Position numbers and translations under genes: made by a program. Shown here piece after piece: positions 1 through 64,000 of a stretch of 64,000 bases of DNA. The notes beneath the pieces were generated by a model that saw only the letters and a program-made list of their open reading frames with translations, made no database searches and was not told the origin of the DNA. The stretch spans positions 2,976,001-3,040,000 of the forward strand of contig JBLDXI010000007.1 of assembly GCA_047495785.1 (NCBI GenBank), in the 5' to 3' direction. Within the stretch, counting starts at the first letter, position 1; each line of letters begins with the position of its first letter. The stretch comes from Lepidodermella squamata. Its lineage: Eukaryota; Animalia; Gastrotricha.

Positions 1-34
1 TCTGTCATTTTGTATATACTGTTCGAAAGAAGGG

Positions 35-105
35 AATTTATTATGTTATATTGTTCTTTTATTTTTTTGTGACTGATGGACAAATAAATTTGAATTTACA
101 ATTTA
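35..105 (+). repeat. Dispersed repeat, probable 3' tail of a non-LTR retroelement (second copy at 58045-58118)
   Basis: About 70 nt nearly identical to 58045-58115, ending in AATAAA plus short TTTGAA/TTTACAA repeats. Confidence 0.6.
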
Positions 106-1085
106 GATTTATGTCAGAAACCGGCTCTTAAAAGTGCGGGTTATTTCGCCGAGTTCGAAACCAATATTTCTAGGATTCACGCGCCGGTTGTCCGCCTTGA
201 ATGCAACGCCTATTTTCCATATTTTTCATAATATTTTATAAAAAAATATTTTTCATATTTTCCTCAGTTCTCATTTTCGTTCGATGATTTTTGAACATTG
301 AACCTCAACGGTCTCCATAATTTCGGCGCTAAAATTGATTTTTTTTGATTCTTTGAAATTTCCTGGATTTTTTTCTTGATGCTGCCCCCTATACTAAAAA
401 TGTTAATACAATTTCAAATTTAAATTTTTTTAAATTTAATTGTTAATTTAATTGTTATTTTTAATTTGTTAATTGTTAATTGTTAATTCGTTTTTTCCAT
501 GAAATTGTTGCTCAAAAAATTTCCAAATTTTCAACCTTGGGCAGACACACCTTCGCGCTTCGGCAAAACTGTTTTGAAGCCTTCATCAACTCGCGTCTCA
601 ATTCTTAATCCTCAACAATGAATTTTTCATGAATTAGGTATAGATATTTTGAATTCGAAACTGAGATGGAGCCGAATTGTTCACCCGAAACGTTCTGCGT
701 TGCTCTGAGAAAAACGGCTGAAATGCTTGTATTGAGGGCGAGAATAACAGCCACTGAACCTGAAGTGGTCAAAGTGTTGTCACTCACTGCAGCCGAGAAC
801 TATGCCGTGTGCCTTGTACCACTGCGCTTCAGCGGAAAATTCTACCTAAAGCATAGCATGAAAGATACTTTAATCCGCAGCAATTTTTTTTTCTCGCAGT
901 ATCACTTTCTTTTCGCAGCAAATCAACGTTTTTTCCGCAGTAAATGCTAATTGAATAACTAATTGAAATAATATAGCCACCGAACTATATTAAGGCTATT
1001 CAATATTTAAAATCACGCCAGGTGATTGTAGCGAGCACAATTTGACGCGACATGAGCGAGTGGAACGACGGCTTAAGGTCTTTAA

Positions 1086-1784
1086 CCCTTTCATGGCGGA
1101 ATTATTTACCTGCGGGAGAAAACATATTTGACGGCAGTTCTAGGGGTTTTAGAGGGCCCTGATCACGATTTTGAAACCCGTTTACCTCTATCTATCACCG
1201 TTAATGCTGTAAACTGGCTGAAATCGTCCTATCCGCCCAGCTGATTTCAGCAGATTTTTCGAACACCCTAATTTCTGTGACAGGTGCCTCCAGCTTTAGA
1301 ATTTTATATTACAAATTACTCCCATGAATGTCCCCAAAATTCTCCCTCACTCAAATCGCCGAACACATTCAGTTTAAAAAAGTTTCAGAGGCTCAGCATT
1401 CAGATCCGAATTCAGCTTTTCCAGTTTATGCTCGCGACAGTTTTTGCAGCACAAAAACCACGCACTCCGCCTGTATGAGTCCTGGCGGATAGGACGATTT
1501 CGGCCGGTTTGATTAAATCTCAATAGCGCCGTCATTTTTAATTTCCAACTCGAAAAAATTTACACAGAGGTCAATGAGACTATGCGGACACGGGGGTATT
1601 TTTTGTTGGATCCAAAAATGATCAGAAACCTATGAGATTTCAAGCGGCGCCCTGGTCTCAAAACCTTGTAGCCAACATCGAAAAGCAATATTCCTGAAAA
1701 GGGCGATCAAAAATTCATCGAATTCAATTTTCTGTGAATTTTCAAAGTCGAAATTCCGAAATCGTCCTTCCCGCCGTGAAAGGG
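1086..1784. mobile_element. piggyBac-type MITE nested in the 860-2390 element
   Basis: TTAA at 1082-1085 and 1785-1788; TIRs CCCTTTCATGGCGG / CCGCCGTGAAAGGG (13/14 match); internal inverted repeat GAAATCGTCCTATCCGCC (~1220 vs ~1484-1501). Confidence 0.9.
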
Positions 1785-2116
1785 TTAACAAATTGTTTTT
1801 CACATGTTAAACTCGCGACTTGATCAACTGCCAAATTCAATTACTAAAATATATGAATTATTTATGCCGTCTCCATCAACAATTGTAAGATCTTCCTACG
1901 GGAGGCAGCGAATGCTCGAGGGTCAAATGTATCTCACTACATGTACCCCGTACATGTATCCCGTATGTCTCCGTACATGTACGTGTATCCCGTGAAGAAA
2001 TGCCCCAAAATCCTTTAAGAAATAGCCCCACAATGTATCTCGTTGGGCAATTCTTAATGCGCGGTACGAAATTTCATTTAATTCAATACCTAACCAGTTT
2101 AGTCGGTTATTCAACT

Positions 2117-2157
2117 GGTTAGGGTTAGGGTTAGGGTTAGGGTTAGGTTAGGGTTAG
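2117..2157 (+). repeat. Interstitial telomere-like (TTAGGG)n tract
   Basis: ggttagggttagggttagggttagggttaggttagggttag read directly. Confidence 0.9.
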
Positions 2158-4429
2158 ATGCTGGGTCTTAAAATCGGGGACTTTGAACGGATTGGTATAT
2201 TATGGTATGAGGATATTTCAAGGCTCTAAGCCGTCCTAGATTTTCGTTTTCGTTCACTAATATTTATATTCCCCGTTCTTTTCCCATTTTAGCTAATAAA
2301 AATAAATTGCTGCGGAAAAAACGTTCATTTGCTGCGAAAATAAAGCGATACTGCGAGAACAATAAATTGCTGCGGAAAGAAGTATCGTCCCATAGCATGT
2401 ATGTTGGGCCCATGTCTAAGGTTACGATAAATCAATTCATGCTCAACTACATTTCTACATTGACTACATTGCTACACTGAACGACGAAGAGCTGGCGGTG
2501 CTGAACCAAATCGGCGAAATCTTGGCCGAGTGCCGATTTCTCCTCTCGGCCTCATCAAGTTGCATCAAATGAGCAAATCATGAAACAACTCATTTTTTCG
2601 TCTCCTTCAACGGTAGTATCGTCATCGGATGATACCGTTGTTGGAGAAAAGCCCACTAGGGGTAAAAACATTAGACGCTTCAGTGAACAGGTTTTGAAAG
2701 ACGGAACCCGTGTGCAATCGTTCATTTGCGTGTTCAGAAACAAAGCGGGCTACGAGCGCTGTAATCATCGTCGTCGTGCGCGTCGCGCTGAGTCGAACGA
2801 CGATGTTCTACTAGAAACCAGCTGCAATGCATTCGTTCATTAAAGATTGACCAACTTAGGGATATGATAGGAATTTCCTTAGTGATTCCTACTTTAAACG
2901 AACTCCTATTCGCTTCGTTAATCCACCTGGTCCGGGGTATAACTTGTATTTATTAGACCTTTTTAATCGTAATCACGTGACCTAACAAAATGTCCTAAAT
3001 ATCTTGAGCCTCCTCTACACTGGGAATCATTATATGGCTCTGGGAAAGCCTTAAATTTATGTTTTTCTTTCATTTTTCCGTTTTTCTTTTTTTCTTTTCG
3101 CTAAATAAAGCGATTTACCTATGTTCTGGCAACGAAACATATGTTTTCTTATCGAGAAAAACGCGCTGAATCATTTTTCAATTTTTTTGAAGTCATTCCA
3201 GCTATTTTTAAATTAAATGTGAGAAAAAGTAGAATTAGCTGTAGAAAAAATGCCTAGATGCGAAAAAAGATTTAGATGTGGAAAAGAGATATTAGATGCA
3301 GATAAAATGATTTAGATGAATATTAAAGTAAGTATGGTCCAAATAAATTTGGTTTAATTAAAGGACTCTATCCATATATATTTCAATCATAAAAAACAAA
3401 AATAATATTTTATAAGCACTGTGTCATAAGGCAACCTGATTGTTAAATTAGGCAGTCCACATTTTTAATAAATGTTTATCTCTCTTCTTTCTTTAAATTT
3501 GGAAATCACTAAGCCGCTGCGCAATTGCGCAACTGTATGCGTACAAAACTATCCGCCAGACGTCTAAATATGAACTAAAACTTCAGGATTTTTCACATCT
3601 TTCGACATTCGAAGTCATTGAAGTCATACCTCTCGACATATAAATAATTGAACTACTTGGGTCCTAGGTGCTAAATCCTGGATACTAGCCCGATTGAAAA
3701 ATGTCAAATTGTTGAGGTGTCTCGTGCCTGGCAGGTGCTTGCATTTTACTCCAAATACTCTGCAAAATTGACCTGTTTTCATGCATAAATCGGACTCAGA
3801 CCCCGAAATCCGTCCGGTTTATACCACCTGTCCGGTTTAGCCAGTAAATTTATATTGTAAAGTCCACACTTTTGGATCGAGCCAACCTAAAGCGTCGGGT
3901 TTAGACAAATTACACTGTATTTAGATTTTGCTTATAGAATAAAACGTTTTCTGCTTAACTTGCCGGTAAGAAGCTTTCCGCTTTCAACAAACAATAACTT
4001 GTTGAAGAAATGTGTGCATGTAGGCGATGTAGGTTTTTATCGCTACACAGACTGCAGTAAAACCTATTGCCATGATCCGTCCAGTAGTATAGGGTTTACA
4101 ATGATTAAACGTCAGAAGAGTAATATATAGACATACATATTGCTTATTATTCATTCAACTTACTTTTACAATTTCTAATTTTTTATTAGCGTTTTTACTG
4201 TTAATACATTAGTATTCACTTGACTGTAAAAAACTGTGGCTATATATCTTCTAAAATGCTCACGTATTTACCCCCGCCCCCTCCCCCATAGAACTTCCTA
4301 TTAAGTACACAAATAAAAAAGGTGTTCATCCAGCTAAATAACCACTCGTGCTCAATACCAACGTCTACAAATTGCCACATTTTTTTACAGCGTTAGTAGC
4401 AGATTTTACGAAATCATTCAAAAATCGAA

Positions 4430-6145
4430 ATGGAAGATCACGACAGTTCTATATGTCGCTCCGTGAAAATCTCTGGGAAATGTGCGACGGATACGCCCGA
4501 GTTTCGGACTTTAATGGCCCAACAATTCGACTGGTTAGCTAATTCCGGGCACGCCGGCCTTGAAGACATGAAACTGGCCTCGGCGACTGATCACCGCGAT
4601 TATATCGAGCTAGTCCCAGAAATGCTTTTCGGAGGCTACTTTCTGGTCTCCACTCTACCGCAAGGCGAGAGGATGGATCTATCAATAGTTGCCAAGGGTA
4701 TTGTTCAAGCTATTACGAATCGAAATTCTTCATCGCTGAAGCGGAAACATGACGATGATGGTGATGACCAAGTCAAATTTGAACCTCTTGACGCTGCTTT
4801 GCTCCATGTCGCCTTCTGTTACAAGGATATGACGATTTCTCGACGAGTTTACGCAGCTAAACTATCAGTGATTCCACCGTGCTTCGCTTCAGCGTTATTG
4901 ATCAGAATGTTTCGAGTGCGAAAATATGTGGAAATGTTAAATATTTCATGTTTCATGTTTCATGTGAATATGTTCAAATATTTCTTTAGAGATTGCCACT
5001 GCTCAACGGCGCTTTTTTTAGTCGAAAACGGGGCGGAGTTAAATGATAAAGATGTCGACGGTAAGTGACGATTTCTTTTCACTAAAATTGAACGAGGGAA
5101 AGTATTAGATACCAATCGTATTTCTCCAAAATCAAAATTAAGGTTGCCGAAAGACGATAAGTTTGGAAAATGTGCACTAAAGGTTTTGTTTAAGAATTTT
5201 GAAACAGTAGCCATAGGCTAGAAACATCAGGTTTTGTGGGCAATGGAGGCTTTTAATAAACATAGCTTTCGCATTAATATAATATATATATGATATAACA
5301 TTATGAAGCGTAATGATTCGTTCATTTTTTCAGGAGCACTTTCTGCGATTATTTTTAGTTTCAAACCACTCCGATACCACTATCAGTCGGCGACATTGTT
5401 GATAATGTTGACAAAAAGTCGCCTGCTATCATTAATAATACCGAAAATGCCTCCAACATCGCTGGGAATCAAATTCGATGGGAAAAGGGCTATTGGCGAC
5501 CGTGATTTGAGCGCGCTGTTACCTGCGATTTGCAACCATCCTATGATTATGGAGAAAATTTGCGATGCATTTCAACACTCAACGAGCCAACCGACTTTCA
5601 GCTGGGCTGAATTATTCGCTGGCTACGAAATATTTGCATCTGGCATTGAAACTGTGGCTAGACAACGCATCAGTCTTACTTTAAAATATATAATTCTACC
5701 ACTGTTACGGTCTGGCTTTACGGCCGGCAATAGTTTTTATTTGTCTTGGTCACCATCTTTGGTTCATTATGGCAGAATTTGGAAAAAACTTAAAAATTGG
5801 CCTGAATTGCAGCAAAAATTTCTCGCAACGGCCGTTCAATGTCTCAGCAGAAGAGCGGTGTACTTACCGGCCTGGATGGAAGAAATTATGCGAGGTCGAG
5901 GAATAGCCCAGGCTGAAATCGATGAAATGAAGATGGGAATTGAAATTTTAAGGCGGCGATATCGTATTATCTCTCTTAAAAATTCAGCTCGTTCGGCAAT
6001 TTTGGGACAACTACCCTACGGCATGAGCAAGCGCAAGTCGGCTATTGACAGCCTGCCTATTCCGAAATGTCTCGCGAATTATCTGCAATTTGATGATCTC
6101 GATTTTACTGTTGATTTGTCGAATATTAACGCATATTGGTTTTGA
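4430..6145 (+). CDS. SOCS-box family protein, copy 1 (exons ~4430-4908, 4990-5060, 5334-6145), with an ankyrin-like segment
   Basis: C-terminus SLKNSARSAILGQLPYGMSKRKSAIDSLPIPKCLANYLQF is SOCS-box-like; LPLLRSGF family motif; G|GTAAGT donor at 5061 and CAG acceptor at 5333; LVENGAELNDKDVDG resembles an ankyrin repeat. The first intron is less certain. Confidence 0.8.
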
Positions 6146-6190
6146 TAATTAGATTGGATATTTGATTGCATGTCTTCATGTTATCTTTTC

Positions 6191-6496
6191 ACCTATGTAC
6201 TGTTGATTTTCATCCTGATTTTTGAAAGCCTTTGGTATCTCAAGTTGACAGCAAATTAAAGTCGGCATCGAGGAATTCGAATCTGAATTTATTTTTTCAC
6301 TTAGGTGAAAAATAGCTGACGATCTCGCCAAAAATCGAATGATCGATCGGAATCGATTTTCGGGATTTTCGGTGAAATGATTGGTTCATCTTTCAAAAAT
6401 ATCAAAATCGAATTCCTCGATGACGACTCTAATTTGGGGTCAACTTGAGATCCCAAACACTTTCAAAAATCAGCATGAAAATCAAATTACATAGGG
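6191..6496. mobile_element. Foldback MITE with ~90-bp imperfect TIRs
   Basis: cctatgta...gattttcatcctgatttttgaaag...catcgaggaattcga is mirrored by tcgaattcctcgatg...ctttcaaaaatcagcatgaaaatc...tacatagg. Confidence 0.8.
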
Positions 6497-6551
6497 CACT
6501 TTTGCCATGTTAACTTAACATTATATAAAAGTCGACATTATATACGACATA

Positions 6552-7001
6552 TATATGTCGTATCGTATAAGGCAATCCCTCCAATGGCACATAGAGATAT
6601 CTCAATGAGCAATCCGAAAATTGCTTTTTGCCTGTTGTTTTCATCAGCCTTCAGGTTTTTGAATTATAATCTATCACATATTAAAGAGCCCGAATAGCCC
6701 CATCGATTGGACTGTTAATTGATTGATAAAGAGTTTAAATGGACCCAGAAGGCCAGAAGACAGCTACTGTGAAAATACGCTGGCTTTTTAAAAACTCATA
6801 AATCACGCAGATATGGAACAAAGTATTAGGGAAAGTGGGTTCTGCTGGATAGGCGAAGGGCTATTCTGTAATCTTGCTTGGTTTCCAAATTTTAAAAACT
6901 GATTAAAATAACTGAAAATGACGTTGGGAACAATTCGGATTGCTCATTGAGATATCTCAATCGGCTATTGGAAGAAATTGCCTTATACGATACGACATAT
7001 A
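6552..7001. mobile_element. MITE with ~65-bp imperfect TIRs, TA-flanked
   Basis: tatatgtcgtatcgtataaggcaat...gagatatctcaatgagcaatccgaa is inverted at 6935-7001. Confidence 0.85.
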
Positions 7002-7739
7002 CAGGTGCGTGAATAAACGGTGTAATTGACTCGTCGAGAGCGCTCAAGTGGGTTTGCGCGCACCCTGTTACATGGGTTCACATTGCGTGATGCGCATTCG
7101 TGTCTGCGCATATTTCACTTCACGCCCAATCTGCCCTAATTTTCAATTGTCGCTGTTGATGTTTTGTTTACTTCATCATAGCTAACGCAGCAATTTGTTC
7201 AGAGAATAAAGATTGGAATTATTTCTTATTGTTCAACTTTTATGTCATCGATTATTGAGGTGTTCTCGCTGTTTTTCCCATCGCATCATCGAATTGCCAT
7301 TTATTAGCCGCATATCGACCTACCACTAACACTCGTTCCATAATTTTCCATTCCCCCCCCCCTATTTCATTGGCACAACTTCGGCAATGTCCGGCCGCCA
7401 ACTCAGCCGATTATTTCCTTAGTCCTACGGGTGTGCGGCGGGGTCAAAGTACAACTCAAAAAATTGCCCCAGAACTTAGAAAATAGCATTAGTCTGTAAC
7501 GTTCTATGCGTAGCCTTACTTTTCAAATTTTTCAGATTTTTCAAACTATTTTAGAAATTCCAGTATTAAAATAACCTGGCATTTTCAAGATACATTTCAA
7601 TAATCCGGAGAATCTGAAGAATTTGAAAAAATATTCTAACAACTAACTGCATCATCTCAGTAGCGTGAATCATGCTTTGGACTTCCACAAAATTTCCACA
7701 AAATTGTTAAATTTCCTATAGAAATATTTGTCTTGAATT

Positions 7740-7966
7740 TCTTTTCTGATCGACTTCGCTGTTTGTTCGCCGATTTTGACCGCCATAAATTCAGCGATGA
7801 AAGCGCAGCCATCGACCGCCCGAACCGCTCGAAAATCGTCGATTTGCTGATAAACAAATTCAGCCATCTGCCTGCCGACTTCTTCCCCTTCGACCTGATA
7901 ATCGGGCAGATGGCTGTATGCCGCGCCTACATCCCGGATTATGAGAGCAAATTGTGCCGCCTATAT
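7740..7966 (+). pseudogene. Orphan fragment of exon 2 of a SOCS-box family gene
   Basis: LFADFDRHKFSDESAAIDRPNRSKIVDLLINK...IPDYESKLCRLY aligns with LIANFEGSKFSAEQARLDLPNRNRIVEMLIDK...IPQFEQKLCTVY at 9200-9400, then is cut off by the 7967-8265 insertion. Confidence 0.75.
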
Positions 7967-8265
7967 CCCGTATAGAAAAAATAAGCTGGAATGCAACAAA
8001 GTAACATGGAAAGTAGCAATGTGCCACCAACGCAACATGGTAAACCATTTTCCATGTTATTTTGTCGTCCTGACAAGTGGATTTAACAGGTTACGCCTAA
8101 ACATGGCAAGATTTTGCCGTGTTGTTAGCTGTCAAAACCGCTACATGGAATTTTTGCGTCCTGACATGCTATTCTGACATTGGAAACCATGGAGAGCGTT
8201 AACATGTTGAAATTTTACCTTGGAAATTCTTCAACGTGGCATTTTTGCGTCCTAACATGGAATCG
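7967..8265. repeat. AACATGG-motif-rich insertion (probable TE remnant)
   Basis: About 10 AACATGG/CCATGTT-like motifs; the direct repeat tttttgcgtcct(g/a)acatg occurs twice. Confidence 0.5.
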
Positions 8266-9956
8266 GATCGCTCTCAAATCGGCTACCCAGGAATGCAAGC
8301 TGTGAATTCTACAATTGCGAATTTTATCGCTACTCTGGACGTTTTCGAGCTGGACAGCCTCGAACAAATCTCAGGGTCGAGCAACTGGTGGGTTGCGCCC
8401 CTCGACCTAATTCAGCTGCATTTGGCGGTTGATCTTCGCGATTTCGACTCGTTTCAACGCTTGATGGACGCTAGGCAAGACCGCATCTCGCCATGCCTCG
8501 TCTCGATTTTAGTCGAGTCATTCTTCGTCTCGACGTGTCGCTTCGAACCGTTCGCGCGAGCGGCGGCTCAGATAATGGAGCGTTTAGCATCGTTGTGGAA
8601 AATTGGCCAGTGCTGGATGCAATCGTTTCCGAGAATTCACCCTTTTGCTTATGAATGTAAGTTTCAACTAGGTTGATAACTCATTTATTTGTAATGTTTT
8701 AATTTTATTAATTTTCCATTCTCAAAATTTAATTTGTCAAATTTACTTACCTATGCATCTATGCATACAGTGAAAATCAGAAGCTACGCTCGGTCAGGAA
8801 TTTGTTGAGTTGGATCTAAAAATATCTAACACGCGCCCGAACTATTTTTAGATCCAAGCTTGGGTTAAATTCAGCTAAAAAATGAAAAGTGTAACTCGGA
8901 CAGACTAAGAAGTTTTAAAAGTTGTAAAAATTGAAAATTCATAAGGTGCTAATTAATATTCCGAAGCCCCCAAAGTTGGTGATTATCTCAGAAAAATTCC
9001 GGAAAAATTATTTTTGATTTATCGTTACCTTATTCCAACTGCTAAAATTGTTCTGCATTTTTTGGCACTAAACTAAGAATGTCCTAGTTTCATGACACCT
9101 CATGAATGTATTCATACTCTTGAAACTATCCCCCTTCCTTGGAGCTATGTTTGGAGCTGGGTTTCATTTTCATATAATTTTTGCAGTTGAGTTCAGCGCG
9201 CTAATAGCCAACTTTGAAGGCTCAAAATTCAGCGCCGAACAAGCCAGGCTGGATCTGCCAAATCGAAACCGCATTGTCGAAATGCTAATCGACAAGCTGT
9301 GCCACGGGTGCTCCAACTTCCCGTTCGAAAATTTCATGATGCAAATGCTCAAATGCTCAAAGGACATCCCGCAATTCGAACAAAAACTGTGCACGGTCTA
9401 CAGCGCCGCTACAAAGCTTAACGGTGATTTCACATGGCTGAACCTCCTGGAACGGCCTAATTTTTTGCATGTTAACTGGAATGTCGCGTCGAAGTTGTTT
9501 CTTACCGGCCTGTTGCACCTGCTCAGGGCCGGCTTCACGTTTCCTTACTTCTACCGAATGAGACCCGATTTTTGCGCCAGGATCCTCCACCCCCTCGTCA
9601 GTCAGCAATTCGACGGCGAGCTGCAAGAGCGGCTGTTTTTCGAAATCTGTCTCCTGTTCCTGAAAAACATTCGCGGCTACGACGTAGGACGGTTGACCCA
9701 TCTGCTGAATGTCCTCTGGGGTAACGGCCCGCAGGCTGGCAGCGTCGAACGCAAGAACAGAATTTCAAGCAATTTCCGATCCAGCTTTCCGTTATCGCTG
9801 CAACATTTTGCGAGGAAAGCAATCCTATGCCGCCTGCCGATGGGCTTGCCACAACGAGGCAGGGCTATAACGAGTCTGCCACTATCACTGCCGATGCAGG
9901 AATATCTGCATTATGGCGATGTCGCCGCAAAAATTGATCAAATTCGAAGCAATTAA
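8266..9956 (+). pseudogene. SOCS-box family copy 2, 5'-truncated (exons ~8266-8656, 9187-9956)
   Basis: Family motifs LHLAVDLRDF...ISPCLVSILV; T|GTAAGT donor at 8657; intact SOCS box FPLSLQHFARKAILCRLPMGLPQRGRAITSLPLSLPMQEYLHY; lacks the N-terminal His/Cys region seen in paralogs. Confidence 0.65.
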
Positions 9957-10668
9957 TTTCCAGTTTTGCAACTGATCAGTGCGCTATTTAATTTTTGTTT
10001 TTTGAACTTCTTTTAATTAATCAAAAAATGTTCACTCATCAATGGATCAAGTTTTCGTATCTTCGTGGAAGTAATGCCAAAAATTTGTTGTTGTTTTCAA
10101 GTTGCGGAGAGTATATTGACTGCCGGATTGAGTATTCTTTGATTCTTGTCTCCAAGTTTTTGTTGTATTTTGCTCGAGTTGTTAGGATTTTGCATCCTGT
10201 TTTTCCTTCGATTTTGCTTGATTGGAAGCAAAAACCAATAATATGCTGATTAATCAACATTTTATTTCCTGAATAAATTGAAAATAGGCAAATTTTGTGG
10301 CTTATTTTAATAATACTTATTTTAGCGTTTGGCGGATTTTTTTTTAAGGTGGATTGCACCAGCTTCGTTTTTTCAGCATTTTTCAACCTAATTTGGAAGC
10401 GCTGATTATCGGAAAAAACGCAATAATTTTGAGTGTTTCGTCGATATCAGTTATTGTTGGGGGACCTAAAATTATCGCCCAGAGAGATTCCTTTTGCAAA
10501 ATTTTAATTATACCGTAGCTAACACAAGGTAATAATTTTGAAGAAAATCCTGTTTTTCGAGGATTTAAAATCAATCCTAATTCAGAAAATTATAATATTT
10601 GAGAAAAATTTGTGGAAGGTATTATTCCCGATTTATCTATGAATTTTGGTGATTTTTATACGGAATGT

Positions 10669-10948
10669 CTATTCGTACATAGTATGTACGCGAAATTTGT
10701 TATTCGTACATAGTTTCGATATGCTTTTTTCTAAGATGAACGACTCAATCAATTTTCATCCCGTCGACCATCAGGCCTATCTCCCCTCAAAAATCACCAT
10801 TGGACCCCCTATGGTAGAGTCGCAAAATAGCATTATTTGAATTGTTTTTCCCGACCCTAGCGTGGATACTTTGGAAGATAATCTGACGAAATTTGTGCGA
10901 ATGTATGTACGAATAGCAATTTCTGCGTACATAGTTAAGTACGAATAG
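10669..10948. mobile_element. Small MITE-like element with inverted ATTCGTACATA repeats
   Basis: ctattcgtacatagtatgtacgcgaaatttgttattcgtacata is imperfectly inverted at 10903-10948. Confidence 0.55.
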
Positions 10949-11330
10949 CTTGACCCATTTTTATATGTTTACCTGATTTTCGGCGATCGAAAACATATTC
11001 GCATAAATTTAAACGTAATTTAGATTTCAGTGTGCATTTTCAGTTTTATCAGCCCTTAGGTCAAATTTTAAAACAAATTATGAACACATGGCGCATCATT
11101 TGATTTTCAAAACAAAAAACGGTCCAAACTACCAGATTTTCAAGTGAACTTGTGGTGAATGCCACTGCCTATTGTCGGATCTTTAATTATTCTTATATAA
11201 AACTGACAGCATTCACCTCCATAGCCGAAGTGTTCAAAGATACCTTATTACCCTCCTACCCTACGGTATCTATAAGTCGCTCCATTTATGAATTTCACCA
11301 CCTGTTTTATAGGCACTTCAGTTATTACTA

Positions 11331-12728
11331 ATGCAAGCTGAAATCGAGCTATGCTGTCAAAATGGCAAGAAAATGAGTCCCGAATGTTTGATAAACAACT
11401 TTCAATTCGGGAAGGATTTTCATATGTGTGCTGATGACTTGATTTCTCAGGCTGCGAAGAAACTTCAATGTGTTGTCGGTTCAACGCCTGACCAATCAGA
11501 ATTCAGCTATATTTATTTAATGCGCCTTTACTACCGAAAATGCTTGAAAAGCCGAAAAACAGAACTGCTGAAAGCCATCCTGCAAAACTGTGTGGACATT
11601 GCTACCAAAGAGGTGGACGAGCCACGGAATAAAATGCCGAAAATTGAAGCGAAATTGATGGTTCGAGATGTTGTAGCCCTCGATCTGGCAGTTCGATGCC
11701 ATGATTTCGAGATGTTGAGCTGCTTGATCGAGGCGAAAAGACTAGCCATACCTTCTTGTCTTGTTTCAATTTTGGTTGATACCTTCTTCGACCGTCATTT
11801 TTTTGGCGAGAACCACATGGATGCCTGTTGCCCCCGGACGTTGGAAATTTTAGCCGGGTTATGGACGATTGGCCAGCCATGGATGAGTTGGGATGAACCG
11901 CGTAATCTTATAATGTTCTATTGGGAAGGTAATTTCACATTAATCCAGTATTATTTAATCGATATTTCCGGGAATTTTCATTCTTTTAGACCTTTTGGCT
12001 AGCTTTTTTACCGGATTCGAGACAAATCGAGCTGTTGCTGAACTGGACTATCCACATCGTAATAAAGTCATCGATTTGTTGATTGGTGTGTTTCTCCGTT
12101 CTACGGCAGATATTCACTATCCAGCCATGATCCTTCCAGCCGTTTTCTCCGCTTCTTACATACCTAAATTCGAGGAGCGCATTTGCGATCTATTCACCCT
12201 GGCTCGAGATCACTTGGACATGTTCGATTTTATTGATATGCTGACGTATTTTGACTTCTCCCTCGAGGTGAAGCTTCCATACACGAACAAAGTCTTCAAT
12301 TTCGCATTCTTGCCTGCTATTCGAGCTGGTTTGACATTCAACCACCGCTACCCTGCTTCCAAGCTCAATGGCTGGCTGGTTGTTATTGCTCGGTCTGAAT
12401 TTTTGCCGTCTGAAATGTCACAACGGCATTATTTCAAGTTCGCGCTTTGTTTTCTTGATTTGAATGGTTACAATCCGGTGAAGCTTGAAGAAATGTTCAA
12501 GGCTGAGTGCCAAATTGGTTACGGGAGAGATTTTGATGTTGAAAAACGAATTCTAGCATGTTCTATTCAATGTACCCGTTTTCGCTGGAAAATTTTGCCC
12601 GAAGAGCAATTTTGACTTCATTACCTGTTGGCCTCTTTGCTCGACGAGCTGCAATTCAAAAGCTTCCACTGCCTGAAAGTTTGCTGCGATATCTCGACTA
12701 TGCCGACTTGGAAATCGAGATTGGTTGA
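11331..12728 (+). pseudogene. SOCS-box family copy 3 with a frameshift just before the SOCS box (exons 11331-11928, 11990-12728)
   Basis: After ~12555 the box MYPFSLENFARRAILTSLPVGLFARRAAIQKLPLPESLLRYLDYADLEIEIG* lies in a different frame from the 11995 ORF. Could be an assembly indel. Confidence 0.75.
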
Positions 12729-13299
12729 TGAATTTCTCCGTGCCGATTCTTCAACAGGACTGAATCTCCCGCTTTTTTTGTTTAATTCTGAATTTTTTTC
12801 AGCGATTTTCATTTTTCATCAGCATTTAATCCCAGTTTCCAAATTCAAAGTTCAATAAACGATGAGAAAAAGAGTTTTGGTCATCGATTGATAACATTTT
12901 AAGCTCCTAACAGCTATTGAGTGATTATGGAACCTTGTGACTAATACTGTAGCTTGGGGCAATTTTCAAAAATAGGGCAAAAATTGAATGCATGAAAAAT
13001 CCCTACGCTCGCAAATTTTTCGAATTTTTATCGGGCGGTAGTTGAACATCGCAATCGCTAGATCTCTCTTTGAATAATGGATAGAGAAAAACCGAGGTCA
13101 GCGACTTTAACTGTAACGTAACGTGATCGGAGAGAAACACTGAATTAGGGTAAATTGGAATGGACAGCAAAGGGCAAGAAAAACTAGTTCATGTAACGCA
13201 CGTTCAACTTGTCCCCGGACTTTTACCAGCTTTACCCCTGGAGTTTCTAATCGAAATCTTAACAAAAAATACAATTTTCATAATGATGGCTGCTGGTTT

Positions 13300-13390
13300 C
13301 TTTTCTCGGCATGCTGTGATTCAGAAATGGCCACTACCTGACAGCCTGTGTTCAAAAATGTCTCGACTCTACCGACTTGGAGGTCGTTTG
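13300..13390 (+). pseudogene. Isolated decayed SOCS-box 3' end
   Basis: RHAVIQKWPLPDSL.../CLDSTDLEVV* resembles RRAAIQKLPLPESLLRYLDYADLEIE of copy 3. Confidence 0.55.
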
Positions 13391-14463
13391 ATTGCAGGGC
13401 ATCCGATTGGACTCTATTCTCACCAGCCTTGTTAAATTTCGAGGTTTTTTCATGTTTATTTTTGCTATCATTACCTAAAAATTCAGTTTGCAAGAAAAAA
13501 CGATTTTTTATCGAACGTCATAGATTAAGGACATCCGTTTTTAAATTATATATTTTTTCATAGGTATTATTTTAAATTATAAATGAAGAAAAATGGTTAA
13601 TACTTGATTACACTGGACCTTCAAATCGCTGAAAATAAACTTTTCACGACTACCGTCAACCTTTTGCTTGGAATGCAGTTGTTATGGTTCGAGATTTCGA
13701 ACAATTTTTTTTCCTGGACGAATTGATCCAGCCTGTTATCGAGTTCAATTTAATCGAGAGGACAATTTTTGCCGACGAAAATAGAAAGGCGTCAAAAGGA
13801 GTGACCAGCTGTTTTTATTGGCCGCCTGAAAACGGTTGAATCGCAAGCCATGAAGCGGCGCATGTTCTCCTCAATGGGTTGTCCACGTCGAAACTCGTGC
13901 GAAAAATTACATTTTTTATCGGTCATAGTATGCAAAAATTCGGCCTGAAAAGTCTTAAAACATCATTTTTAGTCGCAACAGTCAGGGTCTCCTATAAAAC
14001 GAATCGTATTGAACACAGACATTATTTAACATTTAATATCATGAACCCCTTTCTGAGCCGAAATTGACTAGTAGCAGACACAAATTCTGAACTGAGCACA
14101 AAATTTCCGATTTTTTCTAAGTGGTAATTTTATTATGATGAATGCGTTGAGGTAAATTTGCAAGGGTTATTTCATATATCATTTAACCATGTTTAAAATA
14201 ATTTTATGAGCAAATTTAATTTTCGTTCCTTTCAATAGACTATGCAAATAAGGTGTCCGAATGGCCCCATTATTTTAAACCATTTTTATAAAATCGAGAT
14301 TGAATGATAAATTTACCAAATTTTTCACAGCCATCGGAAAGCGGCACCAAAATTCTACACATTTTTTCCGATTTTTTAGACCCGACATCCTATAGCTAAG
14401 AGCTTTTTACAGTAAATCACGGACGTCGAACCAGTGCGCAGTTGTTATTGTCTGCTGCTGTGA

Positions 14464-14650
14464 GGATAATTTCGAGCGCAAGCCTTCCTGACAAGAGTAT
14501 CTTATTTTAGAAACACGTGACAACCGTGATATTGATTTATATGTTTATTTGCTCTGATGTCTGGATAATGTCGAGCGCAAGCCTTAAGGTGGCACAACTA
14601 GACATGAGCATCTATTTTAAGAAATACGTGTCAACCGCGATATTAATTCA
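14464..14650 (+). repeat. Two-copy imperfect tandem duplication (~95-bp period)
   Basis: ggataat(t/g)tcgagcgcaagcctt...gag(t/c)atct.atttta.gaaa(c/t)acgtg(a/t)caaccg(t/c)gatatt occurs twice. Confidence 0.7.
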
Positions 14651-15397
14651 TGTAGAGAACTAACGATTTGGCGCGCGTCGAATCGCAATAGAAATTGGTC
14701 CTAGTTTTGCTTTAGGCCCCAGTCACTACATTTTTTTCTATTGTTTTTGCGATTCTGGTACTTGTGTTCTGCATGCGTTGTATCTTTGCTTCAAGTTTTA
14801 TCAAACATGTAGAACAATTTTCAATATATTGGCTTCACAAACCGCTGATTTTTAGAATCGCAATTCAGCTTCGCAGGCTGAATTCACCGCCGATATCGCT
14901 AGATAGATATAATGATTTATCGTTTAGGCATGAGGGGACGATGTGAAAATCGAAAAGTTGCAATATAAGGCCTGGAACTCGAAATTTAGGGTTTCTATTG
15001 GAAATATTCAACAAAATTTCTATGAATTTTATTTTAGCCGTATCAAGTTATGTTTGTCACCACATCAAAATTATTCAGTACAATTTCAAATAATTTATAT
15101 AATTATTGTTTGCGCTTTTTCACGACAGAAAAGCACACTAAATTTATGGTAATTTATTTGAATTTTTGATGCTTCATAAAATTCAGGAAAATTTGAATAA
15201 ATTGGTTCCATTTGCAACTTTTAGGATGGATCATTTTCAGGCTAACATGACCGAAGTATTTAGTTACTTATCATTGGTTTTAGTTTCTTCGATTAATTCT
15301 TTCATTTTATGAAATTTGAAAATTTGTTCAGATTTTCCAATTTTGAAAAATTGAAATTTCCGCACACCTTTTCTTGTTAGTTTTTGCTCTACTTGAG

Positions 15398-17473
15398 ATG
15401 ACTAGCCTTGAAAAATTGCATTCGGCTTGTCGTCTCGCGGATGGTTCGGAAGGATGCCCGTACAAGTCTCCGAATTCATATGCCCCCGTTGCAGACTGCA
15501 TCCAAGCTCTTCTCACTGCCATGCTAACAGATAAAGGCTTTGCGAATGAAGACGTCACTTTTTCGGCCGAGAAATACGACGAAATTCGATGTAAAATGGA
15601 GCCATATTCCGTGCTGAAGGTTATGCCTTGCGCTATTTTCGGCTGCGTCCACTTGCGAATAGAAAATGATGCCATTTTTCACCGAGATCTCATGTCATGG
15701 CTGTTGGATGCTTTGACGAGCAAACATTTTAACCAGAAATCTACGGTTTTAACTCCTCAAGATGCGATCACGCTTTACTGGGCCGTTTCACTCGACAACT
15801 CAACGGCTTTTGAGTCAGTCTACTCGAGAGTTCGAAAGCTCTTATCGGCGTGTTTTTCAAAAAATTTGCTCGACGTTGCTTTCAACGCGGATTGCGGAGT
15901 GTTGATGGAAGATATTGAAAGCATCGAAGTTCATGTAGCGTGCTCTATTGCCGCGCTTTTGATTGCCGATGGCGTTAAAACTACAGGATCCGAAGACGTG
16001 GCAAGTATGTGAATGGTCATTTCGGGCTATTTCCGGCGGTTAAATTATTCAATTCGTAATGAATCGAATTTTGCGGAATTAAACTCGGTATCAAAATTCT
16101 GCATGAAAAAATTCCTTTCGGCAAGCAATCTAAAAATTTCTTAGAAAATTGGGACGGATTTTTCATTTGAATTTCGATATTTTTCATATTTTCCATTTTT
16201 TTATAATAAAAATTTTATTTTGTAAAATCGATACTTGAAATCGATATCGGCATTGTATAGGCTGAAGTATAAATCTATACTGACCGCAAACTGTGGCTAT
16301 TATGAGATCTATAAGTTGGGCATTGGGCATGATAACAAAAAATTGAGATTCTAGTAAAAACTTGAAACTCGAAACACTTGAAATTTTGTGGGAAAATTAA
16401 GATTTGAGCCTTTAATTTAGTGCTGGAGCCATTTTAATATACTGTGTGTACTTACACCACCCAGTTGTAAGATTTGGTAAAAAAAAATCCAGCTTTTTGC
16501 GAATTTTGACGTCCCAGCGACCAGCGGACCAAATTTTGAAATTTTGAACAGTAATAAAAATTCGATATTAATCGATTTTTCTAGATTGGTCATTGAGCAT
16601 TTCGATTGTGGAAGAATATACACTATTTCGATGCTAAAATTCGAGGCGAACTTCGCAAAATTTGTTTTTTTTTGTGAATCGAAAAATCTAAACGCTGACG
16701 ATCTACTGATGACTTTTTTTGAAGATTTCGACCTGATATTTTTATTTTTTTCAGAGATGATGTATCACCTTTGCAGCGAGCTCGATTTTTCAGTTGCGTC
16801 TCCTTTTCACATACCCAAATTGGAGGCGTGCAACAAGTTGATAACAACGATGATCGCAAGGTCAGAAAACGGGCCCAGCGCCGACGACCAGGCGATTTTC
16901 GAAGACTGGCTGAGCCACATGCTGCCAATCATCTCCTGCAATCCTTCGATAGTTGAACGATTCACGCGGACCTCGGAGCGTAGGCAAATTCTCTGGGAAT
17001 CCATATTCCGCCATGAAGACACTCCAACCGAATTCGCTTTGACGTTCGAATTATCAGTGAAACACCTTCTATTACCTCTACTACGATCTGGTTTCAAATG
17101 CCGCGGCACCTTGCGTAGGAACATGCAATACTCCGGTCGATTCGTCGCGCATCTGCTAGCTTTCGGCGATTATAAAGAATCGCAGAGAAAGTACATTTAT
17201 TTCACGCTTCATTTTTTCAAACCGAAGAGTCTCGATTTGCGAAAAATTTGGTCGGGTTACAGCAGTTTTCGATATGAAAATAAGCCGGCGAGTTTATTCG
17301 AACCTTTCACCGGCGTCTACCCGTTTTCTCTGCAATTTTTCGCACGGTTGAAAATCACGAGCTGTCTCCCGTTTGGTCTTGATAAACGAGCGAAGGCGAT
17401 TAGCAGTCTTGATCTACCTCCGTCGATTCTCGATTTTTTGAATTTCAAAGACTTTGAAACGACTTTGATTTGA
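15398..17473 (+). CDS. SOCS-box family copy 4 (exons 15398-16004, 16755-17473)
   Basis: Phase-1 GT-AG intron at the conserved family position; SOCS box YPFSLQFFARLKITSCLPFGLDKRAKAISSLDLPPSILDFLNF. Confidence 0.85.
16220..16460 (+). repeat. Dispersed intronic repeat (second copy ~60851-61093)
   Basis: Shared ttgtaaaatcgatacttg(a/g)aatcgatatc...gcatg(a/g)taacaaaaaatt.gagatt..agt. Confidence 0.7.
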
Positions 17474-18664
17474 AATTTAATTAAAAATCAAGACTAATTA
17501 TACTGCATTTTTCGTGATTAATAAATTTTCTTTCAACTTTTCGAATAAAAACCAGGGTGTGTTTTGCTATGGTCAATGTCCTAATTTTATGCAAATTTAT
17601 TGATTAAAAAATAATAACAATCAGCATCATTATTATCTGTTTAATTTTTTAGAACTTGGGCGGAGAAATAAATAAAATTGATAATTCTTGATTATATCAA
17701 ATAATTTAAGAATTCGATAAAAAATCCGAAAATTTAACGGAAATTTGGCGAATTTCGGACTGATCGTTATTTTTTTAAATTTCAATTTAGGTTTTTTAAG
17801 GTCTCTGTTTTGAATGAAATATCCAGTCGCGAGTCACAAATTGCTCATTATCATCCGTGTCACGGGTGGGTCTCCTACTTTTAAGTAGGCCCAGCCAGTT
17901 TTATTGCTATGATTCATATTACAAAACGGACAACACGTGTTTTGAGGTCAAATCGATCGATTTGGGACAAAAATCGCCCGAGCAGGGCGGTCGACTTTAT
18001 GGCCAGTGGCCAGTTATACATTTCTATATTCGAGTTAATTGGAATAAAAGTAAAGAAAATAAAATGACCTTTTCGCTAAATGCGGCTTCGAAAATAGCCT
18101 AAAATGTATTTGCGACATTCATTCTGACTCAATTTCACCCTATTGATCAGGGTTCCTCAATCTGGGCTTCACTGGGGGACTAGATTTGATAATTATCCGT
18201 GCTTCACCTGATGATTTTCATTATTTCATAATTTACATTAAATCACAAGATTTTGTTCTAGAACAGACCTTCAAAAAAGCGTTCGCTCGCGTTATTCGAC
18301 TGAAAACCAGCTGAAAATTTGGTCACGAGCTCAGCTCATGGATAAGTTTCGAGAAATAATAGGAAACATTTATGTAAATTGAGTGCTATTTGATAGCTTG
18401 AACGCAGAATTTGGACTTTTGAGCATCTTCTTCCCGCACTGAAAAAAGACAAAAAATGGTAAAATTAGGGATCGCGGCCTGGTAAGAATTTCGTTTTTAG
18501 GGTTGCCAAGGGTAGGTATTGAGATCCCTAATAGGTACTGATTCAAATGGTTTTCAGATCTAAACGATGTAGCTTCATTCAAATGAAATAATGCCATAAT
18601 TTAGGGTTACTACGTTGAATTTGAAGGAAACTTTGAATTATATTTCCTGAAATTACGCTGATCA

Positions 18665-20051
18665 ATGACCGACAAACGCAACTTGCATGGTAAATGCATA
18701 CCAGCTCCGGAGTCATGCCTGGTCACGTCGCGCCAGTTTCGTCAGTCTATAGCTGATACCATTCGAATTCTTCTAGCAGAAGCCTTGAAGGACAGCGGGA
18801 AATCAGCTGAAGATTTCTTACTCGAAACCTGCTGTGATAACGATGCCCAAACGTTCACGCATCAGTGGAATGATATGAATCTCATGCCATGCAAGTTGTT
18901 CCGCTGTTTTCATGTGAAAATCCAAAAAGCAGAAAGAGATAGCCAACAGTTGTTGCTCAAATGGCTACTTAAAAGCTGCAAGCGTCATCTTCAGCTTGAA
19001 GGTTCAGAAGAATTCACTGCTTTGAATGCTTTGGCTCTTTATTGGGCTGTGTCCTTCGATAATTTCAAGGTTTTCGAGAAAGTTTTCGTTGCGAAACAGC
19101 TACAAATCCCGAATTGCTTCAAGAAGCATTTGCTTATTGTTGCTTTGGACATTGACGCTGGAGTTCTGCGGAATTTCTCATCGCTCATTGGTGAATTAAC
19201 GCCAGAAGGTATCAGTATCGCGGAATCCATTGCTGAACTTTTAATCCGAAGTGGAGTCAAGTCAAAAGACTCGGATAACATTGGATGTGAGTTGGAAAAA
19301 TCACCTATCCTCGACTTTTCCAAATTCGCTTTTTTCAGACATGGTCTGCAACCAGAGCGACCGTAGCAGTTTTTCTTTAGTGTCAACAGCTATCAAATTT
19401 GCTGGAGAAGTACCGGATCCGAGCGAGCAGGAGTTTTTTCAAAGATCACTGAAGCGATTTCTTTGGTACGCTGACTTCGACCCTTCTATCGTGGAATGGT
19501 TTTGCCAGTGTTCAGCCACGAAGAAAATTGAATGGTATTCCGTGTTTCACCTTATAGAAGACTCGGATGACTTCAACTACAGCGATTCAATTGATCGGCA
19601 GTTTATTGACTCCGCCAAATTACTTTTGTTGCCTCTGCTGCGAGCTGGTTTCAAATGCGCGGATAATTTCGACGATTCACTAGTCACCGAGCTCTTTGTA
19701 GAGCACTTGCTATTCGATTTGAGTGATCAGAAGTCGATTCAGAAGCTCTACTTGAATTTTGTTCTGCATTTCGTGGAGTTCTCAATACTTCGCTTTGAGG
19801 AAATGGCAGAATTGTATGATGATGTGCGATGCCCAGATGAGTCAATGGATCCCTGTGAGATAGCCGCATGCGTTTCAGCTGTCTATCCGTTCTCGCTTCA
19901 GGGTTTTGCTCGAATTAAAATTCTGGAGTGTCTGCCTTTCGGCTTGAAACGCCGTACAGCGGCTATTGACAAGCTGAATCTTCCGACCTGCCTGAAAGAA
20001 TTTCTCGATTTCGCTGATTTCGAGTCAGCCGTGGTATCATTGAAGCGCTGA
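18665..20051 (+). CDS. SOCS-box family copy 5 (exons 18665-19286, 19339-20051)
   Basis: T|GTGAGT...TTTCAG 52-nt intron joins the two ORFs in frame; YPFSLQGFARIKILECLPFGLKRRTAAIDKLNLPTCLKEFLDF. Confidence 0.88.
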
Positions 20052-20465
20052 ACGTTTCAATCATCATTTAGTTGGCTCATTCCAAAGATTACGCCAATAT
20101 CGATTTGATGCGATGAGTAAACGTGATCTTTTTGTCCACATTTGTATTAATCTGATTTTAGGCGCACTCGTTCCATTGTCAGTTTTGTTTAACCACGAAT
20201 ACTATGGCTGGCTTTTGATTGGTAGAGTTAATGTGATTTTGGACATCACCATAGACGTTGATTTTGTTGGAGAGTTTGGCTGCTTTGAGAATAAAAATGC
20301 CCGACTGCGTTATATATCGCTTTCTGTCGGTGTTCGCCATGAAACTTCAATGGGCTTCTTTTGCTTGGTCTATTGTTGTAATACGATTAACTGATTTTCG
20401 TTAGATATAATCTTCTTTTGCTACCTTTACTAGGCTATATTAACACGTTTCGGCATTTAGCCAGT

Positions 20466-22189
20466 ATGCCTCATGCTGCTTTACATCGGGAATCAGGTTA
20501 TTCTGGAGGTTGTTTGATCGAGTCGGATTCATTTCAAAAGGAAACGTTGGAACTTCTTCGAGAGATGCTCATTGAGAGGAAATACCATCCCGAATTGTTC
20601 AAGATAGTGGCTTTCTCGACGAGCAGTATATATCGAGCTTATCAAATCGGACTTCTACTTGATCCAGAGTTGTTCGGCCAAGAAATCCATCTTTATTACG
20701 ATGATAATATTGCTGAAAAACTGCCTTATGCAAATACAATGCGGTCATTATTGAATTGCTGCATTTCTCGACTGAAAGCGAAATCGTCATTGGAACCGCC
20801 CAAGTTTTCACCTCTTCTTGCCATCGGCCTGGACCTTTCGCTTTCGCTTGGACGCGAAAAAACATTCCGATCATTGTACCGACGGTTCAAGAGCGTCATT
20901 CCGCCATGCGTTTTGTCTCGCCTCCTCAGCCTCGCAATTCATCCGGAGAATGGTTGCTTGGAAAGTGATAACATTTTGGGCGAAGATAATCTTCCTATGA
21001 AGCTCGACATTGCAAGAATGATGCTAGAAGATGGAGTTGAGCTGCAAGCTTCTCGAGGACTCGCACGTTAGTTTGAATCAAGCCTTTTCAAAAATACCCC
21101 AACTTGAAATTGCAACACAACAGAAGCATTTTTCGATTTTTTTCTAACACTAGCATATTCCTTAACGATGAGGTTCCCCGGGCTCATATTTTGACCATCA
21201 CCAGTCCGAACCCATATGAGTAAGCTCGCACAACGTGAAAACCTCTCAACGGTGCCCCAAATGTGCATAATGGTTTCAATTCTGAACCTAAACTGCATAC
21301 TCGCTCTATTTTAATCCAATTGGGTTCCGGCTGGGTAGTCTGAAATCGCCCAAATTGGCACATGCGTTTTGTAACCAAGCGTGACTAATTTCTAAAATTT
21401 TTATGTTCAGATATCATTAGCCTGCTCGCTGGTCACTACACTCATCGAAGTGACTCGCTTGAAGTTGACGAGGATGATCTGGAAAATGATGAATTCATCC
21501 GACTAGTCATGGAAAAGTCGCATTGGACTCGTGAGGATCAGGATGAGTTCGAAGAAAACATGTTACAGATGTTGCCAGTAATTCGCCAAATGCCCGAGAT
21601 CGTCTTCAGATTTTGCGAGCACTCGAGCAACTGGGAATTCGACTTTTTCCGAACCATCGATACAGTTTATTTGGATGAGGAACCATGGAGGAATTTTGAA
21701 AGCTGTGTGAACATGTCTCTGAAATTCTTGGCTTTGCCTTTGATGCGTGCTGGCTTTAGAGGGGAAGGAACATTCTACGATGAACTGTACCTTGGAAGCT
21801 TTGTTCTTCGCTTGACAACGCTATCACATCCGGAGGTTCAGAAAAGGTATATCAACTTCGCCACTCAGTTACTGGATCTTACCGGGTTCGGTTTGGAAAA
21901 ATTGAAGACCGCGTATTTTTCTAGCTGGGCGGAGCAGAGAGGCTTGAAATATTCCGAAGAAATGGAAGATTTGGAAGAGACGGCTGCTTTTTACGAGGCA
22001 ATGGCTGGGGCTTATCCGATATCTTTGGCGAACTTCTGTCGAAGGAAGATAACCAGTTGCGTACCTGTTGGCCTGAAAAAGCGTCGCAAAGCTATTTCAT
22101 CTCTCGAATTACCCGACTGCCTGAAGGAGTATCTTGATTTCCAGGACTTGGATTTCGAATTGGACGATGACGATGACGATTTTTTCTAA
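20466..22189 (+). CDS. SOCS-box family copy 6 with acidic tail (exons 20466-21066, 21411-22189)
   Basis: C|GTTAGT donor and TTCAG acceptor; YPISLANFCRRKITSCVPVGLKKRRKAISSLELPDCLKEYLDF followed by ELDDDDDDFF. Confidence 0.88.
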
Positions 22190-22529
22190 AGTTTCAGAAT
22201 GTGCTTTCGTAGCACTTAGAGTGATTTCATTTGTTAACAGATTTGATTTGATTGTTCATTTTACCCAAGGTTGAATTAATGTGCCTGTTAAATTGACGAA
22301 ACGTGTGCTTTTAGAAATTATATCAGTCATTTATAGAAGAAGCTGACCGTTGGCCAGGATTCCCGACGAACTCTTAATATTGCATTAATCTAGACTACGC
22401 AGAATAATTTGTTCCTGATTGCGCCCATTGACTTATTCATGATTTTTAGGGATAATTAACGATTATTCACGGAATTTCTGATGAAATAAGCTGCGAGTTC
22501 ACTTGGAAACTTGCAGGAATTAGTTAACT

Positions 22530-23953
22530 ATGGTTCACGCTGATTTGCACCGAGAAGCAGGATATCACGCTGATGGTTGTTTGATTGAGTCGGATGTTTT
22601 CCAGCATGAAGTCAACGTTCTTTTGTTCAAGTTGCTTCGCGAGTGTCGATACACGCCAGGCATATTCTTGATTTTGAATTACCATTCCACGAGTAGAACT
22701 AGCGGAATTATTCTTGACCCGGATTTGTTCGGGGAGCAATACATTGCTTATGATCCTTGCGTGGTCAAAAACCTCCCTTTTCAAAACATCATGAATTCGT
22801 TTTTAAAACGCTGCATTTGTCACTTGAAAGCAAAAGATTCGCTAATTGAACCAGCAGAATTTTCGCCCCTGGCTGCGATCGGTCTCGACCTCAGCGTTTC
22901 ACTGGGGTGCGATGAATCGTTCGAATTCATCTACAAAATGTATCACAGAGTCATTCCGCCATGTTTTGCCACTCGCCTGCTCGGCCTTGCCATTCATCCT
23001 GAGAACGATTGTCTCTATGAAGATAATGAACATGATGGAGGTCCGTCCTACGAACCACCCCCTCGACGCAACATGGCAAAACTCATGATAGAGGATGGCG
23101 TTGTAATGCAAGCTCACAGAGGACTGTTTCGTTAGTATCAAATACCTTCTTTTACTTTCCCCAGAAAAATGTATTTTTCAGATCTCTTGTTCCGACTTTC
23201 TGAAAATTATGTCCGACGGTTAGACTTTTTCGACGAAGACGATGAAATCGAGGAGGAAGATGAATTCATCAAATTTGTAATGAAGAAGTTGCCTTGCACG
23301 CCTGTTGATCGGGCTGAGTTCGAACTATCTCCATGGAAAATTCTGCCTGTAATTTGTCGGATGCCCGAAGTCGTTTTCAGATTTTGCGAGAATCCCGGCC
23401 GAGCCCTATTCGACTTTTTCCGCACCATCGATACCATTCAAGTAGATGACGAACTACGGATTGATTTTCGAAGCAGTGTGAATTTGTCTCTGAAGTTTTT
23501 AGCTTTGCCTATGATGCGTGCTGGCTATCGAGGGGAAGGAGCTTTCTGCTATGAATTGTATCCTGGACGTTTTTTTCTTAACGTGATAATGCTATCATCG
23601 CGTCCGGAGGTTCAGGAGAGATATATCAACTTCGCCACTCAGTTGCTGGATCTTACCGGGTTCGGTTTGGAAAAATTGAAGACCGCGTTTTTTTCTAGGC
23701 GGAGAGGCTTGAAATATTCTGAAGAAAAAAAGATTTGGAAGAGACGGCTGCTTTTTACGAGGCAATGGCTGGGGCTTATCCGATATCTTTGGCGAACTTC
23801 TGTCGAAGGAAGATAACCAGTTGCCTACCTGTTGGCCTGGAAAAGCGTCGCAAAGCTATTTCGTCTCTCGAATTACCCGACTGCCTGAAGGAGTATCTCG
23901 ATTTCCAGGACTTGGATTTCGAATTGGACGATGACGATGACGATTTTTTCTAA
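22530..23953 (+). pseudogene. SOCS-box family copy 7 with a 1-nt frameshift near 23725 (exons 22530-23130, 23182-23953)
   Basis: gaagaaaaaaagatttg here versus gaagaaatggaagatttg in copy 6; the SOCS box is in the shifted frame (ORF 23735-23953). Confidence 0.8.
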
Positions 23954-24104
23954 ATTTTCAGAATGTGCTTTCGTAGCACTTAGAGTGACTTCATTTGTTA
24001 ACACATTTGATTTGATTTGATTTGATTGCTCATTTTACCCAAGGTAGAATTAATGTGCCTCTTAAATTGGAGAAACGTGTGCTTCTTTTAGAAATTATCT
24101 ATAA

Positions 24105-24714
24105 ATGATGGGCGAAACTGACCATTGGGCATGTATGATATGCGACCCTGAGATATGCCTAGATGGGTTGGTCCAGTTTCGAAAATCAATGGCGAACATG
24201 ATACGAAGCCAAAGCCGTTTCCTTTGAAACTTATAACCTCACAGTTTTATACTGCGAACACGAATGTTTACGCGCAGATCTAAAGCTGATGCCTTGTGGA
24301 ATTTTCGGTCGATCTTGCAGCCAAATTTCTCCTTTTACCGTTGCTTCGATCCGGTTTCAAAAGCCACGAGAATTCTGATGCTGTTTCCCTTTGTGGAGAC
24401 TTTTGAGCAAGTATTGGAATTTGACGATTCGAAAGTGTTGTTCAAAAGGCAGAGCAAAAAATGTACCTGAATTATGGTCTCAATTTCGCAACACTTCAGC
24501 GCCTCGACTTTGCAAAATCGCAGCATATTATCAAGAATACTCGGAGAAAGTGACAGTCAACCTTGAAGACATTGCGAGCCTTTTTCTGAGGTCTACCCGT
24601 TCTCGCTTCAGAGCTTGGCTCGAATCAGCATTCTGGAAAAATTGATCCATTGAGCAGCTTGAACTGGACCCTTGCATGAAAGCTTTCCTGAATTTTGAGG
24701 CAGCATTGAATTGA
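24105..24714 (+). pseudogene. SOCS-box family copy 8, internally deleted and decayed
   Basis: Exon-1 motif ADLKLMPCGIFG is fused at ~24310 directly to exon-2 motif DLAAKFLLLPLLRSGF; later VYPFSLQSLARISILEK and LELDPCMKAFLNF, with stops and frameshifts. Confidence 0.8.
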
Positions 24715-25093
24715 ATGTTCGATCGACCTCATTCGCATTTCAAAGTCTGACTCTTGTTTTTGTTCGAAATACCCCAATTCCCAATTATTAACGATGATTT
24801 TACTTATATCTATCTCTTTGTTGTCTTGCCATTTTCCTCATTGAATTTTGAAGCAGCTGCTGACAATCCACATGCTTCCCATGTTTGACAAATTGACGCT
24901 CCCTCCATCTGTTACTGCGTAAGAACTTCACCCTTAAAAGCTAGCAGTTCAGTTCGGTTATGTATGTGATGAGCTTCTAAAATATCGTTCATAATTATAT
25001 TGGTTCTCTTGATGATTTTTTGTTATTTTAGGCGCTGAGTAGCTTCTTTTACTAACAACCTCTGGGTCTACATTATTTATTTGATTTTTATTG

Positions 25094-26697
25094 ATGGATG
25101 ACGTCGAGGAGTTGCATCCCCGCTGCCGTCTTGCAGATGGCTCGAAGGGATGCACCATCGCTTCCCAAAAATTTCACAATTCCGTCGCTGACTGCATCAA
25201 ACATCTTCTCACCAGTGCCCTGAATGAGAATGGGTACAGCATCGATGCCGTCACTATAGCGAACCGTGAGTATGACGATTTCGATTGCGAAGAGGAGCCG
25301 CCTATCGACTTGAAGGTCATGCCCTGCCCTCTCTTCGGCTGCATCCATTTCGGGATAGCAAATGAGGCAACATCTCACAAGGATCTTTTGAAGATCCTAT
25401 TGGATGCGTTAATGAAGCATTTTCCAGATGGGAAGAATCCAATCCTAAGCCCGCAATATGTTATTGCGCTTTATTGGGCGGTGTCTCTTGAAAACTCTGC
25501 TGTTTTCGAATCAGTGTACGCAAGAGTTGGGAAGATCCTGCCAGCTTGTTTCTCTGAATACTTGCTTACTGTTGCTATGAACACTAATTACGGGGCGATA
25601 AATGAGAATCCTGAAGATCGCTCTGTCAATGTGGCTTGCAGCATTGCCAAGCTGTTGATCGATTCTGGGATCAAAATAAGCGGATCCGGTGATGTTGCTG
25701 GTAAGGCAATGAACTCTAATCCGAATTCCGAAGTTCCAAAACTAAATTTTCCGAATTTTTAGTACCTAAACTGGGATAATGGATATGGAATACTTCGCCG
25801 AAAATTTTATAATCGTCCAAACCGAAAATTTCAGAAATTTTTGTTAATCCTGAAAATTAGATATTGGGAAATTTACCTTTCGAATGTTAACAGTTTATTT
25901 TCTGTCTCGAATTTCGGAAGATCGAAATTGCCTTTGCTACTGGCCGTAATCTATTGAACTTTTTTTGTTATTTTTTTCTAGGAATGATGTACTTTCTGTG
26001 CTGCCAGTTCGACTTTGCCGTCCCACCTTTCAATCCATCCGATTTGGAGATAAGCAGCCAGTTGATTACAACAATGATGGGATTTTCCGAAAAAGTTCCC
26101 AACCCTCGTGATCAGTCGATATTTGAAGACTGGCTGGGCTGCATGCTGCCAGTGATTTCCCATAATCCTTCAGTCATCGAAAGATTCGCCCAAACGTCGG
26201 AGCGAAGGTCTATTCTGTGGAACTCTTTATTACATCACGAAGAGACCTCGTCTGACTTCGCCTTGAGACTCGATCTATCTGCTAAATACCTTCTGCTGCC
26301 TTTGTTACGAGCTGGTTTCACGAGCCGCGGAGACTTGAACGAGGACATGCAAGTTTCGGGTCCATTCGTCGAGCATTTACTTGCTTTCGAAGAGCACGAA
26401 GAATCGAAGAGGAAGTACATCGTTTTTGCGCTTCATTTTTTCAAACCTCTTCATCTCAATCTGCGGAGAATCTGGTGGGGCTATATCAATTTTCGTGATC
26501 GGAATCGAGGCGATCCTTCTAGTTTATTCAAACCTTTTGCTGGCGTTTATCCGCTTTCTTTGAAGATGTTCGCTCGTTTGAAGATCACGAGCCGTCTTCC
26601 ATTCGGCTTGGCAAAAAGAAAAGAGGCTATTTCTGGTCTTCATCTGCCCCCATCACTGCGAGACTTTTTGAATTACTGCGACTTCGAAGAGCTTTAA
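25094..26697 (+). CDS. SOCS-box family copy 9 (exons 25094-25700, 25982-26697); closest to copy 4
   Basis: G|GTAAGG donor, CTAG acceptor; YPLSLKMFARLKITSRLPFGLAKRKEAISGLHLPPSLRDFLNY. Confidence 0.88.
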
Positions 26698-26850
26698 CTA
26701 AGCCTCTTGAGGTCTTGTTTGCATTTTTATTCTCTTTGTTATGGCATGATTTGACGAATAAACTTGAGTTTTATAAGGCACTCCGAAGCAATTTTCTTTC
26801 TGTTTTTACGTTTTAAACCATAGGTGGATCTATAATTTTAGCTTTCACTG

Positions 26851-28236
26851 ATGGCTGGACCGCTATGCTTGTGTGCTAATCCAAGCCAATGTCCCACCAG
26901 ATCAAGTCAGTTTCGCAAAACGTTGGCATCATGGATTACGATTTTTTTAGAAGAAGCCCTGGACGACATTGATGCAATGCCCAAAGACGTTTCGTTTCAA
27001 GCTTGTGAACACGAAGATCCTATTTCCATTTGTAAACACAAGTGTTTGGGTGCAGACTTGAAACTTATGCCTTGTGAAATGTTCGGCTGCTATCATTTGG
27101 ACATTAACAAGAACGACGAGATTTACCCAAGCAATCTGTTCAACCAGCTCATTGATCGCTGTGAGCACCATCTGCAGCTGGAGAAGTCAGATGGCCAGTT
27201 CACGCCACTTGATGCTTTGGCTCTCTATTGGGCGGTTTCGATCGACCACCCCAGGCTTTTCAAGAAGGTTTACCGAAAGAAGCGAAACCTCATACCCGAT
27301 TGCTTTAAGGACCATCTGCTGTTTGTTGCTTTCGATCTAGACAGAGGCGTGATTGAGGATTACTCTGAAAGCCTGGATAGGGATGGAACTCACATTTCGG
27401 ATTCTATTGCTGACCTTTTGCTTAATGATGGCGTCAAAAACGACGAAGCAGAAGATGTTTCTGGTGAGCTCTGAATAACAGGACTGCCATTTTGTTATTA
27501 TTTTGTTACAGGAATGATCTTCACTCTCTGTGTTCAATACAAACTGACAACGCCCCCATTCGATGACGTTTCTATTGAGAGCTTCAGTCCGTTGTTAGTG
27601 ACAGCGATGAGACTAGCTGGTGAAGTGCCAACTCCGCGTGATCAGTCGTTTTTTGAAACCTCTCTCGCCTACATGGTACCAGCTGTTTCGCACAACCCGG
27701 CCATCACAGAATGGTTCTGCCAAGTTTCAGCTTCGAAGAAAATCGACTGGGCCTCGTTGTTCTTCCTATTTGAAACTCCGGAGCAAATTACGATTAGGTT
27801 CAGCCTTGCAGCAGAATATCTCCTTTTGCCGTTACTGCGAGCTGGTTTCAAGGCCAATGGGAGCTTCGATGAATTTGATTTTGCCGCATTTTTCATGGAG
27901 TATCTAATGGCGTTCGGCAATGAAAAGGCTGAACAGAAGATGTATCTGGTGTTTGGCCTTACTTTCGCGAATCGCCGCCGCATCAATTTTCGGAGAATTA
28001 CGAAGTGGTATCATGAGTCCTCGGGGGATGAGGCGATCAACACCAGCCATGAAGACGTAGCTCGTCTTTTCGCTGAGGTCTATCCGTTCTCTCTTCAGAG
28101 CTTGGCCCGAATCAGTATTCTCGGAAAACTGCCGTTTGGTCTGAAGCGCCGCAGAGCGGCCATTGACAAACTTGAACTCCCGTCATGCTTGAAAGCTTAC
28201 CTAAATTTCGAAGATTTTGAGGCTGCTTTCAATTGA
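26851..28236 (+). CDS. SOCS-box family copy 10 (exons 26851-27463, 27512-28236)
   Basis: G|GTGAGC...ACAG 48-nt intron; YPFSLQSLARISILGKLPFGLKRRRAAIDKLELPSCLKAYLNF. Confidence 0.88.
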
Positions 28237-29121
28237 AGTCTCAATTTTTGTTTCAATTGAACTTGAATTTGTTTCAATCTGCACATAGACTTGCAATTTG
28301 CATGATCACATCCCAGTCTGCTTATACTTTGCTCGAAATCGAGCCTGATTTGATCCATCATCATGTCACGATAATTAACCCAACCATTTTCACCGATGCT
28401 ATGTACAAATTAAATGAAAGATTGTAAAATAAAGATGTGTGCCCAGAGGAGTATGGCTTTTTAGTCACTTGAAGCTGAATGACAAAAAATGGTTCACCGT
28501 GGTTGCTTGGCGACGACTTTTGAGGCAGTTTTCTATCAGCTGCGAAGCGGAAGATGATAGGCCCGCGCTAAGAGAAGACTCGATGCTTTGGCAAGTCGAT
28601 GTAAATAGCGCGAACGACTCTTCCGTTACACATCGATTGCGACCATTCTTGGGTGAATTTAGCTGCGCACATCAAGATTAAAAATAAATGAAAGTGTTAA
28701 TATTTCAGCTGACTTTTCAATGCCAATACATCTGCTGAATAACTTCTGGGCCCTATTTACTGTTAAATAGATGGCGCATGTGAGATCGATTTTTAGGTCC
28801 ATACACGTGACGATAGTGCGTTTAGCCTGAGGTGATATGCCTTACGTTGATAGCCTGTAAATATTTCAGATGAATAACGGACCATTCAAGACTGTGCAAG
28901 ATAAAGCTGATGCAGTTGGGAAGCGTGCATTTTTTATGACGGATAAAATATCGCAGAAAAGTTGATAATACATTAATGATAATTAACATTGATATCGATC
29001 AATCTAAAGTTAGCTGCGGTTCATACATTTTTTTATGAGCCCGAAGTTCTTAAAGAGTCAACGAGCAATTCCGACATCTAAAGCCGTTAAATTATTTTGT
29101 CGAATCTAGTCGAGACTTCCC

Positions 29122-29253
29122 ATGAAATTTTGCTCTGTCATCGTAATTCTTTGCAGTCTATTTCGTTGTTCATATCAGATCCCGGGCGCTTCGTATACTC
29201 TTTGTTCCTCTCCAACATCAATCGACGCTTCGGTTGAAAAGCTATTCTCCTAG
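29122..29253 (+). pseudogene. Truncated paralogous copy of the N-terminus of the multi-lectin gene (43 codons)
   Basis: MKFCSVIVILCSLFRCSYQIPGASYTLCSSPTSIDASVEKLFS* versus ...APGDSYTLCSSPVSIDASVQK at 29370-29435. Confidence 0.7.
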
Positions 29254-29317
29254 CTTGCCATTCGACAATTCTTATTTTTGTCATACAATATTTTGTAATA
29301 ACACCGTGAAAGGTCAA

Positions 29318-32300
29318 ATGTTGTTCGCGCTGGGTGTTGTTATCAGCGCGTTTATACACATTTCTGATGAAGCACCGGGAGATTCGTATACTCTATGCTC
29401 ATCCCCTGTATCAATCGACGCTTCGGTTCAAAAGTGGGGCTATATTCAAAGTGATAGGTATCCGAACTACTACAGAATGGGGGTCTCGTGCAATTTCGAG
29501 TTCAAGGTCGCCAACCCCTACTACGACTACATTTCATTCAGGGTACTCGAATGGAATCACGACGGATCAGGCGGTGACAGACTTCAAGGCTGGACAAATA
29601 CTGGATCCGGCTATAATTATGTTAATTGATAGGCATCTGATAATAGTGGGACATAATCACACATATTTTACAGCTCGTGGATACGTGGATGCATATCGGA
29701 GGAGATTGGTTCAACAGCCAAAGGAACGTTGGTCATTTCCAGATGAGATGGTCTAGTGACACTTATAGCTACTACGCTTATTATTCTGACCCTGCAAAAT
29801 TTCGCCTGACCTGGACATATCAGCGAGCTGTGTTCGGCTGTGAGCTGAGCCCACAACCATACATTTTCCCGAACACTTCTAGACATGGAGTGCTGACGTC
29901 ACCCTTTTTTCCGGATCCGTACCCGACTAACGTGCAGTGTAGTGTGATCATCGATGTCGACCAGTCTGTTGATTCGGTGGAACTTGTCACTAATCAGTAT
30001 GATCTAGAAGATGGGGACAGCCTGACGCTTTCCGTCGGTGACGCGGCTTGGGGCAACTGGGTATCTTACAAATCATTTGCCGGGAATCCGGGAACTCTTC
30101 GACTGTACGGAGTTGACGTCAAGATAACATTCACGTCGGATCACAAAGCAGTCAGCTACGGCTATCAAATTTATTGGCGCCTAATATCCAAAGGTAAATT
30201 TAGCGTAAAATCGAACTTCAGTTTATCCATGAATTGTAATAATAGAGCGATATTCGTTGTACAAACCGGAGAGTTTAATCGGACTATGGCCTCTCACAGC
30301 GGCTCACCGCGGGAGAGACTTGATTGGAGGTTGCGACCCTTTGGTTTACCCAACGACAGGGAGCATCACGCCAGCCTATGGCCCTTTCGGTTCGATTGGA
30401 GGAGGGTTGTACTTCAATCAGGCCTATCTCAACATGACAAGTCCAACATGCCAAGCTTCCACAACTCTGACTGGGAGCTACGCGATATCCCTCTTCGCCC
30501 AGTCGAGATTCGCAACGACACTAGCGGAGTGGCTTTATAATCCCGCTGGCGGAGGCTATGGCGTGCACGTGACTTACGATACTCCAGGTAAGGCGTGGTT
30601 CAATCCACAGCTCCAGGGTGGTGGGACCGATTACATCACGTGGACTGTTCCATCGGTAGACAAATACCAATTCATCTCCGCCCAATTTGACGCAGCAACG
30701 AAAACTGCCACCGCCTTTCAGGACACCGTAATCAAAGGGCAAAAGATTTCTACAGGTGCAGTATCGCAATCAGGACAAGGATTCCTTATCGGCTATCGTG
30801 ATAATCGCCTTGTAAATGGTGGAAAACTGTTTTTGTCGCGCCTATCTTGTCTGAGTGTCTATAACAAGACAATGTCAGCCGAAGAGTTGACCCAAGTCCG
30901 ACTTATGTGCAGCAAAATTCAGCGTCAATACGAAGTTTTCGCCCCGAATAGCCTGATGGGATGGTGGCCCCTGGATGGCTACGACAGCAACATGGTCTTC
31001 GATGACATCAGTGGAAATCAGAGGCACGGTGTCTTCAATCAAATCTCGGGCATCACAGTCGCAACCGGTCCCAATAACATGACTAATGCAGCACTGAATT
31101 TTAACGGTGCCTCGAACGCTTGGGGTTCTGTTGTCAGCGACTTCACTGCCATGAAAAGTGCGTTTACCATCAATATTTTCGTTAAGTCATCCACTGCGAG
31201 TCGAATGGGAATTTTAATGTTCGGCGAGGCCGGTTACGGTGGTTTGAGCGTATACCGACACGGCACTGCTACTCAATTCCACGTTAACATATTTGCCAAC
31301 AGCAATCAAGGCGTAGATCCAGTTGTCGACGGTATAGACTACTCGCAATGGATCTTTCTGTCAGTAACTTTTGATAAGAGAGCTGGCAAATTGGTGTTTT
31401 ATTCTAACGGCGCTCAAATCTACTCAAGGGTCACAGGAGCTGTCACCGTTGGGATAGATCCCACCCTAGGCTTTCTTTTGGCCATACCGTGGACAGCGTC
31501 CGACAAGGTTCCATGGGTGGGGCAAATGTCCTGCTTGTCCATGTATCAAGTGGCTCTGAATTCAGCCCAGATAAAAGACGTCATGGATGCATGCTTATCC
31601 GGCCATCGTAGACCGGCAGTATTTCCCGAAATATACGGATTTTGGCCTCTCACTGGTTTAACAGGAACACTTGACATCAGCGGCAACGAGTTTCATGGCG
31701 TCCCCAAGTCATCAAATGTAGTATCGACTGACGGTCCGTATGGAGTTCCAAATACTGCCTTTCAGATTGGGAACGACACTAACAGCTATTTAAACTTTCC
31801 TTATGCTGACCTGAACTTGGGTACAGGATCTTGGACAATTTCGTGTTACGTGAAAAATATGGACTCTGCAGGCGGTCCACTTCTTGAATATCTAGTCGCT
31901 GGCAATCTACCTGGTTTTCATATCTGGGTCTATGCCTCGACGTTTTACGCCAATTTTCAGAATGGATTTGATACAGCTGTGGATGGTTACAACTGGCAAC
32001 TGTGGCAATTCATCACAGTAAGATATGATTCGAAAAACGGCCAAGTTGCAATGTTTCGCGACTCAGCTCTACTTGGAATGTGGAACTCAGTGCCCAGCGT
32101 CGCGTCAACTTACGGCTTCAATCTCGGAAAACGGATAAATGGCGGAGCATACTTAAAAGCGAAGGTTGCATGTTTGACGGTTTATGCAAGAATGCTGATG
32201 CAAGACGAAATAGCGCAACTTATGGGCATGTGCCAGTCATACCTCATGGACTCGGCAATGTACAATGAAACCAGTCGACAAGTTGGCGAAGTCAACTGCG

Positions 32301-35300
32301 ATTTCGACTCTGATTTCTGCGGGTGGACTCAAGATACTAACGACGATGGCGACTGGACCTTGGAACATGATGCTACACCCACGGGACAACCTCAAATTTT
32401 CACAACAGGTCCACGTTTCGGAATTTCAAAGCAACGAAGCGATGGCAAGTTTGAAGCGAATTTCAGTAATTTGTAATTTGTTTAATATCTTCTATTCTGA
32501 AATTAGCACTTGATCAATATGCCCTGATGAACGCTGGCGCTGTGGGTGCTAATGGCAAAGTGGTTCGCATGATATCTCTACTGATTCAACCTGGTTGGAA
32601 GTGCGTCTCGTTCTGGTATTACATGGGCGGAAAGGATGTCAACTATCTGACTGCTACCCTGTTTATTTCTGGTCAACAATTCTGGACGAGGAGTGGCAAC
32701 CAATTCAAGCAATGGCGATTTGCAACGAAATCGATTTACCTTAGCTCACCTGATCAGGTATGAGTAGCCTGTAAGCGGCTCAATAACTGAATTATCTTTT
32801 TTGCAGATTTCCATCACTGCGGCAAGTGGTGCGTCGAAATACTCTGACGTAGCGATCGATGGTGTGCGAGTAACAGATGGCGTTTGTGATGCGCCGAGTT
32901 AGTTGACACCATATCTCACATCGAATATTATATTCAGCTAATGATTATAGCTCCGTGCCCCAAAGGCTGGATTCAATTTGGAAGGAAATGTTATTTCACT
33001 ATGCTTCCATACGTGGACACATCTTCTAATGCTTACAATATGTGGTGCCGAAGACGATTTCATGGTTATGTTGCTCGTCCCGAGAATCAAGCCGAGTTCG
33101 ATTTCTTGAAAAGCGTCATCGGTTCTACAACTATACATATCGATGGCTACAAATCTGGCTCGAGTTGGCTCGACGCCGACGGTTATCCTATTCAATACTT
33201 GCGTAAAATGTGAATGAAAAAAATTGAGCTTATTACATATCTTTCCTTCCGAAATTAGCCTGGGCTTCAGGACAACCAGGATCAAACACCCTCATTGCAA
33301 TGAGTTCTAGTGGTTTTCTCGGAATAACAAGCTCAGCTACCAATGCTATCGTTTGCGAAATTGACAAGCTGAAAGCGCAGTACATTACTTTCAACTGCAC
33401 GCTCGACGACAAGCACCTGTGCGGCTGGTGGAATCACGACGGGGACACGACCGAATCAATGACTGGAGCTACCCTGGATGCGTGGCGCGACTAATTCCGG
33501 CACGGACTGTGCCAAATTAGCAGCTAACAATACGCCAGTATGAACCCGATGCTCATAACTCGTAGTATGATGGATTTCAGAGCGGTTTCACCTCTAGGGA
33601 AACACCTGTAACAGGTATAAAGTCACATGAGGTGTCATTCGATAGGAAATCGCTTCAATAAGACGTAAAATATTTTTCAATCGATTTGGATTATCGGCTG
33701 ATTTTTCACAATTTAAAATCGATAAATCACTGATGATTCATCGATCTGATGATTCATCCAATCGCTACCAGCTACTGCAAAAACTACGTCATTGACCTCA
33801 CTAATATGGGTCAAGTGGTGCGCGCTACCACTAATAATAATGAAAGTACTATGCAACCCTCAGCTGCCTCTCCCCCTAGCGTGGGGGAGAGGCCTCTATT
33901 TCTTGGGGTTTAAATGTGAGCGAGGGACGATAATCATCTGTTGAAGTTGTTGGTTTCAAGAGACGGGAAGCGCGAAAGAGCTGTTGATCTTCAAGTAGGA
34001 GTTAGTCTCCAACCTTCGCGTCAGTGGCGTCGGTGGCTTAGTGGTAAAAGAGGCTGCGTGTGTAACGAATGAATGAGGGTTCAAATCCTGCAACCTACAC
34101 GCATTTTTATTTTTTATTTTTTTATTTTTATTTTTTTCTGGGCGATCATTGCCAAATGTCGGGTTGCGATAGCCCAGCAGATTTCGGAAGATATTATAAG
34201 CCGCCTGATTTTTAAATAAAATGCTTTAATCTATGCCAACAAACTCAATCAGTATACTTGGAATACCCACTTCAGATAAACTCTGGGTAACAGCTACTTC
34301 AATATTTAATAAGCCGAAACCTGAAAACATAATCTAGGGAGAGGGGGTTGAGATGCCCCTTCCTTTCAGGGAGGGGCGATGGGGTGGGCATGGAAAAGGC
34401 CTTGTTGCCAGACCAACTAAAAAGGGGCTGATCACAAACTTTTCGCGCTAGCAAAGTCAGCCCCCTTGATGGACGCGCGAAAAAACGAAGTTTTCCGGGG
34501 CCGGCTAGGCCCCTACAAAATCTCACTCTGTGCGCCCCGTTAAACGCGACGCCGAGTTATACGGTTGGCCACTTGACCTAAGTTTGGGCTAGGGGATAAA
34601 CTATGATACATACGAACATGCGGAAAATTCCAAAAAATGCGCCTTTTCGCTAAATATTACTAAAAGATTGTTTAGACCTATCGACCATACGGCTGATTTT
34701 TTATGAATTTAAATTACTTTTTTGATTTTTTATGCAAATTACATATTCATGAGCACACTGGGTCATGACCCGGTTAACGGCAACGGCGAGCGCGCACCTT
34801 TATTACCCTCAATAAAATTTTATAACGCGCAAACGAGAATTCGCGATTTTTACCGTAAAACCAGGTTGCCTCCCTTCCCCAGAGGGGGAGGGAGGCATCA
34901 AAAATAATGAGCAAAAAATGCTCTATCTAATGGTGTAAATTTAACGAATATATCACAATCGGCTGATTTTCTATTGATTTTAAAAGGTGCGCACACGAAA
35001 AAATTGTCCACTCTCAAACAGCATTTAGAATTTTCAAGCGCCAGTAACCTCTCTGAGGCTGCGAAATTTGTCGTGGTAAACCCAGATTTTTAGACACTAG
35101 AGAGAACGGCGATTTCTTTGATACTAAGAACGCTCTGAAATTCGCGAGATTTATGATGAAGAAGTGATTTGCGCACTGCACATTTTTAATTTTTTCCAGC
35201 GCTATACATGGCTGATTTTTCACCCGGAATTCATAGGTTTAATAAAATTGTGCGCAGGTTTCGTTTACATAGGCGTATAGAGCAGCTTTCGCTGATTTCT

Positions 35301-38300
35301 TCAAGACCAAACACGTCCTTGTAGTCCTTATCCGGAGCGGGTAAGAATTGCGCGGGAAAACTTGTCCTTTATTTTAATTTTTCAGTGTGCTGTGAGCAGC
35401 TTTTGTTGATGTTTTTCAATAATGCAAGACGTGTTTATTATTTTATAAGGCCTGAACTTAGCTTGATGGAGTAAAAGATTTAAGGTGCGTCTCAAATTTT
35501 CGTAAATTTGAGATTTTAGTGCCAAGATTCTTGCCATCTGACGTAAACTTGTAAAACTATTACAATCTTGGCCGCTCATGCAAAGATGCAAAACAGCTGT
35601 TTCGAAACGAAAAATACGTAATGACCTCTACGAAGTTTTCTGAAAACGTCAATTTAGTAAAAGGACGAAGCATAAGGACCTTGATGACATGTAGTGGTCA
35701 TAGCTTTTCGATGGAACCTATTTCTGTGATATTATTAAAGCAAGCACTTTTCAACATTCTTATTTATATGTTTGTTAGATACAGAGCATTTGAGCTAATA
35801 ATCTCACCCCTGGCGACTCCGAAATGATTTTTTTCACCAGGCTACGTTACTAACGACATTTTTTCGTTCTCAACGTAGAAAAAATTAGAGAACACATGCC
35901 CTCAATCGCGACGTTCTATAATATCACCCAATTTTCTAATATTTTGTGAAACTTCTACATGAACTAGGTTGTCGGTTGCATTTTCAGTCGGTTTTAAGTC
36001 TGTATTCGGGCAAAACGAGATTTAGCTGACGCTATTTTCATGGTTTTTTGGAAGAGTGACCAAAAAGGAACTAACGTCATTTACTTCACGTCATTTTTTT
36101 ACTTTGCTCAAATTTTCAGATAATTTTTTGTCACTTTAATTTGCGAGATTTATTTGTTCCATAATTGGCTTCAAATTTTAACCTCATGTATTTGCTATTT
36201 AGCATTTTTGGTTGGTTAGTTTACGGAATTCTAACAGTCTTTTTTCCATCTTCTCAAGTTTAGATTTTACCGCCATATGAAGCCGATATATGACTTCAAG
36301 CTAATTAAATCATATTTATAGTTAGATTTTTTAATGTTTAGAACTTCATTTTCAATCGCACTAGATTTTTTTGGAAATTTCGCTTGAAATGACAAGAGTT
36401 GGGTTCGGCAAAATTCAAAAAGACAGCACTCACAACTGCTCGATTTGTTCCATACCTAATTTTAATGCCAGAACTCATTGCGCGAGGTGCTCCAAGCACC
36501 ACCCGAAGAGAGACTGTGAGGATGTTACGCTTTCAACAGGTTTTTAGCTCTATTTTTGCCGGTTAATCTTATTACGTTGCACATTAAAGGTCAAACTGGA
36601 CCCGCAGTTCATGTTTCTCTTCCGCTAGTTCAAGGTGAACTTTTCAAGGTGAAAAAAATTGGCGCCATGAATGAATATGTTTTTTCGATATATTATTAGC
36701 CGAAGAACCTGTGCCTGCTGAAAACTTGACAGGTGAAAATTGCCCGAAGTCTTCTACGTTTTATTCTACTAACGTTTCTCGTAGTCTCTTCGGTTGACAA
36801 TACTAGGCGGTCTTATGCCGAAGTTTTAACTGGAACTGGAACAGGCGGTATTGGCATCGCAGGACCTGAACTTGCAAGACGTTTGGGCGGCAGTGGTTTC
36901 CGGTACACTGATTCCGATTATAACCGAACTGATAATATTTTACGTTAGTTTTATAAAGTATTACTAATAATTCGCGGATAGAGGCACTTTGACTTTTGGT
37001 CCTTGATACTCGCGCTTTACGAATAGGAGGACCCACAATAGCTGGTCTTGAAACCGCCAGCCGTAGTACACAGTAGGTAGTAGCCGAATTTTTAACTCTT
37101 TTACCAAATAGTTTAGTTTAGTTTAGTTTTATTTTGCTACGTAAACAGGATGAATATATATATATATGTATCTATCGCATAGATACTAGTTAATTATATA
37201 TAAAAATTAAATATTTGTCGATCAGGAGCCAGGGACACGTCCACTCACATTTCATTTTTGCTTTAGGTTCAGCTTTTTTTTAGCTTTAGCTTTAGAGCCT
37301 ATTTAACCTTGAATTCATCTAAACTTTTGCCGTGCCGTTATGGCGGCGACTGCTCGTAATTGATTGCAGCTGGATTATTTGGATGTTTCTTGTTGGTTAT
37401 TTTTCTGGGCAAAATGCAAGCTGGGCATTTCTGGGCAATTCTGGGCAATTTACGTACTGTAATGACTAATGACTAATGATATCAATTTTCGGCCAAATTG
37501 CCATGGGCCGTGGGCCGTGGGCCGTGGGCCATTTTTTACGGGTTAAGGTCTGCAATTTTTGGGCAGTTTATTGCTCTTTTATAGCTGATTGTTTTTTGTT
37601 CACTTCTCACCAGCGTTTGGCTCAACCGAGATTGTGTTGCCCTTTGATTTTGTTGGTTCTGACAGCGAGTGGCTAATCGAGGTTGCGAGATTAAATAAAT
37701 TTCGAGTCATCGATAACATCGGGCGGGGTGACTGCCAATTTTATGCTGTTAGCGATGCTGCTAAATTCCAAGGGATGAATCACAGTTACCTGGAACTGCG
37801 AAGAATGACGCAGCGTGGTTTAATGACTGGACAATACGACTATCTTGTAGTGCATGATCCTCAAGCCGAAGAAGATGCCCTTAATAACGGCCAACATTTG
37901 CCCAGCAGAAATGTCGAAGAATTGGCACGACGCATAGGATTGCCTGCAGCTCAGGGCGGGGACTGGGGTGACAATGTGTCACTATTGATTATGGCTAATT
38001 GTCTCGATGTTACCATCGCCGTGTTTGACAACCGTAGCCGTCGCGTGTGGCGATGCGGCGATGGGCGGAGGGCGCTTTACATTGCTTATGACCATCAATC
38101 TCCACATTACCAGGCACTGGTGCCTTTGATCGAAGGCGATATATCAGGAAACGGACACGTATCAATGATTTTTCATCCATATCATCAATCGGACGATGTT
38201 ACCAGTCGTGAAGGAAATCAGATGGAGCAAATTGATGGTGAGTGAAACTAATTAAATTGATGGCGAGTTATACTAAGACTTACTCAAAACAGTTAATCTC

Positions 38301-41300
38301 AACTGTTCATTTTAAATTAAAGGCCAGACTTTTAATTTGGACTTGATTTCAAAGTGTATATAATTCCATTTTCACTTTGCAGCCGTGTACGAAACAATTA
38401 GACACTATTTCAATTTCCGAATTTGATAGCTGCGAGCTTAATTATTTTCGCGGGGTTTTATGGCTGTATGTTTTGCAGGGTTATATTTTGGTTATACGAA
38501 GGGTCTGCGAATATTTTTCAAAACTGCTATTCGGCTTGCAAAGGGTTCATATGACCATTACTGCAAAATTATGGCAGTGCAAAAGCAACCATGAATGTCT
38601 GACATATTATTTTAATCTGTCAGTGCCTGGAAAAACAAACCTGTTTGACTCGAAATTTCACCAATCAAACAATCATATTCCATAATCTTATATTGCACAT
38701 TTCCATTTTTCTATTCTATGCTATCAGATGACAACTTCGGGGCATTTGGCGACTCGCTCTACGACCAGGACTTGAACCTTTTCCGTACTTCTACACTGCC
38801 ATCGGTGAGATCGGGTCATGTGGAAAGCAGGTAAATATTTTATCATTTTCGTGTTTTCTCATTTCATTTTTTGAGAAGTTCGCTTACAACCCACCACCCG
38901 CAGCCGGTTGAATTGTTAGCAGGTAATTTTCGATATATTTTTCGCATTATAAGTTAAAAAATTGTATTTTTCACCTTCTTCTTTCAGTTGATCATTCTGC
39001 CACCACTGGGTTCGAAGCTGTGGAAGAACATGGTATAGTAGCTTGATGTTACGGAAAAGAGGCGCACTATTTATTCCACCTTCATTTTTTAGCTGGTGAT
39101 TCGGAAATCGTTGGCCTCGAAGTTGTTGAAGAGCAGGGTATAAAAAATGCTTTTAGCTCCAATTTTATCGGTTTTTATTACGTTTCGACAGACATTATCG
39201 ACGGCAGCAATGAAGTACTCAGTTCGGAAGCGAATCTCGATCCACCACCTCCTTACTCTAGAATTCCAACCTCTGATGGTGAGTTGCACATTAAGCTAAA
39301 CTGGTAGCAACTGACACCTCTTTCTTTCCTTCAACTACAGCGGAGGCGCCGGGTGGTCAATGCTGTTCTTGTAGACGGCATGCCACGGAGCATATGCCGT
39401 TGCCCTTAGCTTTCGTTGAGCGTGATTTTCGAGGCAAGGCTTACGGTCGTTTAGCGAAATCAAGGATTCACAGACGGCAATGGTTATGTCGAGATTGCGA
39501 GCTTTATCTTCTCCATTCAAGCAACTCTTTCAGTTTCAACGTTTGCTGGCCTGCACTGCTTTATTCCGTATTATTTAAACCTACATTTCGACACATCGGC
39601 CTGCTGCTGGAGCATGTTCTTCCGCTCAATGTGAAAGAGATGTGGTCTGCTGAATTGCGATCGACAGGTCAATTTAGTTTCCTTCAAGCCGAATCGTATT
39701 TTGCTGACAAAACGGATGTTGTTACCTTGTTCGAAAAAGGAGCGCATAATCAAACTTCTGGTTTGTCGTCATAATATTACTTTAGTCATCGCGATACGCT
39801 GAATTTTGACCTTTGTTAGGAAGTTTTCGAAAATATTTCAATGCAACTTGTTTTCCTGATGTCCGTTGCCCGATGGGTTGCTGGGCGCATTCAGAAATGT
39901 GCCAGAAAATTCCTCTGCACAACTTCATGCATCAATTCGGGGGCCAGAAGTTTGGCAATTCAAAGGACAGATGGTTCACCTCTGCTCGGCCCGAGTTCCC
40001 AGAACCTCCTTGTGTAACTAAATTGAATTTCATCGTCAAACACGGCATGGTCATTGATGATTCTCTTGGAATCTGCATTTTGGCTTGCAGCAGTCATTCT
40101 AAATCGACATTGTTTAACGAATTTGTGCACCCAGCTCGAAATGTATTTGATGACGTCGGTTGCTCGCAACTTCCCGAAATAACTGCCGCTGTTATGCAAC
40201 AGCCTAATTTTGTACGCTCTGGCCGAATTGGGGTGAACGCCGTGTCGATGCCAACGGTCGAAGTTGTTGGTGGCCATTTTGGCTTGAGCAGCTTTTCGTT
40301 ATTTCCTTGTTTACGGGAAAAATTGGGCGACGTCGGAGAAGACTTGTACCCGCAACTTTTAGCCGCTGAACAGCGCCAGGAAGTGAAGAACACTTTGTTT
40401 GCAAAGGAAGGGTTCAAAGACGCGCATGACCTATTACAACGTTTCAGCCCTGTGCTTACCGCTAAAATTGACGCCGTTGAAGCGGCGGCGAAAGGCGCTA
40501 CATTTGTTGATTATGTCGACGCTTACACGTCATGGGCAGCAATTCGTCGAGAACAGCTGGGGTTTCCTTCTCAACCGCAAGGTGCAAATGTTCCAGCAAA
40601 TACGAGAATGTTATTGAGAAATATAATGACGAACCCTATTCATCCAAATAATGATCACGGGATGAAGCCATATCTCATCAAAATTCCTTCACAAGATGGC
40701 CCGTGCAGCCTTCTCGGCCAAGTGCTAAATGGTATTTTAAATTGCCGCCCGATCTATCGAAATGTACTATCATATCATGTGAATGCTGAAAACGCTTCTA
40801 TCGGTACTGTGTCATTTGCTAAATTACTTTGCATAGCCGCTAATTTCGCCAGCAAGCGAACTCAGATGGTGACAGGAGGCACGGTGAGCAGCGCATTATG
40901 GACACATACTACCGCTCCGAACAATCAGCCCATTATTCCAATGCAGTACAGGATTAGCAATCTTCTCAGTCTATTAACCATGAGAGTTACCAGCGAAGAG
41001 CTAGGCACTTCTGGCGGTCAGCTCGTGCGTGTTCGCATCCGACCAGACAATCTGCCGCTTGATCCAGGAACTCGTGTAACCCGAAGCGTTTCTCGTCAAT
41101 GTTAGTTATATTTATCAGCCATACCTTTGCTTTATTATCTCCTTTTTCTTTCAACAATCTCTTTATTGGAAAACCGCTTTCGCAATGATACACATCTTTT
41201 GTGTGATTAATATCCTAATTATTGTCATATTTACTTTATTTAGTGCTCGCGCAAGGTACTCTTATTACTGTTGCCGGCCAGCCGTTCATCAGCTTCGTTC

Positions 41301-44300
41301 CGACACATGACATCGTTATCATTCAGACAGAGGTGGGCAGCCAAGTCACAACGTCTAAACTGCCGCTCAATTTGGCCGGTCATTCGTTACATTTCATGGT
41401 TTTGAGAAGGCCAAATACTCGAAATCAGAACAACTATTTCACTCTTATGCGATGGGGTCCGCAGTTCAACGGCTGGTGGCTCATGGACGGAAAGAAAACT
41501 ACTAAATGCGAGAATATTGCTGATGTCATAGGTGAATTTACTGAATTGCGTTGTATTTTTTTGGCAAAATACCCATTTAACTTGCTAATAAATTTTACAT
41601 TTTTTGTCAATGAAATCGTTAAGGTTGTAGTAGTGGTTTTTCATGTAGAGTCGGAAATATTCAAATAAACGATAACAATTTTGAATTTTGAATGAAATCA
41701 CTAGACGTCGCAAAACTGTTCTTGTTCATTTAAATTCACTGTTTTTCGGTGATATTCTGGTTGATAACGCACGGGTTTAGCGGATACGTGGCCAACACTC
41801 AAAAGTGCCGCCGCAAACTGGCGATAAGTTCAATTTCAGAAACATATTCCAACGGGATTTTTGGGACATAGTGACGCATCTCCAGGCTAAATGGAAGCTC
41901 AAGTGGCTTTTGGTTCCAATCTGCTCATATAACACAGTATTTCTTTTATTATATACTTCATTGCCGTTTTATTTATTGTTATTCTCTGGTATTTTCAGGA
42001 GACGTTATTTACGCGGTTTACGCCCGTCCAGGTGATGATAATTTGCGCAAGGAAGCCGTTTTGTGTTCTATCGGCGGTCAGCGTCGAGCAGTGTGTGCGG
42101 AACATGTTGATAAATTGGATGGTCATGGTTTCATCAAAGTTTCGAAAGACCTCAGTGTCTCTTGCTGCGCGCTAAAAGGAAGAGGCCGTAGAAGAAAGCG
42201 ATGTGACAATATCGCTCTATTTCGTTGTCCGTTCGGTATCACCACTGGAAAATTGTGCGATGTTGGCATCTGCAATAATTGCTACAAAAAGCTACCTCGC
42301 GATGTTTCACAGCGGTTCGCAAGACATCCTGAAATGCCCTGCCTTGCGCCCAGCCTTGGTCATAACCATGACGATGACAGTTCGCCAGAACATTCAGACG
42401 ATGAAGGCAATGTTCTACAAGGCCGTATTGACGATGCAGAGGTTGTTTTCGGAGCTGATGCGGATGAAAATAATGAGGACATGTTTTACCCATTGGGCGA
42501 TGAAGATCCAATTCTGAATCAACAAGTTCACCAGGCCCATTCTGAACGAGTAAAATACAACGTCGCAAATCCTCATGCCAAGATTCCCAGCAAATTCCTT
42601 CTAGTGAACGCCTTTAGAATCTTAGAGCGGAACGTCGCACCATATCCTTCAAGTCGAACAACGTTGCTCTTAAATCAATTGGTACGAGCAGGAGACGCTC
42701 CTGTGGTGTCACTTATGTACCCGGAGGCGAACTTGTTCCCTTCTGTTTATCATTCCAGTGCGAAAGGCAGCGTTCTTGGAGCATTGCCGTATTATCAATA
42801 TTCTTCGCCTGAATCGGGTAAATATAAAGGCGTTGCGCCTTTGGACGAATACTTACAAGTACGCACAATGGACGGTCAGCTTGCAACCAGTCGGCGACTA
42901 GATTATCTTCACTTCGCCTTCGATATCAGCCAGGGTCAGAAATTGAATCATTGTAGTTCAGAAATGGTCTTTCGGCGCGGATTTGAGACTGCAGCCGAGA
43001 AAGGCGGCCTTGGATCTGATGCGACGCAAACTACCCTAAGCTATGACCAGTTCGACTCATCCCGCAAACAGAAAGAAATCGCAGCTCAAATGGCCGAGGC
43101 GCCGTGGGATTATTTCTACACAGTAACAGCTAATGACTTAGGTAATTTTACATGCTATTTTTCGTTGTTTTCTGGTATCATACCTACATATCATTATTTT
43201 CTTTTACCTTATAAATGGCTTCAGGTTCACCTGGAGTTTGCGAAATTGTTAAGGCCATTCGTGTTGCGTCGAGGAAAGGATTGCCTGCGAATGTCAAATT
43301 ACCGCCAGAAGCATTCAACATATCGCTTAAACAAGCCAAGGACATTGAAATTGACGAGGACCGGTTTCGTAAATTATATGATTCGTACTTCTTCATCATT
43401 AACAGCACTTGGCAGCGGACAGTCAAAAATTTGCAAATTTTCATCGAGAAAAGCCCATCCCGACTTTTGGGTAACGTTCACACTCATTTCTCGCGCATCG
43501 AGTTCCAGTCGCAGGGTTCGCTTGGCAACAAATGCCATGTACATGGAGGTATCTCTGTTCGAAATGAAAGCGATAAGCAGATTAATGAGCGAATTTGTCT
43601 TGATCCTGAGAAGTTCTATTCCAGGCAGTTCAATTCGTCATACCGAATGCTACTTAAGGATGGCCTTGTATCAGATCGTGAGGACTTTGATTTTCTGGTC
43701 CAGCAGTTGAAGCCTCTACAGCGGCATAATTGCGGAAACGCTGGCGAACGATGTCAGAAGCCACGAGGTGAAACTGGCGAGCTTATGTGCAGAGTTCGTT
43801 CCCACCCGCGTTCCTATGATTACTATTATGATGAGAAAAACAACTTGTATGAGCCTGAAGTATATGCTGAACTTGAGCGTCTAGGTTTGGCTATTTCTTC
43901 GATGTCTGGGGATCAAAAGTCGTATAAATTGCTAGAAGAAACTTTGAAGGCAGGGACCTGGCATTATCCTTTAAGTCAAGTTGATGAGAACTGCAAATTT
44001 ATTCCAACTGTTCCTGTTCTCGCCATTATGATGCGTGGCTCTACCAACGTTCAGAGGTGCGACAAGCGCTTCATGGTGTCCTATCTCGTAAAATACGTCG
44101 CCGGAAAGGTCATTTTGAATACAATTCTTTTCCCTGCCTAATATCGATTTTTGTTCTAGGAAGTTCATTCGAAACCATCCTACAGGTACACGAAGAATCC
44201 TGGGGAGATAACTCTTCAACCCGTTGAAGGCCCGCCTTTGAACGAGAAACTTACCAGCGTTCTCATTTATCAAGCATCGCAAAATCGCGCTCTCCGTCGT

Positions 44301-47300
44301 CAAAAGCACTGCAACGTCATGGAGATACCTGCCACTGAGATGCATTGGTTTCTCCGATCATTTCCGTACACCCACTCGAACGCGCTTTTTGTCCACGTCA
44401 ATACGCAGCCTCCGGAGTATCGCGTCGCATATAAAGTCAAACGACGGCGGCGAGGTGCATTACCTTCTGGTAAATTGAATTGCTAAATTGTATTACATAC
44501 CGCAGTTTTTGTCTTTTACTTTTCAGGCGTTGATGGAGTTGCCTTTGAACCCAATGCACTCAGGCGCGATTTCAATCAGCCGTGGCGTCTCTTCTCCCAG
44601 GAACAAATTCAACTTGCACGCGAGTATCGAGACTCCGGGTTGTGCTGTGGGGCGATGGAGCGGTTCAACATTCGAGCCCCCGAGTTGTTGATATTTTGCA
44701 ATCCCGCTGATTTCCACAAAATATTTGTCCCGTTTTATGGAAAATCGAAGCTGGTATTGACGGAAGATGTCGAATTCTCGCCATTTATTGATGCTTTGGG
44801 TCGCATTTACAAAATTCGATCGTGTTCTCTCGAGTATGGGATGGATTATTTGAATCGACAGCCTCAATCAAACCCGGCGGTGCCGTTTCTCAAATCAATC
44901 TTCAGCAGACTTTTGGCTGGCGATGAAGAATTGGAGCATATTTTCTTGGATAAGACTGACGCAGTTTGCGCTATTCCTGTCGTTTCAAGCTTGACGCCAT
45001 CAAATCGATTGAAATTTTTTTATCATATCGCTATGACTCTCGGTGAAGTCGACAATGAACTTCTCACTTTCAGCGTCGAGGATATGCGAGCCGCATTTGC
45101 CAGGTGTCACCTGGTTACTGCAATCCAGCGGAATGGTGAAGTCGAATATCCTAATTTGCGCGAGGAGATAGATTCTATCTTGATACGTTATTTGCTAAAG
45201 CAGCTGGTTTTCTTGCCCGTTTCTTCGAAGCGTCTCGGTGCACTGTTTCTTGGTGCTAAAGCTGCATTGGAGGACCTATTTTTCAATGACGGTTCAACTG
45301 ATTTCGGCTTACCAGCGATTTCTGATGTTGCTCTCAAAGCTCAAGTTGATCGAACAATCGCATACGTTGAGCGCGCACAACGAGAGCTCCTTGTGAAAAC
45401 CTGCCATGCACAGCTACTTGGATTGATTGATTTACCTCCCGTTGAGGAGTTCCTGAATGCTAGCATCGAGCAACCTGCCGACTGGCATCCGGAAATTCGT
45501 CATGCGCCAGGTAGGCTCTCTTTTCACCCCTTTTTTTAATTGAATTTCTTGTTTTATCCATTTTAGGACAAACTGATGATTCGCTCAACGAACAGCGACG
45601 GGCCCTGCATCATGGACTGGCTAAGATCAATGCATTGTTGACAAACCGTCGTAGCTACAAACATTCTGTATTGGTCGGTCCGCCTGGCTGTGGAAAAACC
45701 TTTCTGATCCAAGTCCTTACTTTGTATGCTCTTGGCCGCGGACACACGGTTTGTCTCACAGCTCTCACCTCCGAGCGCGCCAGATCTCTTGGTGGACGCC
45801 ATTTGCATTTGGTTTTTCCAATGCGAGTTCACCCTAGCCAGTATTCTCACGCATTGTTGGATGCTCAGGATTGCATTCGTCGGTTGGCTAGGGATCCTAT
45901 GAAAGCTATGCTACTTTTCAGGACTGACATATTCATATTCGAAGAAATTGGCTTGATATCGGCTGAGATCTATGCCCAGGTTGACGCTGTCATGCAGTAC
46001 ATAACATGTTGTGGACTGAAAATGGGCGGCAAATTGGTCTTGGCGACCGGTGACTATTGCCAATTGATGCCAGGTAATAAATTTATGTCTTCAACACCTA
46101 TGCGTTCTTTAGCAAGCTTTTCTTTTCATTAATTCATTAATTTCCATATACCATAACCCATAACATAGCCTATTTTCAACATTGATATTTCGGTGAATAA
46201 GGTGTATTAATTTGTTCCTTAATGAGAGAAAAAGTATGCATATGCAAATTAGCGTTATAGATGCAACGGGTCCCATTTCAGTAGTAAGCAGCAATAGCAA
46301 TAATAGAGTCTACATTTTCCCTAAGTTCTGATTTGTCGTCATTGTTAGTCAAAGTAGCCAGACAGGTCACATGTTCCACATAAACTTATGAACTTTTTCT
46401 TTCAATCTCGTTGTAGTTTCCGGTCGACCATTTTGGTTATCGACACACCTCCTGTTTGCGTTCGATGTTTTCCTACTTACCGAATTCGTTCGGGCTGCGC
46501 AAGACGCAGAAATGCAAGAAATTTTAACGTTGCTGCGGTCGCCTGTTTTAGATCAGCAACAAAGAGAGCGCATTCGAGGCATCATTGTCAACCGCTGTCC
46601 GTTCTACAATTCTTGGGATGATGTTCCTGATCATTTACTGAGGATTGTCACCACAAGGCGAGCGCAACAAACTGTTGTTGAGTCGTTTTTGCAGGCGAAA
46701 CGTAATGATGCATCAACTGTGACCCGGCAATGCTCATCGATTGATGAATGCCAATATCGTGATGGCTGGGAACCGACTTCGAACAGGCAATATATCAAAA
46801 AGCTGAACTCTACTTGCTTGGAGCCTGAAGTTTTGACGCTTTTTGAAGGCCAGGTTCTTTGTTTAACTTTCAACAACATTGTCAACGACGCGAGGCAGTC
46901 ATTTTCCCAAGGACAATTGGCAATCGTTCGGCACATCCCAGCTGATTTGATGCCATTGACGGCTAGAGTCGGAGTCAAAATTGTACCGCCAGGTCATCGC
47001 TCCCTCGCAGTTATACCTGAAGATTGGCCTCTACTTTATATTGGCAGACACACTGGACCTGAAGTTTCTGTGGGTAGAAAACATGTCAGAAGAAAGCAAT
47101 ATCCATTTCGATATTACATTGCTGGTAATTGCTTTTTTAGTTGCTTGGCAGTTATTTCAGTTGCTTGGCTCTTGGCTGAACTCTCATATATAAGTATTGT
47201 TCTTTTATAGCTACCACCCATAGAGTCATGGGTTGTACAGCTGAAGATGGCGTTGCTATCCAAGTTTCATCAACAGAGAGAGCATTTCGAATGTGGGAGA

Positions 47301-50300
47301 AGGCCCAATTCCTTGTCATGATGTCGCGCTCCAGGTCGCTTGACAAAGTGGCTTTCGTTGGAAGCGATCGTCATGGCATACTCGAAGCAATCGACGCCAT
47401 TCTTATGGAAACGTCTGCTTTTGATGAAGCCACGAGATCAAGACTGCGCCAAATGGACATCCTACCCCAGGCTGATATGGTCACTGTCAACATCGACCCT
47501 GTTTTCCTTTTTACCAACTCTGTTCTGCCCCAAATTGATTTCGGGGTCGTCTATCATATTGTCTCTGAAAGCAGACCTTTTGCATCGTATATCGGACAAA
47601 CGGAAAGATCCATTCATCAACGCCTTGGGGAGCACAACACAGGTAATATTTGCAATTTGCTGATTTACCGTCAATTATCAATTTCTCATTTAGGAAGCGG
47701 ATCAAATTTCACTCGCGGTGATCAATGGGTTTTGTGTACTATCATTCATGGTTTTCCAGATGACGCCAGTCGATTGCGCATGGAGCGCGACATTCACCTT
47801 GCAATGCGAGGTGACATATTTCCGTGGCAAATGCGCGCCGTTCTACGTCAGCAAGTCGCCATTTTTAACAACGACAATCCCTTCGCTATCCGTCTGTCAG
47901 TCGTTGCTTTTTGTGACCTCAATGAACAACACGTCAGATATCTTGCTCGGCATTTGCCTCCTGGGACCGTCATTGTTGGTCGTCGCGTTTGTTGCTTTTT
48001 AGTTCACATGGATTTGAATGTGTCAGCTTTCTTTTTAGGAGTGATTCCATGTGAACAGATTTTTCGGCATGTCGTCTTTTCCTCGCGACATCTATGTCAT
48101 CTTGCTTGTTCTACCGTTTCAATCGTTCCCTTGTCCAAATTTTGGAAGATGGTTTTTTTCTAATTTACTTCAAATAAATAATACTCATGCAAATCTTCTG
48201 ATTTGTTATTTTATCAGACATCAATGTCATATCGCTGATATTTTTTTCTTTTTTAATTCCTTATTGTCGTCATTGTGCTAATTTGACAAGCACACATCGT
48301 CATGCATGACCTGATTAGCAGCGACGTCGCTCACGCACCTTTTACCCTCAAATGTTAAGCATGACAAATAATAAAACTTGTTTACATTTTGCTGCAATAG
48401 AGGGAGGGGGTTGATTCTCCCCTACTTGCAGGAGGGGAGAGTTCAGGGGTGGTCATCAACAAGTCATAGACATTGATTACATCATACTCTTGTCAGTTAC
48501 ATACCAAACACAACTCTGCTGGTATTTTTATTTCTGGATTTTGACACTTGGTCAGGCCTCGGAGGGCAATGGGAAAATGATGTTAATCAGAACGGCCCCA
48601 ACTGGGACTGGAATCAAGGCAGTAAGATTTTTTCAAATTGAAAAATTTGGTACCAACTCATTTGAGCTAGATTCTCGGGGTTACTATGCGATGACTGCAG
48701 ATAAAATAGCACCGACGTGCACTAGCCTGTACACTGAAATAAGCTCGCCCTTCATCAAACCAGGAGGGCCGAAATGTTTCCGCTTCCGTAGCTATCGATC
48801 CGCAGTATCGAATAAAATTGAGGTTGTGCCAGGTCTAATATCGAGCGGTGCAATAACCGCTGTACCAGGATGGACTATAACGGGAAACGTAGACGGAACT
48901 GCATTGACATGGAGAACAATCCAGGTCGAATTAAATTACCAAGTTGAGTACCGAATCCTCATCCGTATTTGGAGTGCTTGCGACGGTAAAGGGCTGGGTA
49001 ATCAAGCAGTGGACGATTTCATGCTATTTGACGGAACTTGTACTATTACGCCAAACTCGCAATACGCAACCTATACAACAAACAGCATTCGACCGCTGCC
49101 ATCTTGGCAGGATGCGACCGATTCGATAAACGACGCCAATTTTTTCTACTGTACTGACCTGAACTTACCGCAGTGGCGACCGATAAGATTCAGCGATGAC
49201 GTTTGGACGTGCGACTCATTCGACCTACCAGCCACGCATCAGCGAACCGGCCCTCAGTCAGACTACACAGGCGAGGGCAACTACTTGAACGCCGATAATG
49301 ACCTGGGCACTTCTTTGACGGGAGTCACCCGGCTGAGCGGTCCAGCAGTTCCCGCGGGACTCCGCTGTGTCATTTTCCACTATTTCCAGTTCGGCTACGA
49401 CGCTGGTGAATTCCGTCTCAGCGATCAAACCGGGCGATTCTTATTTGCTGTGCAGGGTGATCAATTGCCAACGTGGCGGGAACATCGCATCTTGCTGAAT
49501 CAGCCAACGCCAACTGTACTGACCTTTACGAGTAGCTCGGCTCTCTTCGACGGTTTCACTCACTATCAAAGATTCGGCGCCATTCAAATCGACGACATCT
49601 ACGTCAGAAATGGAACTGATCTTTGCATGGGATACATGGATTGTGACTTCGATTCTCCCACGAGTATTGCGGACTGCGGGTGGCGTCAGAATGAAACTGA
49701 CGACGGCGACTGGGTACGTAACAAAGGTGAAACTCCAGCTGGAAACGGATTAACAGGGCCAAATGCTGACCAGCGGACCGGAGCGGGCCATTACTTGTAC
49801 TTTGACGCAACCGAAGTAAAGCCTGGGGCACGAGCTAGAATTCACATGCCACCAATCGCTGCTGGGAACTCCTGCCTCACCTTTAATTACCATATGTGGG
49901 GCAGCGATGTCGGATCCTTACGAGTTTTCTACGTTCCCCAAAACGCATCATCAACCTATGTTGGAAACTTCCCTCCCTATGGCGAAATTCAAGTTTTTGG
50001 ACGATCAGGGTCACAGGCGAACTATTGGCTGCGGGCGATGGTTCCTTTGCAGTTGAATCACCCTCAAATAATGACTTTCGAAGCCATCCGAGGCAACGGC
50101 GACCGAGGTGATATTGCGATCGATGATGTTGTTCTTCTGCGTGGTTCATGTCCTCAAGATCGGTCATTTTCTTGCAGCTTCGAGCGAGGCGATACTTGTG
50201 CCTGGATCAACGATCCAGCAGCAAACCGCAAATTCACCGTCCGCCGCGGTAAGACTCCGGGCTCCCCTATAAGCGGCCCGGAAGGTGATAACACTGGCGC

Positions 50301-51804
50301 TTATGCAGGTGGTTTCTACGCCTATGCTCCTGGAACAGGCGGACCAGCTGGCTCTTTCGCCAGCCTGGTAAGCCCCACAATACCAGGCGCATCGACTGTT
50401 TGCTTTCAGGTTTACTACAACCTTCGTGGGAGATCAGTCGGAACTTTGACCATATCAAGAAACTCAACCGTTGTCTACAGGATCCGTGCTGGCACTACTG
50501 GTTATGATTGGCGGCGCATTTCTACAACGATCAGCTCCAACTCAGCTTTCAACATCCGAATTGCGTATTCGGCTTCATCGCAATACGCTGAGCTCGGTTT
50601 GGACGACATTAGTGTTACAGACGGCCCTTGCGGCTCGAGTAAATCCATTATTTCGCTTTGTCCATAATTTTTCATAACTTCATTTAGATTCGAGCCCGAC
50701 AACCAATTCATCATCTATTAATTCATATCAAATGCAAAGCGGCTTTGCGGTATACCAACACTGTGTGGCCAACTACACCGGCTTAACTTACGTTGCGTGC
50801 CTGCAACTCTGCCGATCTAATGGAACATGCAGATCCTTCAATTTCGACACCAGCACTGGTCTCTGCCAGCTCAATGACCGCGTTCCGGAATCTAATCCCT
50901 GGAACTTCAACACCGCACCGGCAAGTGTTTCCATCACCAGGGTTGCCTCGGCATTTTCGCAGCTGGAAACTGTAAGCTGTTTCACGGCAGAAATTTGTTT
51001 GAGGGAAAACATACTTTGTCTTAACAGAGATTGCGTCACATTTGCTCCCTTGATTCAACGCGGTGCACTTTGACCAGGAATTGTATGGTCATGCCACATA
51101 CGGATATGTATGTCTGCAGATGTTTAGAACCCGAACAGAGCTGTTACATGCCTCGGGACTGCACTAGCCTGTTCACCAATGGCTATCGTGCTAGTGGAAC
51201 CTATCTTATCCAGCCAGCACTAACTTCAATTGCAACCATGACTTACTGCGAAATGGATAATGTAAATAACAAGGGCTGGACTGTTTTGGCCAATCGAAAT
51301 AATGGGATCACAAGGTTCAGCAATCGCCGCCTTGATGAGTACCAACAGTTCTTCGGTAATCCGAACGGGGAGTATTGGCTGGGTTTGGACACCATGTCCC
51401 AACTGACAAGCCAATTCAACTATACCTATGCATTTGATGGGAGCATTGGTGTTGGATCGTTTCCTTCGATCTCTGGTGGTCCAAGTCAGTCGCTGAAAAT
51501 CTCACCAGCCAACGACAACTACCGCATCGGTCTGACAGCGACTGGCACAATGGCCGCTACCATGAATAATCAAATATTCTTGGCTAAAGACTCCCCGCCA
51601 TCCGCAAATTCAGCCTGCCTGGCATCGTATGCCTACTCAGGCTGGTGGTACGCTGCCTCGCCTACCTGCATCAATGGGTTGCTCACCGGGCCCTACCGTC
51701 CGGGTGAAGCCCTGTCGACGGGGAAGTTCGGCATGTACGCCAATGATTTCAACAACACAGCAGTGGGCTTGTCGGCCATGCGATGGCGAATCACCCGTCA
51801 GTAA
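29318..51804 (+). CDS. Large secreted multidomain lectin-like protein: SP-CUB-CUB-LamG/pentraxin-like x3-MAM-CTL-MAM x4-PAN-EGF-like-fibrinogen C; one apparent frameshift near 33465
   Basis: CUB (GYIQSDRYPNYY..C; GVLTSPFFPDPYPTNVQC), LamG (GWWPLDG..DDISGN), MAM (CDFD..CGW..D.GDW; IAIDDV), CTL (CPKGWIQFGRKCY; WASGQP), PAN (CLQLC..CRSFNF..CQLND), FBG (PRDC..SGTYLI..FGNPNGEYWLGLD..GWWY). Exons approximately 29318-29620, 29674-30193, 30246-32444/32465, 32507-32757, 32807-32897, 32951-33202, 33259-33537, 33581-33614, 48671-50638, 50688-50971, 51028-51804. Confidence 0.8.
33866..33893. other. Perfect 11-bp GC-rich hairpin near the left end of the Helitron-like element
   Basis: GCCTCTCCCCC-tagcgt-GGGGGAGAGGC. 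Confidence 0.8.
34027..34108 (+). ncRNA. tRNA-derived RNA polymerase III unit (A box, B box, oligo-T terminator); not a canonical tRNA
   Basis: A box TGGCTTAGTGG at 34034-34044, B box GGTTCAAATCC at 34078-34088, GCGT/ACGC terminal pairing, then TTTTT and (TTTTTA)n; no good anticodon stem. Confidence 0.65.
36389..48163 (+). CDS. Spliced RepHel-type polyprotein: RanBP2/NZF Zn finger - OTU protease - Cys-rich regions - HUH Rep - PIF1-like helicase - GIY-YIG nuclease
   Basis: CSICSIPNFNARTHCARC; OTU RGDCQFYAV, WGD, HYQAL; Rep YFYTVTAND, RIEFQ..GNKCHVH, YLVKY; helicase GPPGCGKT, FEEIGL, GDYCQLMP, RKQYPF..ATTHRVMG, AQFLVMMSR; GIY-YIG GVVY..YIGQT..RLGEHN..ME. The GT-AG junctions I checked from 37614 to 48163 keep the frame open; the small 5' exons are less certain. 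Confidence 0.85.
48416..48440. other. GC-rich hairpin near the right end of the Helitron-like element (candidate 3' termination hairpin)
   Basis: TCTCCCCTACT-tgc-AGGAGGGGAGA (10/11 pairs), about 250 nt after the RepHel stop. Confidence 0.7.
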
Positions 51805-53512
51805 TTTGCTGACCATTTCATGACTGATAACGTCTTGTGAAGCTGATTCATAGAATACCGTAAACACCGAATTACCGAGGTTATGATGTATTGAAGCTTG
51901 ACTCTGGTTTGCATTTATCTTGAATTCTTAATCCCGCGCCCAATTTTAAGGTGTGCACATAGACATAATTTAAGATAGACTGACTACTCACGAGAAAACA
52001 GCGGAACACCATGGGTCGCAGATGTTCAGCTGAATCATGAAAAAAGGTCCGAATTTCGGTGGGAAAGTAAACAAAGAAGTTGATTTTTCTATTAGGCGAT
52101 GTTTGAAACTGTTGTCTATTGAGCTTTGTCTACTTATGCCAAGACTTGTCTTTTATTTGGAATCCTAAAATATTACAAAATAGTTACTTGAGTTCGAATC
52201 ACTGATGCCGGACGACTGTCTTTTACGGAACACACTGACCCGGTCTTATCTGTTGTATCATTGTGGAACCGCTGGTAAATTGAACTGTGGCGCGCACGCT
52301 GATTAGTCAATTTATCGTTGCTAATGACTCCGGAATGAAACAATTTAGTCGTGCGATCCACTAATAAATGATTTTATATTTATGCAAAAAATGACCTTGC
52401 CACACCCTCTGCACGGTTTCCATTGACCACGAGCGTAAACTCCATATTAATGGTGGTAAACTGCTGCGGCAAAAAACACTTGTTGCAAAAAATCTTATGG
52501 ATCGCACGACCAACATGTTTCATCCGGGAGTCATAGCAACGATCGATTGACCAATCAGCGTGCGCATTAGATTGGACTTTTAAGTGGTCACACAATGTGT
52601 AGAATTCTGTCTGTAGAAGAGTTCTTCTTCACTATTTCTTCAGACCAATAGTCTACGCAAATTCTGAAAGTTTAAGAGTTGGTCATACTTAAATTGACTT
52701 GAAGCTTTTTCATCAGTTCCGCTGTTGCTTCTGAGCAGCTTGAGAGATATGTTGCAGCTTAAATAAATTAAAATCACGTTTGAAAATTCGGTCTTCAAAA
52801 TTTGTTAATCAGCATCTGAAATTTATGAAGATGGAGAATAAAATGTTCCATTAGGCTTCAATTATTTCTCAGCAGACTCTTGATATAAAAGGGAGTTTCC
52901 TAGTATATTATGGACCTTCGGTTCGTACTGTTAAAATCAGCTGCATAAAAAACAGATACCTTTCCTGTCCTATAATCTGAACTTGTCCTGCAATTATATG
53001 TTGTTTTCCTTAACACTGTCAAGCTGCCCTCTCTTGGGCGTATGAGCTTTCAAATAAAATAAATAAATAACCACAGAAATCTAGAATTGGCGGCTCGTTC
53101 GAACGTCTAACAGAAGAAAACTGAATTAGTTTGAACCCCGTTGTAGTTTAAAGTCGCCAAAACGGACATGCCCTAAAGGGAACATTTCCTTTAAATATTC
53201 GGAAGATAGAATTCATTTTAAAGCCTGTTTACTGACTGCTGTTCATTTGCTTGAACGTAACTTTACAACTACTTTGGAGTGATACGGCCATGGGCGCCAG
53301 ATGATCAGCTGATTCATCAGCGCTTGGTGGTAAAGCAAACAATTCTCTCTCCTCGTGAGTACCAAGGCAGTCCATACTCAATCATTTCCATGAGAGTGTT
53401 TGTAATGTTATGCGCGAGAAACGAGTGGTTGTCAATATGGCACCTTAGCGTACCAGAATAAAGTAGCAACATAGCAGTAAAGCTAAAGACTTGACTTCTA
53501 ACTATCACAATC

Positions 53513-55177
53513 ATGACTCCGGTCGACCACGCTGGAATGCCATGCCGTGCTGTTGACGGCCCTAGCCCTTGCAAAATCGAGTCGATCGATTTTCTGGAAT
53601 CGATTTCAGACGAGTTGCGCCACATTGCCAGTGTAACATATTATGAATCAGCGCATCAACATCTCGTCGCAGAATACGTCCACGATCCTAAATCGAAGCA
53701 TCAAGGTGACGAATGTGTCCAGTCTTGTTATCCAATTTTACCAGAAGAGGTCTTCGGCCGCTTTCACGTGGTTCTGAGTGAGGATTACCGCGACAGCGAA
53801 GCTGTTGAGGCTTTATTGAGAAAAGTCATGGAACCGTGGTACTCTTACAGCTACGGTTCCGTGCCGGAATTTCTAGCTCTCGATGCCTTGGCTTTATACC
53901 TCTCTGCTTGTATCGATGAACCAAATGATTTCAGCGCTGTTTACTCGGCGAAGCAGAAATTCATCCCGCGTTGTTTCGCATCTCGTCTCCTTGAGGTGGC
54001 TCTTGATTTTCAAAATGGCAGCCTATACGAACACCCAGACGAAGAATCGGGATACGACTATCACGTTGCTTATTCGATAGCATACGATCTACTCCAAAGT
54101 GGCGTCAAATCTGCGAGCTGTGAAGATGTTGCCAGTATGTTTATACTTTGCATATACATTTTCATTACTGAAACAGAAGTCGAGACAGTTGGGGAGTAAG
54201 AAATGTATAAGAGAAAAATCAAGAAAATAAAGCCTAACAGTTTAGGAACTGCAGAATCTGTTTAGCAGAATATTTTATACCAAAAATAAGCTTTTCCCGA
54301 TAAGCCCTGTTGATAACAGGTCGTTAAAAAGGTTCAGAAATTGTCTTTGTAGAGATTTCCAGATGGCAATAGCGAATGAACCCTTGGAGCTAATTTCCCA
54401 TGATTTTCAAGATCAGTTGAAGACTATTTTATACCGTACCGTTTCCTAGGCTTGGTTTTCGATGTTTACGAGCGTTTCGAGCCTAGATGGCGAAATTTTC
54501 CTGGGGAGACTGAAGAAATTGTTAACCTTATCGACTTGATGATGGAAGTATCTTCATCGAAAACGCCCAGACCCGAAGATCAGCTAACCTTCGAAGAATC
54601 CCTCAGTTACATGTTCCCAGCTGTCGCTTACTGCCCAGCTATCATGGCAAGATTCACGCAGAAATCTCCAACCTGGATAATCAGCTTCTTCGCCCCGTTT
54701 TTGTTCACGGAAGAAGAACCGGGTGGTTTCGAAGCTAGATGCCTGCCGATATTGAAGTTTCTGTGCTTACCCCTGCTGCGCGCTGGTTATCGAAGTAACG
54801 AAAGTTTTTCGGATCCCAATGTCGTCCAGCAAGTCATGAATCACTGTGCTTTGTTGGAAAGTGAAGCCATAATTACCTATATCAGCTACGCTTTTCAACT
54901 TATTCAACTTGGCGGTTTTCGAATGGGCGTTTTAGCGGAATATAGAGATACCTTTGAAGATATTCGCAAGGGTTCTTCGGACGTTCTGCTTCTTATTGGT
55001 TCATGTTACCCGTTGAGCCTTCAAAATTTGGCTCGCAGGGCTTTCTTACACACTTTGCCTAAAGGCTTGGAATTGCGTCGAAGTTGCATTGAAAAGTTGG
55101 ATACTACCAAGCGTTTGAAGGAATATCTCAACTTCTGTGATCTCGATTTCGAACCGAACTTCAATTTTTACGAGTAA
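53513..55177 (+). CDS. SOCS-box family copy 11 (exons 53513-54134, 54450-55177)
   Basis: A|GTATGT donor, CCTAG acceptor; YPLSLQNLARRAFLHTLPKGLELRRSCIEKLDTTKRLKEYLNF (the LP of the cullin box is replaced by TT). Confidence 0.85.
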
Positions 55178-55827
55178 TAAAACCAGTGATGCAGTGATTT
55201 TACTGATTTTATCCATCTAAATTATACATGAAGAAAAAGCGTCTTTTGGGCTTAAACCACCAGTTATCGCAATGCCTAATTTTTTCCCAACGAAGACCAG
55301 TTTGCGAAGGAAGAAATTTGTCGCGAAAAATAAGTTGTAAATTAAATCTTTAAAATTTGCAAAGAATCGATTTGTGAACTTATCCATTTTTGCTAGCCTT
55401 TTCGAGAACCTTTTCCAGCTTTTTCAAGGGGTATTTTTTTATCGGAACCAAAATCTTAAATTAATTAATTCGCCCAAAAAATCGGTACCACAAAAATCGG
55501 GAGAGAAATCGATGAAGCCTATGTGAGCAAGATTTCGTCTGAAAAGTTTTGACCCACCATGAATTTATCCTAGATTTGTTCCCATCAATTCATGAAATAA
55601 TTTTCCACGTGTACTTACGCGTCAGATGAAAATTATCTAGTTCGCGTGCCAATTACTGAATGAAGGGCGTGATTCTTCTTCCACTTTGATACTATCTTTG
55701 ATACTAATTGTGTCATTTTGAACTCCTGTTATAAGTTTTCCATCAGTTTTTTTCCAGGTTAATCGATTATGATCATTTCACACTGAATATTCTAGATTTT
55801 CAATTTCATTTAGGCGAATTTGATTCG

Positions 55828-57272
55828 ATGGCTAATTCATCTAGAAACATCCATCAATTTTGCTCCAGAAATAGCTCTGGACTTTGCCCGCTAGAATCGC
55901 CGGATTTTCATGGAGAAATCGTCAACCTTCTAGTCCAACTGGTCGATTCATGTGCGAAACGTATCCCCTTGAGGAGAAACGCCGTGAAAGTAACAAAAAC
56001 GGCTGGCAGAGACAGCATGATGCTGATTCCTACTCATTTATCCGAAGGTTTTGTCGTCGATTTCAAGCCGTTCAATTCGAACAAACGGGCTGAATTTGTC
56101 CGTATCCTGCTGAAGCATAGCATTGAAGTTCTGAAAGAGCAAGAAAAAACCGAGGAAATCGAAGAATTCCGCCCGATTCACGCGTTCATCTTATATCTGG
56201 CGGTTTCACTCGGGAGGACGAGGGAATTTTCGGAATATTTCGAGAAATTTCTCGACTTCATCCCGCGTTGTTTCGTTCGACTATTGCTGTTTTCTGCCGT
56301 GGAGCCGCGTTATTCGAACAAAATCATATGCCGACCAGTTGACGAATCGATCAAAGCTGCGATAGCGCTGATTTTGTTAGACAACGGAGTATCCTTGAAT
56401 CAAAATTTTGATTGTTAGTTAGAATTTTTCATTTTTTACAATTTTTGCAATTTTTCATAAAAATTTCATTGTTTATTTTTTTATTTTATTTTTGGAATTT
56501 TTGAAATTTCTCCAAATTTTTACCAGATGCGATTTTGAAGCTGTGCGAAGGTTTAAAATATCCTGCAAAATCTGCTACGGATCATCTGGAAAAAAATCGA
56601 TTATTGAAATTACTCGTTTCGAAATCGTCGTTGGCTGACCTTGATCGCATTGCTAGTCAAAATTTCGTTAACATCGGCCATTACTTGGAAACAGTTTGCT
56701 TCAACGCTTATTATATGGATATTATTTGCAAGGCGACAGGATCGAATTTTGCGGAATTTTTCGACTATTTTCAAAATTTCCAGCCCGCTGCGTTGATGCC
56801 ACATTTATCTGAAAAATTGATCGACTGGTCGCTGAAAATTCAAATTTTACCCAAGCTGCGATCTGGCGCTACAGCACTTTATTGCTCGAATTATCCGTAT
56901 TTTTCAAGCTCATGTTCGGGCAAATTTCTCGAATTATTGAACACTATCAACAACTATCCCGATATTCAGAAGCGATTCGCTGTTTTCACGCTTCAGTTTT
57001 TCAATTTCGAGAGCTTGATGTTGGAAATTCGGCCATCTTCAAATGGGAGAATTTGCGAGATGATGCTAGGATTGTACCCGTTTTCGCTTCAAAGCGCCGC
57101 TCGGCTTGCTGTTCTGAAACGACTGCCCTGTGGCCTGGAAGATCGTGCGAAAGCGATCAAAGGTTTGCAGCTTCCAAAAATTTTGCAGCAGCTGTTGAAC
57201 TATGAGGATTTGGATTTTTACCTCGATCCTGTTCTGCAGGAGAAATTCGCCAAAAAAATGCCCAGTATTTGA
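55828..57272 (+). CDS. SOCS-box family copy 12 (exons 55828-56413, 56527-57272)
   Basis: T|GTTAGT donor, ACCAG acceptor; YPFSLQSAARLAVLKRLPCGLEDRAKAIKGLQLPKILQQLLNY. Confidence 0.88.
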
Positions 57273-58045
57273 TCGACAGTGTTATTATCTTTTTTCTAAT
57301 TTTTCGTCGACATTTTGAACCAAAATTGTGATATCTTGTTCGCGCTAAAATATCTCAATAAAAAATGAAAAATGAAAATAAAATAAAATTCCTGCCGATT
57401 TTAAAATGACCGTCGTCAAATGAAAAATGGGAGTTGCCGATGATCTGCATCTCAAAAAGTGGGCTGACTTAAAGAAGGACGATTATGAATTCCATGATGC
57501 TTCTAGTCAGTTTTTTTTTACAAATTTCGATTTTTTTAATTCCATACATTTTGGATGCTGCCTTCCTCCATCCTACTTATAATGCGGGGAACTCCGCACA
57601 GCGTAGCCGGAAGTTCAGGTTAATATGCAAGCTGGAGTATAAATCGTAGACTAACCGCTGATATAGCAGAAAATATCGTAAATTTTGAAATATTTCGAAA
57701 ATCTCGGAAGTTCTTTGAAAAGGTCCAAACTTGAACAATGTTATATAAATCTTTAAAGTTCACGATGAATATGCTCTGATGAATATCTGAATATTCTCGC
57801 TCTATATTTTCTGATTCAAGTTTATTATTAAAACTATTTATTGATAGTAATTTTAGAGGCTTTCAATATCGGCTTTCTTTTCTTGTCCACTATCTTTACT
57901 ACGGTCGACCCATAAAATTGCAGACTTCATATGATCAGCTCGCGGTAATCAAAATTGCCTAGAAACCATGCGGAAATCGGGCGCTTGCCTTTGCTGCGCG
58001 CACACCTACGACGCCCGCTTGAAATGAGCAGTCATCGCTGCGACA

Positions 58046-58119
58046 ATTTATTATGGTATATTGTTCTTTTATATTTTTGTGACTGATGGACAAATAAATT
58101 TGAATTTACAATTTACAAG
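58046..58119 (+). mobile_element. Very short 5'-truncated retroelement-like insertion with candidate 7-bp TSD
   Basis: Matches 35-105; TGCGACA flanks both sides (58039-58045, 58120-58126). Confidence 0.6.
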
Positions 58120-58824
58120 TGCGACACGGCGCGAGGCTGTGACCGTGCGGCACTTTCGCGTGCGACTGTCGTGCGTGACAGTGCGCTCGTGACGCAAAAT
58201 GTCGCGGCCGTCGCAGTGCGACTAAATACACTCCCATTAATTAGGAAAAAAATAATTATCCCGCAGAAACTCATACAGTAGTTAACCTCCTTAACCTCTA
58301 ATTGCGCATTATTAAGACTGTTTTAGTGGGATTGAGAAAAGTGTAACATTGCACGTGAACTCTCAAGACGCACCTGTTGCCGATAGCAGAAGTCCTATTA
58401 CTTTTTCCAGCGAGTAAACCTGAGTCATCAGACGTTTATTTCTGATGTAAATAGAATCGACCCTTTTTATTGACTCATGAAATGATTGCTCATGACAATG
58501 AATTTTGCGATCAGTTGGCTACTTGCCCGTTATCTCGGCTTGACTTTCGTGACAATTTATTGGACTATTTCCTCCACCCATAATTTTCTAACCATCGAAA
58601 CCGTGGAAATAATTCTTTGTGCGTAAAAATGAATGATGTTTGAGTTCGACATTATACACACATCAGTCATCTTTAATTCACATGCCAATTATTGAATGAA
58701 ATACTACAGTATTTTCCCAGTACATATAAAGGCGAGCCTATTAGCCCATCTATCTATAATATGAATTTCGACCGAATCGACAAATTTTTTTGCTCTAAAT
58801 TTGCATCTAGTGAGGCTATATTAA

Positions 58825-60410
58825 ATGGCTAACAGCATTCACCAATTTTGCGAGAAGGGTGATTCTGGAATGTGCCAGCTCGAATCGCCTCATTTCCACC
58901 AAGAAGTTGTCGACCTTCTAAAACAGTTAGTCAATACCTGTGCCAGACGCATTCCGCTGAAGAAAAACGCCGTGAAAGTTACAAAAACGGCCGGAGAAGA
59001 CAGCATGATGTTGATCCCTACTAACATCTCGAACGGTTTCCTCGTCGATTTCAAGCCGTTCAACTCGAACAAACGGACTGAATTTGTTCGAATCATGCTC
59101 AAGCATAGCATTGAAGTTCTGAAAGAGCAAGAAAAGACGGATGAAATCGAAGAATTCCGCCCGATTCACGCGTTCATCCTATACCTAGCCGTTACATTCG
59201 GCAACACTAGTGTATTTTCGGAGAATTTCGAGAAATTTCGCGATTTCATCCCGCATTGTTTTACTCGACTTTTGCTGTTCTCTGCCGTTGAGCCGCGTTA
59301 CTTGGACAAGAAAATGTGCAATTCAGTTAACGACACGATCAAAGTTTCTATTGCATTGATGCTCATCGACCATGGACTAAACTTGGAGGCGACATTCGAT
59401 TGTAAGTCTTGGCCGATTTTTTTCATCATACTTTACTTCAACCAAATTTAAAAATTTAATTCATTTTTTTATTTTTAACCGTTCATTTTAAAATTTTAAA
59501 ATTTCAATTGTATTCCATTTTTAATAATTTTATTTCTAATTAATATCAGCAATTTAATATAATTTTTTAATAATCATGAAAACTTCAAAAATGCACTGAA
59601 ATTTCTAAAAACAATTGTCTCTTGTTCGCAGAATTTAATATATTTTTTTATATTTTCATTTTTCCATAAAAAATAGATGCGATTTTCAAACTGTGCGCAG
59701 GTTTGAAATATCCCTCGAAATGTGCTGGCGACGACCTTGAAAAAATTCGGCTATTGAAATTGCTTCTCGCTAAATCTCCGTTGGTGGATCTTGAAAGACT
59801 TTATAGACTGAACCATTTTGCTGTTGGACTTTATTTGGAGACAGTTTGCTTCAATGCCGAATATCTGAATATTGCTTGCAAGGCGATTGGGTCGAAAAAA
59901 CTCCCGGAATTTTTCGACTACTTCGAATTATTCCATGGCGCTGTTATGGTGCCACATTTAGCTGACAAAATTATTGATGGGTCCATGAAAATGAACCTTT
60001 TGCCCAAGTTGCGATCAGGAGCGATAGCTCTATATTGCTCGAATTACCCGTACTTTTCAAGCTCGTGCTCGGGGAAATTCGTTGAAATTTTGAACACTAT
60101 CAACAGCTATCCCGATATTCAGAAGCGATTCGCCATTTTCACGCTTCAATTTTTCAATTTCGAGAGCCTCATGTTGGAAATTCGACCATCTTCAAATGGG
60201 AAATTTCGCGATATGATGTTAGGATTGTACCCGTTTTCGCTTCAAAGCGCTGCTCGTCGCGCTATTCTGAAGAAATTACCTCATGGATTAGAAGAGCGAG
60301 CGAAAGCGATCGAAGATTTGCAACTTCCGAAAACGGTGTGCAAGATATTGAATTACGATGACCTGGACTTCGAATGTGATCCTGCCCTCTTTGCCAACTC
60401 GCGCCGATGA
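58825..60410 (+). CDS. SOCS-box family copy 13 (exons 58825-59401, 59677-60410); close paralog of copy 12
   Basis: T|GTAAGT donor, ATAG acceptor; YPFSLQSAARRAILKKLPHGLEERAKAIEDLQLPKTVCKILNY. Confidence 0.88.
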
Positions 60411-60850
60411 GTTTTTTGTGACTCGTGACAGTACTATACCCTTTTTTCTCGATTTATGAATAGCAATAAATCACGTTTTATTTTTTCTCGTAATTCTTAT
60501 TGAATACATACATTTTTCATAGGTTTATTGAAAGTGCTGCGCCTCTTATGCTCCTAAAATGCTGAGAAAATGTGCTTGAATGCTGGAAAATAAACTGTGA
60601 AGATCATCTGTTTGATGATGTTTCATCTTAAAAATTGGTCCAAATATTTGCACCACTAGAAATGAGGTTCCAGCACTAAATTTAAGCGTCCTGGCCCTAA
60701 ATTTTTCAGTTTCTTTGCGATTACGGTGTTTTCGTGTTTTGATCAATGCTGATGCCCTCCGTGAACCTAGGCTTTTTTATTTTGCTACCTGGCCCCATGA
60801 GCTACGTTGAAAATTATCCATGTTGGGCTGATATCGGGAAAATCTTTGAT

Positions 60851-61093
60851 TTGTAAAATCGATACTTGGAATCGATATCTGCTCTATAACATTATGTATA
60901 ATTCGTAAACTGACCACTCATAGCGCGAAATACGCGTAATATGGAGGTCTATCGGTTAGGCATGGTAACAAAAAATTTGAGATTCCAGTGAAGACTAGAA
61001 ATCTGAAAAAACAATAAATAGGGGAAATGTAGGGCTGGAGTCTCAAATTTAGTCCTGAAACCATAGATTTAGGGTGCGCACTTGGCACATCCA
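60851..61093 (+). repeat. Dispersed repeat (copy of 16220-16460)
   Basis: Colinear similarity to the intronic repeat in copy 4. Confidence 0.7.
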
Positions 61094-61734
61094 TCTAATA
61101 TGCCCGAACTGTGGCAGCTCATCAAACTATTTTCACAGCCGGTAAAGAATTGCGGCCGGCTATTAGGCCCCTTTCCAGCCGCAATTTCACTTTAATCCTG
61201 ATCCGGCCGCTGGCAATAATAAAACAGAAACTTTCCGGCCGCAAACCTCTTGAAGCAAAAAATGAAGGTTCGGAGTATTTTTAAGCGAACGATCAGTTTG
61301 TAAATTTGATTTTTTGGGTGTTACCCTACTTGGAAGTGAAAATTTAAGCATGGTGTAATTTCATCCACTTTTCACGGCTTCAGTTTTCCCAGCATAAAAT
61401 TAGGTAATAGAGGAGTTTTAAAGCTGAAATCGATGTATTAGAACCTGACTGGTTATGAAAATCCACATTTGTAAGCGCGTGGATCTCCGGAATTTCGTAA
61501 AAATCGTGTGCGATTTGCTAATTTTTGGTTATTCTTGCTTTCTGGTTTTCAGGGCATAAGAACTTACAAAAAATGGTATAAATCGGGTATAAATCGATGA
61601 ATTCAATCGCCCAAAAATCCAATTTCGCATTTTTGGATTATTATTGTTTTCCATATTATTTTTTTTTTATTTGTTACGCAACTTATGCGTATTATCGTAA
61701 CTATTTGTTTTGACAATTTTTAAATCTGGTCCTG

Positions 61735-62034
61735 CGGTTCTATGTCAATGGAGCAAACGAAAATTGAGCAAAATGACTTTTGAGCAAAACGAGATTAGAG
61801 CAAAACGACACGAGAGCAAATTTTATTTAAAATAAACAACAGCTGCAATTAATTATAAAATTTGCTCTCGTGTCGTTTTGCTCTAATCTCGTTTTGCTCA
61901 AAAGTCATTTTGCTCTAATTTCGTTTGCTCAGAAGTCGTTTTGCTCTAATTTCGTTTGCTCTAATATCGTTGCTCAAAAGCCCTTGCTCTATTTTCGTTG
62001 CTCAATTTTCGTTTCCTCAATTGACATAGAACCG
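61735..62034. mobile_element. MITE with CGGTTC termini, internal GAGCAAAAC-like repeats and 6-bp TSD
   Basis: CGGTTCTATGTCAAT...ATTGACATAGAACCG TIRs; GTCCTG at 61729-61734 and 62035-62040. Confidence 0.9.
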
Positions 62035-62138
62035 GTCCTGCTCGTGTTTCCTTTTTATTATTTAATCGAATTTGACCCCTTTTAAGAAACTATTTTCTGC
62101 TAGATACCTAGTTTTTTTCATTTTTAGAATTTATCTTC

Positions 62139-64000
62139 ATGTTGAAATTGGTCTTTGGCAACGACGCCGTACCAGGCTCAACCGGAATTCAGACCAAACT
62201 CCTATCGCTAAGAGCCCTAGAGGACATCTCAAAATTTGCGGAAGAGATTCGAACTCGCTGCCATGGTGGATTTGTTGCCTTTAAGGAGCATAAACTACAA
62301 AAATTACAGTGGAAAATGCAAGGCGATAAATTTCTCCGAGAAGAAAACTGGGACGAGGCGTTCAACTGCTTCATGAAAATTGCCGATAATTACTTCGATT
62401 TATCGCCCGAAATTTGCGAAAAACTCAGCAAAGCCGCCGTTGAAAGTTCCCGGCCGAAAATCGCCGCAAATTTCAGCACTTTCGGCTATTTACTCTACGG
62501 CATGTCCGACAATATTATGGAAATTTATCGAAAAGCGTCCGGCGAACTTGGCTACAAAGTTGTTGGCTACGACCCAGCTTTAGGTAATATGTACCGCGGA
62601 TTCAGCCCGATCGATTTCAAATACCACTGGATTCGACTTGAAGAAAATAATTTCGACGAAAATTGGGACGATGCGGCTAATTTAATTCGCCATTTATTCA
62701 TGTATGCAAATAACTCGGAACAGGGCGAATACTACGCTGGCCAGTGTTTCGAAGCTCTTGATTCGAATCCGAGTTTTAAACAATTTGTCTCGAATTTTTC
62801 AATTGAAAACATGACTTCGCCTCAATTTCGATTTTTAATCATGTTTTTAATCGTGGCGAAACATAAAAATTTCGCGATCGCTCTTCGAAAATTAGCGATG
62901 GATCAGTGGTTTTACGAATTTTTGCAGAAAATTACCGAATCTTTTGTGAGTGATTCTGGCTTTCGGAAATGTTTGCAATTCAACGACATTTTCACGGCGA
63001 ATTTGCCTTGTTTAAACATTTACGCGAACCTATTATGGCCGAAAATTGAAAACAGCGAATTTTGCGATCTTGCTTGGATTGTGAGATTCATCCTGCTGCA
63101 GGTCCTCTCGGAAAAACGGCCAAATATCGAAATTTTCCGGCCAATTTATGCCATTCTTGAGAAAATTAATGGCAAAAATCTGCCGAGTGAAAATTTGCTG
63201 GAAGAAACTGTTGAATTTATTCCGTTTATTACCACGATTTTTTCGACTATTTTCACGCCTGATTTTTTGGCTGAATTTCTGACTAGCGTTAACGTGATAT
63301 TTCAACAAGAAGAAATTCGGCGAAATTTCGCGAAGAGCTCAACTTTTTCCGTCATTTTAGCCGCGATTTTGAAGCCGGAAAATTGCGCTAAAATTTGCTC
63401 GATTTTGAGCTCGTTATCCGACGATGAAAATGGCTGGAAAATGATGACAAGCTCCCACAATTTTTCGAAGCGATTATTGGAAAGTGCTGAGAATATCGCA
63501 AATGACGACGAAGTATATCGCTTTGATGAGTTGAACTATTTAATCGCGAAACTTATCGTTAATCAAGGCCGCGATCGAATTGATTCGTATTTTTCCGGCC
63601 AACTTTTCGCGCGTGGGAATTCTTCGTTCGCAAAATCTGTTTTTAGTACGATTATTCCGAAAAACTTTGGAATTTGCTTGTTGCTGCTTAAATACGCGAA
63701 TGATGAAACGAAACGGCGTTGGCTCAAGTTGTGTTCTGAATGGGATTTTCCGCGTTTAGCCCTACTGGCCATACTTAAATTCCACGAAATAGCCCTCGGT
63801 TGCTTTTCGTCCATCTCGGCGCGTTGTGAAGCTGTTGAATGCCTCCTGCTGGTTCGTCTATTGATTCTAACCAATTCGAAAGTCGCTAGTGATATCCCAT
63901 TTTTGAAAATTGAATCGGTTTTTCACTTGGAAAAAGCTGGCCGCCAAACGGACCCTTTCGTCCCAGAACTGAGCCTTTCTCTTGCGATTTTGCTGGCCCT
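62139..64000 (+). CDS. Long uninterrupted ORF (>=620 codons, runs off the window); alpha-helical protein with an N-terminal TPR-like segment
   Basis: Manual translation from ATG 62139 (MLKLVFGNDAVPGSTG...) found no stop up to 64000; KLQWKMQGDKFLREENWDEAFNCFMK resembles a TPR repeat. Confidence 0.75.
   Translation, partial: MLKLVFGNDAVPGSTGIQTKLLSLRALEDISKFAEEIRTRCHGGFVAFKEHKLQKLQWKMQGDKFLREENWDEAFNCFMKIADNYFDLSPEICEKLSKAAVESSRPKIAANFSTFGYLLYGMSDNIMEIYRKASGELGYKVVGYDPALGNMYRGFSPIDFKYHWIRLEENNFDENWDDAANLIRHLFMYANNSEQGEYYAGQCFEALDSNPSFKQFVSNFSIENMTSPQFRFLIMFLIVAKHKNFAIALRKLAMDQWFYEFLQKITESFVSDSGFRKCLQFNDIFTANLPCLNIYANLLWPKIENSEFCDLAWIVRFILLQVLSEKRPNIEIFRPIYAILEKINGKNLPSENLLEETVEFIPFITTIFSTIFTPDFLAEFLTSVNVIFQQEEIRRNFAKSSTFSVILAAILKPENCAKICSILSSLSDDENGWKMMTSSHNFSKRLLESAENIANDDEVYRFDELNYLIAKLIVNQGRDRIDSYFSGQLFARGNSSFAKSVFSTIIPKNFGICLLLLKYANDETKRRWLKLCSEWDFPRLALLAILKFHEIALGCFSSISARCEAVECLLLVRLLILTNSKVASDIPFLKIESVFHLEKAGRQTDPFVPELSLSLAILLA

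Follow-up and report, generated by a model that had tools for sequence, protein, structure and literature searches.

Which proteins are encoded by the divergent genes that lie head to tail in one stretch of the genome of the gastrotrich Lepidodermella squamata, and what might such an array be for? An earlier interpretation, made from the letters of the DNA alone (the sequence-only reading), took them for a birth-and-death array of SOCS-box adaptors with an uncharacterised substrate-binding region and a part in intracellular defence. We analysed the same stretch, a window of 64 kb, together with relatives of its genes elsewhere in the genome and in public databases.

Organisation of the array

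The listed open reading frames were combined with family HMMs built from the window. Table 1 shows that 12 co-oriented two-exon loci are arranged head to tail between 4430 and 60410 on the + strand, each consisting of an exon-1-like and an exon-2-like block and encoding a protein of ~440 residues. Nine of the loci are intact and three (A2, A3 and A7) are damaged; a degraded relic and a fragment are also present. The co-oriented array of the sequence-only reading is thus borne out, but its count of 13 loci and two fragments becomes 12 loci, one relic and one fragment, the relic probably having been counted as a locus. Its figure of at least four damaged copies holds: of the 14 pieces of the family counted here, five are damaged or incomplete. 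By eye, the fragment is close to the start of a copy ~17 kb upstream (L031), and the relic is most like A9/A5. The family HMMs gave no match on the minus strand of the 64-kb window, nor between 28.3 and 53.5 kb.

Table 1. Features of the 64-kb window (positions in nucleotides). The first position of each intron is the donor; SOCS_box scores are for Pfam PF07525.
Feature	Position	Strand	Exon 1	Intron	Exon 2	SOCS_box (bits)	Remarks
A1, intact	4430-6145	+	4430-5060	5061-5333	5334-6145	26.0	Cul5-box core LPIP, canonical; member of a young clade extending upstream of the window
Exon-2 fragment	7739-7966	+					N-terminal part only, stop-terminated; found with family HMMs
A2, damaged	~8203-9956	+	8389-8529		9177-9956	25.2	Exon-1 homology limited to profile positions 112-158, N-terminal half with Cys motif absent; exon 2 complete
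A3, damaged	11331-12728	+	11331-11928	11929-11989			Single exon-2 frameshift near 12552-12561, between body and otherwise intact SOCS box (LPLP core)
A4, intact	15398-17473	+	15398-16004	16005-16724	16725-17473	32.8	Sister A8
A5, intact	18665-20051	+	18665-19286	19287-19338 (52 nt)	19339-20051	33.7	Sister A9
A6, intact	20466-22189	+	20466-21066	21067-21410	21411-22189	34.6	Sister A7; BC box Cys-bearing
A7, damaged	22530-23953	+	22530-23130	23131 (donor)			Candidate acceptor ambiguous; single exon-2 frameshift near 23730-23810, 5' of intact SOCS box
Degraded whole-gene relic	24120-24700	+					Short exon-1 and exon-2 scraps, three frames, stops
A8, intact	25094-26697	+	25094-25700	25701-25981	25982-26697	28.8
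A9, intact	26851-28236	+	26851-27463	27464-27511 (48 nt)	27512-28236	35.1
Non-family block	29234-51804	+					~25 kb, interrupts array; unrelated genes and Helitron-like element
CUB, Laminin_G_3 (three stretches), MAM ORFs	29677-32476						In non-family block
Giant Helitron-like element	~33.7-48.5 kb						OTU and GIY-YIG matches
MAM (three stretches)	48490-50667						In non-family block
Fibrinogen_C	51031-51804						In non-family block
A10, ORFs intact	53513-55177	+	53513-54134	54135-54449	54450-55177	20.9	Below cut-off; Cul5-box core lost (LDTT)
A11, intact	55828-57272	+	55828-56413	56414-56526	56527-57272	26.0
A12, intact	58825-60410	+	58825-59401	59402-59676	59677-60410	22.7	Just under cut-off; sister A11

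Introns were called as the best frame-preserving GT..AG pair per locus in the 11 loci whose exon 1 is complete. Each of these has a phase-1 intron at a homologous position, just 3' of the motif LL..G[VA]....D, as the sequence-only reading had proposed, and where the acceptor is clear the intron measures 48-720 nt. The paralog alignments also contain the motifs that it had named, AL.LY.AVS, IP.CF, LPLLR.GF and YP.SL..AR..I...LP.GL..R..AI..L.LP..L..YL.F. Pairwise identities between paralogs are only 17-44%.

The C-terminal region

Judged by its sequence, the C-terminal motif of the array genes is a SOCS box. The Pfam model SOCS_box (PF07525, cut-off 23.5 bits) scored above its gathering threshold in eight of the ten exon-2 ORFs (25.2-35.1 bits; A10 and A12 fall under it) and in all five full-length single-exon relatives, in agreement with the earlier assignment. 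The model was matched over its full length (positions 1-39 or 2-39), and no large gaps were needed to align the box with that of ASB8, the 'GL....' linker included.

In SOCS boxes, the contact with Elongin C is made by the BC box, for which the consensus is S/T/P-L-x-x-x-C/A/S-x-x-x-hydrophobic. Every copy has a BC box of the form S-L-x-x-x-[A/C]-R-x-x-[I/V/F], in which Ser193, Leu194 and Arg199 are invariant. Several positions of the Cul box are likewise invariant among the ten aligned exon-2 sequences, and the proline of an L-x-L-P core is present in eight of the ten. The full LP-Φ-P core, which is reported as required for Cul5 binding (PMC4812663), is found only in A1 and A3; the other copies have L-x-L-P (eight copies: A4-A9, A11 and A12), LPLS (A2) or LDTT (A10), and the downstream L..YL is kept by most copies.

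The body of the protein

Pfam found no significant ankyrin match in the window copies (best Ank_3, E 0.28) or in the full-length relatives. In a profile comparison with hhalign, window exon 1 aligned to the profile of the genome-wide superfamily over positions 5-162 (probability 96.9%, E 1.8e-10), and window exon 2 did so over positions 191-428 (99.7%, E 5.5e-27). When searched against the PDB, the superfamily profile matched ankyrin-repeat chains (DARPins, RNase L) at E 1e-11 to 1e-5, ASB8 at 4e-4 and ASB7 at 7.5e-4. The window exons are homologous to this profile; a profile of window exon 1 by itself gave an ankyrin match in its tail only, which was not significant (E 0.05-2).

Structure prediction pointed in the same direction. 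The AlphaFold model of one relative, L039 (pLDDT 87, pTM 0.86), had as its top Foldseek matches the ASB9-EloB/C structures 3zkj, 3zng and 6v9h (probability 1.0, E 4e-4 to 9e-4; TM to target 0.42-0.57). Next in rank came ASB8 and ASB7 (both at probability 1.0), the MIB1 ANK domain and gankyrin. In this model an ankyrin stack is predicted to pack on the SOCS box, as in the ASB fold. The nearest clusters in the ESM Atlas were ankyrin and ankyrin plus SOCS-box families, including ASB1 and ASB17 (0.92-0.96).

The N-terminus is of another kind. A model of A9 exon 1 shows an alpha/beta domain at residues ~19-110 and paired helices, for which ANK matches were weak, at residues 119-192. Foldseek returned nothing for this model at E <= 1e-3, and VIA gave at best a TRPM N-terminal region (Z 6.1). 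The first ~110 residues contain three nearly invariant cysteines and gave no recognised fold in the structure searches.

By way of the superfamily profile and the L039 model, we conclude that the body is probably for the most part a degenerate ankyrin-repeat stack and that the family is ASB-like. The region that the sequence-only reading had called uncharacterised would accordingly be mostly assigned, the first ~110 residues excepted. The predicted plan of the protein would be an N-terminal alpha/beta domain of ~110 residues, about six degenerate ankyrin-type helical repeats and a SOCS box, with the intron splitting the repeat stack after the second or third repeat.

This plan invites comparison with the vertebrate ASB proteins (ASB1-18), which are Cul5-Rbx2-Elongin B/C substrate receptors. 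In both, the protein ends in a SOCS box made up of a BC box and a Cul box, preceded by an ankyrin-type helical repeat stack (predicted in the array family), and it is ASB9-EloB/C that family member L039 matches best in structure. In contrast to the ASBs, the array family has repeats too degenerate for Pfam, an additional cysteine-bearing N-terminal domain, and a Cul5 core that is mostly L-x-L-P rather than LP-Φ-P.

Size and distribution of the family

The genome-wide census anticipated by the sequence-only reading returned at least 150 SOCS-box loci above the Pfam cut-off, from 212 candidates, in 121 Mb. A census with the superfamily profile likewise gave at least 150, of 227 candidates, in tandem arrays with pseudogenes. 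Humans, by comparison, have 18 ASBs (PMC4812663, PMC7280518).

A word search with a window exon found no match, and with the superfamily profile its sole match was emu ASB3 (E 1.6e-4, 16% query coverage). Orthology to any of ASB1-18 was not detectable, ASB3 being the only named match. Full-length relatives were recovered by an all-against-all HMMER search, in which the ten best matches all came from ENA metagenome contigs; the best of these shares 52% identity with one of the L. squamata copies. Given these searches, the family appears lineage-restricted, as had been supposed. We consider it likely that the array represents a two-exon subfamily within a very large ASB-like family that is restricted to its lineage and whose members serve as Cul5 substrate receptors.

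Duplication, loss and selection

In a tree of the copies, those in the window fall into four old clades, all belonging to the two-exon subfamily. Duplication of a two-gene block gave rise to the pairs (A4,A8) and (A5,A9), and recent duplicates are present as well; A1 forms a single clade with the upstream copies L001-L005 and L023-L027 (100/100 support). Terminal branches measure 0.3-1.4 substitutions per site and dS is saturated between most window paralogs, most of which are ancient. Over a long period the array has gained copies by duplication, both tandem and of blocks, and lost others through frameshifts and deletions. The birth-and-death history first proposed from the window is supported by its clades, block duplication, recent duplicates, frameshifted copies and relics.

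Selection on these genes is mixed and not generally diversifying. In the old informative pairs A11/A12 and A4/A8, ω is 0.1-0.3 in body and box alike (A11/A12: dS 0.75-0.96, ω ~0.2); it is 0.28-0.45 for A6/A7 and ~0.28 for two copies on contig C46. Only in the young clade of A1 does the body evolve fast, with an ω of ~1.15 for the exon-2 body versus ~0.34 for the SOCS box (Fisher p 0.003, two independent pairs). Some 30-codon windows of this body reach ω ~1.5, but its ω is not significantly higher than 1 (binomial p 0.57). A contrast between a fast body and a constrained box is seen in the young clade and not in the old pairs.

Nematodes have expanded, lineage-specific, tandem sets of F-box and MATH-BTB cullin-RING adaptors with many pseudogenes, for which site-level positive selection is the key evidence. 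The family described here resembles them in being a lineage-specific tandem expansion of putative cullin-RING adaptors, with pseudogenes, a conserved docking module and a divergent substrate-binding part. It differs in that the docking module is a SOCS box (Cul5) rather than an F-box (Cul1) or BTB (Cul3), and in that most paralogs are old and under purifying selection. A SOCS-box counterpart of the nematode adaptors, made up of diversifying E3 adaptors for foreign proteins of viral, microbial or transposon origin, would fit the extreme expansion in a 121-Mb genome, the pseudogene-bearing arrays and the difference between body and box in the young clade, but we think it unlikely. Relaxed constraint after duplication explains the young-clade values equally well, the older pairs are under uniform purifying selection, most window paralogs are ancient, and vertebrate ASBs, in the accounts of them that we drew on, have mostly developmental, muscle or testis roles. 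It is a doubtful suggestion that the ASB architecture now serves this lineage as a repertoire of over 150 recognition proteins for Cul5-based intracellular surveillance against viruses, symbionts or transposon proteins, in which a new cysteine-bearing N-terminal domain would have been added and the repeat surface would diversify while the SOCS box was held fixed. If true, it would mean a surveillance system analogous to the nematode F-box/BTB expansions on a different cullin.

Candidate ubiquitin-ligase partners

The genome contains a Cul5 ortholog, recognised from an exon at G000:C38 (E 4.8e-65 to human Cul5 versus 1e-26 to Cul1). At G000:C25 it has a further cullin gene, divergent and Cul2-like (best PDB match Cul2, E 2e-23). 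A six-frame Pfam search of the genome for Elongin C returned only two SKP1 genes; short exons may escape such a search.

By analogy with ASB9, ASB7 and ASB8, we infer that the array proteins probably act as substrate receptors for cullin-5. Elongin B/C and cullin-5/Rbx2 would be engaged through the SOCS box, and a substrate, to be ubiquitinated in turn, through the N-terminal domain and the repeat stack; the choice of substrate would vary from paralog to paralog.

Use of another cullin, or of none, is quite improbable. The proteins might bind Elongin B/C together with the divergent Cul2-like cullin, or act as non-degradative ankyrin scaffolds, and the first proline of the LP-Φ-P core is indeed missing from most copies; SOCS1, whose Cul5 box is incompletely conserved, is reported to show no detectable Cul5 binding (PMC4812663). 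Against this, the Pfam model fits the box from end to end, the alignment to ASB8 extends through the linker, the structures matched best are ASB complexes of the Cul5 type, and the Cul5 ortholog is conserved.

That the array consists mostly of decaying, non-functional duplicates, or is the by-product of a mobile element, is extremely unlikely: five of the 14 pieces are damaged or partial, a giant Helitron-like element lies within the array and the body of the youngest clade has an ω near 1, but nine copies keep both frames, an ATG and a phase-1 GT..AG at the homologous site despite saturated dS, the oldest informative pairs and A6/A7 have the low ω values given above, the SOCS box is constrained even within the young clade, and all family matches fall outside the Helitron-like element. 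The retention of open frames and splice sites at saturated dS, together with ω below 1 in the informative older pairs, shows that the array genes are, at the level of sequence, functional.

An array of co-oriented two-exon genes

Listing of ORFs, together with searches of the six-frame translation of the window using HMMs built from its own ORFs, identified 12 family loci (A1-A12), all on the plus strand, each with an exon-1-like block of ~200 codons and, after it, an exon-2-like block of ~240 codons. The same HMMs gave zero family matches on the minus strand and in the 28.3-53.5 kb interval. Wherever exon 1 is complete, the best GT..AG pair that keeps the frame places a phase-1 intron at the homologous site, directly after the motif 'LL..G[VA]....D', and the clearest introns are 48-720 nt long. 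The contig is not human, and the GC content of the window is ~0.38-0.48. Paralog identity within the window is 17-44%. Three cysteines, numbered C6, C14 and C151 in A9, are almost unchanged throughout the superfamily. The array of co-oriented loci with a common intron described in the sequence-only reading is therefore real, and all of its motifs can be seen in the alignments; its count of 13 loci and two fragments is revised to 12 loci, one degraded relic and one exon-2 fragment. A 94-codon ORF with a weak exon-1 profile match (iE 0.026), which lies outside the coordinates of that reading, is probably the tail of a neighbouring upstream array.

Coordinates of the family loci and of other features (window positions unless a contig is named; C7 is contig JBLDXI010000007.1, C20, C25 and C32 are other contigs of assembly G000, and L073 is an ENA contig)
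Feature	Position	Strand	Intron donor
ORF, weak exon-1 match	666-950
A1	4430 (start)	+	5061
Exon-2 fragment	7739-7966	+
A2	~8203 (start)	+
A3	11331 (start)	+	11929
A4	15398 (start)	+	16005
A5	18665 (start)	+	19287
A6	20466 (start)	+	21067
A7	22530 (start)	+	23131
Degraded relic	24120-24700	+
A8	25094 (start)	+	25701
A9	26851 (start)	+	27464
CUB/Laminin_G_3/MAM ORFs	29234-32476	+
Helitron-like element	~33690-48460
OTU match	37589-38245
Long ORFs in element	39813-41105, 42043-43710, 43215-44141, 44640-45539
GIY-YIG match	47228-48163
MAM/Fibrinogen_C ORFs	48490-51804	+
A10	53513 (start)	+	54135
A11	55828 (start)	+	56414
A12	58825 (start)	+	59402
L008, exon-1 copy	G000:C7:3044696-3045235
L009, exon-1 copy	G000:C7:3054340-3054879
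L064, divergent cullin	G000:C25:1484744-1487219
L075, SKP1	G000:C32:2552625-2552813
L076/L077, SKP1	G000:C20:2438981-2439229
Adjoining gene pair	L073:27-1536

The window genes belong to a genome-wide SOCS-box superfamily

The genome census was decisive for what the proteins are. In the 121-Mb assembly of 151 contigs, on which all genome-wide counts are based, there are at least 150 matches to the exon-2 profile (227 candidates), and the Pfam SOCS_box profile alone finds at least 150 loci above its cut-off (212 candidates). Most of the exon-2 profile matches listed cover only the C-terminal 140 profile positions and fall within one open frame of 400-510 codons each. For the exon-1 profile there are 32 genome matches, of which 25 are strong (E 2e-69 to 2e-10; 11 in the window and 14 at 2.86-3.07 Mb of C7 or on contig C46) and seven weak (E 2e-5 to 4e-4), four of the weak ones lying elsewhere, on contigs C24 and C16 and on distant parts of C7.

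Twenty-six single-exon relatives were fetched, and in the five scanned with Pfam the SOCS box was the sole domain. Motifs common to these relatives and the window genes are the N-terminal 'C...C.l..F', 'DA..L..A', 'IP.C' and 'LLPLLRAG'. When compared profile to profile with a superfamily alignment of 25 single-exon relatives (alignment A4, not the copy of that name), window exon 1 aligned to positions 5-162 (probability 96.9%, E 1.8e-10) and window exon 2 to positions 191-428 (probability 99.7%, E 5.5e-27). The window exons were analysed separately, with full-length intron-less relatives serving as whole-protein proxies.

The body is predicted to be a degenerate ankyrin stack

Exon-1 ORFs matched zero significant Pfam families, PDB searches with window-only profiles (A5 for exon 1 and A2 for exon 2, both profile names) gave zero significant matches, and a single-sequence search with the SOCS region of A9 gave zero matches. 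The superfamily profile matched ankyrin-repeat chains in the PDB (E 1e-11 to 1e-5) as well as ASB8 (4e-4) and ASB7 (7.5e-4), and its segment 'Gve.LLknGA.pn' is a classic ankyrin motif. An AlphaFold model of the relative L039 (pLDDT 87, pTM 0.86) shows a ~100-residue alpha/beta unit at the N-terminus, then about six pairs of helices and, at the C-terminus, a helical box. Foldseek ranked ASB9-Elongin B/C crystal structures as its best matches, followed by ASB8, ASB7, the MIB1 ANK domain and gankyrin, and in the ESM Atlas L039 adjoins ankyrin and ankyrin+SOCS clusters that include ASB1 and ASB17. By profile and by model, the body, which the sequence-only reading had called uncharacterised, is thus predicted to be a degenerate ankyrin stack, and the family hence ASB-like.

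The model of A9 exon 1 (pLDDT 82, pTM 0.82) shows an alpha/beta unit at residues ~19-110, formed by a helix (19-39), three strands and a second helix (93-110), after which come paired helices at 119-192. Foldseek and VIA-wide searches with this model returned no convincing fold for the N-terminal unit, the best match being a TRPM N-terminal region at Z 6.1, and N-terminal residues 1-114 scored 0.87 or lower in the ESM Atlas. Most SOCS-box loci in this genome are ASB-like with an extra N-terminal domain of unrecognised fold, and it is this additional domain and the exceptional copy number that set them apart from known ASBs.

Judged only from domain content, and by homology and fold, the family is predicted to consist of substrate receptors of the ASB kind, in which the SOCS box would engage Elongin B/C and Cul5-Rbx2 and the substrate would be captured by the repeat stack, possibly together with the N-terminal domain. 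Intracellular defence, as proposed in the sequence-only reading, would be one possible role of such receptors. SOCS-box receptors confer specificity on Cul5 ligases. With 18 members in humans, the ASBs are already the largest family of Cul5 receptors (PMC7280518), and at least 150 SOCS-box loci in a 121-Mb animal genome would be an unusually large set of Cul5-type receptors. Such a set would amount to a library, provided by nature, of diverged ankyrin-type binders joined to a single constant ligase-docking module, and could be used to study how repertoires of cullin-RING receptors grow and what they recognise. Literature searches, in coverage that was incomplete and so gives no proof of novelty, turned up no paper on a large SOCS-box or ASB expansion in an invertebrate.

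The SOCS box and its potential ligase partners

A Pfam scan agreed with the earlier assignment of a SOCS box, which scored above the curated cut-off in eight of ten exon-2 ORFs, with A10 and A12 just below. The BC box is well preserved (S-L-x-x-x-A/C-R-x-x-I). An LP-Phi-P core has been stated to be needed for Cul5 binding (PMC4812663). L-x-L-P occurs in eight copies and LPLS in A2, and the core is lost from A10. Cul5 recruitment by the family is thus inferred with a real caveat, the LP-Phi-P core being complete only in A1 and A3.

The genome has an ortholog of Cul5 (E 4.8e-65 against the human protein), as well as Cul1, Cul3 and Cul4. Named proteins share no more than 58% identity with this Cul4, lophotrochozoan and vertebrate sequences scoring about equally, and one ENA protein shares 79%. 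Cul1, Cul3, Cul4 and Cul5 are well conserved, unlike L064, a very divergent, Cul2-like cullin whose best PDB match is Cul2 (only E 2e-23, in the C-terminal third). Elongin C was not recovered with PF03931 in a six-frame Pfam search, which short exons may escape; the search returned two SKP1 genes only. The proteins of these are nearly identical, and one gene is intron-less (a single 162-codon ORF) while the other has introns, which suggests that the intron-less gene is a retrocopy.

Relatives outside this genome

A word search with window exon 2 (A4, residues 67-309) gave zero matches, and one with the superfamily profile found only emu ASB3 (E 1.6e-4). Lineage restriction is a claim drawn from missing matches, and an exhaustive HMMER search was therefore added. 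Its matches below E 1e-20 are ~35 proteins of single-domain size (227-541 aa), about one in three of which aligns from the first few profile positions through the SOCS box, down to E 4.8e-84; generic long ankyrin proteins rank beneath them. The ten best matches are all proteins of ENA metagenome assemblies. These ENA relatives lie on eukaryote-like contigs with ordinary genes alongside, the best sharing 52% identity with a copy from this genome, and they indicate that the superfamily is present in related organisms. None of the best 48 outside matches covers the full exon 2 of the window subfamily, and thus no orthologs of the window copies are known beyond this genome. The lineage restriction read from the sequence is upheld.

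On L073 (contig ERZ23486787 scaffold_4114), from a related environmental organism, called genes of 197 and 299 residues adjoin on one strand, the second containing a SOCS box, and P0002, a full-length single-exon member, lies next to them. The pair looks like the two exons of another split superfamily member.

Old clades under purifying selection and a young clade with a fast body

In a maximum likelihood tree of exon-2 proteins the window copies fall into four old clades: A1 together with upstream copies (support 100/100); A2 and A3 with the genome relatives L031, L028 and L035 (95/85); A4/A8, A5/A9, A6/A7 and A10 with a pair from C46 (95/93); and A11/A12 with the next copy downstream (95/97). 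The paired sisters (A4,A8) and (A5,A9) indicate duplication of a two-gene block. Other copies have decayed: in A2 the N-terminal half of exon 1 is missing, in A3 and A7 a single frameshift lies between the body and a SOCS box that is otherwise intact, and the relic comprises scraps in three frames with stops. By eye, the exon-2 fragment closely resembles the start of the upstream copy L031. The block duplication and the frameshifted, partial and relic copies are as expected of the birth-and-death array proposed from the sequence. Downstream of the window, the exon-1 copies L008 and L009 lie 10 kb apart; their near-identity in the stretches compared points to a very recent ~10-kb duplication inside the extended array.

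Synonymous sites are saturated in nearly all window pairs (pS > 0.7), and region-wise dN/dS over all window paralogs was accordingly dropped, the ratio being informative only for close pairs and the A1 clade. Omega is ~0.2 in all three regions of A11/A12, 0.1-0.2 for A4/A8, 0.28-0.45 for A6/A7 and ~0.28 for the C46 pair. We conclude from these low values that purifying selection acts on the long-lived paralogs.

The A1 clade, most members of which lie outside the window, is young (dS 0.05-0.4). Here omega is 0.35-0.5 in exon 1, averages ~1.15 in the exon-2 body (two independent young pairs) and averages ~0.34 in the SOCS box, the body differing from the box at Fisher p 0.003. For this clade only, uniform purifying selection is rejected. 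Some 30-codon windows of the body reach omega ~1.5, and for the body as a whole omega does not significantly exceed 1 (binomial p 0.57). Its fast evolution is equally compatible with relaxed constraint and with positive selection, which these data cannot separate.

A Helitron-like element within the array

A giant Helitron-like element lies inside the SOCS array. It has a weak OTU match (E 2e-4, slightly below cut-off) and a GIY-YIG match, and four long ORFs in it matched zero Pfam families at E <= 1e-3. That the transposon carried the family copies was rejected, with zero family matches inside it. Upstream of the element are ORFs with a CUB domain, Laminin_G_3 in three stretches and the beginning of a MAM domain, and downstream of it ORFs with three MAM domains and one Fibrinogen_C domain. 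These flanking ORFs could represent one large secreted-protein gene, or two neighbouring genes, with the element either dividing them or lying within an intron.

What the first reader, a model, noticed from the sequence alone, without database searches (positions are those of the whole stretch)
33690..48460. Giant, apparently intact Helitron-like element with NZF-OTU-Rep-PIF1-GIY-YIG architecture
Seen: motifs for a RanBP2-type Zn finger, OTU protease, three HUH Rep motifs (FYTVTAN, HVH, YLVKY), PIF1-type helicase motifs and a GIY-YIG nuclease, in one orientation and joinable by GT-AG introns into ~2,900 aa with no internal stop that I found. Known: Helitrons encode Rep plus PIF1; Helentrons can add OTU and an apurinic (APE) endonuclease. 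Inference: this domain set, with GIY-YIG in place of APE, marks a distinct rolling-circle lineage. It is the best candidate for an undescribed system here. I cannot confirm it is absent from TE databases.
Basis: partly seen in the sequence, partly recalled or inferred. Interest (0 to 1): 0.92.

Follow-up and report, generated by a model that had tools for sequence, protein, structure and literature searches.

The report
Helitron-like transposon with SLX1-type nuclease
This is a real, apparently intact 14-kb rolling-circle ("Helitron-like") jumping gene whose single giant protein ends in a DNA-cutting domain like the cell's SLX1 repair nuclease. It belongs to a widespread but barely described branch of such elements, and here its exact ends and insertion site could be read.

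Summary
On the + strand, 14 exons (ATG 36389, stop 48161-48163; 13 GT-AG introns; 2,786 codons, no stop) encode Zn finger, OTU protease, Y2 HUH Rep (FYTVTAN / HVH / YLVKY), PIF1 helicase and a C-terminal SLX1-type GIY-YIG nuclease.

A paralogous empty site shows a 15,060-bp insertion (33480-48539). It consists of a 991-bp non-autonomous unit followed head-to-tail by the 14,069-bp autonomous element (34471-48539).

Units start G[GA]NNGCGCR, end CTNGAT, and sit at or behind a CTNGAT hexamer. That would explain the tandem arrays and ~650-bp "satellites" of this family in the genome.

The build is a family trait: 800 protein clusters match, and 17 of 18 long members carry PIF1 plus GIY-YIG and none an AP endonuclease. 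Named hosts are a tunicate, a hagfish and an ostracod.

The Rep is a true but very distant Helitron Rep, and its HUH loop fits neither the Helitron nor the Helentron signature. I could not resolve whether the branch lies inside HLE2 or beside it.

The only mention I found in print is one sentence in the HELIANO paper. This scan has already found the same family on other DNA of this genome. There is no RNA evidence for this copy. Verdict: new variant of a known kind.

The parts
33480..34470 (+). Non-autonomous unit (856-bp-repeat family), head-to-tail upstream of the element. Starts GCGTGGCGCG and ends CTTGAT.
   Evidence: 87-94% identical to tandem copies on C54 and C34. 5' motif and hairpin. 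Shares the 3' subterminal motif with the element: score 37 against shuffles 15.3 +/- 2.1.
34471..48539 (+). Autonomous Helitron-like element, 14,069 bp (the junctions can slide by up to 5 nt).
   Evidence: Paralogous empty site. 3' end shared with C17 and C23 relatives and with a second context in run X1. 5' motif.
34471..35388 (+). 5' terminal region: GGACGCGCGAAAAAACG, hairpins at 34482-34494 and 34497-34513, and a non-coding leader.
   Evidence: 75-78% identical to non-autonomous relatives L026 and L027. Fold (z -1.0, weak). No ORF of 80 aa or more.
36389..36539 (+). Exon 1: ATG and a Zn finger C-x2-C-x10-C-x2-C.
   Evidence: Conserved at the N-termini of paralogues C29 and C64a, which also start with M. 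Zn_ribbon_RanBP E 0.009, below the cut-off. Donor.
36785..36943 (+). Exon 2 (RRSYAEVL motif).
   Evidence: 52% identity to the C64b upstream exon, E 2e-11. Splice sites.
37614..38237 (+). Exon 3: OTU cysteine protease.
   Evidence: Pfam OTU E 2e-4. GDCQF and HY motifs. 46-52% identity to paralogues.
39341..39760 (+). Exon 4: Cys-rich family core, profile positions 144-269.
   Evidence: Family profile iE 8e-18. Splice sites.
39820..41100 (+). Exon 5: conserved domain of unknown fold.
   Evidence: Family profile iE 9e-38. No Pfam or NCBIfam hit. AF2 model pLDDT only 61.
41244..41531 (+). Exon 6. The splice sites are the least certain here.
   Evidence: Family profile iE 9e-5. Junctions.
41999..43141 (+). 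Exon 7: Cys-rich region, pre-Rep region and Rep motif 1 (FYTVTAND).
   Evidence: Family profile iE 1e-65. Motif. The intron right after motif 1 is shared by 5 paralogue lineages.
43225..44108 (+). Exon 8: Rep HUH (EFQSQGSLGNKCHVH) and Y2 (YLVKY).
   Evidence: hhalign to canonical Helitron Rep gives probability 97%. The modelled fold of paralogue C29's Rep core (first row of A3) matches Helraiser 7LCC with Z 12.3.
44160..44469 (+). Exon 9: Rep-helicase linker.
   Evidence: Family profile iE 1.5e-12. Introns of 51 and 57 nt.
44527..45510 (+). Exon 10: linker and helicase N-terminal region.
   Evidence: Family profile iE 2e-58.
45567..46073 (+). Exon 11: PIF1 helicase, Walker A GPPGCGKT.
   Evidence: Pfam PIF1 E 7e-11. 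Motif. The equivalent ORF of paralogue C29 has Helraiser as its best PDB sequence hit, E 2e-7.
46417..47124 (+). Exon 12: helicase C-terminal half.
   Evidence: Family profile iE 3e-59.
47211..47642 (+). Exon 13: end of the helicase and first half of GIY-YIG (GVVY, YIGQT, R, HN).
   Evidence: Pfam GIY-YIG. Alignment A5.
47694..48163 (+). Exon 14: second half of GIY-YIG (catalytic E) and the stop codon.
   Evidence: In-frame 51-nt intron 47643-47693. Profile A5 hits SLX1 with E 3e-16.
48398..48456 (+). 3' subterminal motif with hairpin CTCCCCT...AGGGGAG, about 85-140 nt from the end.
   Evidence: DNA fold z -3.15, 1 of 200 shuffles. Homologous motif in the upstream unit, C17, C23 and the 657-bp satellites.
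48534..48539 (+). 3' terminal hexamer CTGGAT.
   Evidence: Same end followed by four different flanks: window, C17, C23 and a loose end in X1. Empty site.

Best explanation
An autonomous, apparently intact rolling-circle DNA transposon of the Helitron-like superfamily (34471-48539). It encodes one protein of about 2,786 aa: Zn finger, OTU protease, Cys-rich N-terminal domains, Y2 HUH Rep, PIF1 helicase and SLX1-type GIY-YIG nuclease. It belongs to a large, deeply diverged lineage in which the GIY-YIG nuclease sits where Helentrons carry an AP endonuclease.

Inferred mechanism: Rep nicks one strand at the junction hexamer CTNGAT next to the 5' motif G[GA]NNGCGCR. The 5'-3' PIF1 helicase peels the strand off. 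The strand is joined into a target at or behind a CTNGAT hexamer. Because each unit's own 3' end is such a hexamer, new copies land head-to-tail next to old ones, giving tandem arrays and satellite-like arrays of short non-autonomous units. The SLX1-type nuclease most likely cuts the second strand or a branched or hairpin intermediate at the target. The OTU domain would act on host ubiquitin signalling.

Shown: gene structure, domain identities, family membership, ends, empty site, arrays. Inferred: nick site, order of steps, roles of GIY-YIG and OTU, present-day activity.
For: Domains and motifs.

Collinearity with 7 paralogues and with full-length database proteins.

Splice model without stops.

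Sequence differences from run X1 are rarer in predicted exons than in predicted introns: 6 in 2,176 nt against 7 in 485 nt, Fisher p 0.004. Three of the 6 exonic changes are synonymous.

One fused ORF elsewhere: PIF1 plus GIY-YIG in the 669-aa ORF L012:4423-6429; OTU, Rep, PIF1 and GIY-YIG in the single 2,814-aa ORF of P0005.

Family size and architecture: 800 clusters at E<=1e-3; PIF1 and GIY-YIG in 17 of 18 long members.

Rep homology to Helitrons: hhalign probability 97%, E 4e-11; structure match to Helraiser Z 12.3 against 6.8 for the next hit.

Nuclease type: SLX1, E 3e-16.

Transposon nature: paralogous empty site with a 5-nt TGGAT overlap; shared 3' end in four contexts; junction motif found 163 times against 14 for the control; 15-kb and ~650-bp tandem arrays.
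Against: There is no RNA evidence for this copy, so the introns and the single transcript are predictions. Junctions 3, 5 and 6 have alternatives.

The coding part is single-copy: the nearest paralogue has only about 51-54% Rep identity. Recent movement of this subfamily therefore rests only on one loose end in X1.

No terminal inverted repeat links its own two ends. The 5' hairpins are not better than shuffles (z -1.0).

The nick site and the nuclease's role are inference. The junction cannot be placed more precisely than 5 nt.
Confidence: 0.85

Rival explanations
1. It is simply a subgroup nested inside HLE2 (Helitron2/Helentron) that swapped or captured a GIY-YIG nuclease, not a lineage of its own.
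For: HELIANO classed a GIY-YIG-bearing family of Sphagnum as HLE2 (PMC11417382). OTU, hairpins at both ends, tandem arrays, satellite-like non-autonomous partners and a C-terminal endonuclease are all Helentron-like traits (PMC4067079). The nearest language-model neighbours are DUF6570 plus Helitron_like_N clusters, at 0.88, which is only a lead.
Against: The HUH loop is E.Q-x7/x9-H.H in 133 family proteins. None has the Helentron RGSPHxH or the Helitron RGLPHxH signature. Pfam Helitron_like_N hits 41 places in this genome but no copy of this family, and only 5 of 18 long members reach E<=1e-3. DUF6570 is not detected. The target is CTNGAT, not TT. A profile of Rep and the region upstream of it reached only 800 clusters at E<=1e-3, among 1.84 billion representatives. 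That is what I would expect if canonical HLEs were not reached.
Confidence: 0.4
2. This copy is a domesticated or immobile gene kept by the host rather than an active transposon.
For: Single-copy coding sequence. Intact frame, with fewer differences in exons than in introns. 13 spliceosomal introns, one of them at a position shared by divergent paralogues.
Against: It has family-typical ends, sits head-to-tail with a non-autonomous unit, and is absent from a paralogous site. The same 3' end stands in a second context in run X1. Many paralogues and arrays exist in the genome. Catalytic motifs of all the enzymes are kept.
Confidence: 0.1
3. The blocks are several neighbouring genes or a decayed mosaic, and the continuous reading frame is an artefact of choosing splice sites.
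For: No RNA data. Some junctions have alternatives. Other copies in the genome are broken.
Against: The blocks cover profile positions 144-2458 of the family model in order and without loss. Relatives encode the same order in single ORFs. All 13 junctions have consensus GT-AG sites in the right phase.
Confidence: 0.05

Closest known systems
Helentron / HLE2 (Helitron-like element 2; Poulter 2003; Thomas et al. 2014, PMC4067079; HELIANO, PMC11417382)
   Same: RepHel core with a Y2 HUH Rep and PIF1 helicase. A nuclease is fused to the helicase C-terminus and an OTU protease lies upstream. Structured ends with hairpins, short non-autonomous partners carrying tandem repeats, and a giant protein of more than 2,000 aa.
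   Different: The nuclease is an SLX1-type GIY-YIG, not an AP endonuclease. The HUH loop is longer and lacks the RGSPHxH signature. Pfam Helitron_like_N hardly sees the Rep. No subterminal inverted repeats were found between this element's own ends. The insertion site is a CTNGAT hexamer instead of TT. The 3' hairpin lies about 100 nt, not 30 nt or less, from the end.
HelenSM92 of Sphagnum magellanicum (HELIANO, PMC11417382)
   Same: The only published HLE with a GIY-YIG domain next to RepHel that I found.
   Different: It was described in one sentence as a captured domain in a plant HLE2 family with short terminal inverted repeats and a TT target.
Canonical Helitron / HLE1 (Helraiser, PDB 7LCC)
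   Same: Rep motif order, two tyrosines, predicted fold (Z 12.3) and PIF1 helicase (best PDB sequence hit). The 3' CTGG or CTAG of most units reads like CTRR.
   Different: 14% Rep identity. No 5' TC end and no A/T target. Extra OTU and GIY-YIG domains. A branch of about 4 changes per site separates it from this genome's own HLE1 Reps.
IS91/ISCR rolling-circle insertion sequences
   Same: As I recall (not tested here), their target is a short sequence that resembles the element's own end, and they are prone to one-ended, read-through and tandem products.
   Different: They are prokaryotic, lack a fused helicase or nuclease, and share no detectable sequence relation examined here.
SLX1 / UPF0213 (YhbQ) GIY-YIG nucleases
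   Same: The nuclease domain matches SLX1 structures (E 3e-16) and keeps the Y, Y, R, H-N and E residues.
   Different: Here it is the tail of a transposase. No SLX4-binding RING/PHD part was seen.

Membership tests
Helitron-like superfamily (RepHel rolling-circle transposons) | HUH Rep with motif 1, HxH and two tyrosines (YxxxY), homologous to Helitron Rep | tested here: met
   FYTVTAND, CHVH and YLVKY. hhalign to canonical Helitron Rep gives probability 97%, E 4e-11. The predicted fold of paralogue C29's Rep core matches Helraiser with Z 12.3, rmsd 3.6 over 199 residues.
Helitron-like superfamily (RepHel rolling-circle transposons) | PIF1-type SF1 helicase fused downstream of Rep | tested here: met
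   Pfam PIF1 E 7e-11. Walker A motif. Rep to PIF1 lie in one 703-aa open frame in paralogue L005, whose longer 765-aa frame in L017 carries the PIF1 hit. Helraiser is the best PDB sequence hit.
Helitron-like superfamily (RepHel rolling-circle transposons) | Mobile: defined ends, empty site, non-autonomous partners, no long TIRs | tested here: met
   Empty site. Shared ends in four contexts. Non-autonomous units and arrays.
Canonical Helitron (HLE1) | 5' TC and 3' CTRR ends, hairpin about 11 bp from the 3' end, insertion between A and T | tested here: not met
   The 5' end is GGACGCGCG (or GATGG...). The 3' end is ...TTTCTGGAT. The hairpin lies about 100 nt from the end. The target is CTNGAT.
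Canonical Helitron (HLE1) | Rep motif 2 ExQxRGLPHxH (PMC4067079) | tested here: not met
   EFQSQGSLGNKCHVH here. 0 of about 200 family proteins have RGLPHxH, whereas this genome's own HLE1 Reps do.
Helentron (HLE2 with endonuclease) | AP endonuclease (Exo_endo_phos) fused to the helicase C-terminus | tested here: not met
   No such Pfam hit in the window's exons, the paralogues or 18 long relatives. GIY-YIG is found instead.
Helentron (HLE2 with endonuclease) | Rep motif 2 with S between G and P (RGSPHxH) (PMC4067079) | tested here: not met
   0 of about 200 family proteins.
Helentron / Helitron2 (HLE2) | Subterminal or asymmetric terminal inverted repeats, hairpins at both ends, TT target | tested here: inconclusive
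   Hairpins occur near both ends, and a 9-nt inverted repeat spans the unit/element junction. However, no inverted repeat longer than 7 nt links the element's own ends, and the target is CTNGAT.
Helentron / Helitron2 (HLE2) | Rep plus helicase group with HLE2 references in a phylogeny | not testable with these tools
   No HLE2 reference sequences could be fetched.
SLX1/UPF0213-type GIY-YIG nucleases | GIY...YIG...R...HN...E catalytic core with best similarity to SLX1 | tested here: met
   GVVY, YIGQT, R, EHN and E are kept. The family profile hits SLX1 4XLG with E 3e-16 and UPF0213 with E 4e-7.
RanBP2/NZF zinc finger | W-x-C-x2-4-C-x3-N-x6-C-x2-C, over the Pfam threshold, with the ubiquitin-binding T-F/Phi residues of NZF | tested here: inconclusive
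   The spacing fits. Pfam gives E 0.009, 15.7 bits against a cut-off of 27. W is absent and N is not conserved in the paralogues.

The most novel reading that the evidence does not exclude
These elements form a third major branch of eukaryotic rolling-circle transposons beside Helitrons and Helentrons. Its marks would be a RepHel fused to an SLX1-type GIY-YIG nuclease, a lengthened HUH loop, and hexamer-specific (CTNGAT) head-to-tail insertion that itself seeds satellite DNA arrays. The branch would be spread from animals to marine plankton.
Probability: 0.4. Interest if true: 0.75.

Novelty: new variant of a known kind. Interest (0 to 1): 0.62.

Why it matters
Helitron-like elements are sorted today into two groups, and tools such as HELIANO force every hit into one of them. 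A large lineage that Pfam's Helitron model barely sees, and that carries a different nuclease, means these elements are under-annotated in animal and plankton genomes.

The replacement of an AP endonuclease by a structure-specific SLX1-type nuclease at the same position suggests that a second nuclease has a real role in this kind of transposition. That role could be tested directly.

The sequence-specific, end-mimicking target gives a simple, checkable explanation for how rolling-circle transposons build tandem arrays and satellite DNA. An intact copy with defined ends and an empty site is the starting material for a transposition assay.

Tried and rejected
1. RNA support: no RNA run holds the stretch. 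The one run laid is contigs only, so no splice or transcript evidence came from it.

2. The search for homologous proteins with the 18-protein alignment gave only 3 hits and no HLE2 references.

4. A genome search for Exo_endo_phos_2, meant to find APE next to those loci, was swamped by LINE-like hits and was uninformative.

5. HELIANO supplements are not held.

6. NCBIfam gave nothing useful. A single-sequence PDB search of the GIY-YIG exon found nothing; only the profile did.

7. The AF2 model of the conserved N-terminal domain (exon 5) had pLDDT 61. That is too poor to search, so the domain stays unexplained.

8. No asymmetric terminal inverted repeat was found between the element's own ends. 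blastn found no similarity between the upstream unit and the element; only the short motifs match.

9. The family's terminal motif is absent from distant metagenome members L036-L038, so the ends are subfamily-specific. The gene upstream on TARA contig L038 is unrelated.

10. My first reading, that three junctions were frameshifts, was rejected: all are short introns.

11. A 5-bp target-site duplication (TGGAT) was considered. It is disfavoured because C17 and C23 have CTCGAT at the 5' side but CTGGAT at the 3' end.

Full report
**Setting**

The window is G000:C7:2976001-3040000 of a 121-Mb, 151-contig genome. The ORFs that flank the finding carry CUB, Laminin_G_3, MAM, C-type-lectin-like and fibrinogen domains. 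This is therefore an animal genome, and the element lies between host exons on the same strand.

**Observation**

Stop-to-stop frames on the + strand between 36.3 and 48.2 kb carry these domains:
- OTU: E 2e-4.
- A weak HUH Rep hit: REP_ORF2-G2P, E 0.007.
- PIF1: E 7e-11.
- GIY-YIG: E 2e-5, above the cut-off.

So are the OTU Cys (GDCQF) and His (HY), Walker A (GPPGCGKT) and the GIY/YIG motifs.

The blocks are collinear with seven divergent paralogous copies in the same genome. Identity is 30-65% at the protein level, with E down to 1e-109. They are also collinear with full-length database proteins. A family profile is covered from position 144 to 2458 of 2504, in order and without loss.

**Gene model**

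Every break between blocks is spanned by a canonical GT-AG intron in the right phase, with no stop at the junction codon.

Exons: 36389-36539, 36785-36943, 37614-38237, 39341-39760, 39820-41100, 41244-41531, 41999-43141, 43225-44108, 44160-44469, 44527-45510, 45567-46073, 46417-47124, 47211-47642 and 47694-48160, with the stop at 48161-48163. The sum is 8,358 nt, or 2,786 codons.

Three junctions that I first took for frameshifts are 56-, 86- and 51-nt introns. A further 51-nt intron (47643-47693) is in frame and open. It shows up only as a 17-residue insert inside the GIY-YIG domain relative to all relatives.

The intron right after Rep motif 1 is at the same place in five paralogue lineages and is missing in two. 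Junctions 3, 5 and 6 are the least certain.

That step is referred.

**Independent support for the model**

Contigs of the one public run that holds the stretch (X1, not on record as RNA) differ from the assembly at 6 of 2,176 predicted exon bases. Three of these are synonymous; the others are F>Y, K>T and I>M. In predicted introns, 7 of 485 bases differ (Fisher p 0.004). Two indels in the last roughly 9 codons add up to +6 nt.

**One protein, not several genes**

- In paralogue C29, PIF1 and GIY-YIG lie in one uninterrupted 669-aa ORF.
- In paralogue C42x, Rep runs into the helicase in one 703-aa frame. A longer 765-aa frame of the same copy carries the PIF1 hit.
- The metagenome protein P0005 has OTU, Helitron_like_N, PIF1 and GIY-YIG in a single 2,814-aa ORF.

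**The N-terminus**

Exon 1 starts with ATG and holds C-x2-C-x10-C-x2-C. The same finger follows the start codon of paralogues C29 and C64a. Pfam's RanBP zinc-ribbon model gives only E 0.009, at 15.7 bits against a cut-off of 27. The W and N of that motif are not kept. 'RanBP2-like spacing' is therefore fair, but 'NZF' is not shown.

**The family**

A profile of the Rep-containing region (A1) found 800 clusters at E<=1e-3 and 192 at E<=1e-30 among 1.84 billion representatives. Many are 2,200-2,900 aa long.

Of 18 long and mutually distant members (21-30% identity to the first), 17 have PIF1 and 17 have GIY-YIG by Pfam. None has an AP endonuclease. Five reach Helitron_like_N, one has OTU and one has a Ulp1 protease. 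The GIY-YIG core residues are invariant across them.

Named sources are Styela clava (XP_039257388.1), Myxine glutinosa and Cyprideis torosa. The rest come from ENA, JGI and Logan assemblies, among them a TARA Oceans contig.

In a Rep tree this genome's copies cluster together (SH-aLRT 81). They are sister to the ostracod protein (99), and then to Styela.

**What kind of Rep**

The homology to Helitron Rep is real but remote:
- Profile-profile comparison with this genome's own canonical Helitron Reps gives probability 97%, E 4e-11, over 237 columns that cover all three motifs, at 14% identity.
- An AF2 model of paralogue C29's Rep core (pLDDT 79) matches only Helraiser (7LCC) clearly: Foldseek E 2e-3, VIA Z 12.3 against 6.8 for the next hit.
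- Pfam Helitron_like_N hits 41 places in this genome at up to 211 bits, none of them in this family.
- The family's own Rep model gives the canonical Reps only 7-18 bits, against 180-370 for members.
- A branch of about 4 changes per site separates the two groups.

Thomas et al. (PMC4067079) separate Helitrons (ExQxRGLPHxH) from Helentrons (RGSPHxH) by motif 2. This family has E.Q-x7-H.H (70 proteins) or E.Q-x9-H.H (63 proteins, this copy among them) and never either signature. The two loop lengths track the two main clades of the tree.

**The nuclease**

The family's GIY-YIG profile hits SLX1 structures best (E 3e-16), then UPF0213 proteins. The window copy keeps Y, Y, R, H-N and E.

**Ends and insertion site**

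Window 33300-33479 matches C7:3083148-3082969 (minus strand, 87%). Window 48535-48900 matches C7:3082973-3082609 (minus strand, 84%). In that inverted paralogue of the host gene the two matches overlap by 5 nt (TGGAT). It is therefore an empty site, and 33480-48539 (15,060 bp) is inserted DNA.

The insert has two units.

1. 33480-34470 belongs to a repeat of about 856 bp that stands in tandem on C54 and C34.

2. 34471-48539 is the autonomous element.
- Its first 920 bp and last 140 bp recur at 75-78% identity in two short relatives, on C17 and C23. There the two parts lie 230 bp apart instead of 13 kb.
- The 3' end ...TCTGGAT is followed by four different flanks: the window, C17, C23, and a contig of X1 that runs on unlike the window exactly behind 48539.

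Unit starts in all subfamilies read G[GA]NNGCGCR and are preceded by CT[GAT]GAT, in the orientation of the gene. Where a unit meets host DNA, the host side reads CT[CG]GAT.

Genome-wide, CTNGATGRNNGCGCR occurs 163 times against 14 for the reversed control. Many copies are spaced about 650 bp or about 15 kb apart.

The ~650-bp 'satellite' units share the 3' end of the C29/C64a-type autonomous copies.

A hairpin motif CTCCCC...GGGGAG lies 85-140 nt from the 3' end. It is present in the element (z -3.15), in the upstream unit (z -2.1), in C17 and C23, and as a 28-bp palindrome in the satellites. Hairpins also follow the 5' end, but they are not better than shuffles.

No inverted repeat links the element's own two ends.

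**Mechanism (inferred)**

By analogy with Helraiser, and with IS91 as I recall it:
- Rep would nick at the CTNGAT / G[GA]NNGCGCR junction, and the PIF1 helicase would unwind the strand.
- The strand would be joined at or behind a CTNGAT hexamer in the target.
- Because each unit ends in such a hexamer, insertion next to an existing unit is favoured. That accounts for the head-to-tail pair seen here, for the tandem arrays of autonomous copies, and for the satellite-like arrays of short units. Read-through of a 3' end would give the same picture.
- The SLX1-type nuclease stands where Helentrons have an AP endonuclease. A role in second-strand or branched-intermediate cleavage is the simplest guess.

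None of these steps was tested.

**Comparison and novelty**

The element works like a Helentron in general plan. It fails the tested defining features of both Helitron and Helentron: ends, target, motif-2 signature and AP endonuclease. It passes those of the Helitron-like superfamily.

Whether it branches inside or beside HLE2 is open, because no HLE2 references could be obtained.

In the held library the only mention of GIY-YIG with RepHel is one sentence on the Sphagnum family HelenSM92 in HELIANO, read there as a capture. Replitrons, as I recall them, have one catalytic tyrosine and no helicase, so they are a different thing.

Earlier notes of this scan describe the same family at several other places of this genome, one copy said to be transcribed. 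I did not test those copies. My reading agrees with them and adds this copy's gene model, its ends, the empty site, the junction hexamer and the HUH-loop signature.

**Verdict**

This is a real, apparently intact autonomous member of a widespread, barely described GIY-YIG-bearing branch of Helitron-like transposons. I class it as a new variant of a known kind.

Noticed in passing
G000:C42:1249690-1340103 and C20:3092456-3180559 (outside the window; L007-L010, L019-L021): Autonomous copies of a sister subfamily stand in head-to-tail tandem arrays with a period of about 15 kb. The same junction motif, CTGGATGGGGGCGCG, sits at each unit start.
   Followed up: partly
L014:8128-9581; many loci on C4, C64, C34 and C42: Arrays of ~657-bp units look like satellite DNA. 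Each unit starts GGTTGCGCA, ends CTAGAT and holds a 28-bp perfect palindrome CCTCCCTCCCCCGGGGGAGGGAGG. They look like non-autonomous partners of the C29/C64a-type elements.
   Followed up: partly
window 37109-37260 and 35928-36066: Two short dispersed repeats of about 150 bp (74-87% identical to many loci) sit inside intron 2 and the 5' leader of the element. They are probably MITE- or SINE-like insertions.
   Followed up: no
window 29647-33479 and 48540-51801; paralogue at C7:3082609-3083148 (minus strand): The host gene or genes have very large exons (CUB, Laminin-G, MAM, C-type lectin, 3x MAM, fibrinogen). There is an inverted paralogue about 43 kb beyond the window's end. A second, weaker paralogue of the 3' flank lies at C7:3072786-3073076.
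   Followed up: partly
G000, 41 places (for example L028-L035; C9:1112086-1112781 with a 2,403-aa open frame): Canonical Helitron_like_N elements coexist in the genome. The high-scoring ones carry the Helitron RGLPH signature. A group scoring about 60 bits with very long frames may be true Helentrons, but it could not be fetched.
   Followed up: partly
window 48136-48153: The X1 contig has a 7-nt insertion and a 1-nt deletion in the last roughly 9 codons (net +6). The extreme C-terminus therefore varies between the assembly and X1 while the frame is kept.
   Followed up: no
L038:4050-5088 (TARA Oceans contig): A distant family member from marine plankton also has tandem repeats of about 500 bp just upstream of its 2,201-aa single-ORF gene. 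This hints that repeat arrays in the 5' region are a family habit.
   Followed up: no
A2 (18 long family proteins): The N-terminal protease module varies. OTU occurs in this genome's copies and a few relatives, one member has a Ulp1 (Peptidase_C48) domain instead, and Pfam detects neither in most members.
   Followed up: no

Follow-up and report, generated by a model that had tools for sequence, protein, structure and literature searches.

What is a nuclease resembling the repair enzyme SLX1 doing directly behind the last motifs of a Pif1-type helicase in the gastrotrich Lepidodermella squamata? The question arises in a 64,000-nucleotide stretch of contig JBLDXI010000007.1 (the window), in which an OTU-like protease, a long N-terminal region, an HUH/Y2 Rep, a Pif1-type helicase and an SLX1-type nuclease follow one another. 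Taken together, these parts very probably constitute a giant Helitron-like transposase in which the nuclease is a conserved C-terminal domain. The nuclease would most likely occupy the slot held by the apurinic/apyrimidinic (AP) endonuclease in Helentrons and perform the same job.

The nuclease module and its lineage

The first-pass annotation, made from the sequence alone, had placed an SLX1-like GIY-YIG nuclease at 47540–47800. The peptide that it quoted is present at that place, and the Pfam GIY-YIG family (PF01541) matches 47540–47860 with 28.9 bits (E 1.5e-6; gathering cut-off 22.6), while the whole open frame scores 25.2 bits and the relatives 26–37 bits. The start coordinate stands and the end coordinate does not, because conservation among the relatives continues to about 47950, so that the module is encoded at 47540–47950 on the plus strand.

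The first half of the module (β1-β2-α1; 47540–47642, plus strand) begins with FGVVYHIV at 47540 and ends with QRLGEHNTG at 47642. It contains the Tyr of GVVY (47552–47554), the Tyr of SYIGQT (47588–47590), the active-site Arg (47621–47623) and the His-Asn pair (47633–47638), with a spacing of 12 residues from VVY to YIG. The second half, which together with an SLX1-like helical extension (PWQ...N...L..E..VR..AR) occupies 47694–47950 (plus strand), opens with SGSNFTRGDQW and proceeds through GFP to RLRMERDIH, where the metal-binding Glu lies at 47783–47785. By profile alignment and the published Slx1 residues (PMC4407285), the two Tyr, the Arg and the His-Asn pair correspond to Y14, Y26, R36, H40 and N41 of Cg-Slx1, and the Glu aligns with E79; these catalytic positions are kept in most of the 14 full modules in the alignment of relatives. 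The position of Cg-Slx1 Arg38, which is Arg in 10 of 14 relatives, is Gly in the window nuclease, and this is counted against the main reading because the R38A change severely impairs Slx1 (PMC4407285).

Between α1 and β3, the module is interrupted by a predicted phase-1, in-frame, stop-free GT–AG intron of 51 nt (47643–47693, plus strand). In alignments with 10–17 relatives, this stretch is a 17-residue insertion found only in the window, and the relatives read EHNSG-GGSxFTRG across the site without a gap; in the AlphaFold2 model, pLDDT falls below 50 only at residues 54–70, the predicted intron stretch. All of this agrees with the intron as it was first proposed, and a second intron of the transposase gene, at 44109–44159, is likewise 51 nt long. 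A search of sequencing runs turned up none recorded as RNA. Run X2, whose RNA origin is a guess and which may be DNA, yields fold-back contigs of 80–132 nt at a depth of 2–7, which span the predicted intron unspliced and without a splice joint and are uninformative about splicing. An apparent intron at the matching position in Cyprideis torosa was rejected, as the genomic frame there is uninterrupted and the truncated NCBI protein is a gene-model artefact.

Downstream of the module lies a non-conserved, putative C-terminal tail (47951–48178, plus strand), with a TAA stop at 48161–48163 and an AATAAA signal at 48173–48178. The relatives terminate 10–20 amino acids past the conserved module, and a second individual carries indels of +7 and −1 nt in this tail. 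Neither a Cys/His pattern nor a Pfam match is seen in it.

When a profile of the family was searched against the PDB, the only nucleases that it matched were SLX1, At-HIGLE and bacterial UPF0213. The SLX1 structure 4xlg was found at E 6e-5 with a small family profile and at 9.8e-11 with a larger one, with which SLX1 proteins gave E 9.8e-11 to 1e-7, HIGLE 1.7e-7 and UPF0213 2e-6. A family profile was needed because the window domain, submitted to the PDB search as a single sequence, was uninformative and returned only spurious photosystem and TT1380 matches; an NCBIfam search returned nothing. All searches and folds took either one exon at a time or the open frame with its introns left in. The AlphaFold2 model (pLDDT 83.8, pTM 0.80) has a β-β-α-β-α-α fold, and its residues 16–148 superpose on residues 8–152 of Slx1, the match ending at about Slx1 residue 152. 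The top 11 Foldseek matches are all SLX1/HIGLE, with a probability of 1.00, and VIA-align gives Z 8.7–10.4 over 104–115 residues for SLX1/HIGLE, compared with 3.7 for UvrC-N. In the ESM Atlas, an SLX1 homolog cluster was matched at TM 0.60, and a feature-based search reached scores of 0.82–0.83 only, under the meaningful level.

Members of the SLX1 lineage lack the conserved Asn that other GIY-YIG nucleases carry behind the catalytic Glu (PMC1564403). The window nuclease has no Asn within 20 residues after the Glu at 47783–47785, nor is one conserved there in the alignment of relatives. Orthodox SLX1 has a C-terminal RING-type zinc finger for SLX4 binding, which is missing here: the relatives end soon after the module and the window tail shows no Cys/His pattern. 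The profile, Foldseek and VIA-align results agree and support a GIY-YIG nuclease of SLX1 type, as first supposed, here in a form that lacks the RING finger, and the comparison with SLX1, UvrC-N and Penelope endonucleases suggested at that stage places SLX1/HIGLE first and finds the Penelope cysteines absent.

The likeness to SLX1(–SLX4) and At-HIGLE extends over the whole domain, with the same active-site residues and without the C-terminal Asn of the UvrC/I-TevI branch. The identity to SLX1 proteins is only 21–24%, and orthodox SLX1 is a stand-alone repair protein, whereas the window nuclease is a transposase domain without a RING and would offer neither orthodox SLX4 docking nor the auto-inhibitory dimer. 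RING-less enzymes of this lineage act alone or as fusions (PMC9071465, PMC1564403): HIGLE is one of them (PMC9071465), and RING-less Slx1-like domains include a MutS (MSH1) fusion (PMC1564403). Plant MSH1 likewise carries such a nuclease at the C-terminus of a DNA-tracking ATPase (PMC1564403), but its motor is of the MutS type, and it is an immobile, organellar host gene.

Gene and element around the nuclease

No stop interrupts frame 2 between 47180 and 48160, and a single exon carries the last motifs of the helicase together with the nuclease's first half. Motif V (ATTHRVMG, about 47210–47233) and motif VI (LVMMSRSRS, 47312–47338, with its SR at 47324–47329) are followed by a conserved linker, PF.P...P, within 47211–47539 (plus strand), a region that tblastn matches to the helicase–nuclease ORFs of the relatives L001 and L004 and in whose alignment S775 and R776 are invariant. 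The continuity of nuclease and helicase claimed by the first-pass annotation is thus seen here as a shared exon and frame, and the relatives carry both domains in single uninterrupted ORFs. The remaining helicase exons lie at 45567–46073, with the Walker A motif GPPGCGKT at 45677–45700, and at 46417–47124 (plus strand), separated by an intron of 343 nt (46074–46416, plus strand) whose junctions were read from the alignment. Pfam PIF1 matches the window helicase at E 6e-11, and the family profile finds Pif1 proteins in the PDB at E 1e-26 to 1e-17 and Helraiser at 1.7e-19.

Upstream of the helicase, and reaching it through a spacer, lies the Rep (HUH) region (43225–45510 with the spacer, plus strand), with HVH at 43536–43544 and YLVKY at 44082–44096. 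It is 41% identical to the L001 ORF over 499 columns, its frame stops sit in alignment gaps, and that alignment places introns at 44109–44159 and 44470–44526 (plus strand). Pfam Helitron_like_N misses the window Rep, for which there is only a weak REP_ORF2-G2P match, and passes in the homologous ORFs of L004 and L005 (34.0 and 35.3 bits; cut-off 28.9). A predicted HUH motif and a two-tyrosine motif upstream of a Pif1-type helicase form the arrangement that marks a Helitron-like gene. The N-terminal conserved part, which has no named domain, spans 39837–43141 (plus strand) and is collinear by tblastn with the L001 ORF (471–2960) and with L004 ORF1. Further upstream, an ORF for an OTU-like cysteine protease at 37589–38242 (plus strand) scores 22.3 bits against Pfam OTU (cut-off 23.3), and L004 ORF1 carries OTU at 25.9 bits at the equivalent relative position. 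Seven introns interrupt the transposase gene, and the frame stops fall in GT–AG introns of 51–343 nt.

Past the gene, a candidate 3' terminal block lies at 48398–48466 (plus strand) and contains a hairpin at 48416–48440; a similar block in direct orientation is found at 34335–34403, and a similar 11-bp hairpin at the other end, found by hairpin search, at 33866–33893. The 20-nt core motif of the two blocks occurs twice in 64 kb (0.12 expected), CTCCCC..GGGGAG hairpins occur in 64 kb only at 33870 and 48417 (0 expected), and the folding z-scores of the terminal hairpins are −3.2 and −3.8. Helitron2 (HLE2) elements have hairpins at both ends and short asymmetric terminal inverted repeats (PMC3627910). 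Here the two similar hairpins are seen, and the complementary repeat to be expected just before the 3' hairpin is indistinct in the single copy compared. The gene would extend over about 37.6–48.16 kb and the element over about 33.9–48.47 kb, a single copy not fixing the exact ends.

In Helentrons, OTU occurs alongside an AP endonuclease (PMC6431247, PMC11417382), and the element resembles these and other HLE2 elements in its giant transposase, with an upstream OTU, an HUH Rep, a Pif1-type helicase and an endonuclease after the helicase, as well as in the similar hairpins near both putative ends and the introns of its gene. It differs in that the endonuclease is an SLX1-type GIY-YIG domain, where Helentrons use the AP (Exo_endo_phos) endonuclease to which they owe their name; no piece of the window gene and none of about 35 relatives has an Exo_endo_phos match in Pfam. 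A further difference is that Helitron_like_N barely detects the Rep. The likeness to HLE2 was judged by domain layout.

A possible role in rolling-circle transposition

The position and conservation of the domain fit a role in transposition. A reasonable proposal is that the nuclease would nick the target or resolve flap or branched intermediates, replacing the AP endonuclease of Helentrons. The substrates of SLX1 enzymes are branched (5' flaps, splayed arms, forks and junctions) and do not include plain duplex (PMC4407285), and for this reason the cut is proposed at a fork, flap or hairpin. The Rep would first nick the transposon strand, and the helicase would then peel the nicked strand off in the 5'→3' direction. 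The tethered nuclease could cut the fork or flap made by the helicase or the terminal hairpin. This would leave the opposite strand of the donor or target nicked, with a 3'-OH from which the second strand could be synthesised, and would allow resolution. With the helicase holding and positioning the RING-less nuclease, SLX4 would be unnecessary. Helraiser, a canonical Helitron, transposes with the Rep-helicase alone, so a second nuclease is no general requirement.

The nuclease may instead have a task other than nicking strands during integration, such as trimming the hairpin of the displaced strand at termination, resolving end-to-end multimers or cleaving DNA structures of the host or of competitors. 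Many branched forms serve as substrates for SLX1 enzymes (PMC4407285), and the element offers candidate substrates in the hairpins at both ends and in the second 3'-like block 14 kb upstream in direct orientation. We regard this reading as a serious but lesser possibility, and it differs from the favoured one, in which the nuclease takes the place of the Helentron AP endonuclease, solely in the branched substrate that is cut.

Selection, relatives and the age of the fusion

The window copy looks intact and, judged by sequence comparison, under purifying selection. Against the contig of a second individual, the copy shows 9 synonymous, 8 nonsynonymous and 11 intronic differences, corresponding to a pN/pS of about 0.26 (p 0.007, two individuals), and the density of differences differs between introns and exons (p 4e-4). 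Such selection, seen between two individuals at seemingly the same locus, could also be that of a single-copy host gene domesticated from such a transposase and kept, for example, as a helicase–nuclease for repair; the unbroken 6.3-kb unitig of uniform depth, the seven spliceosomal introns and the lack of a second copy inside the 64-kb window would suit this reading. Introns and purifying selection are, however, also normal for active animal Helitron transposase genes, and the element layout is complete, with OTU, a Rep with HUH and YxxxY motifs, and hairpin blocks at both ends, which makes domestication improbable.

The relatives were found by an exhaustive search of representatives, followed by searches seeded with those matches; a word-based protein search with the 327-residue window ORF returned nothing. 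A Pif1 helicase is combined with this nuclease in at least 25 protein clusters, which come from metagenomes and the genome of an ostracod; they differ from one another by 60–75%, the nuclease always being in frame after the helicase. Single helicase–nuclease ORFs are found in P0002, P0005, P0021, P0029–P0034 and the Cyprideis torosa contig L006, and in P0031, with which the Rep and helicase of the window gene are collinear, HUH, Pif1 and GIY-YIG lie in one ORF of 1519 amino acids. The order (OTU)–Rep–helicase–nuclease is found on four independent contigs: L004 reads OTU / Helitron_like_N / PIF1+GIY-YIG, L005 reads Helitron_like_N / GIY-YIG, and window positions 40023–47950 are matched in collinear order by L001. 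A downstream accessory ORF in L004, L005 and L007 has no Pfam or PDB match, no homolog in the window, and an AlphaFold2 pLDDT of 32. The helicase and nuclease trees share four supported groups, and this agreement indicates that the nuclease was acquired long ago and not by recent gene capture.

Helitron-like elements often capture host gene fragments, and the nuclease could accordingly be a recently captured piece of host SLX1, a passenger domain without a role in transposition. In the moss Sphagnum magellanicum, the HLE2 family HelenSM92 combines a GIY-YIG domain with RepHel and is the sole printed case that we found; a single sentence describes the domain as "captured" and gives neither its position nor its subtype (HELIANO, PMC11417382). 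HelenSM92 is a plant family and was compared by this description only. Against a recent capture stand the low identity to SLX1 and the absent RING finger, the constant in-frame position behind the helicase across clusters so divergent, the concordant trees and the retained catalytic residues, so that this reading appears largely refuted and is very improbable. Less credible still is a GIY-YIG nuclease of the Penelope or homing-endonuclease type, which is common in invertebrate genomes in its Penelope form (PMC8557442) and is ruled out by motif and structure tests: Penelope-like endonucleases have a CCHH zinc-finger motif and two Cys between GIY and YIG (PMC8557442), whereas the window nuclease has HIVSESRPFAS, without Cys, at that place (at most one Cys in relatives) and no CCHH or CX2-5CxxC motif, and neither homing endonucleases nor UvrC (UvrC-N Z 3.7) are among the profile matches.

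Dozens of relatives share the build of a helicase that runs directly into an SLX1-type nuclease, a build that has received hardly any mention in the literature. It is conceivable, if doubtful, that the Helitron-like elements include a third, deep branch made up of the elements described here and defined by the SLX1-type nuclease in the Helentron AP-endonuclease slot. A profile word search for an AP-endonuclease outgroup returned, beyond family members, only prokaryotic Pif1/RecD helicases. If the third branch is real, two unrelated nucleases would have been recruited independently to the same position behind the Rep-helicase, this side of the superfamily would, unlike canonical Helitrons, need a dedicated second-strand or branch-point cut, and a step of eukaryotic rolling-circle transposition would be missing from current models.

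To our knowledge, no study has established what the extra endonuclease of Helentron-type elements does. That an unrelated nuclease sits in the corresponding place and has kept its catalytic residues over deep divergence speaks for a required activity and against a mere passenger, and the SLX1-type preference for branched DNA narrows the possible cuts to those at a fork, flap or hairpin. The use of an SLX1-type nuclease or an AP endonuclease in Helitron-like elements parallels the alternation between AP endonuclease and GIY-YIG known in non-LTR and Penelope retroelements. Penelope-like retroelements are similarly mobile elements with a GIY-YIG nuclease where sister lineages use AP endonuclease or other nucleases, but they employ another GIY-YIG branch (the CCHH zinc-finger type), reverse transcription instead of rolling-circle replication, and unrelated proteins.

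We know of no current Helitron annotation tool with a model of the GIY-YIG domain, and since Pfam nearly misses the Rep as well, animal genomes probably contain more of this lineage than their annotations show. One example is Cyprideis torosa, where the gene model at NCBI halves the nuclease.

Identity of the nuclease downstream of the helicase

On the forward strand, frame 2 of the translated window is free of stop codons from 47180 to 48160 and carries the end motifs of the helicase, ATTHRVMG and then LVMMSRSRS (with the Ser-Arg of motif VI at 47324–47329), followed by a linker and the nuclease. The peptide strings quoted in the first-pass annotation are present from 47540 in this frame, and their continuity with helicase motif VI is borne out by the single open frame that spans both. 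Every search was run with the unspliced frame or individual exons as queries. The Pfam GIY-YIG profile scores 28.9 bits on 47540–47860 (E 1.5e-6; cut-off 22.6), in an alignment that demands approximately 17 surplus residues in the window.

The proposed SLX1-type identity of this domain is well supported. Among all PDB chains, a profile of the nuclease module matches only SLX1 (three fungi), Arabidopsis HIGLE, and two bacterial UPF0213 proteins, with a best E of 6e-5; a helicase-plus-nuclease profile detects 4xlg (SLX1; 9.8e-11), 7cq2 (8e-10), 6seh (1e-7), 7wme (1.7e-7), and 1ywl (2e-6), and finds no further nucleases in the PDB besides SLX1, HIGLE, and UPF0213. The Foldseek comparison with SLX1 suggested earlier places only SLX1 and HIGLE at ranks 1–11, all with probability 1.00, before a gap of two orders of magnitude. 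In VIA-align, SLX1 and HIGLE superpose with Z 8.7–10.4 (rmsd 2.6–4.0 Å over 104–115 residues), compared with Z 3.7 for UvrC-N, and model residues 16–148 cover Slx1 residues 8–152, the entire nuclease domain with its helical extension.

Alignment to Cg-Slx1 (PMC4407285) indicates that the window retains the equivalents of Tyr14, Tyr26, the active-site Arg36, His40-Asn41, and the metal-binding Glu79. The codon at 47627–47629 encodes Gly at the position of Slx1 Arg38, which is Arg in 10 of 14 relatives; since the R38A substitution severely lowers Slx1 catalysis (PMC4407285), the activity of this copy may be reduced. The window nuclease shares its fold and active-site set with orthodox SLX1 but lacks the RING finger that defines the latter (PMC1564403), and the Cys pair diagnostic of Penelope endonucleases, located between their GIY and YIG motifs (PMC8557442), is absent as well. 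Taken together, profile, structure, active site, and the missing RING and Cys pair argue that it groups with the RING-less SLX1-lineage nucleases, to which HIGLE and the C-terminal domain of plant MSH1 belong.

The predicted intron and the state of this copy

The 51-nt in-frame intron that had been proposed within the nuclease at 47643–47693 starts with GT, ends with AG, and is enriched in pyrimidines ahead of the AG. Exhaustive HMMER searching of 1.84 billion cluster representatives with 47486–47959 recovered ten relatives, and alignment with these, and later of 17 sequences, places a 17-residue insertion peculiar to the window exactly at 47643–47693, where the relatives read EHNSG-GGSxFTRG uninterrupted. 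An AlphaFold2 model of the unspliced translation (pLDDT 83.8, pTM 0.80) loses confidence only at residues 54–70, which correspond to the insertion. Alignment and model thus argue that the predicted intron is real. The remaining introns of the transposase gene measure 51, 56, 57, 83, 86, and 343 nt, and every in-frame stop coincides with a GT/AG-bounded gap in the alignment to relatives.

The region 41998–47950 is broken only by seven predicted GT-AG introns. No sequencing run catalogued as RNA was found to contain this region. In the X1 assembly, from a second individual, one contig covers 42401–48246 at ~99.5% identity, with 9 synonymous, 8 nonsynonymous, and 11 intronic differences; between these two individuals pN/pS is ~0.26 (binomial p 0.007), and the density of differences is four-fold higher in the predicted introns (Fisher p 4e-4). 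The stop codon lies at 48161–48163, with AATAAA ten bases downstream, and the true C-terminus beyond 47950 is uncertain because the 70 residues that follow are not conserved. Within this tail, at 48136–48153, the second individual carries two indels separated by 17 nt, an insertion of 7 nt and a deletion of 1 nt; their net change of +6 keeps the stop at 48161 in frame.

Architecture and inheritance of the transposase

Upstream of the nuclease, the forward strand encodes an OTU ORF (37589–38242; 22.3 bits, slightly below the cut-off of 23.3), a long N-terminal region without a named domain, a Rep region recognized by sequence motifs (HVH at 43536–43544 and YLVKY at 44082–44096), and a Pif1-type helicase (Pfam PIF1 E 6e-11; Walker A at 45677–45700). 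Relatives confirm this layout. The JGI metagenome contig L001 is collinear with window 40023–47950 at 27–53% identity. Contig L004 has three abutting ORFs, for OTU (25.9 bits; cut-off 23.3), Helitron_like_N (34.0 bits; cut-off 28.9), and PIF1 plus GIY-YIG, and L005 has Helitron_like_N (35.3 bits) followed by a nuclease ORF. After seeded searches, this conserved lineage comprises at least 25 clusters that combine Pif1 with GIY-YIG, including proteins of the ostracod Cyprideis torosa. The helicase–nuclease fusion described in the first-pass annotation, seen in the window as a shared open frame, recurs uninterrupted in the relative P0031, a single 1519-aa ORF with HUH motif, Pif1, and GIY-YIG, and in C. 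torosa contig CAJPEW010004914.1 (L006:1470–3167; 73% identity to the relative P0002). The nuclease is concealed in the public C. torosa annotation because the NCBI model P0012 leaves this frame just after EHNTG and enters unrelated repeats. Confidence is high in both the nuclease identity and the Helitron-like transposase architecture.

Separate trees were built for the final 330 residues of the helicase and for the nuclease module from the 14 proteins containing both; fragments, the two disrupted Cyprideis models, and the window sequence, whose frame is split by introns, were left out. Both trees resolve the same four groups with good support, and no supported branches conflict. This agreement argues strongly that the nuclease is ancient and has been inherited along with the rest of the transposase, not captured recently.

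Downstream of the Rep-helicase-nuclease gene, three relatives carry a conserved ORF of 325–470 aa (L004:10363–11337, L005:14286–15293, and L007:7060–8469; 22–26% identity, E 1e-10 to 1e-18) with a common CxGxxCD...CxC motif; neither Pfam nor the PDB contains a match to it, its AlphaFold2 pLDDT is 32, and the window encodes no homolog.

Proposed role and candidate element ends

In Helentrons, the AP endonuclease is located after the helicase, whereas the window element has an SLX1-type nuclease in that last slot. Helentrons encode an AP endonuclease together with an OTU upstream of Rep-helicase (PMC6431247, PMC11417382); no AP endonuclease is present in any of the Pif1 plus GIY-YIG clusters. 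Full-text literature searches on Helitron, Helentron, or RepHel with GIY-YIG or SLX1 turned up a single sentence, which describes a GIY-YIG domain as 'captured' in a moss Helentron family. A tentative model is that, as the helicase translocates, the nuclease attached to it might cut a branch or hairpin made by the helicase, which would supply the second-strand nick required for priming or resolution; it is favoured because SLX1 enzymes cleave flaps, splayed arms, forks, and junctions and leave plain duplex uncut (PMC4407285).

The 14.6-kb element is flanked on both sides by G/C-rich hairpins of the form CTCCCC..GGGGAG, of which the window contains only two (33866–33893 and 48416–48440; none expected by chance). 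Such a pair would be in keeping with the hairpins at both ends of Helitron2 elements (PMC3627910), and exact termini cannot be fixed from a single copy. Around the right-hand hairpin lies a candidate 3' block (48398–48466, forward strand), 65 nt of which repeat in direct orientation 14 kb upstream at 34335–34403, where the hairpin is maintained by different bases; this upstream block may mark the terminus of a short relative that abuts the large element.

Immediately beyond the 3' end of the element, a long ORF at 48490–50667 encodes four MAM domains (Pfam E 7e-71); it probably represents an exon of a receptor-like host gene and points to an animal host. Local tandem duplications unrelated to the element occur at 21573–24084 (spacing ~1.77 kb, 79–98% identity) and 55876–60286 (~3.1 kb, ~82%), and a 61–64-nt motif is repeated at 12571, 17316, 19871, 24581, 28068, 57073, and 60215.
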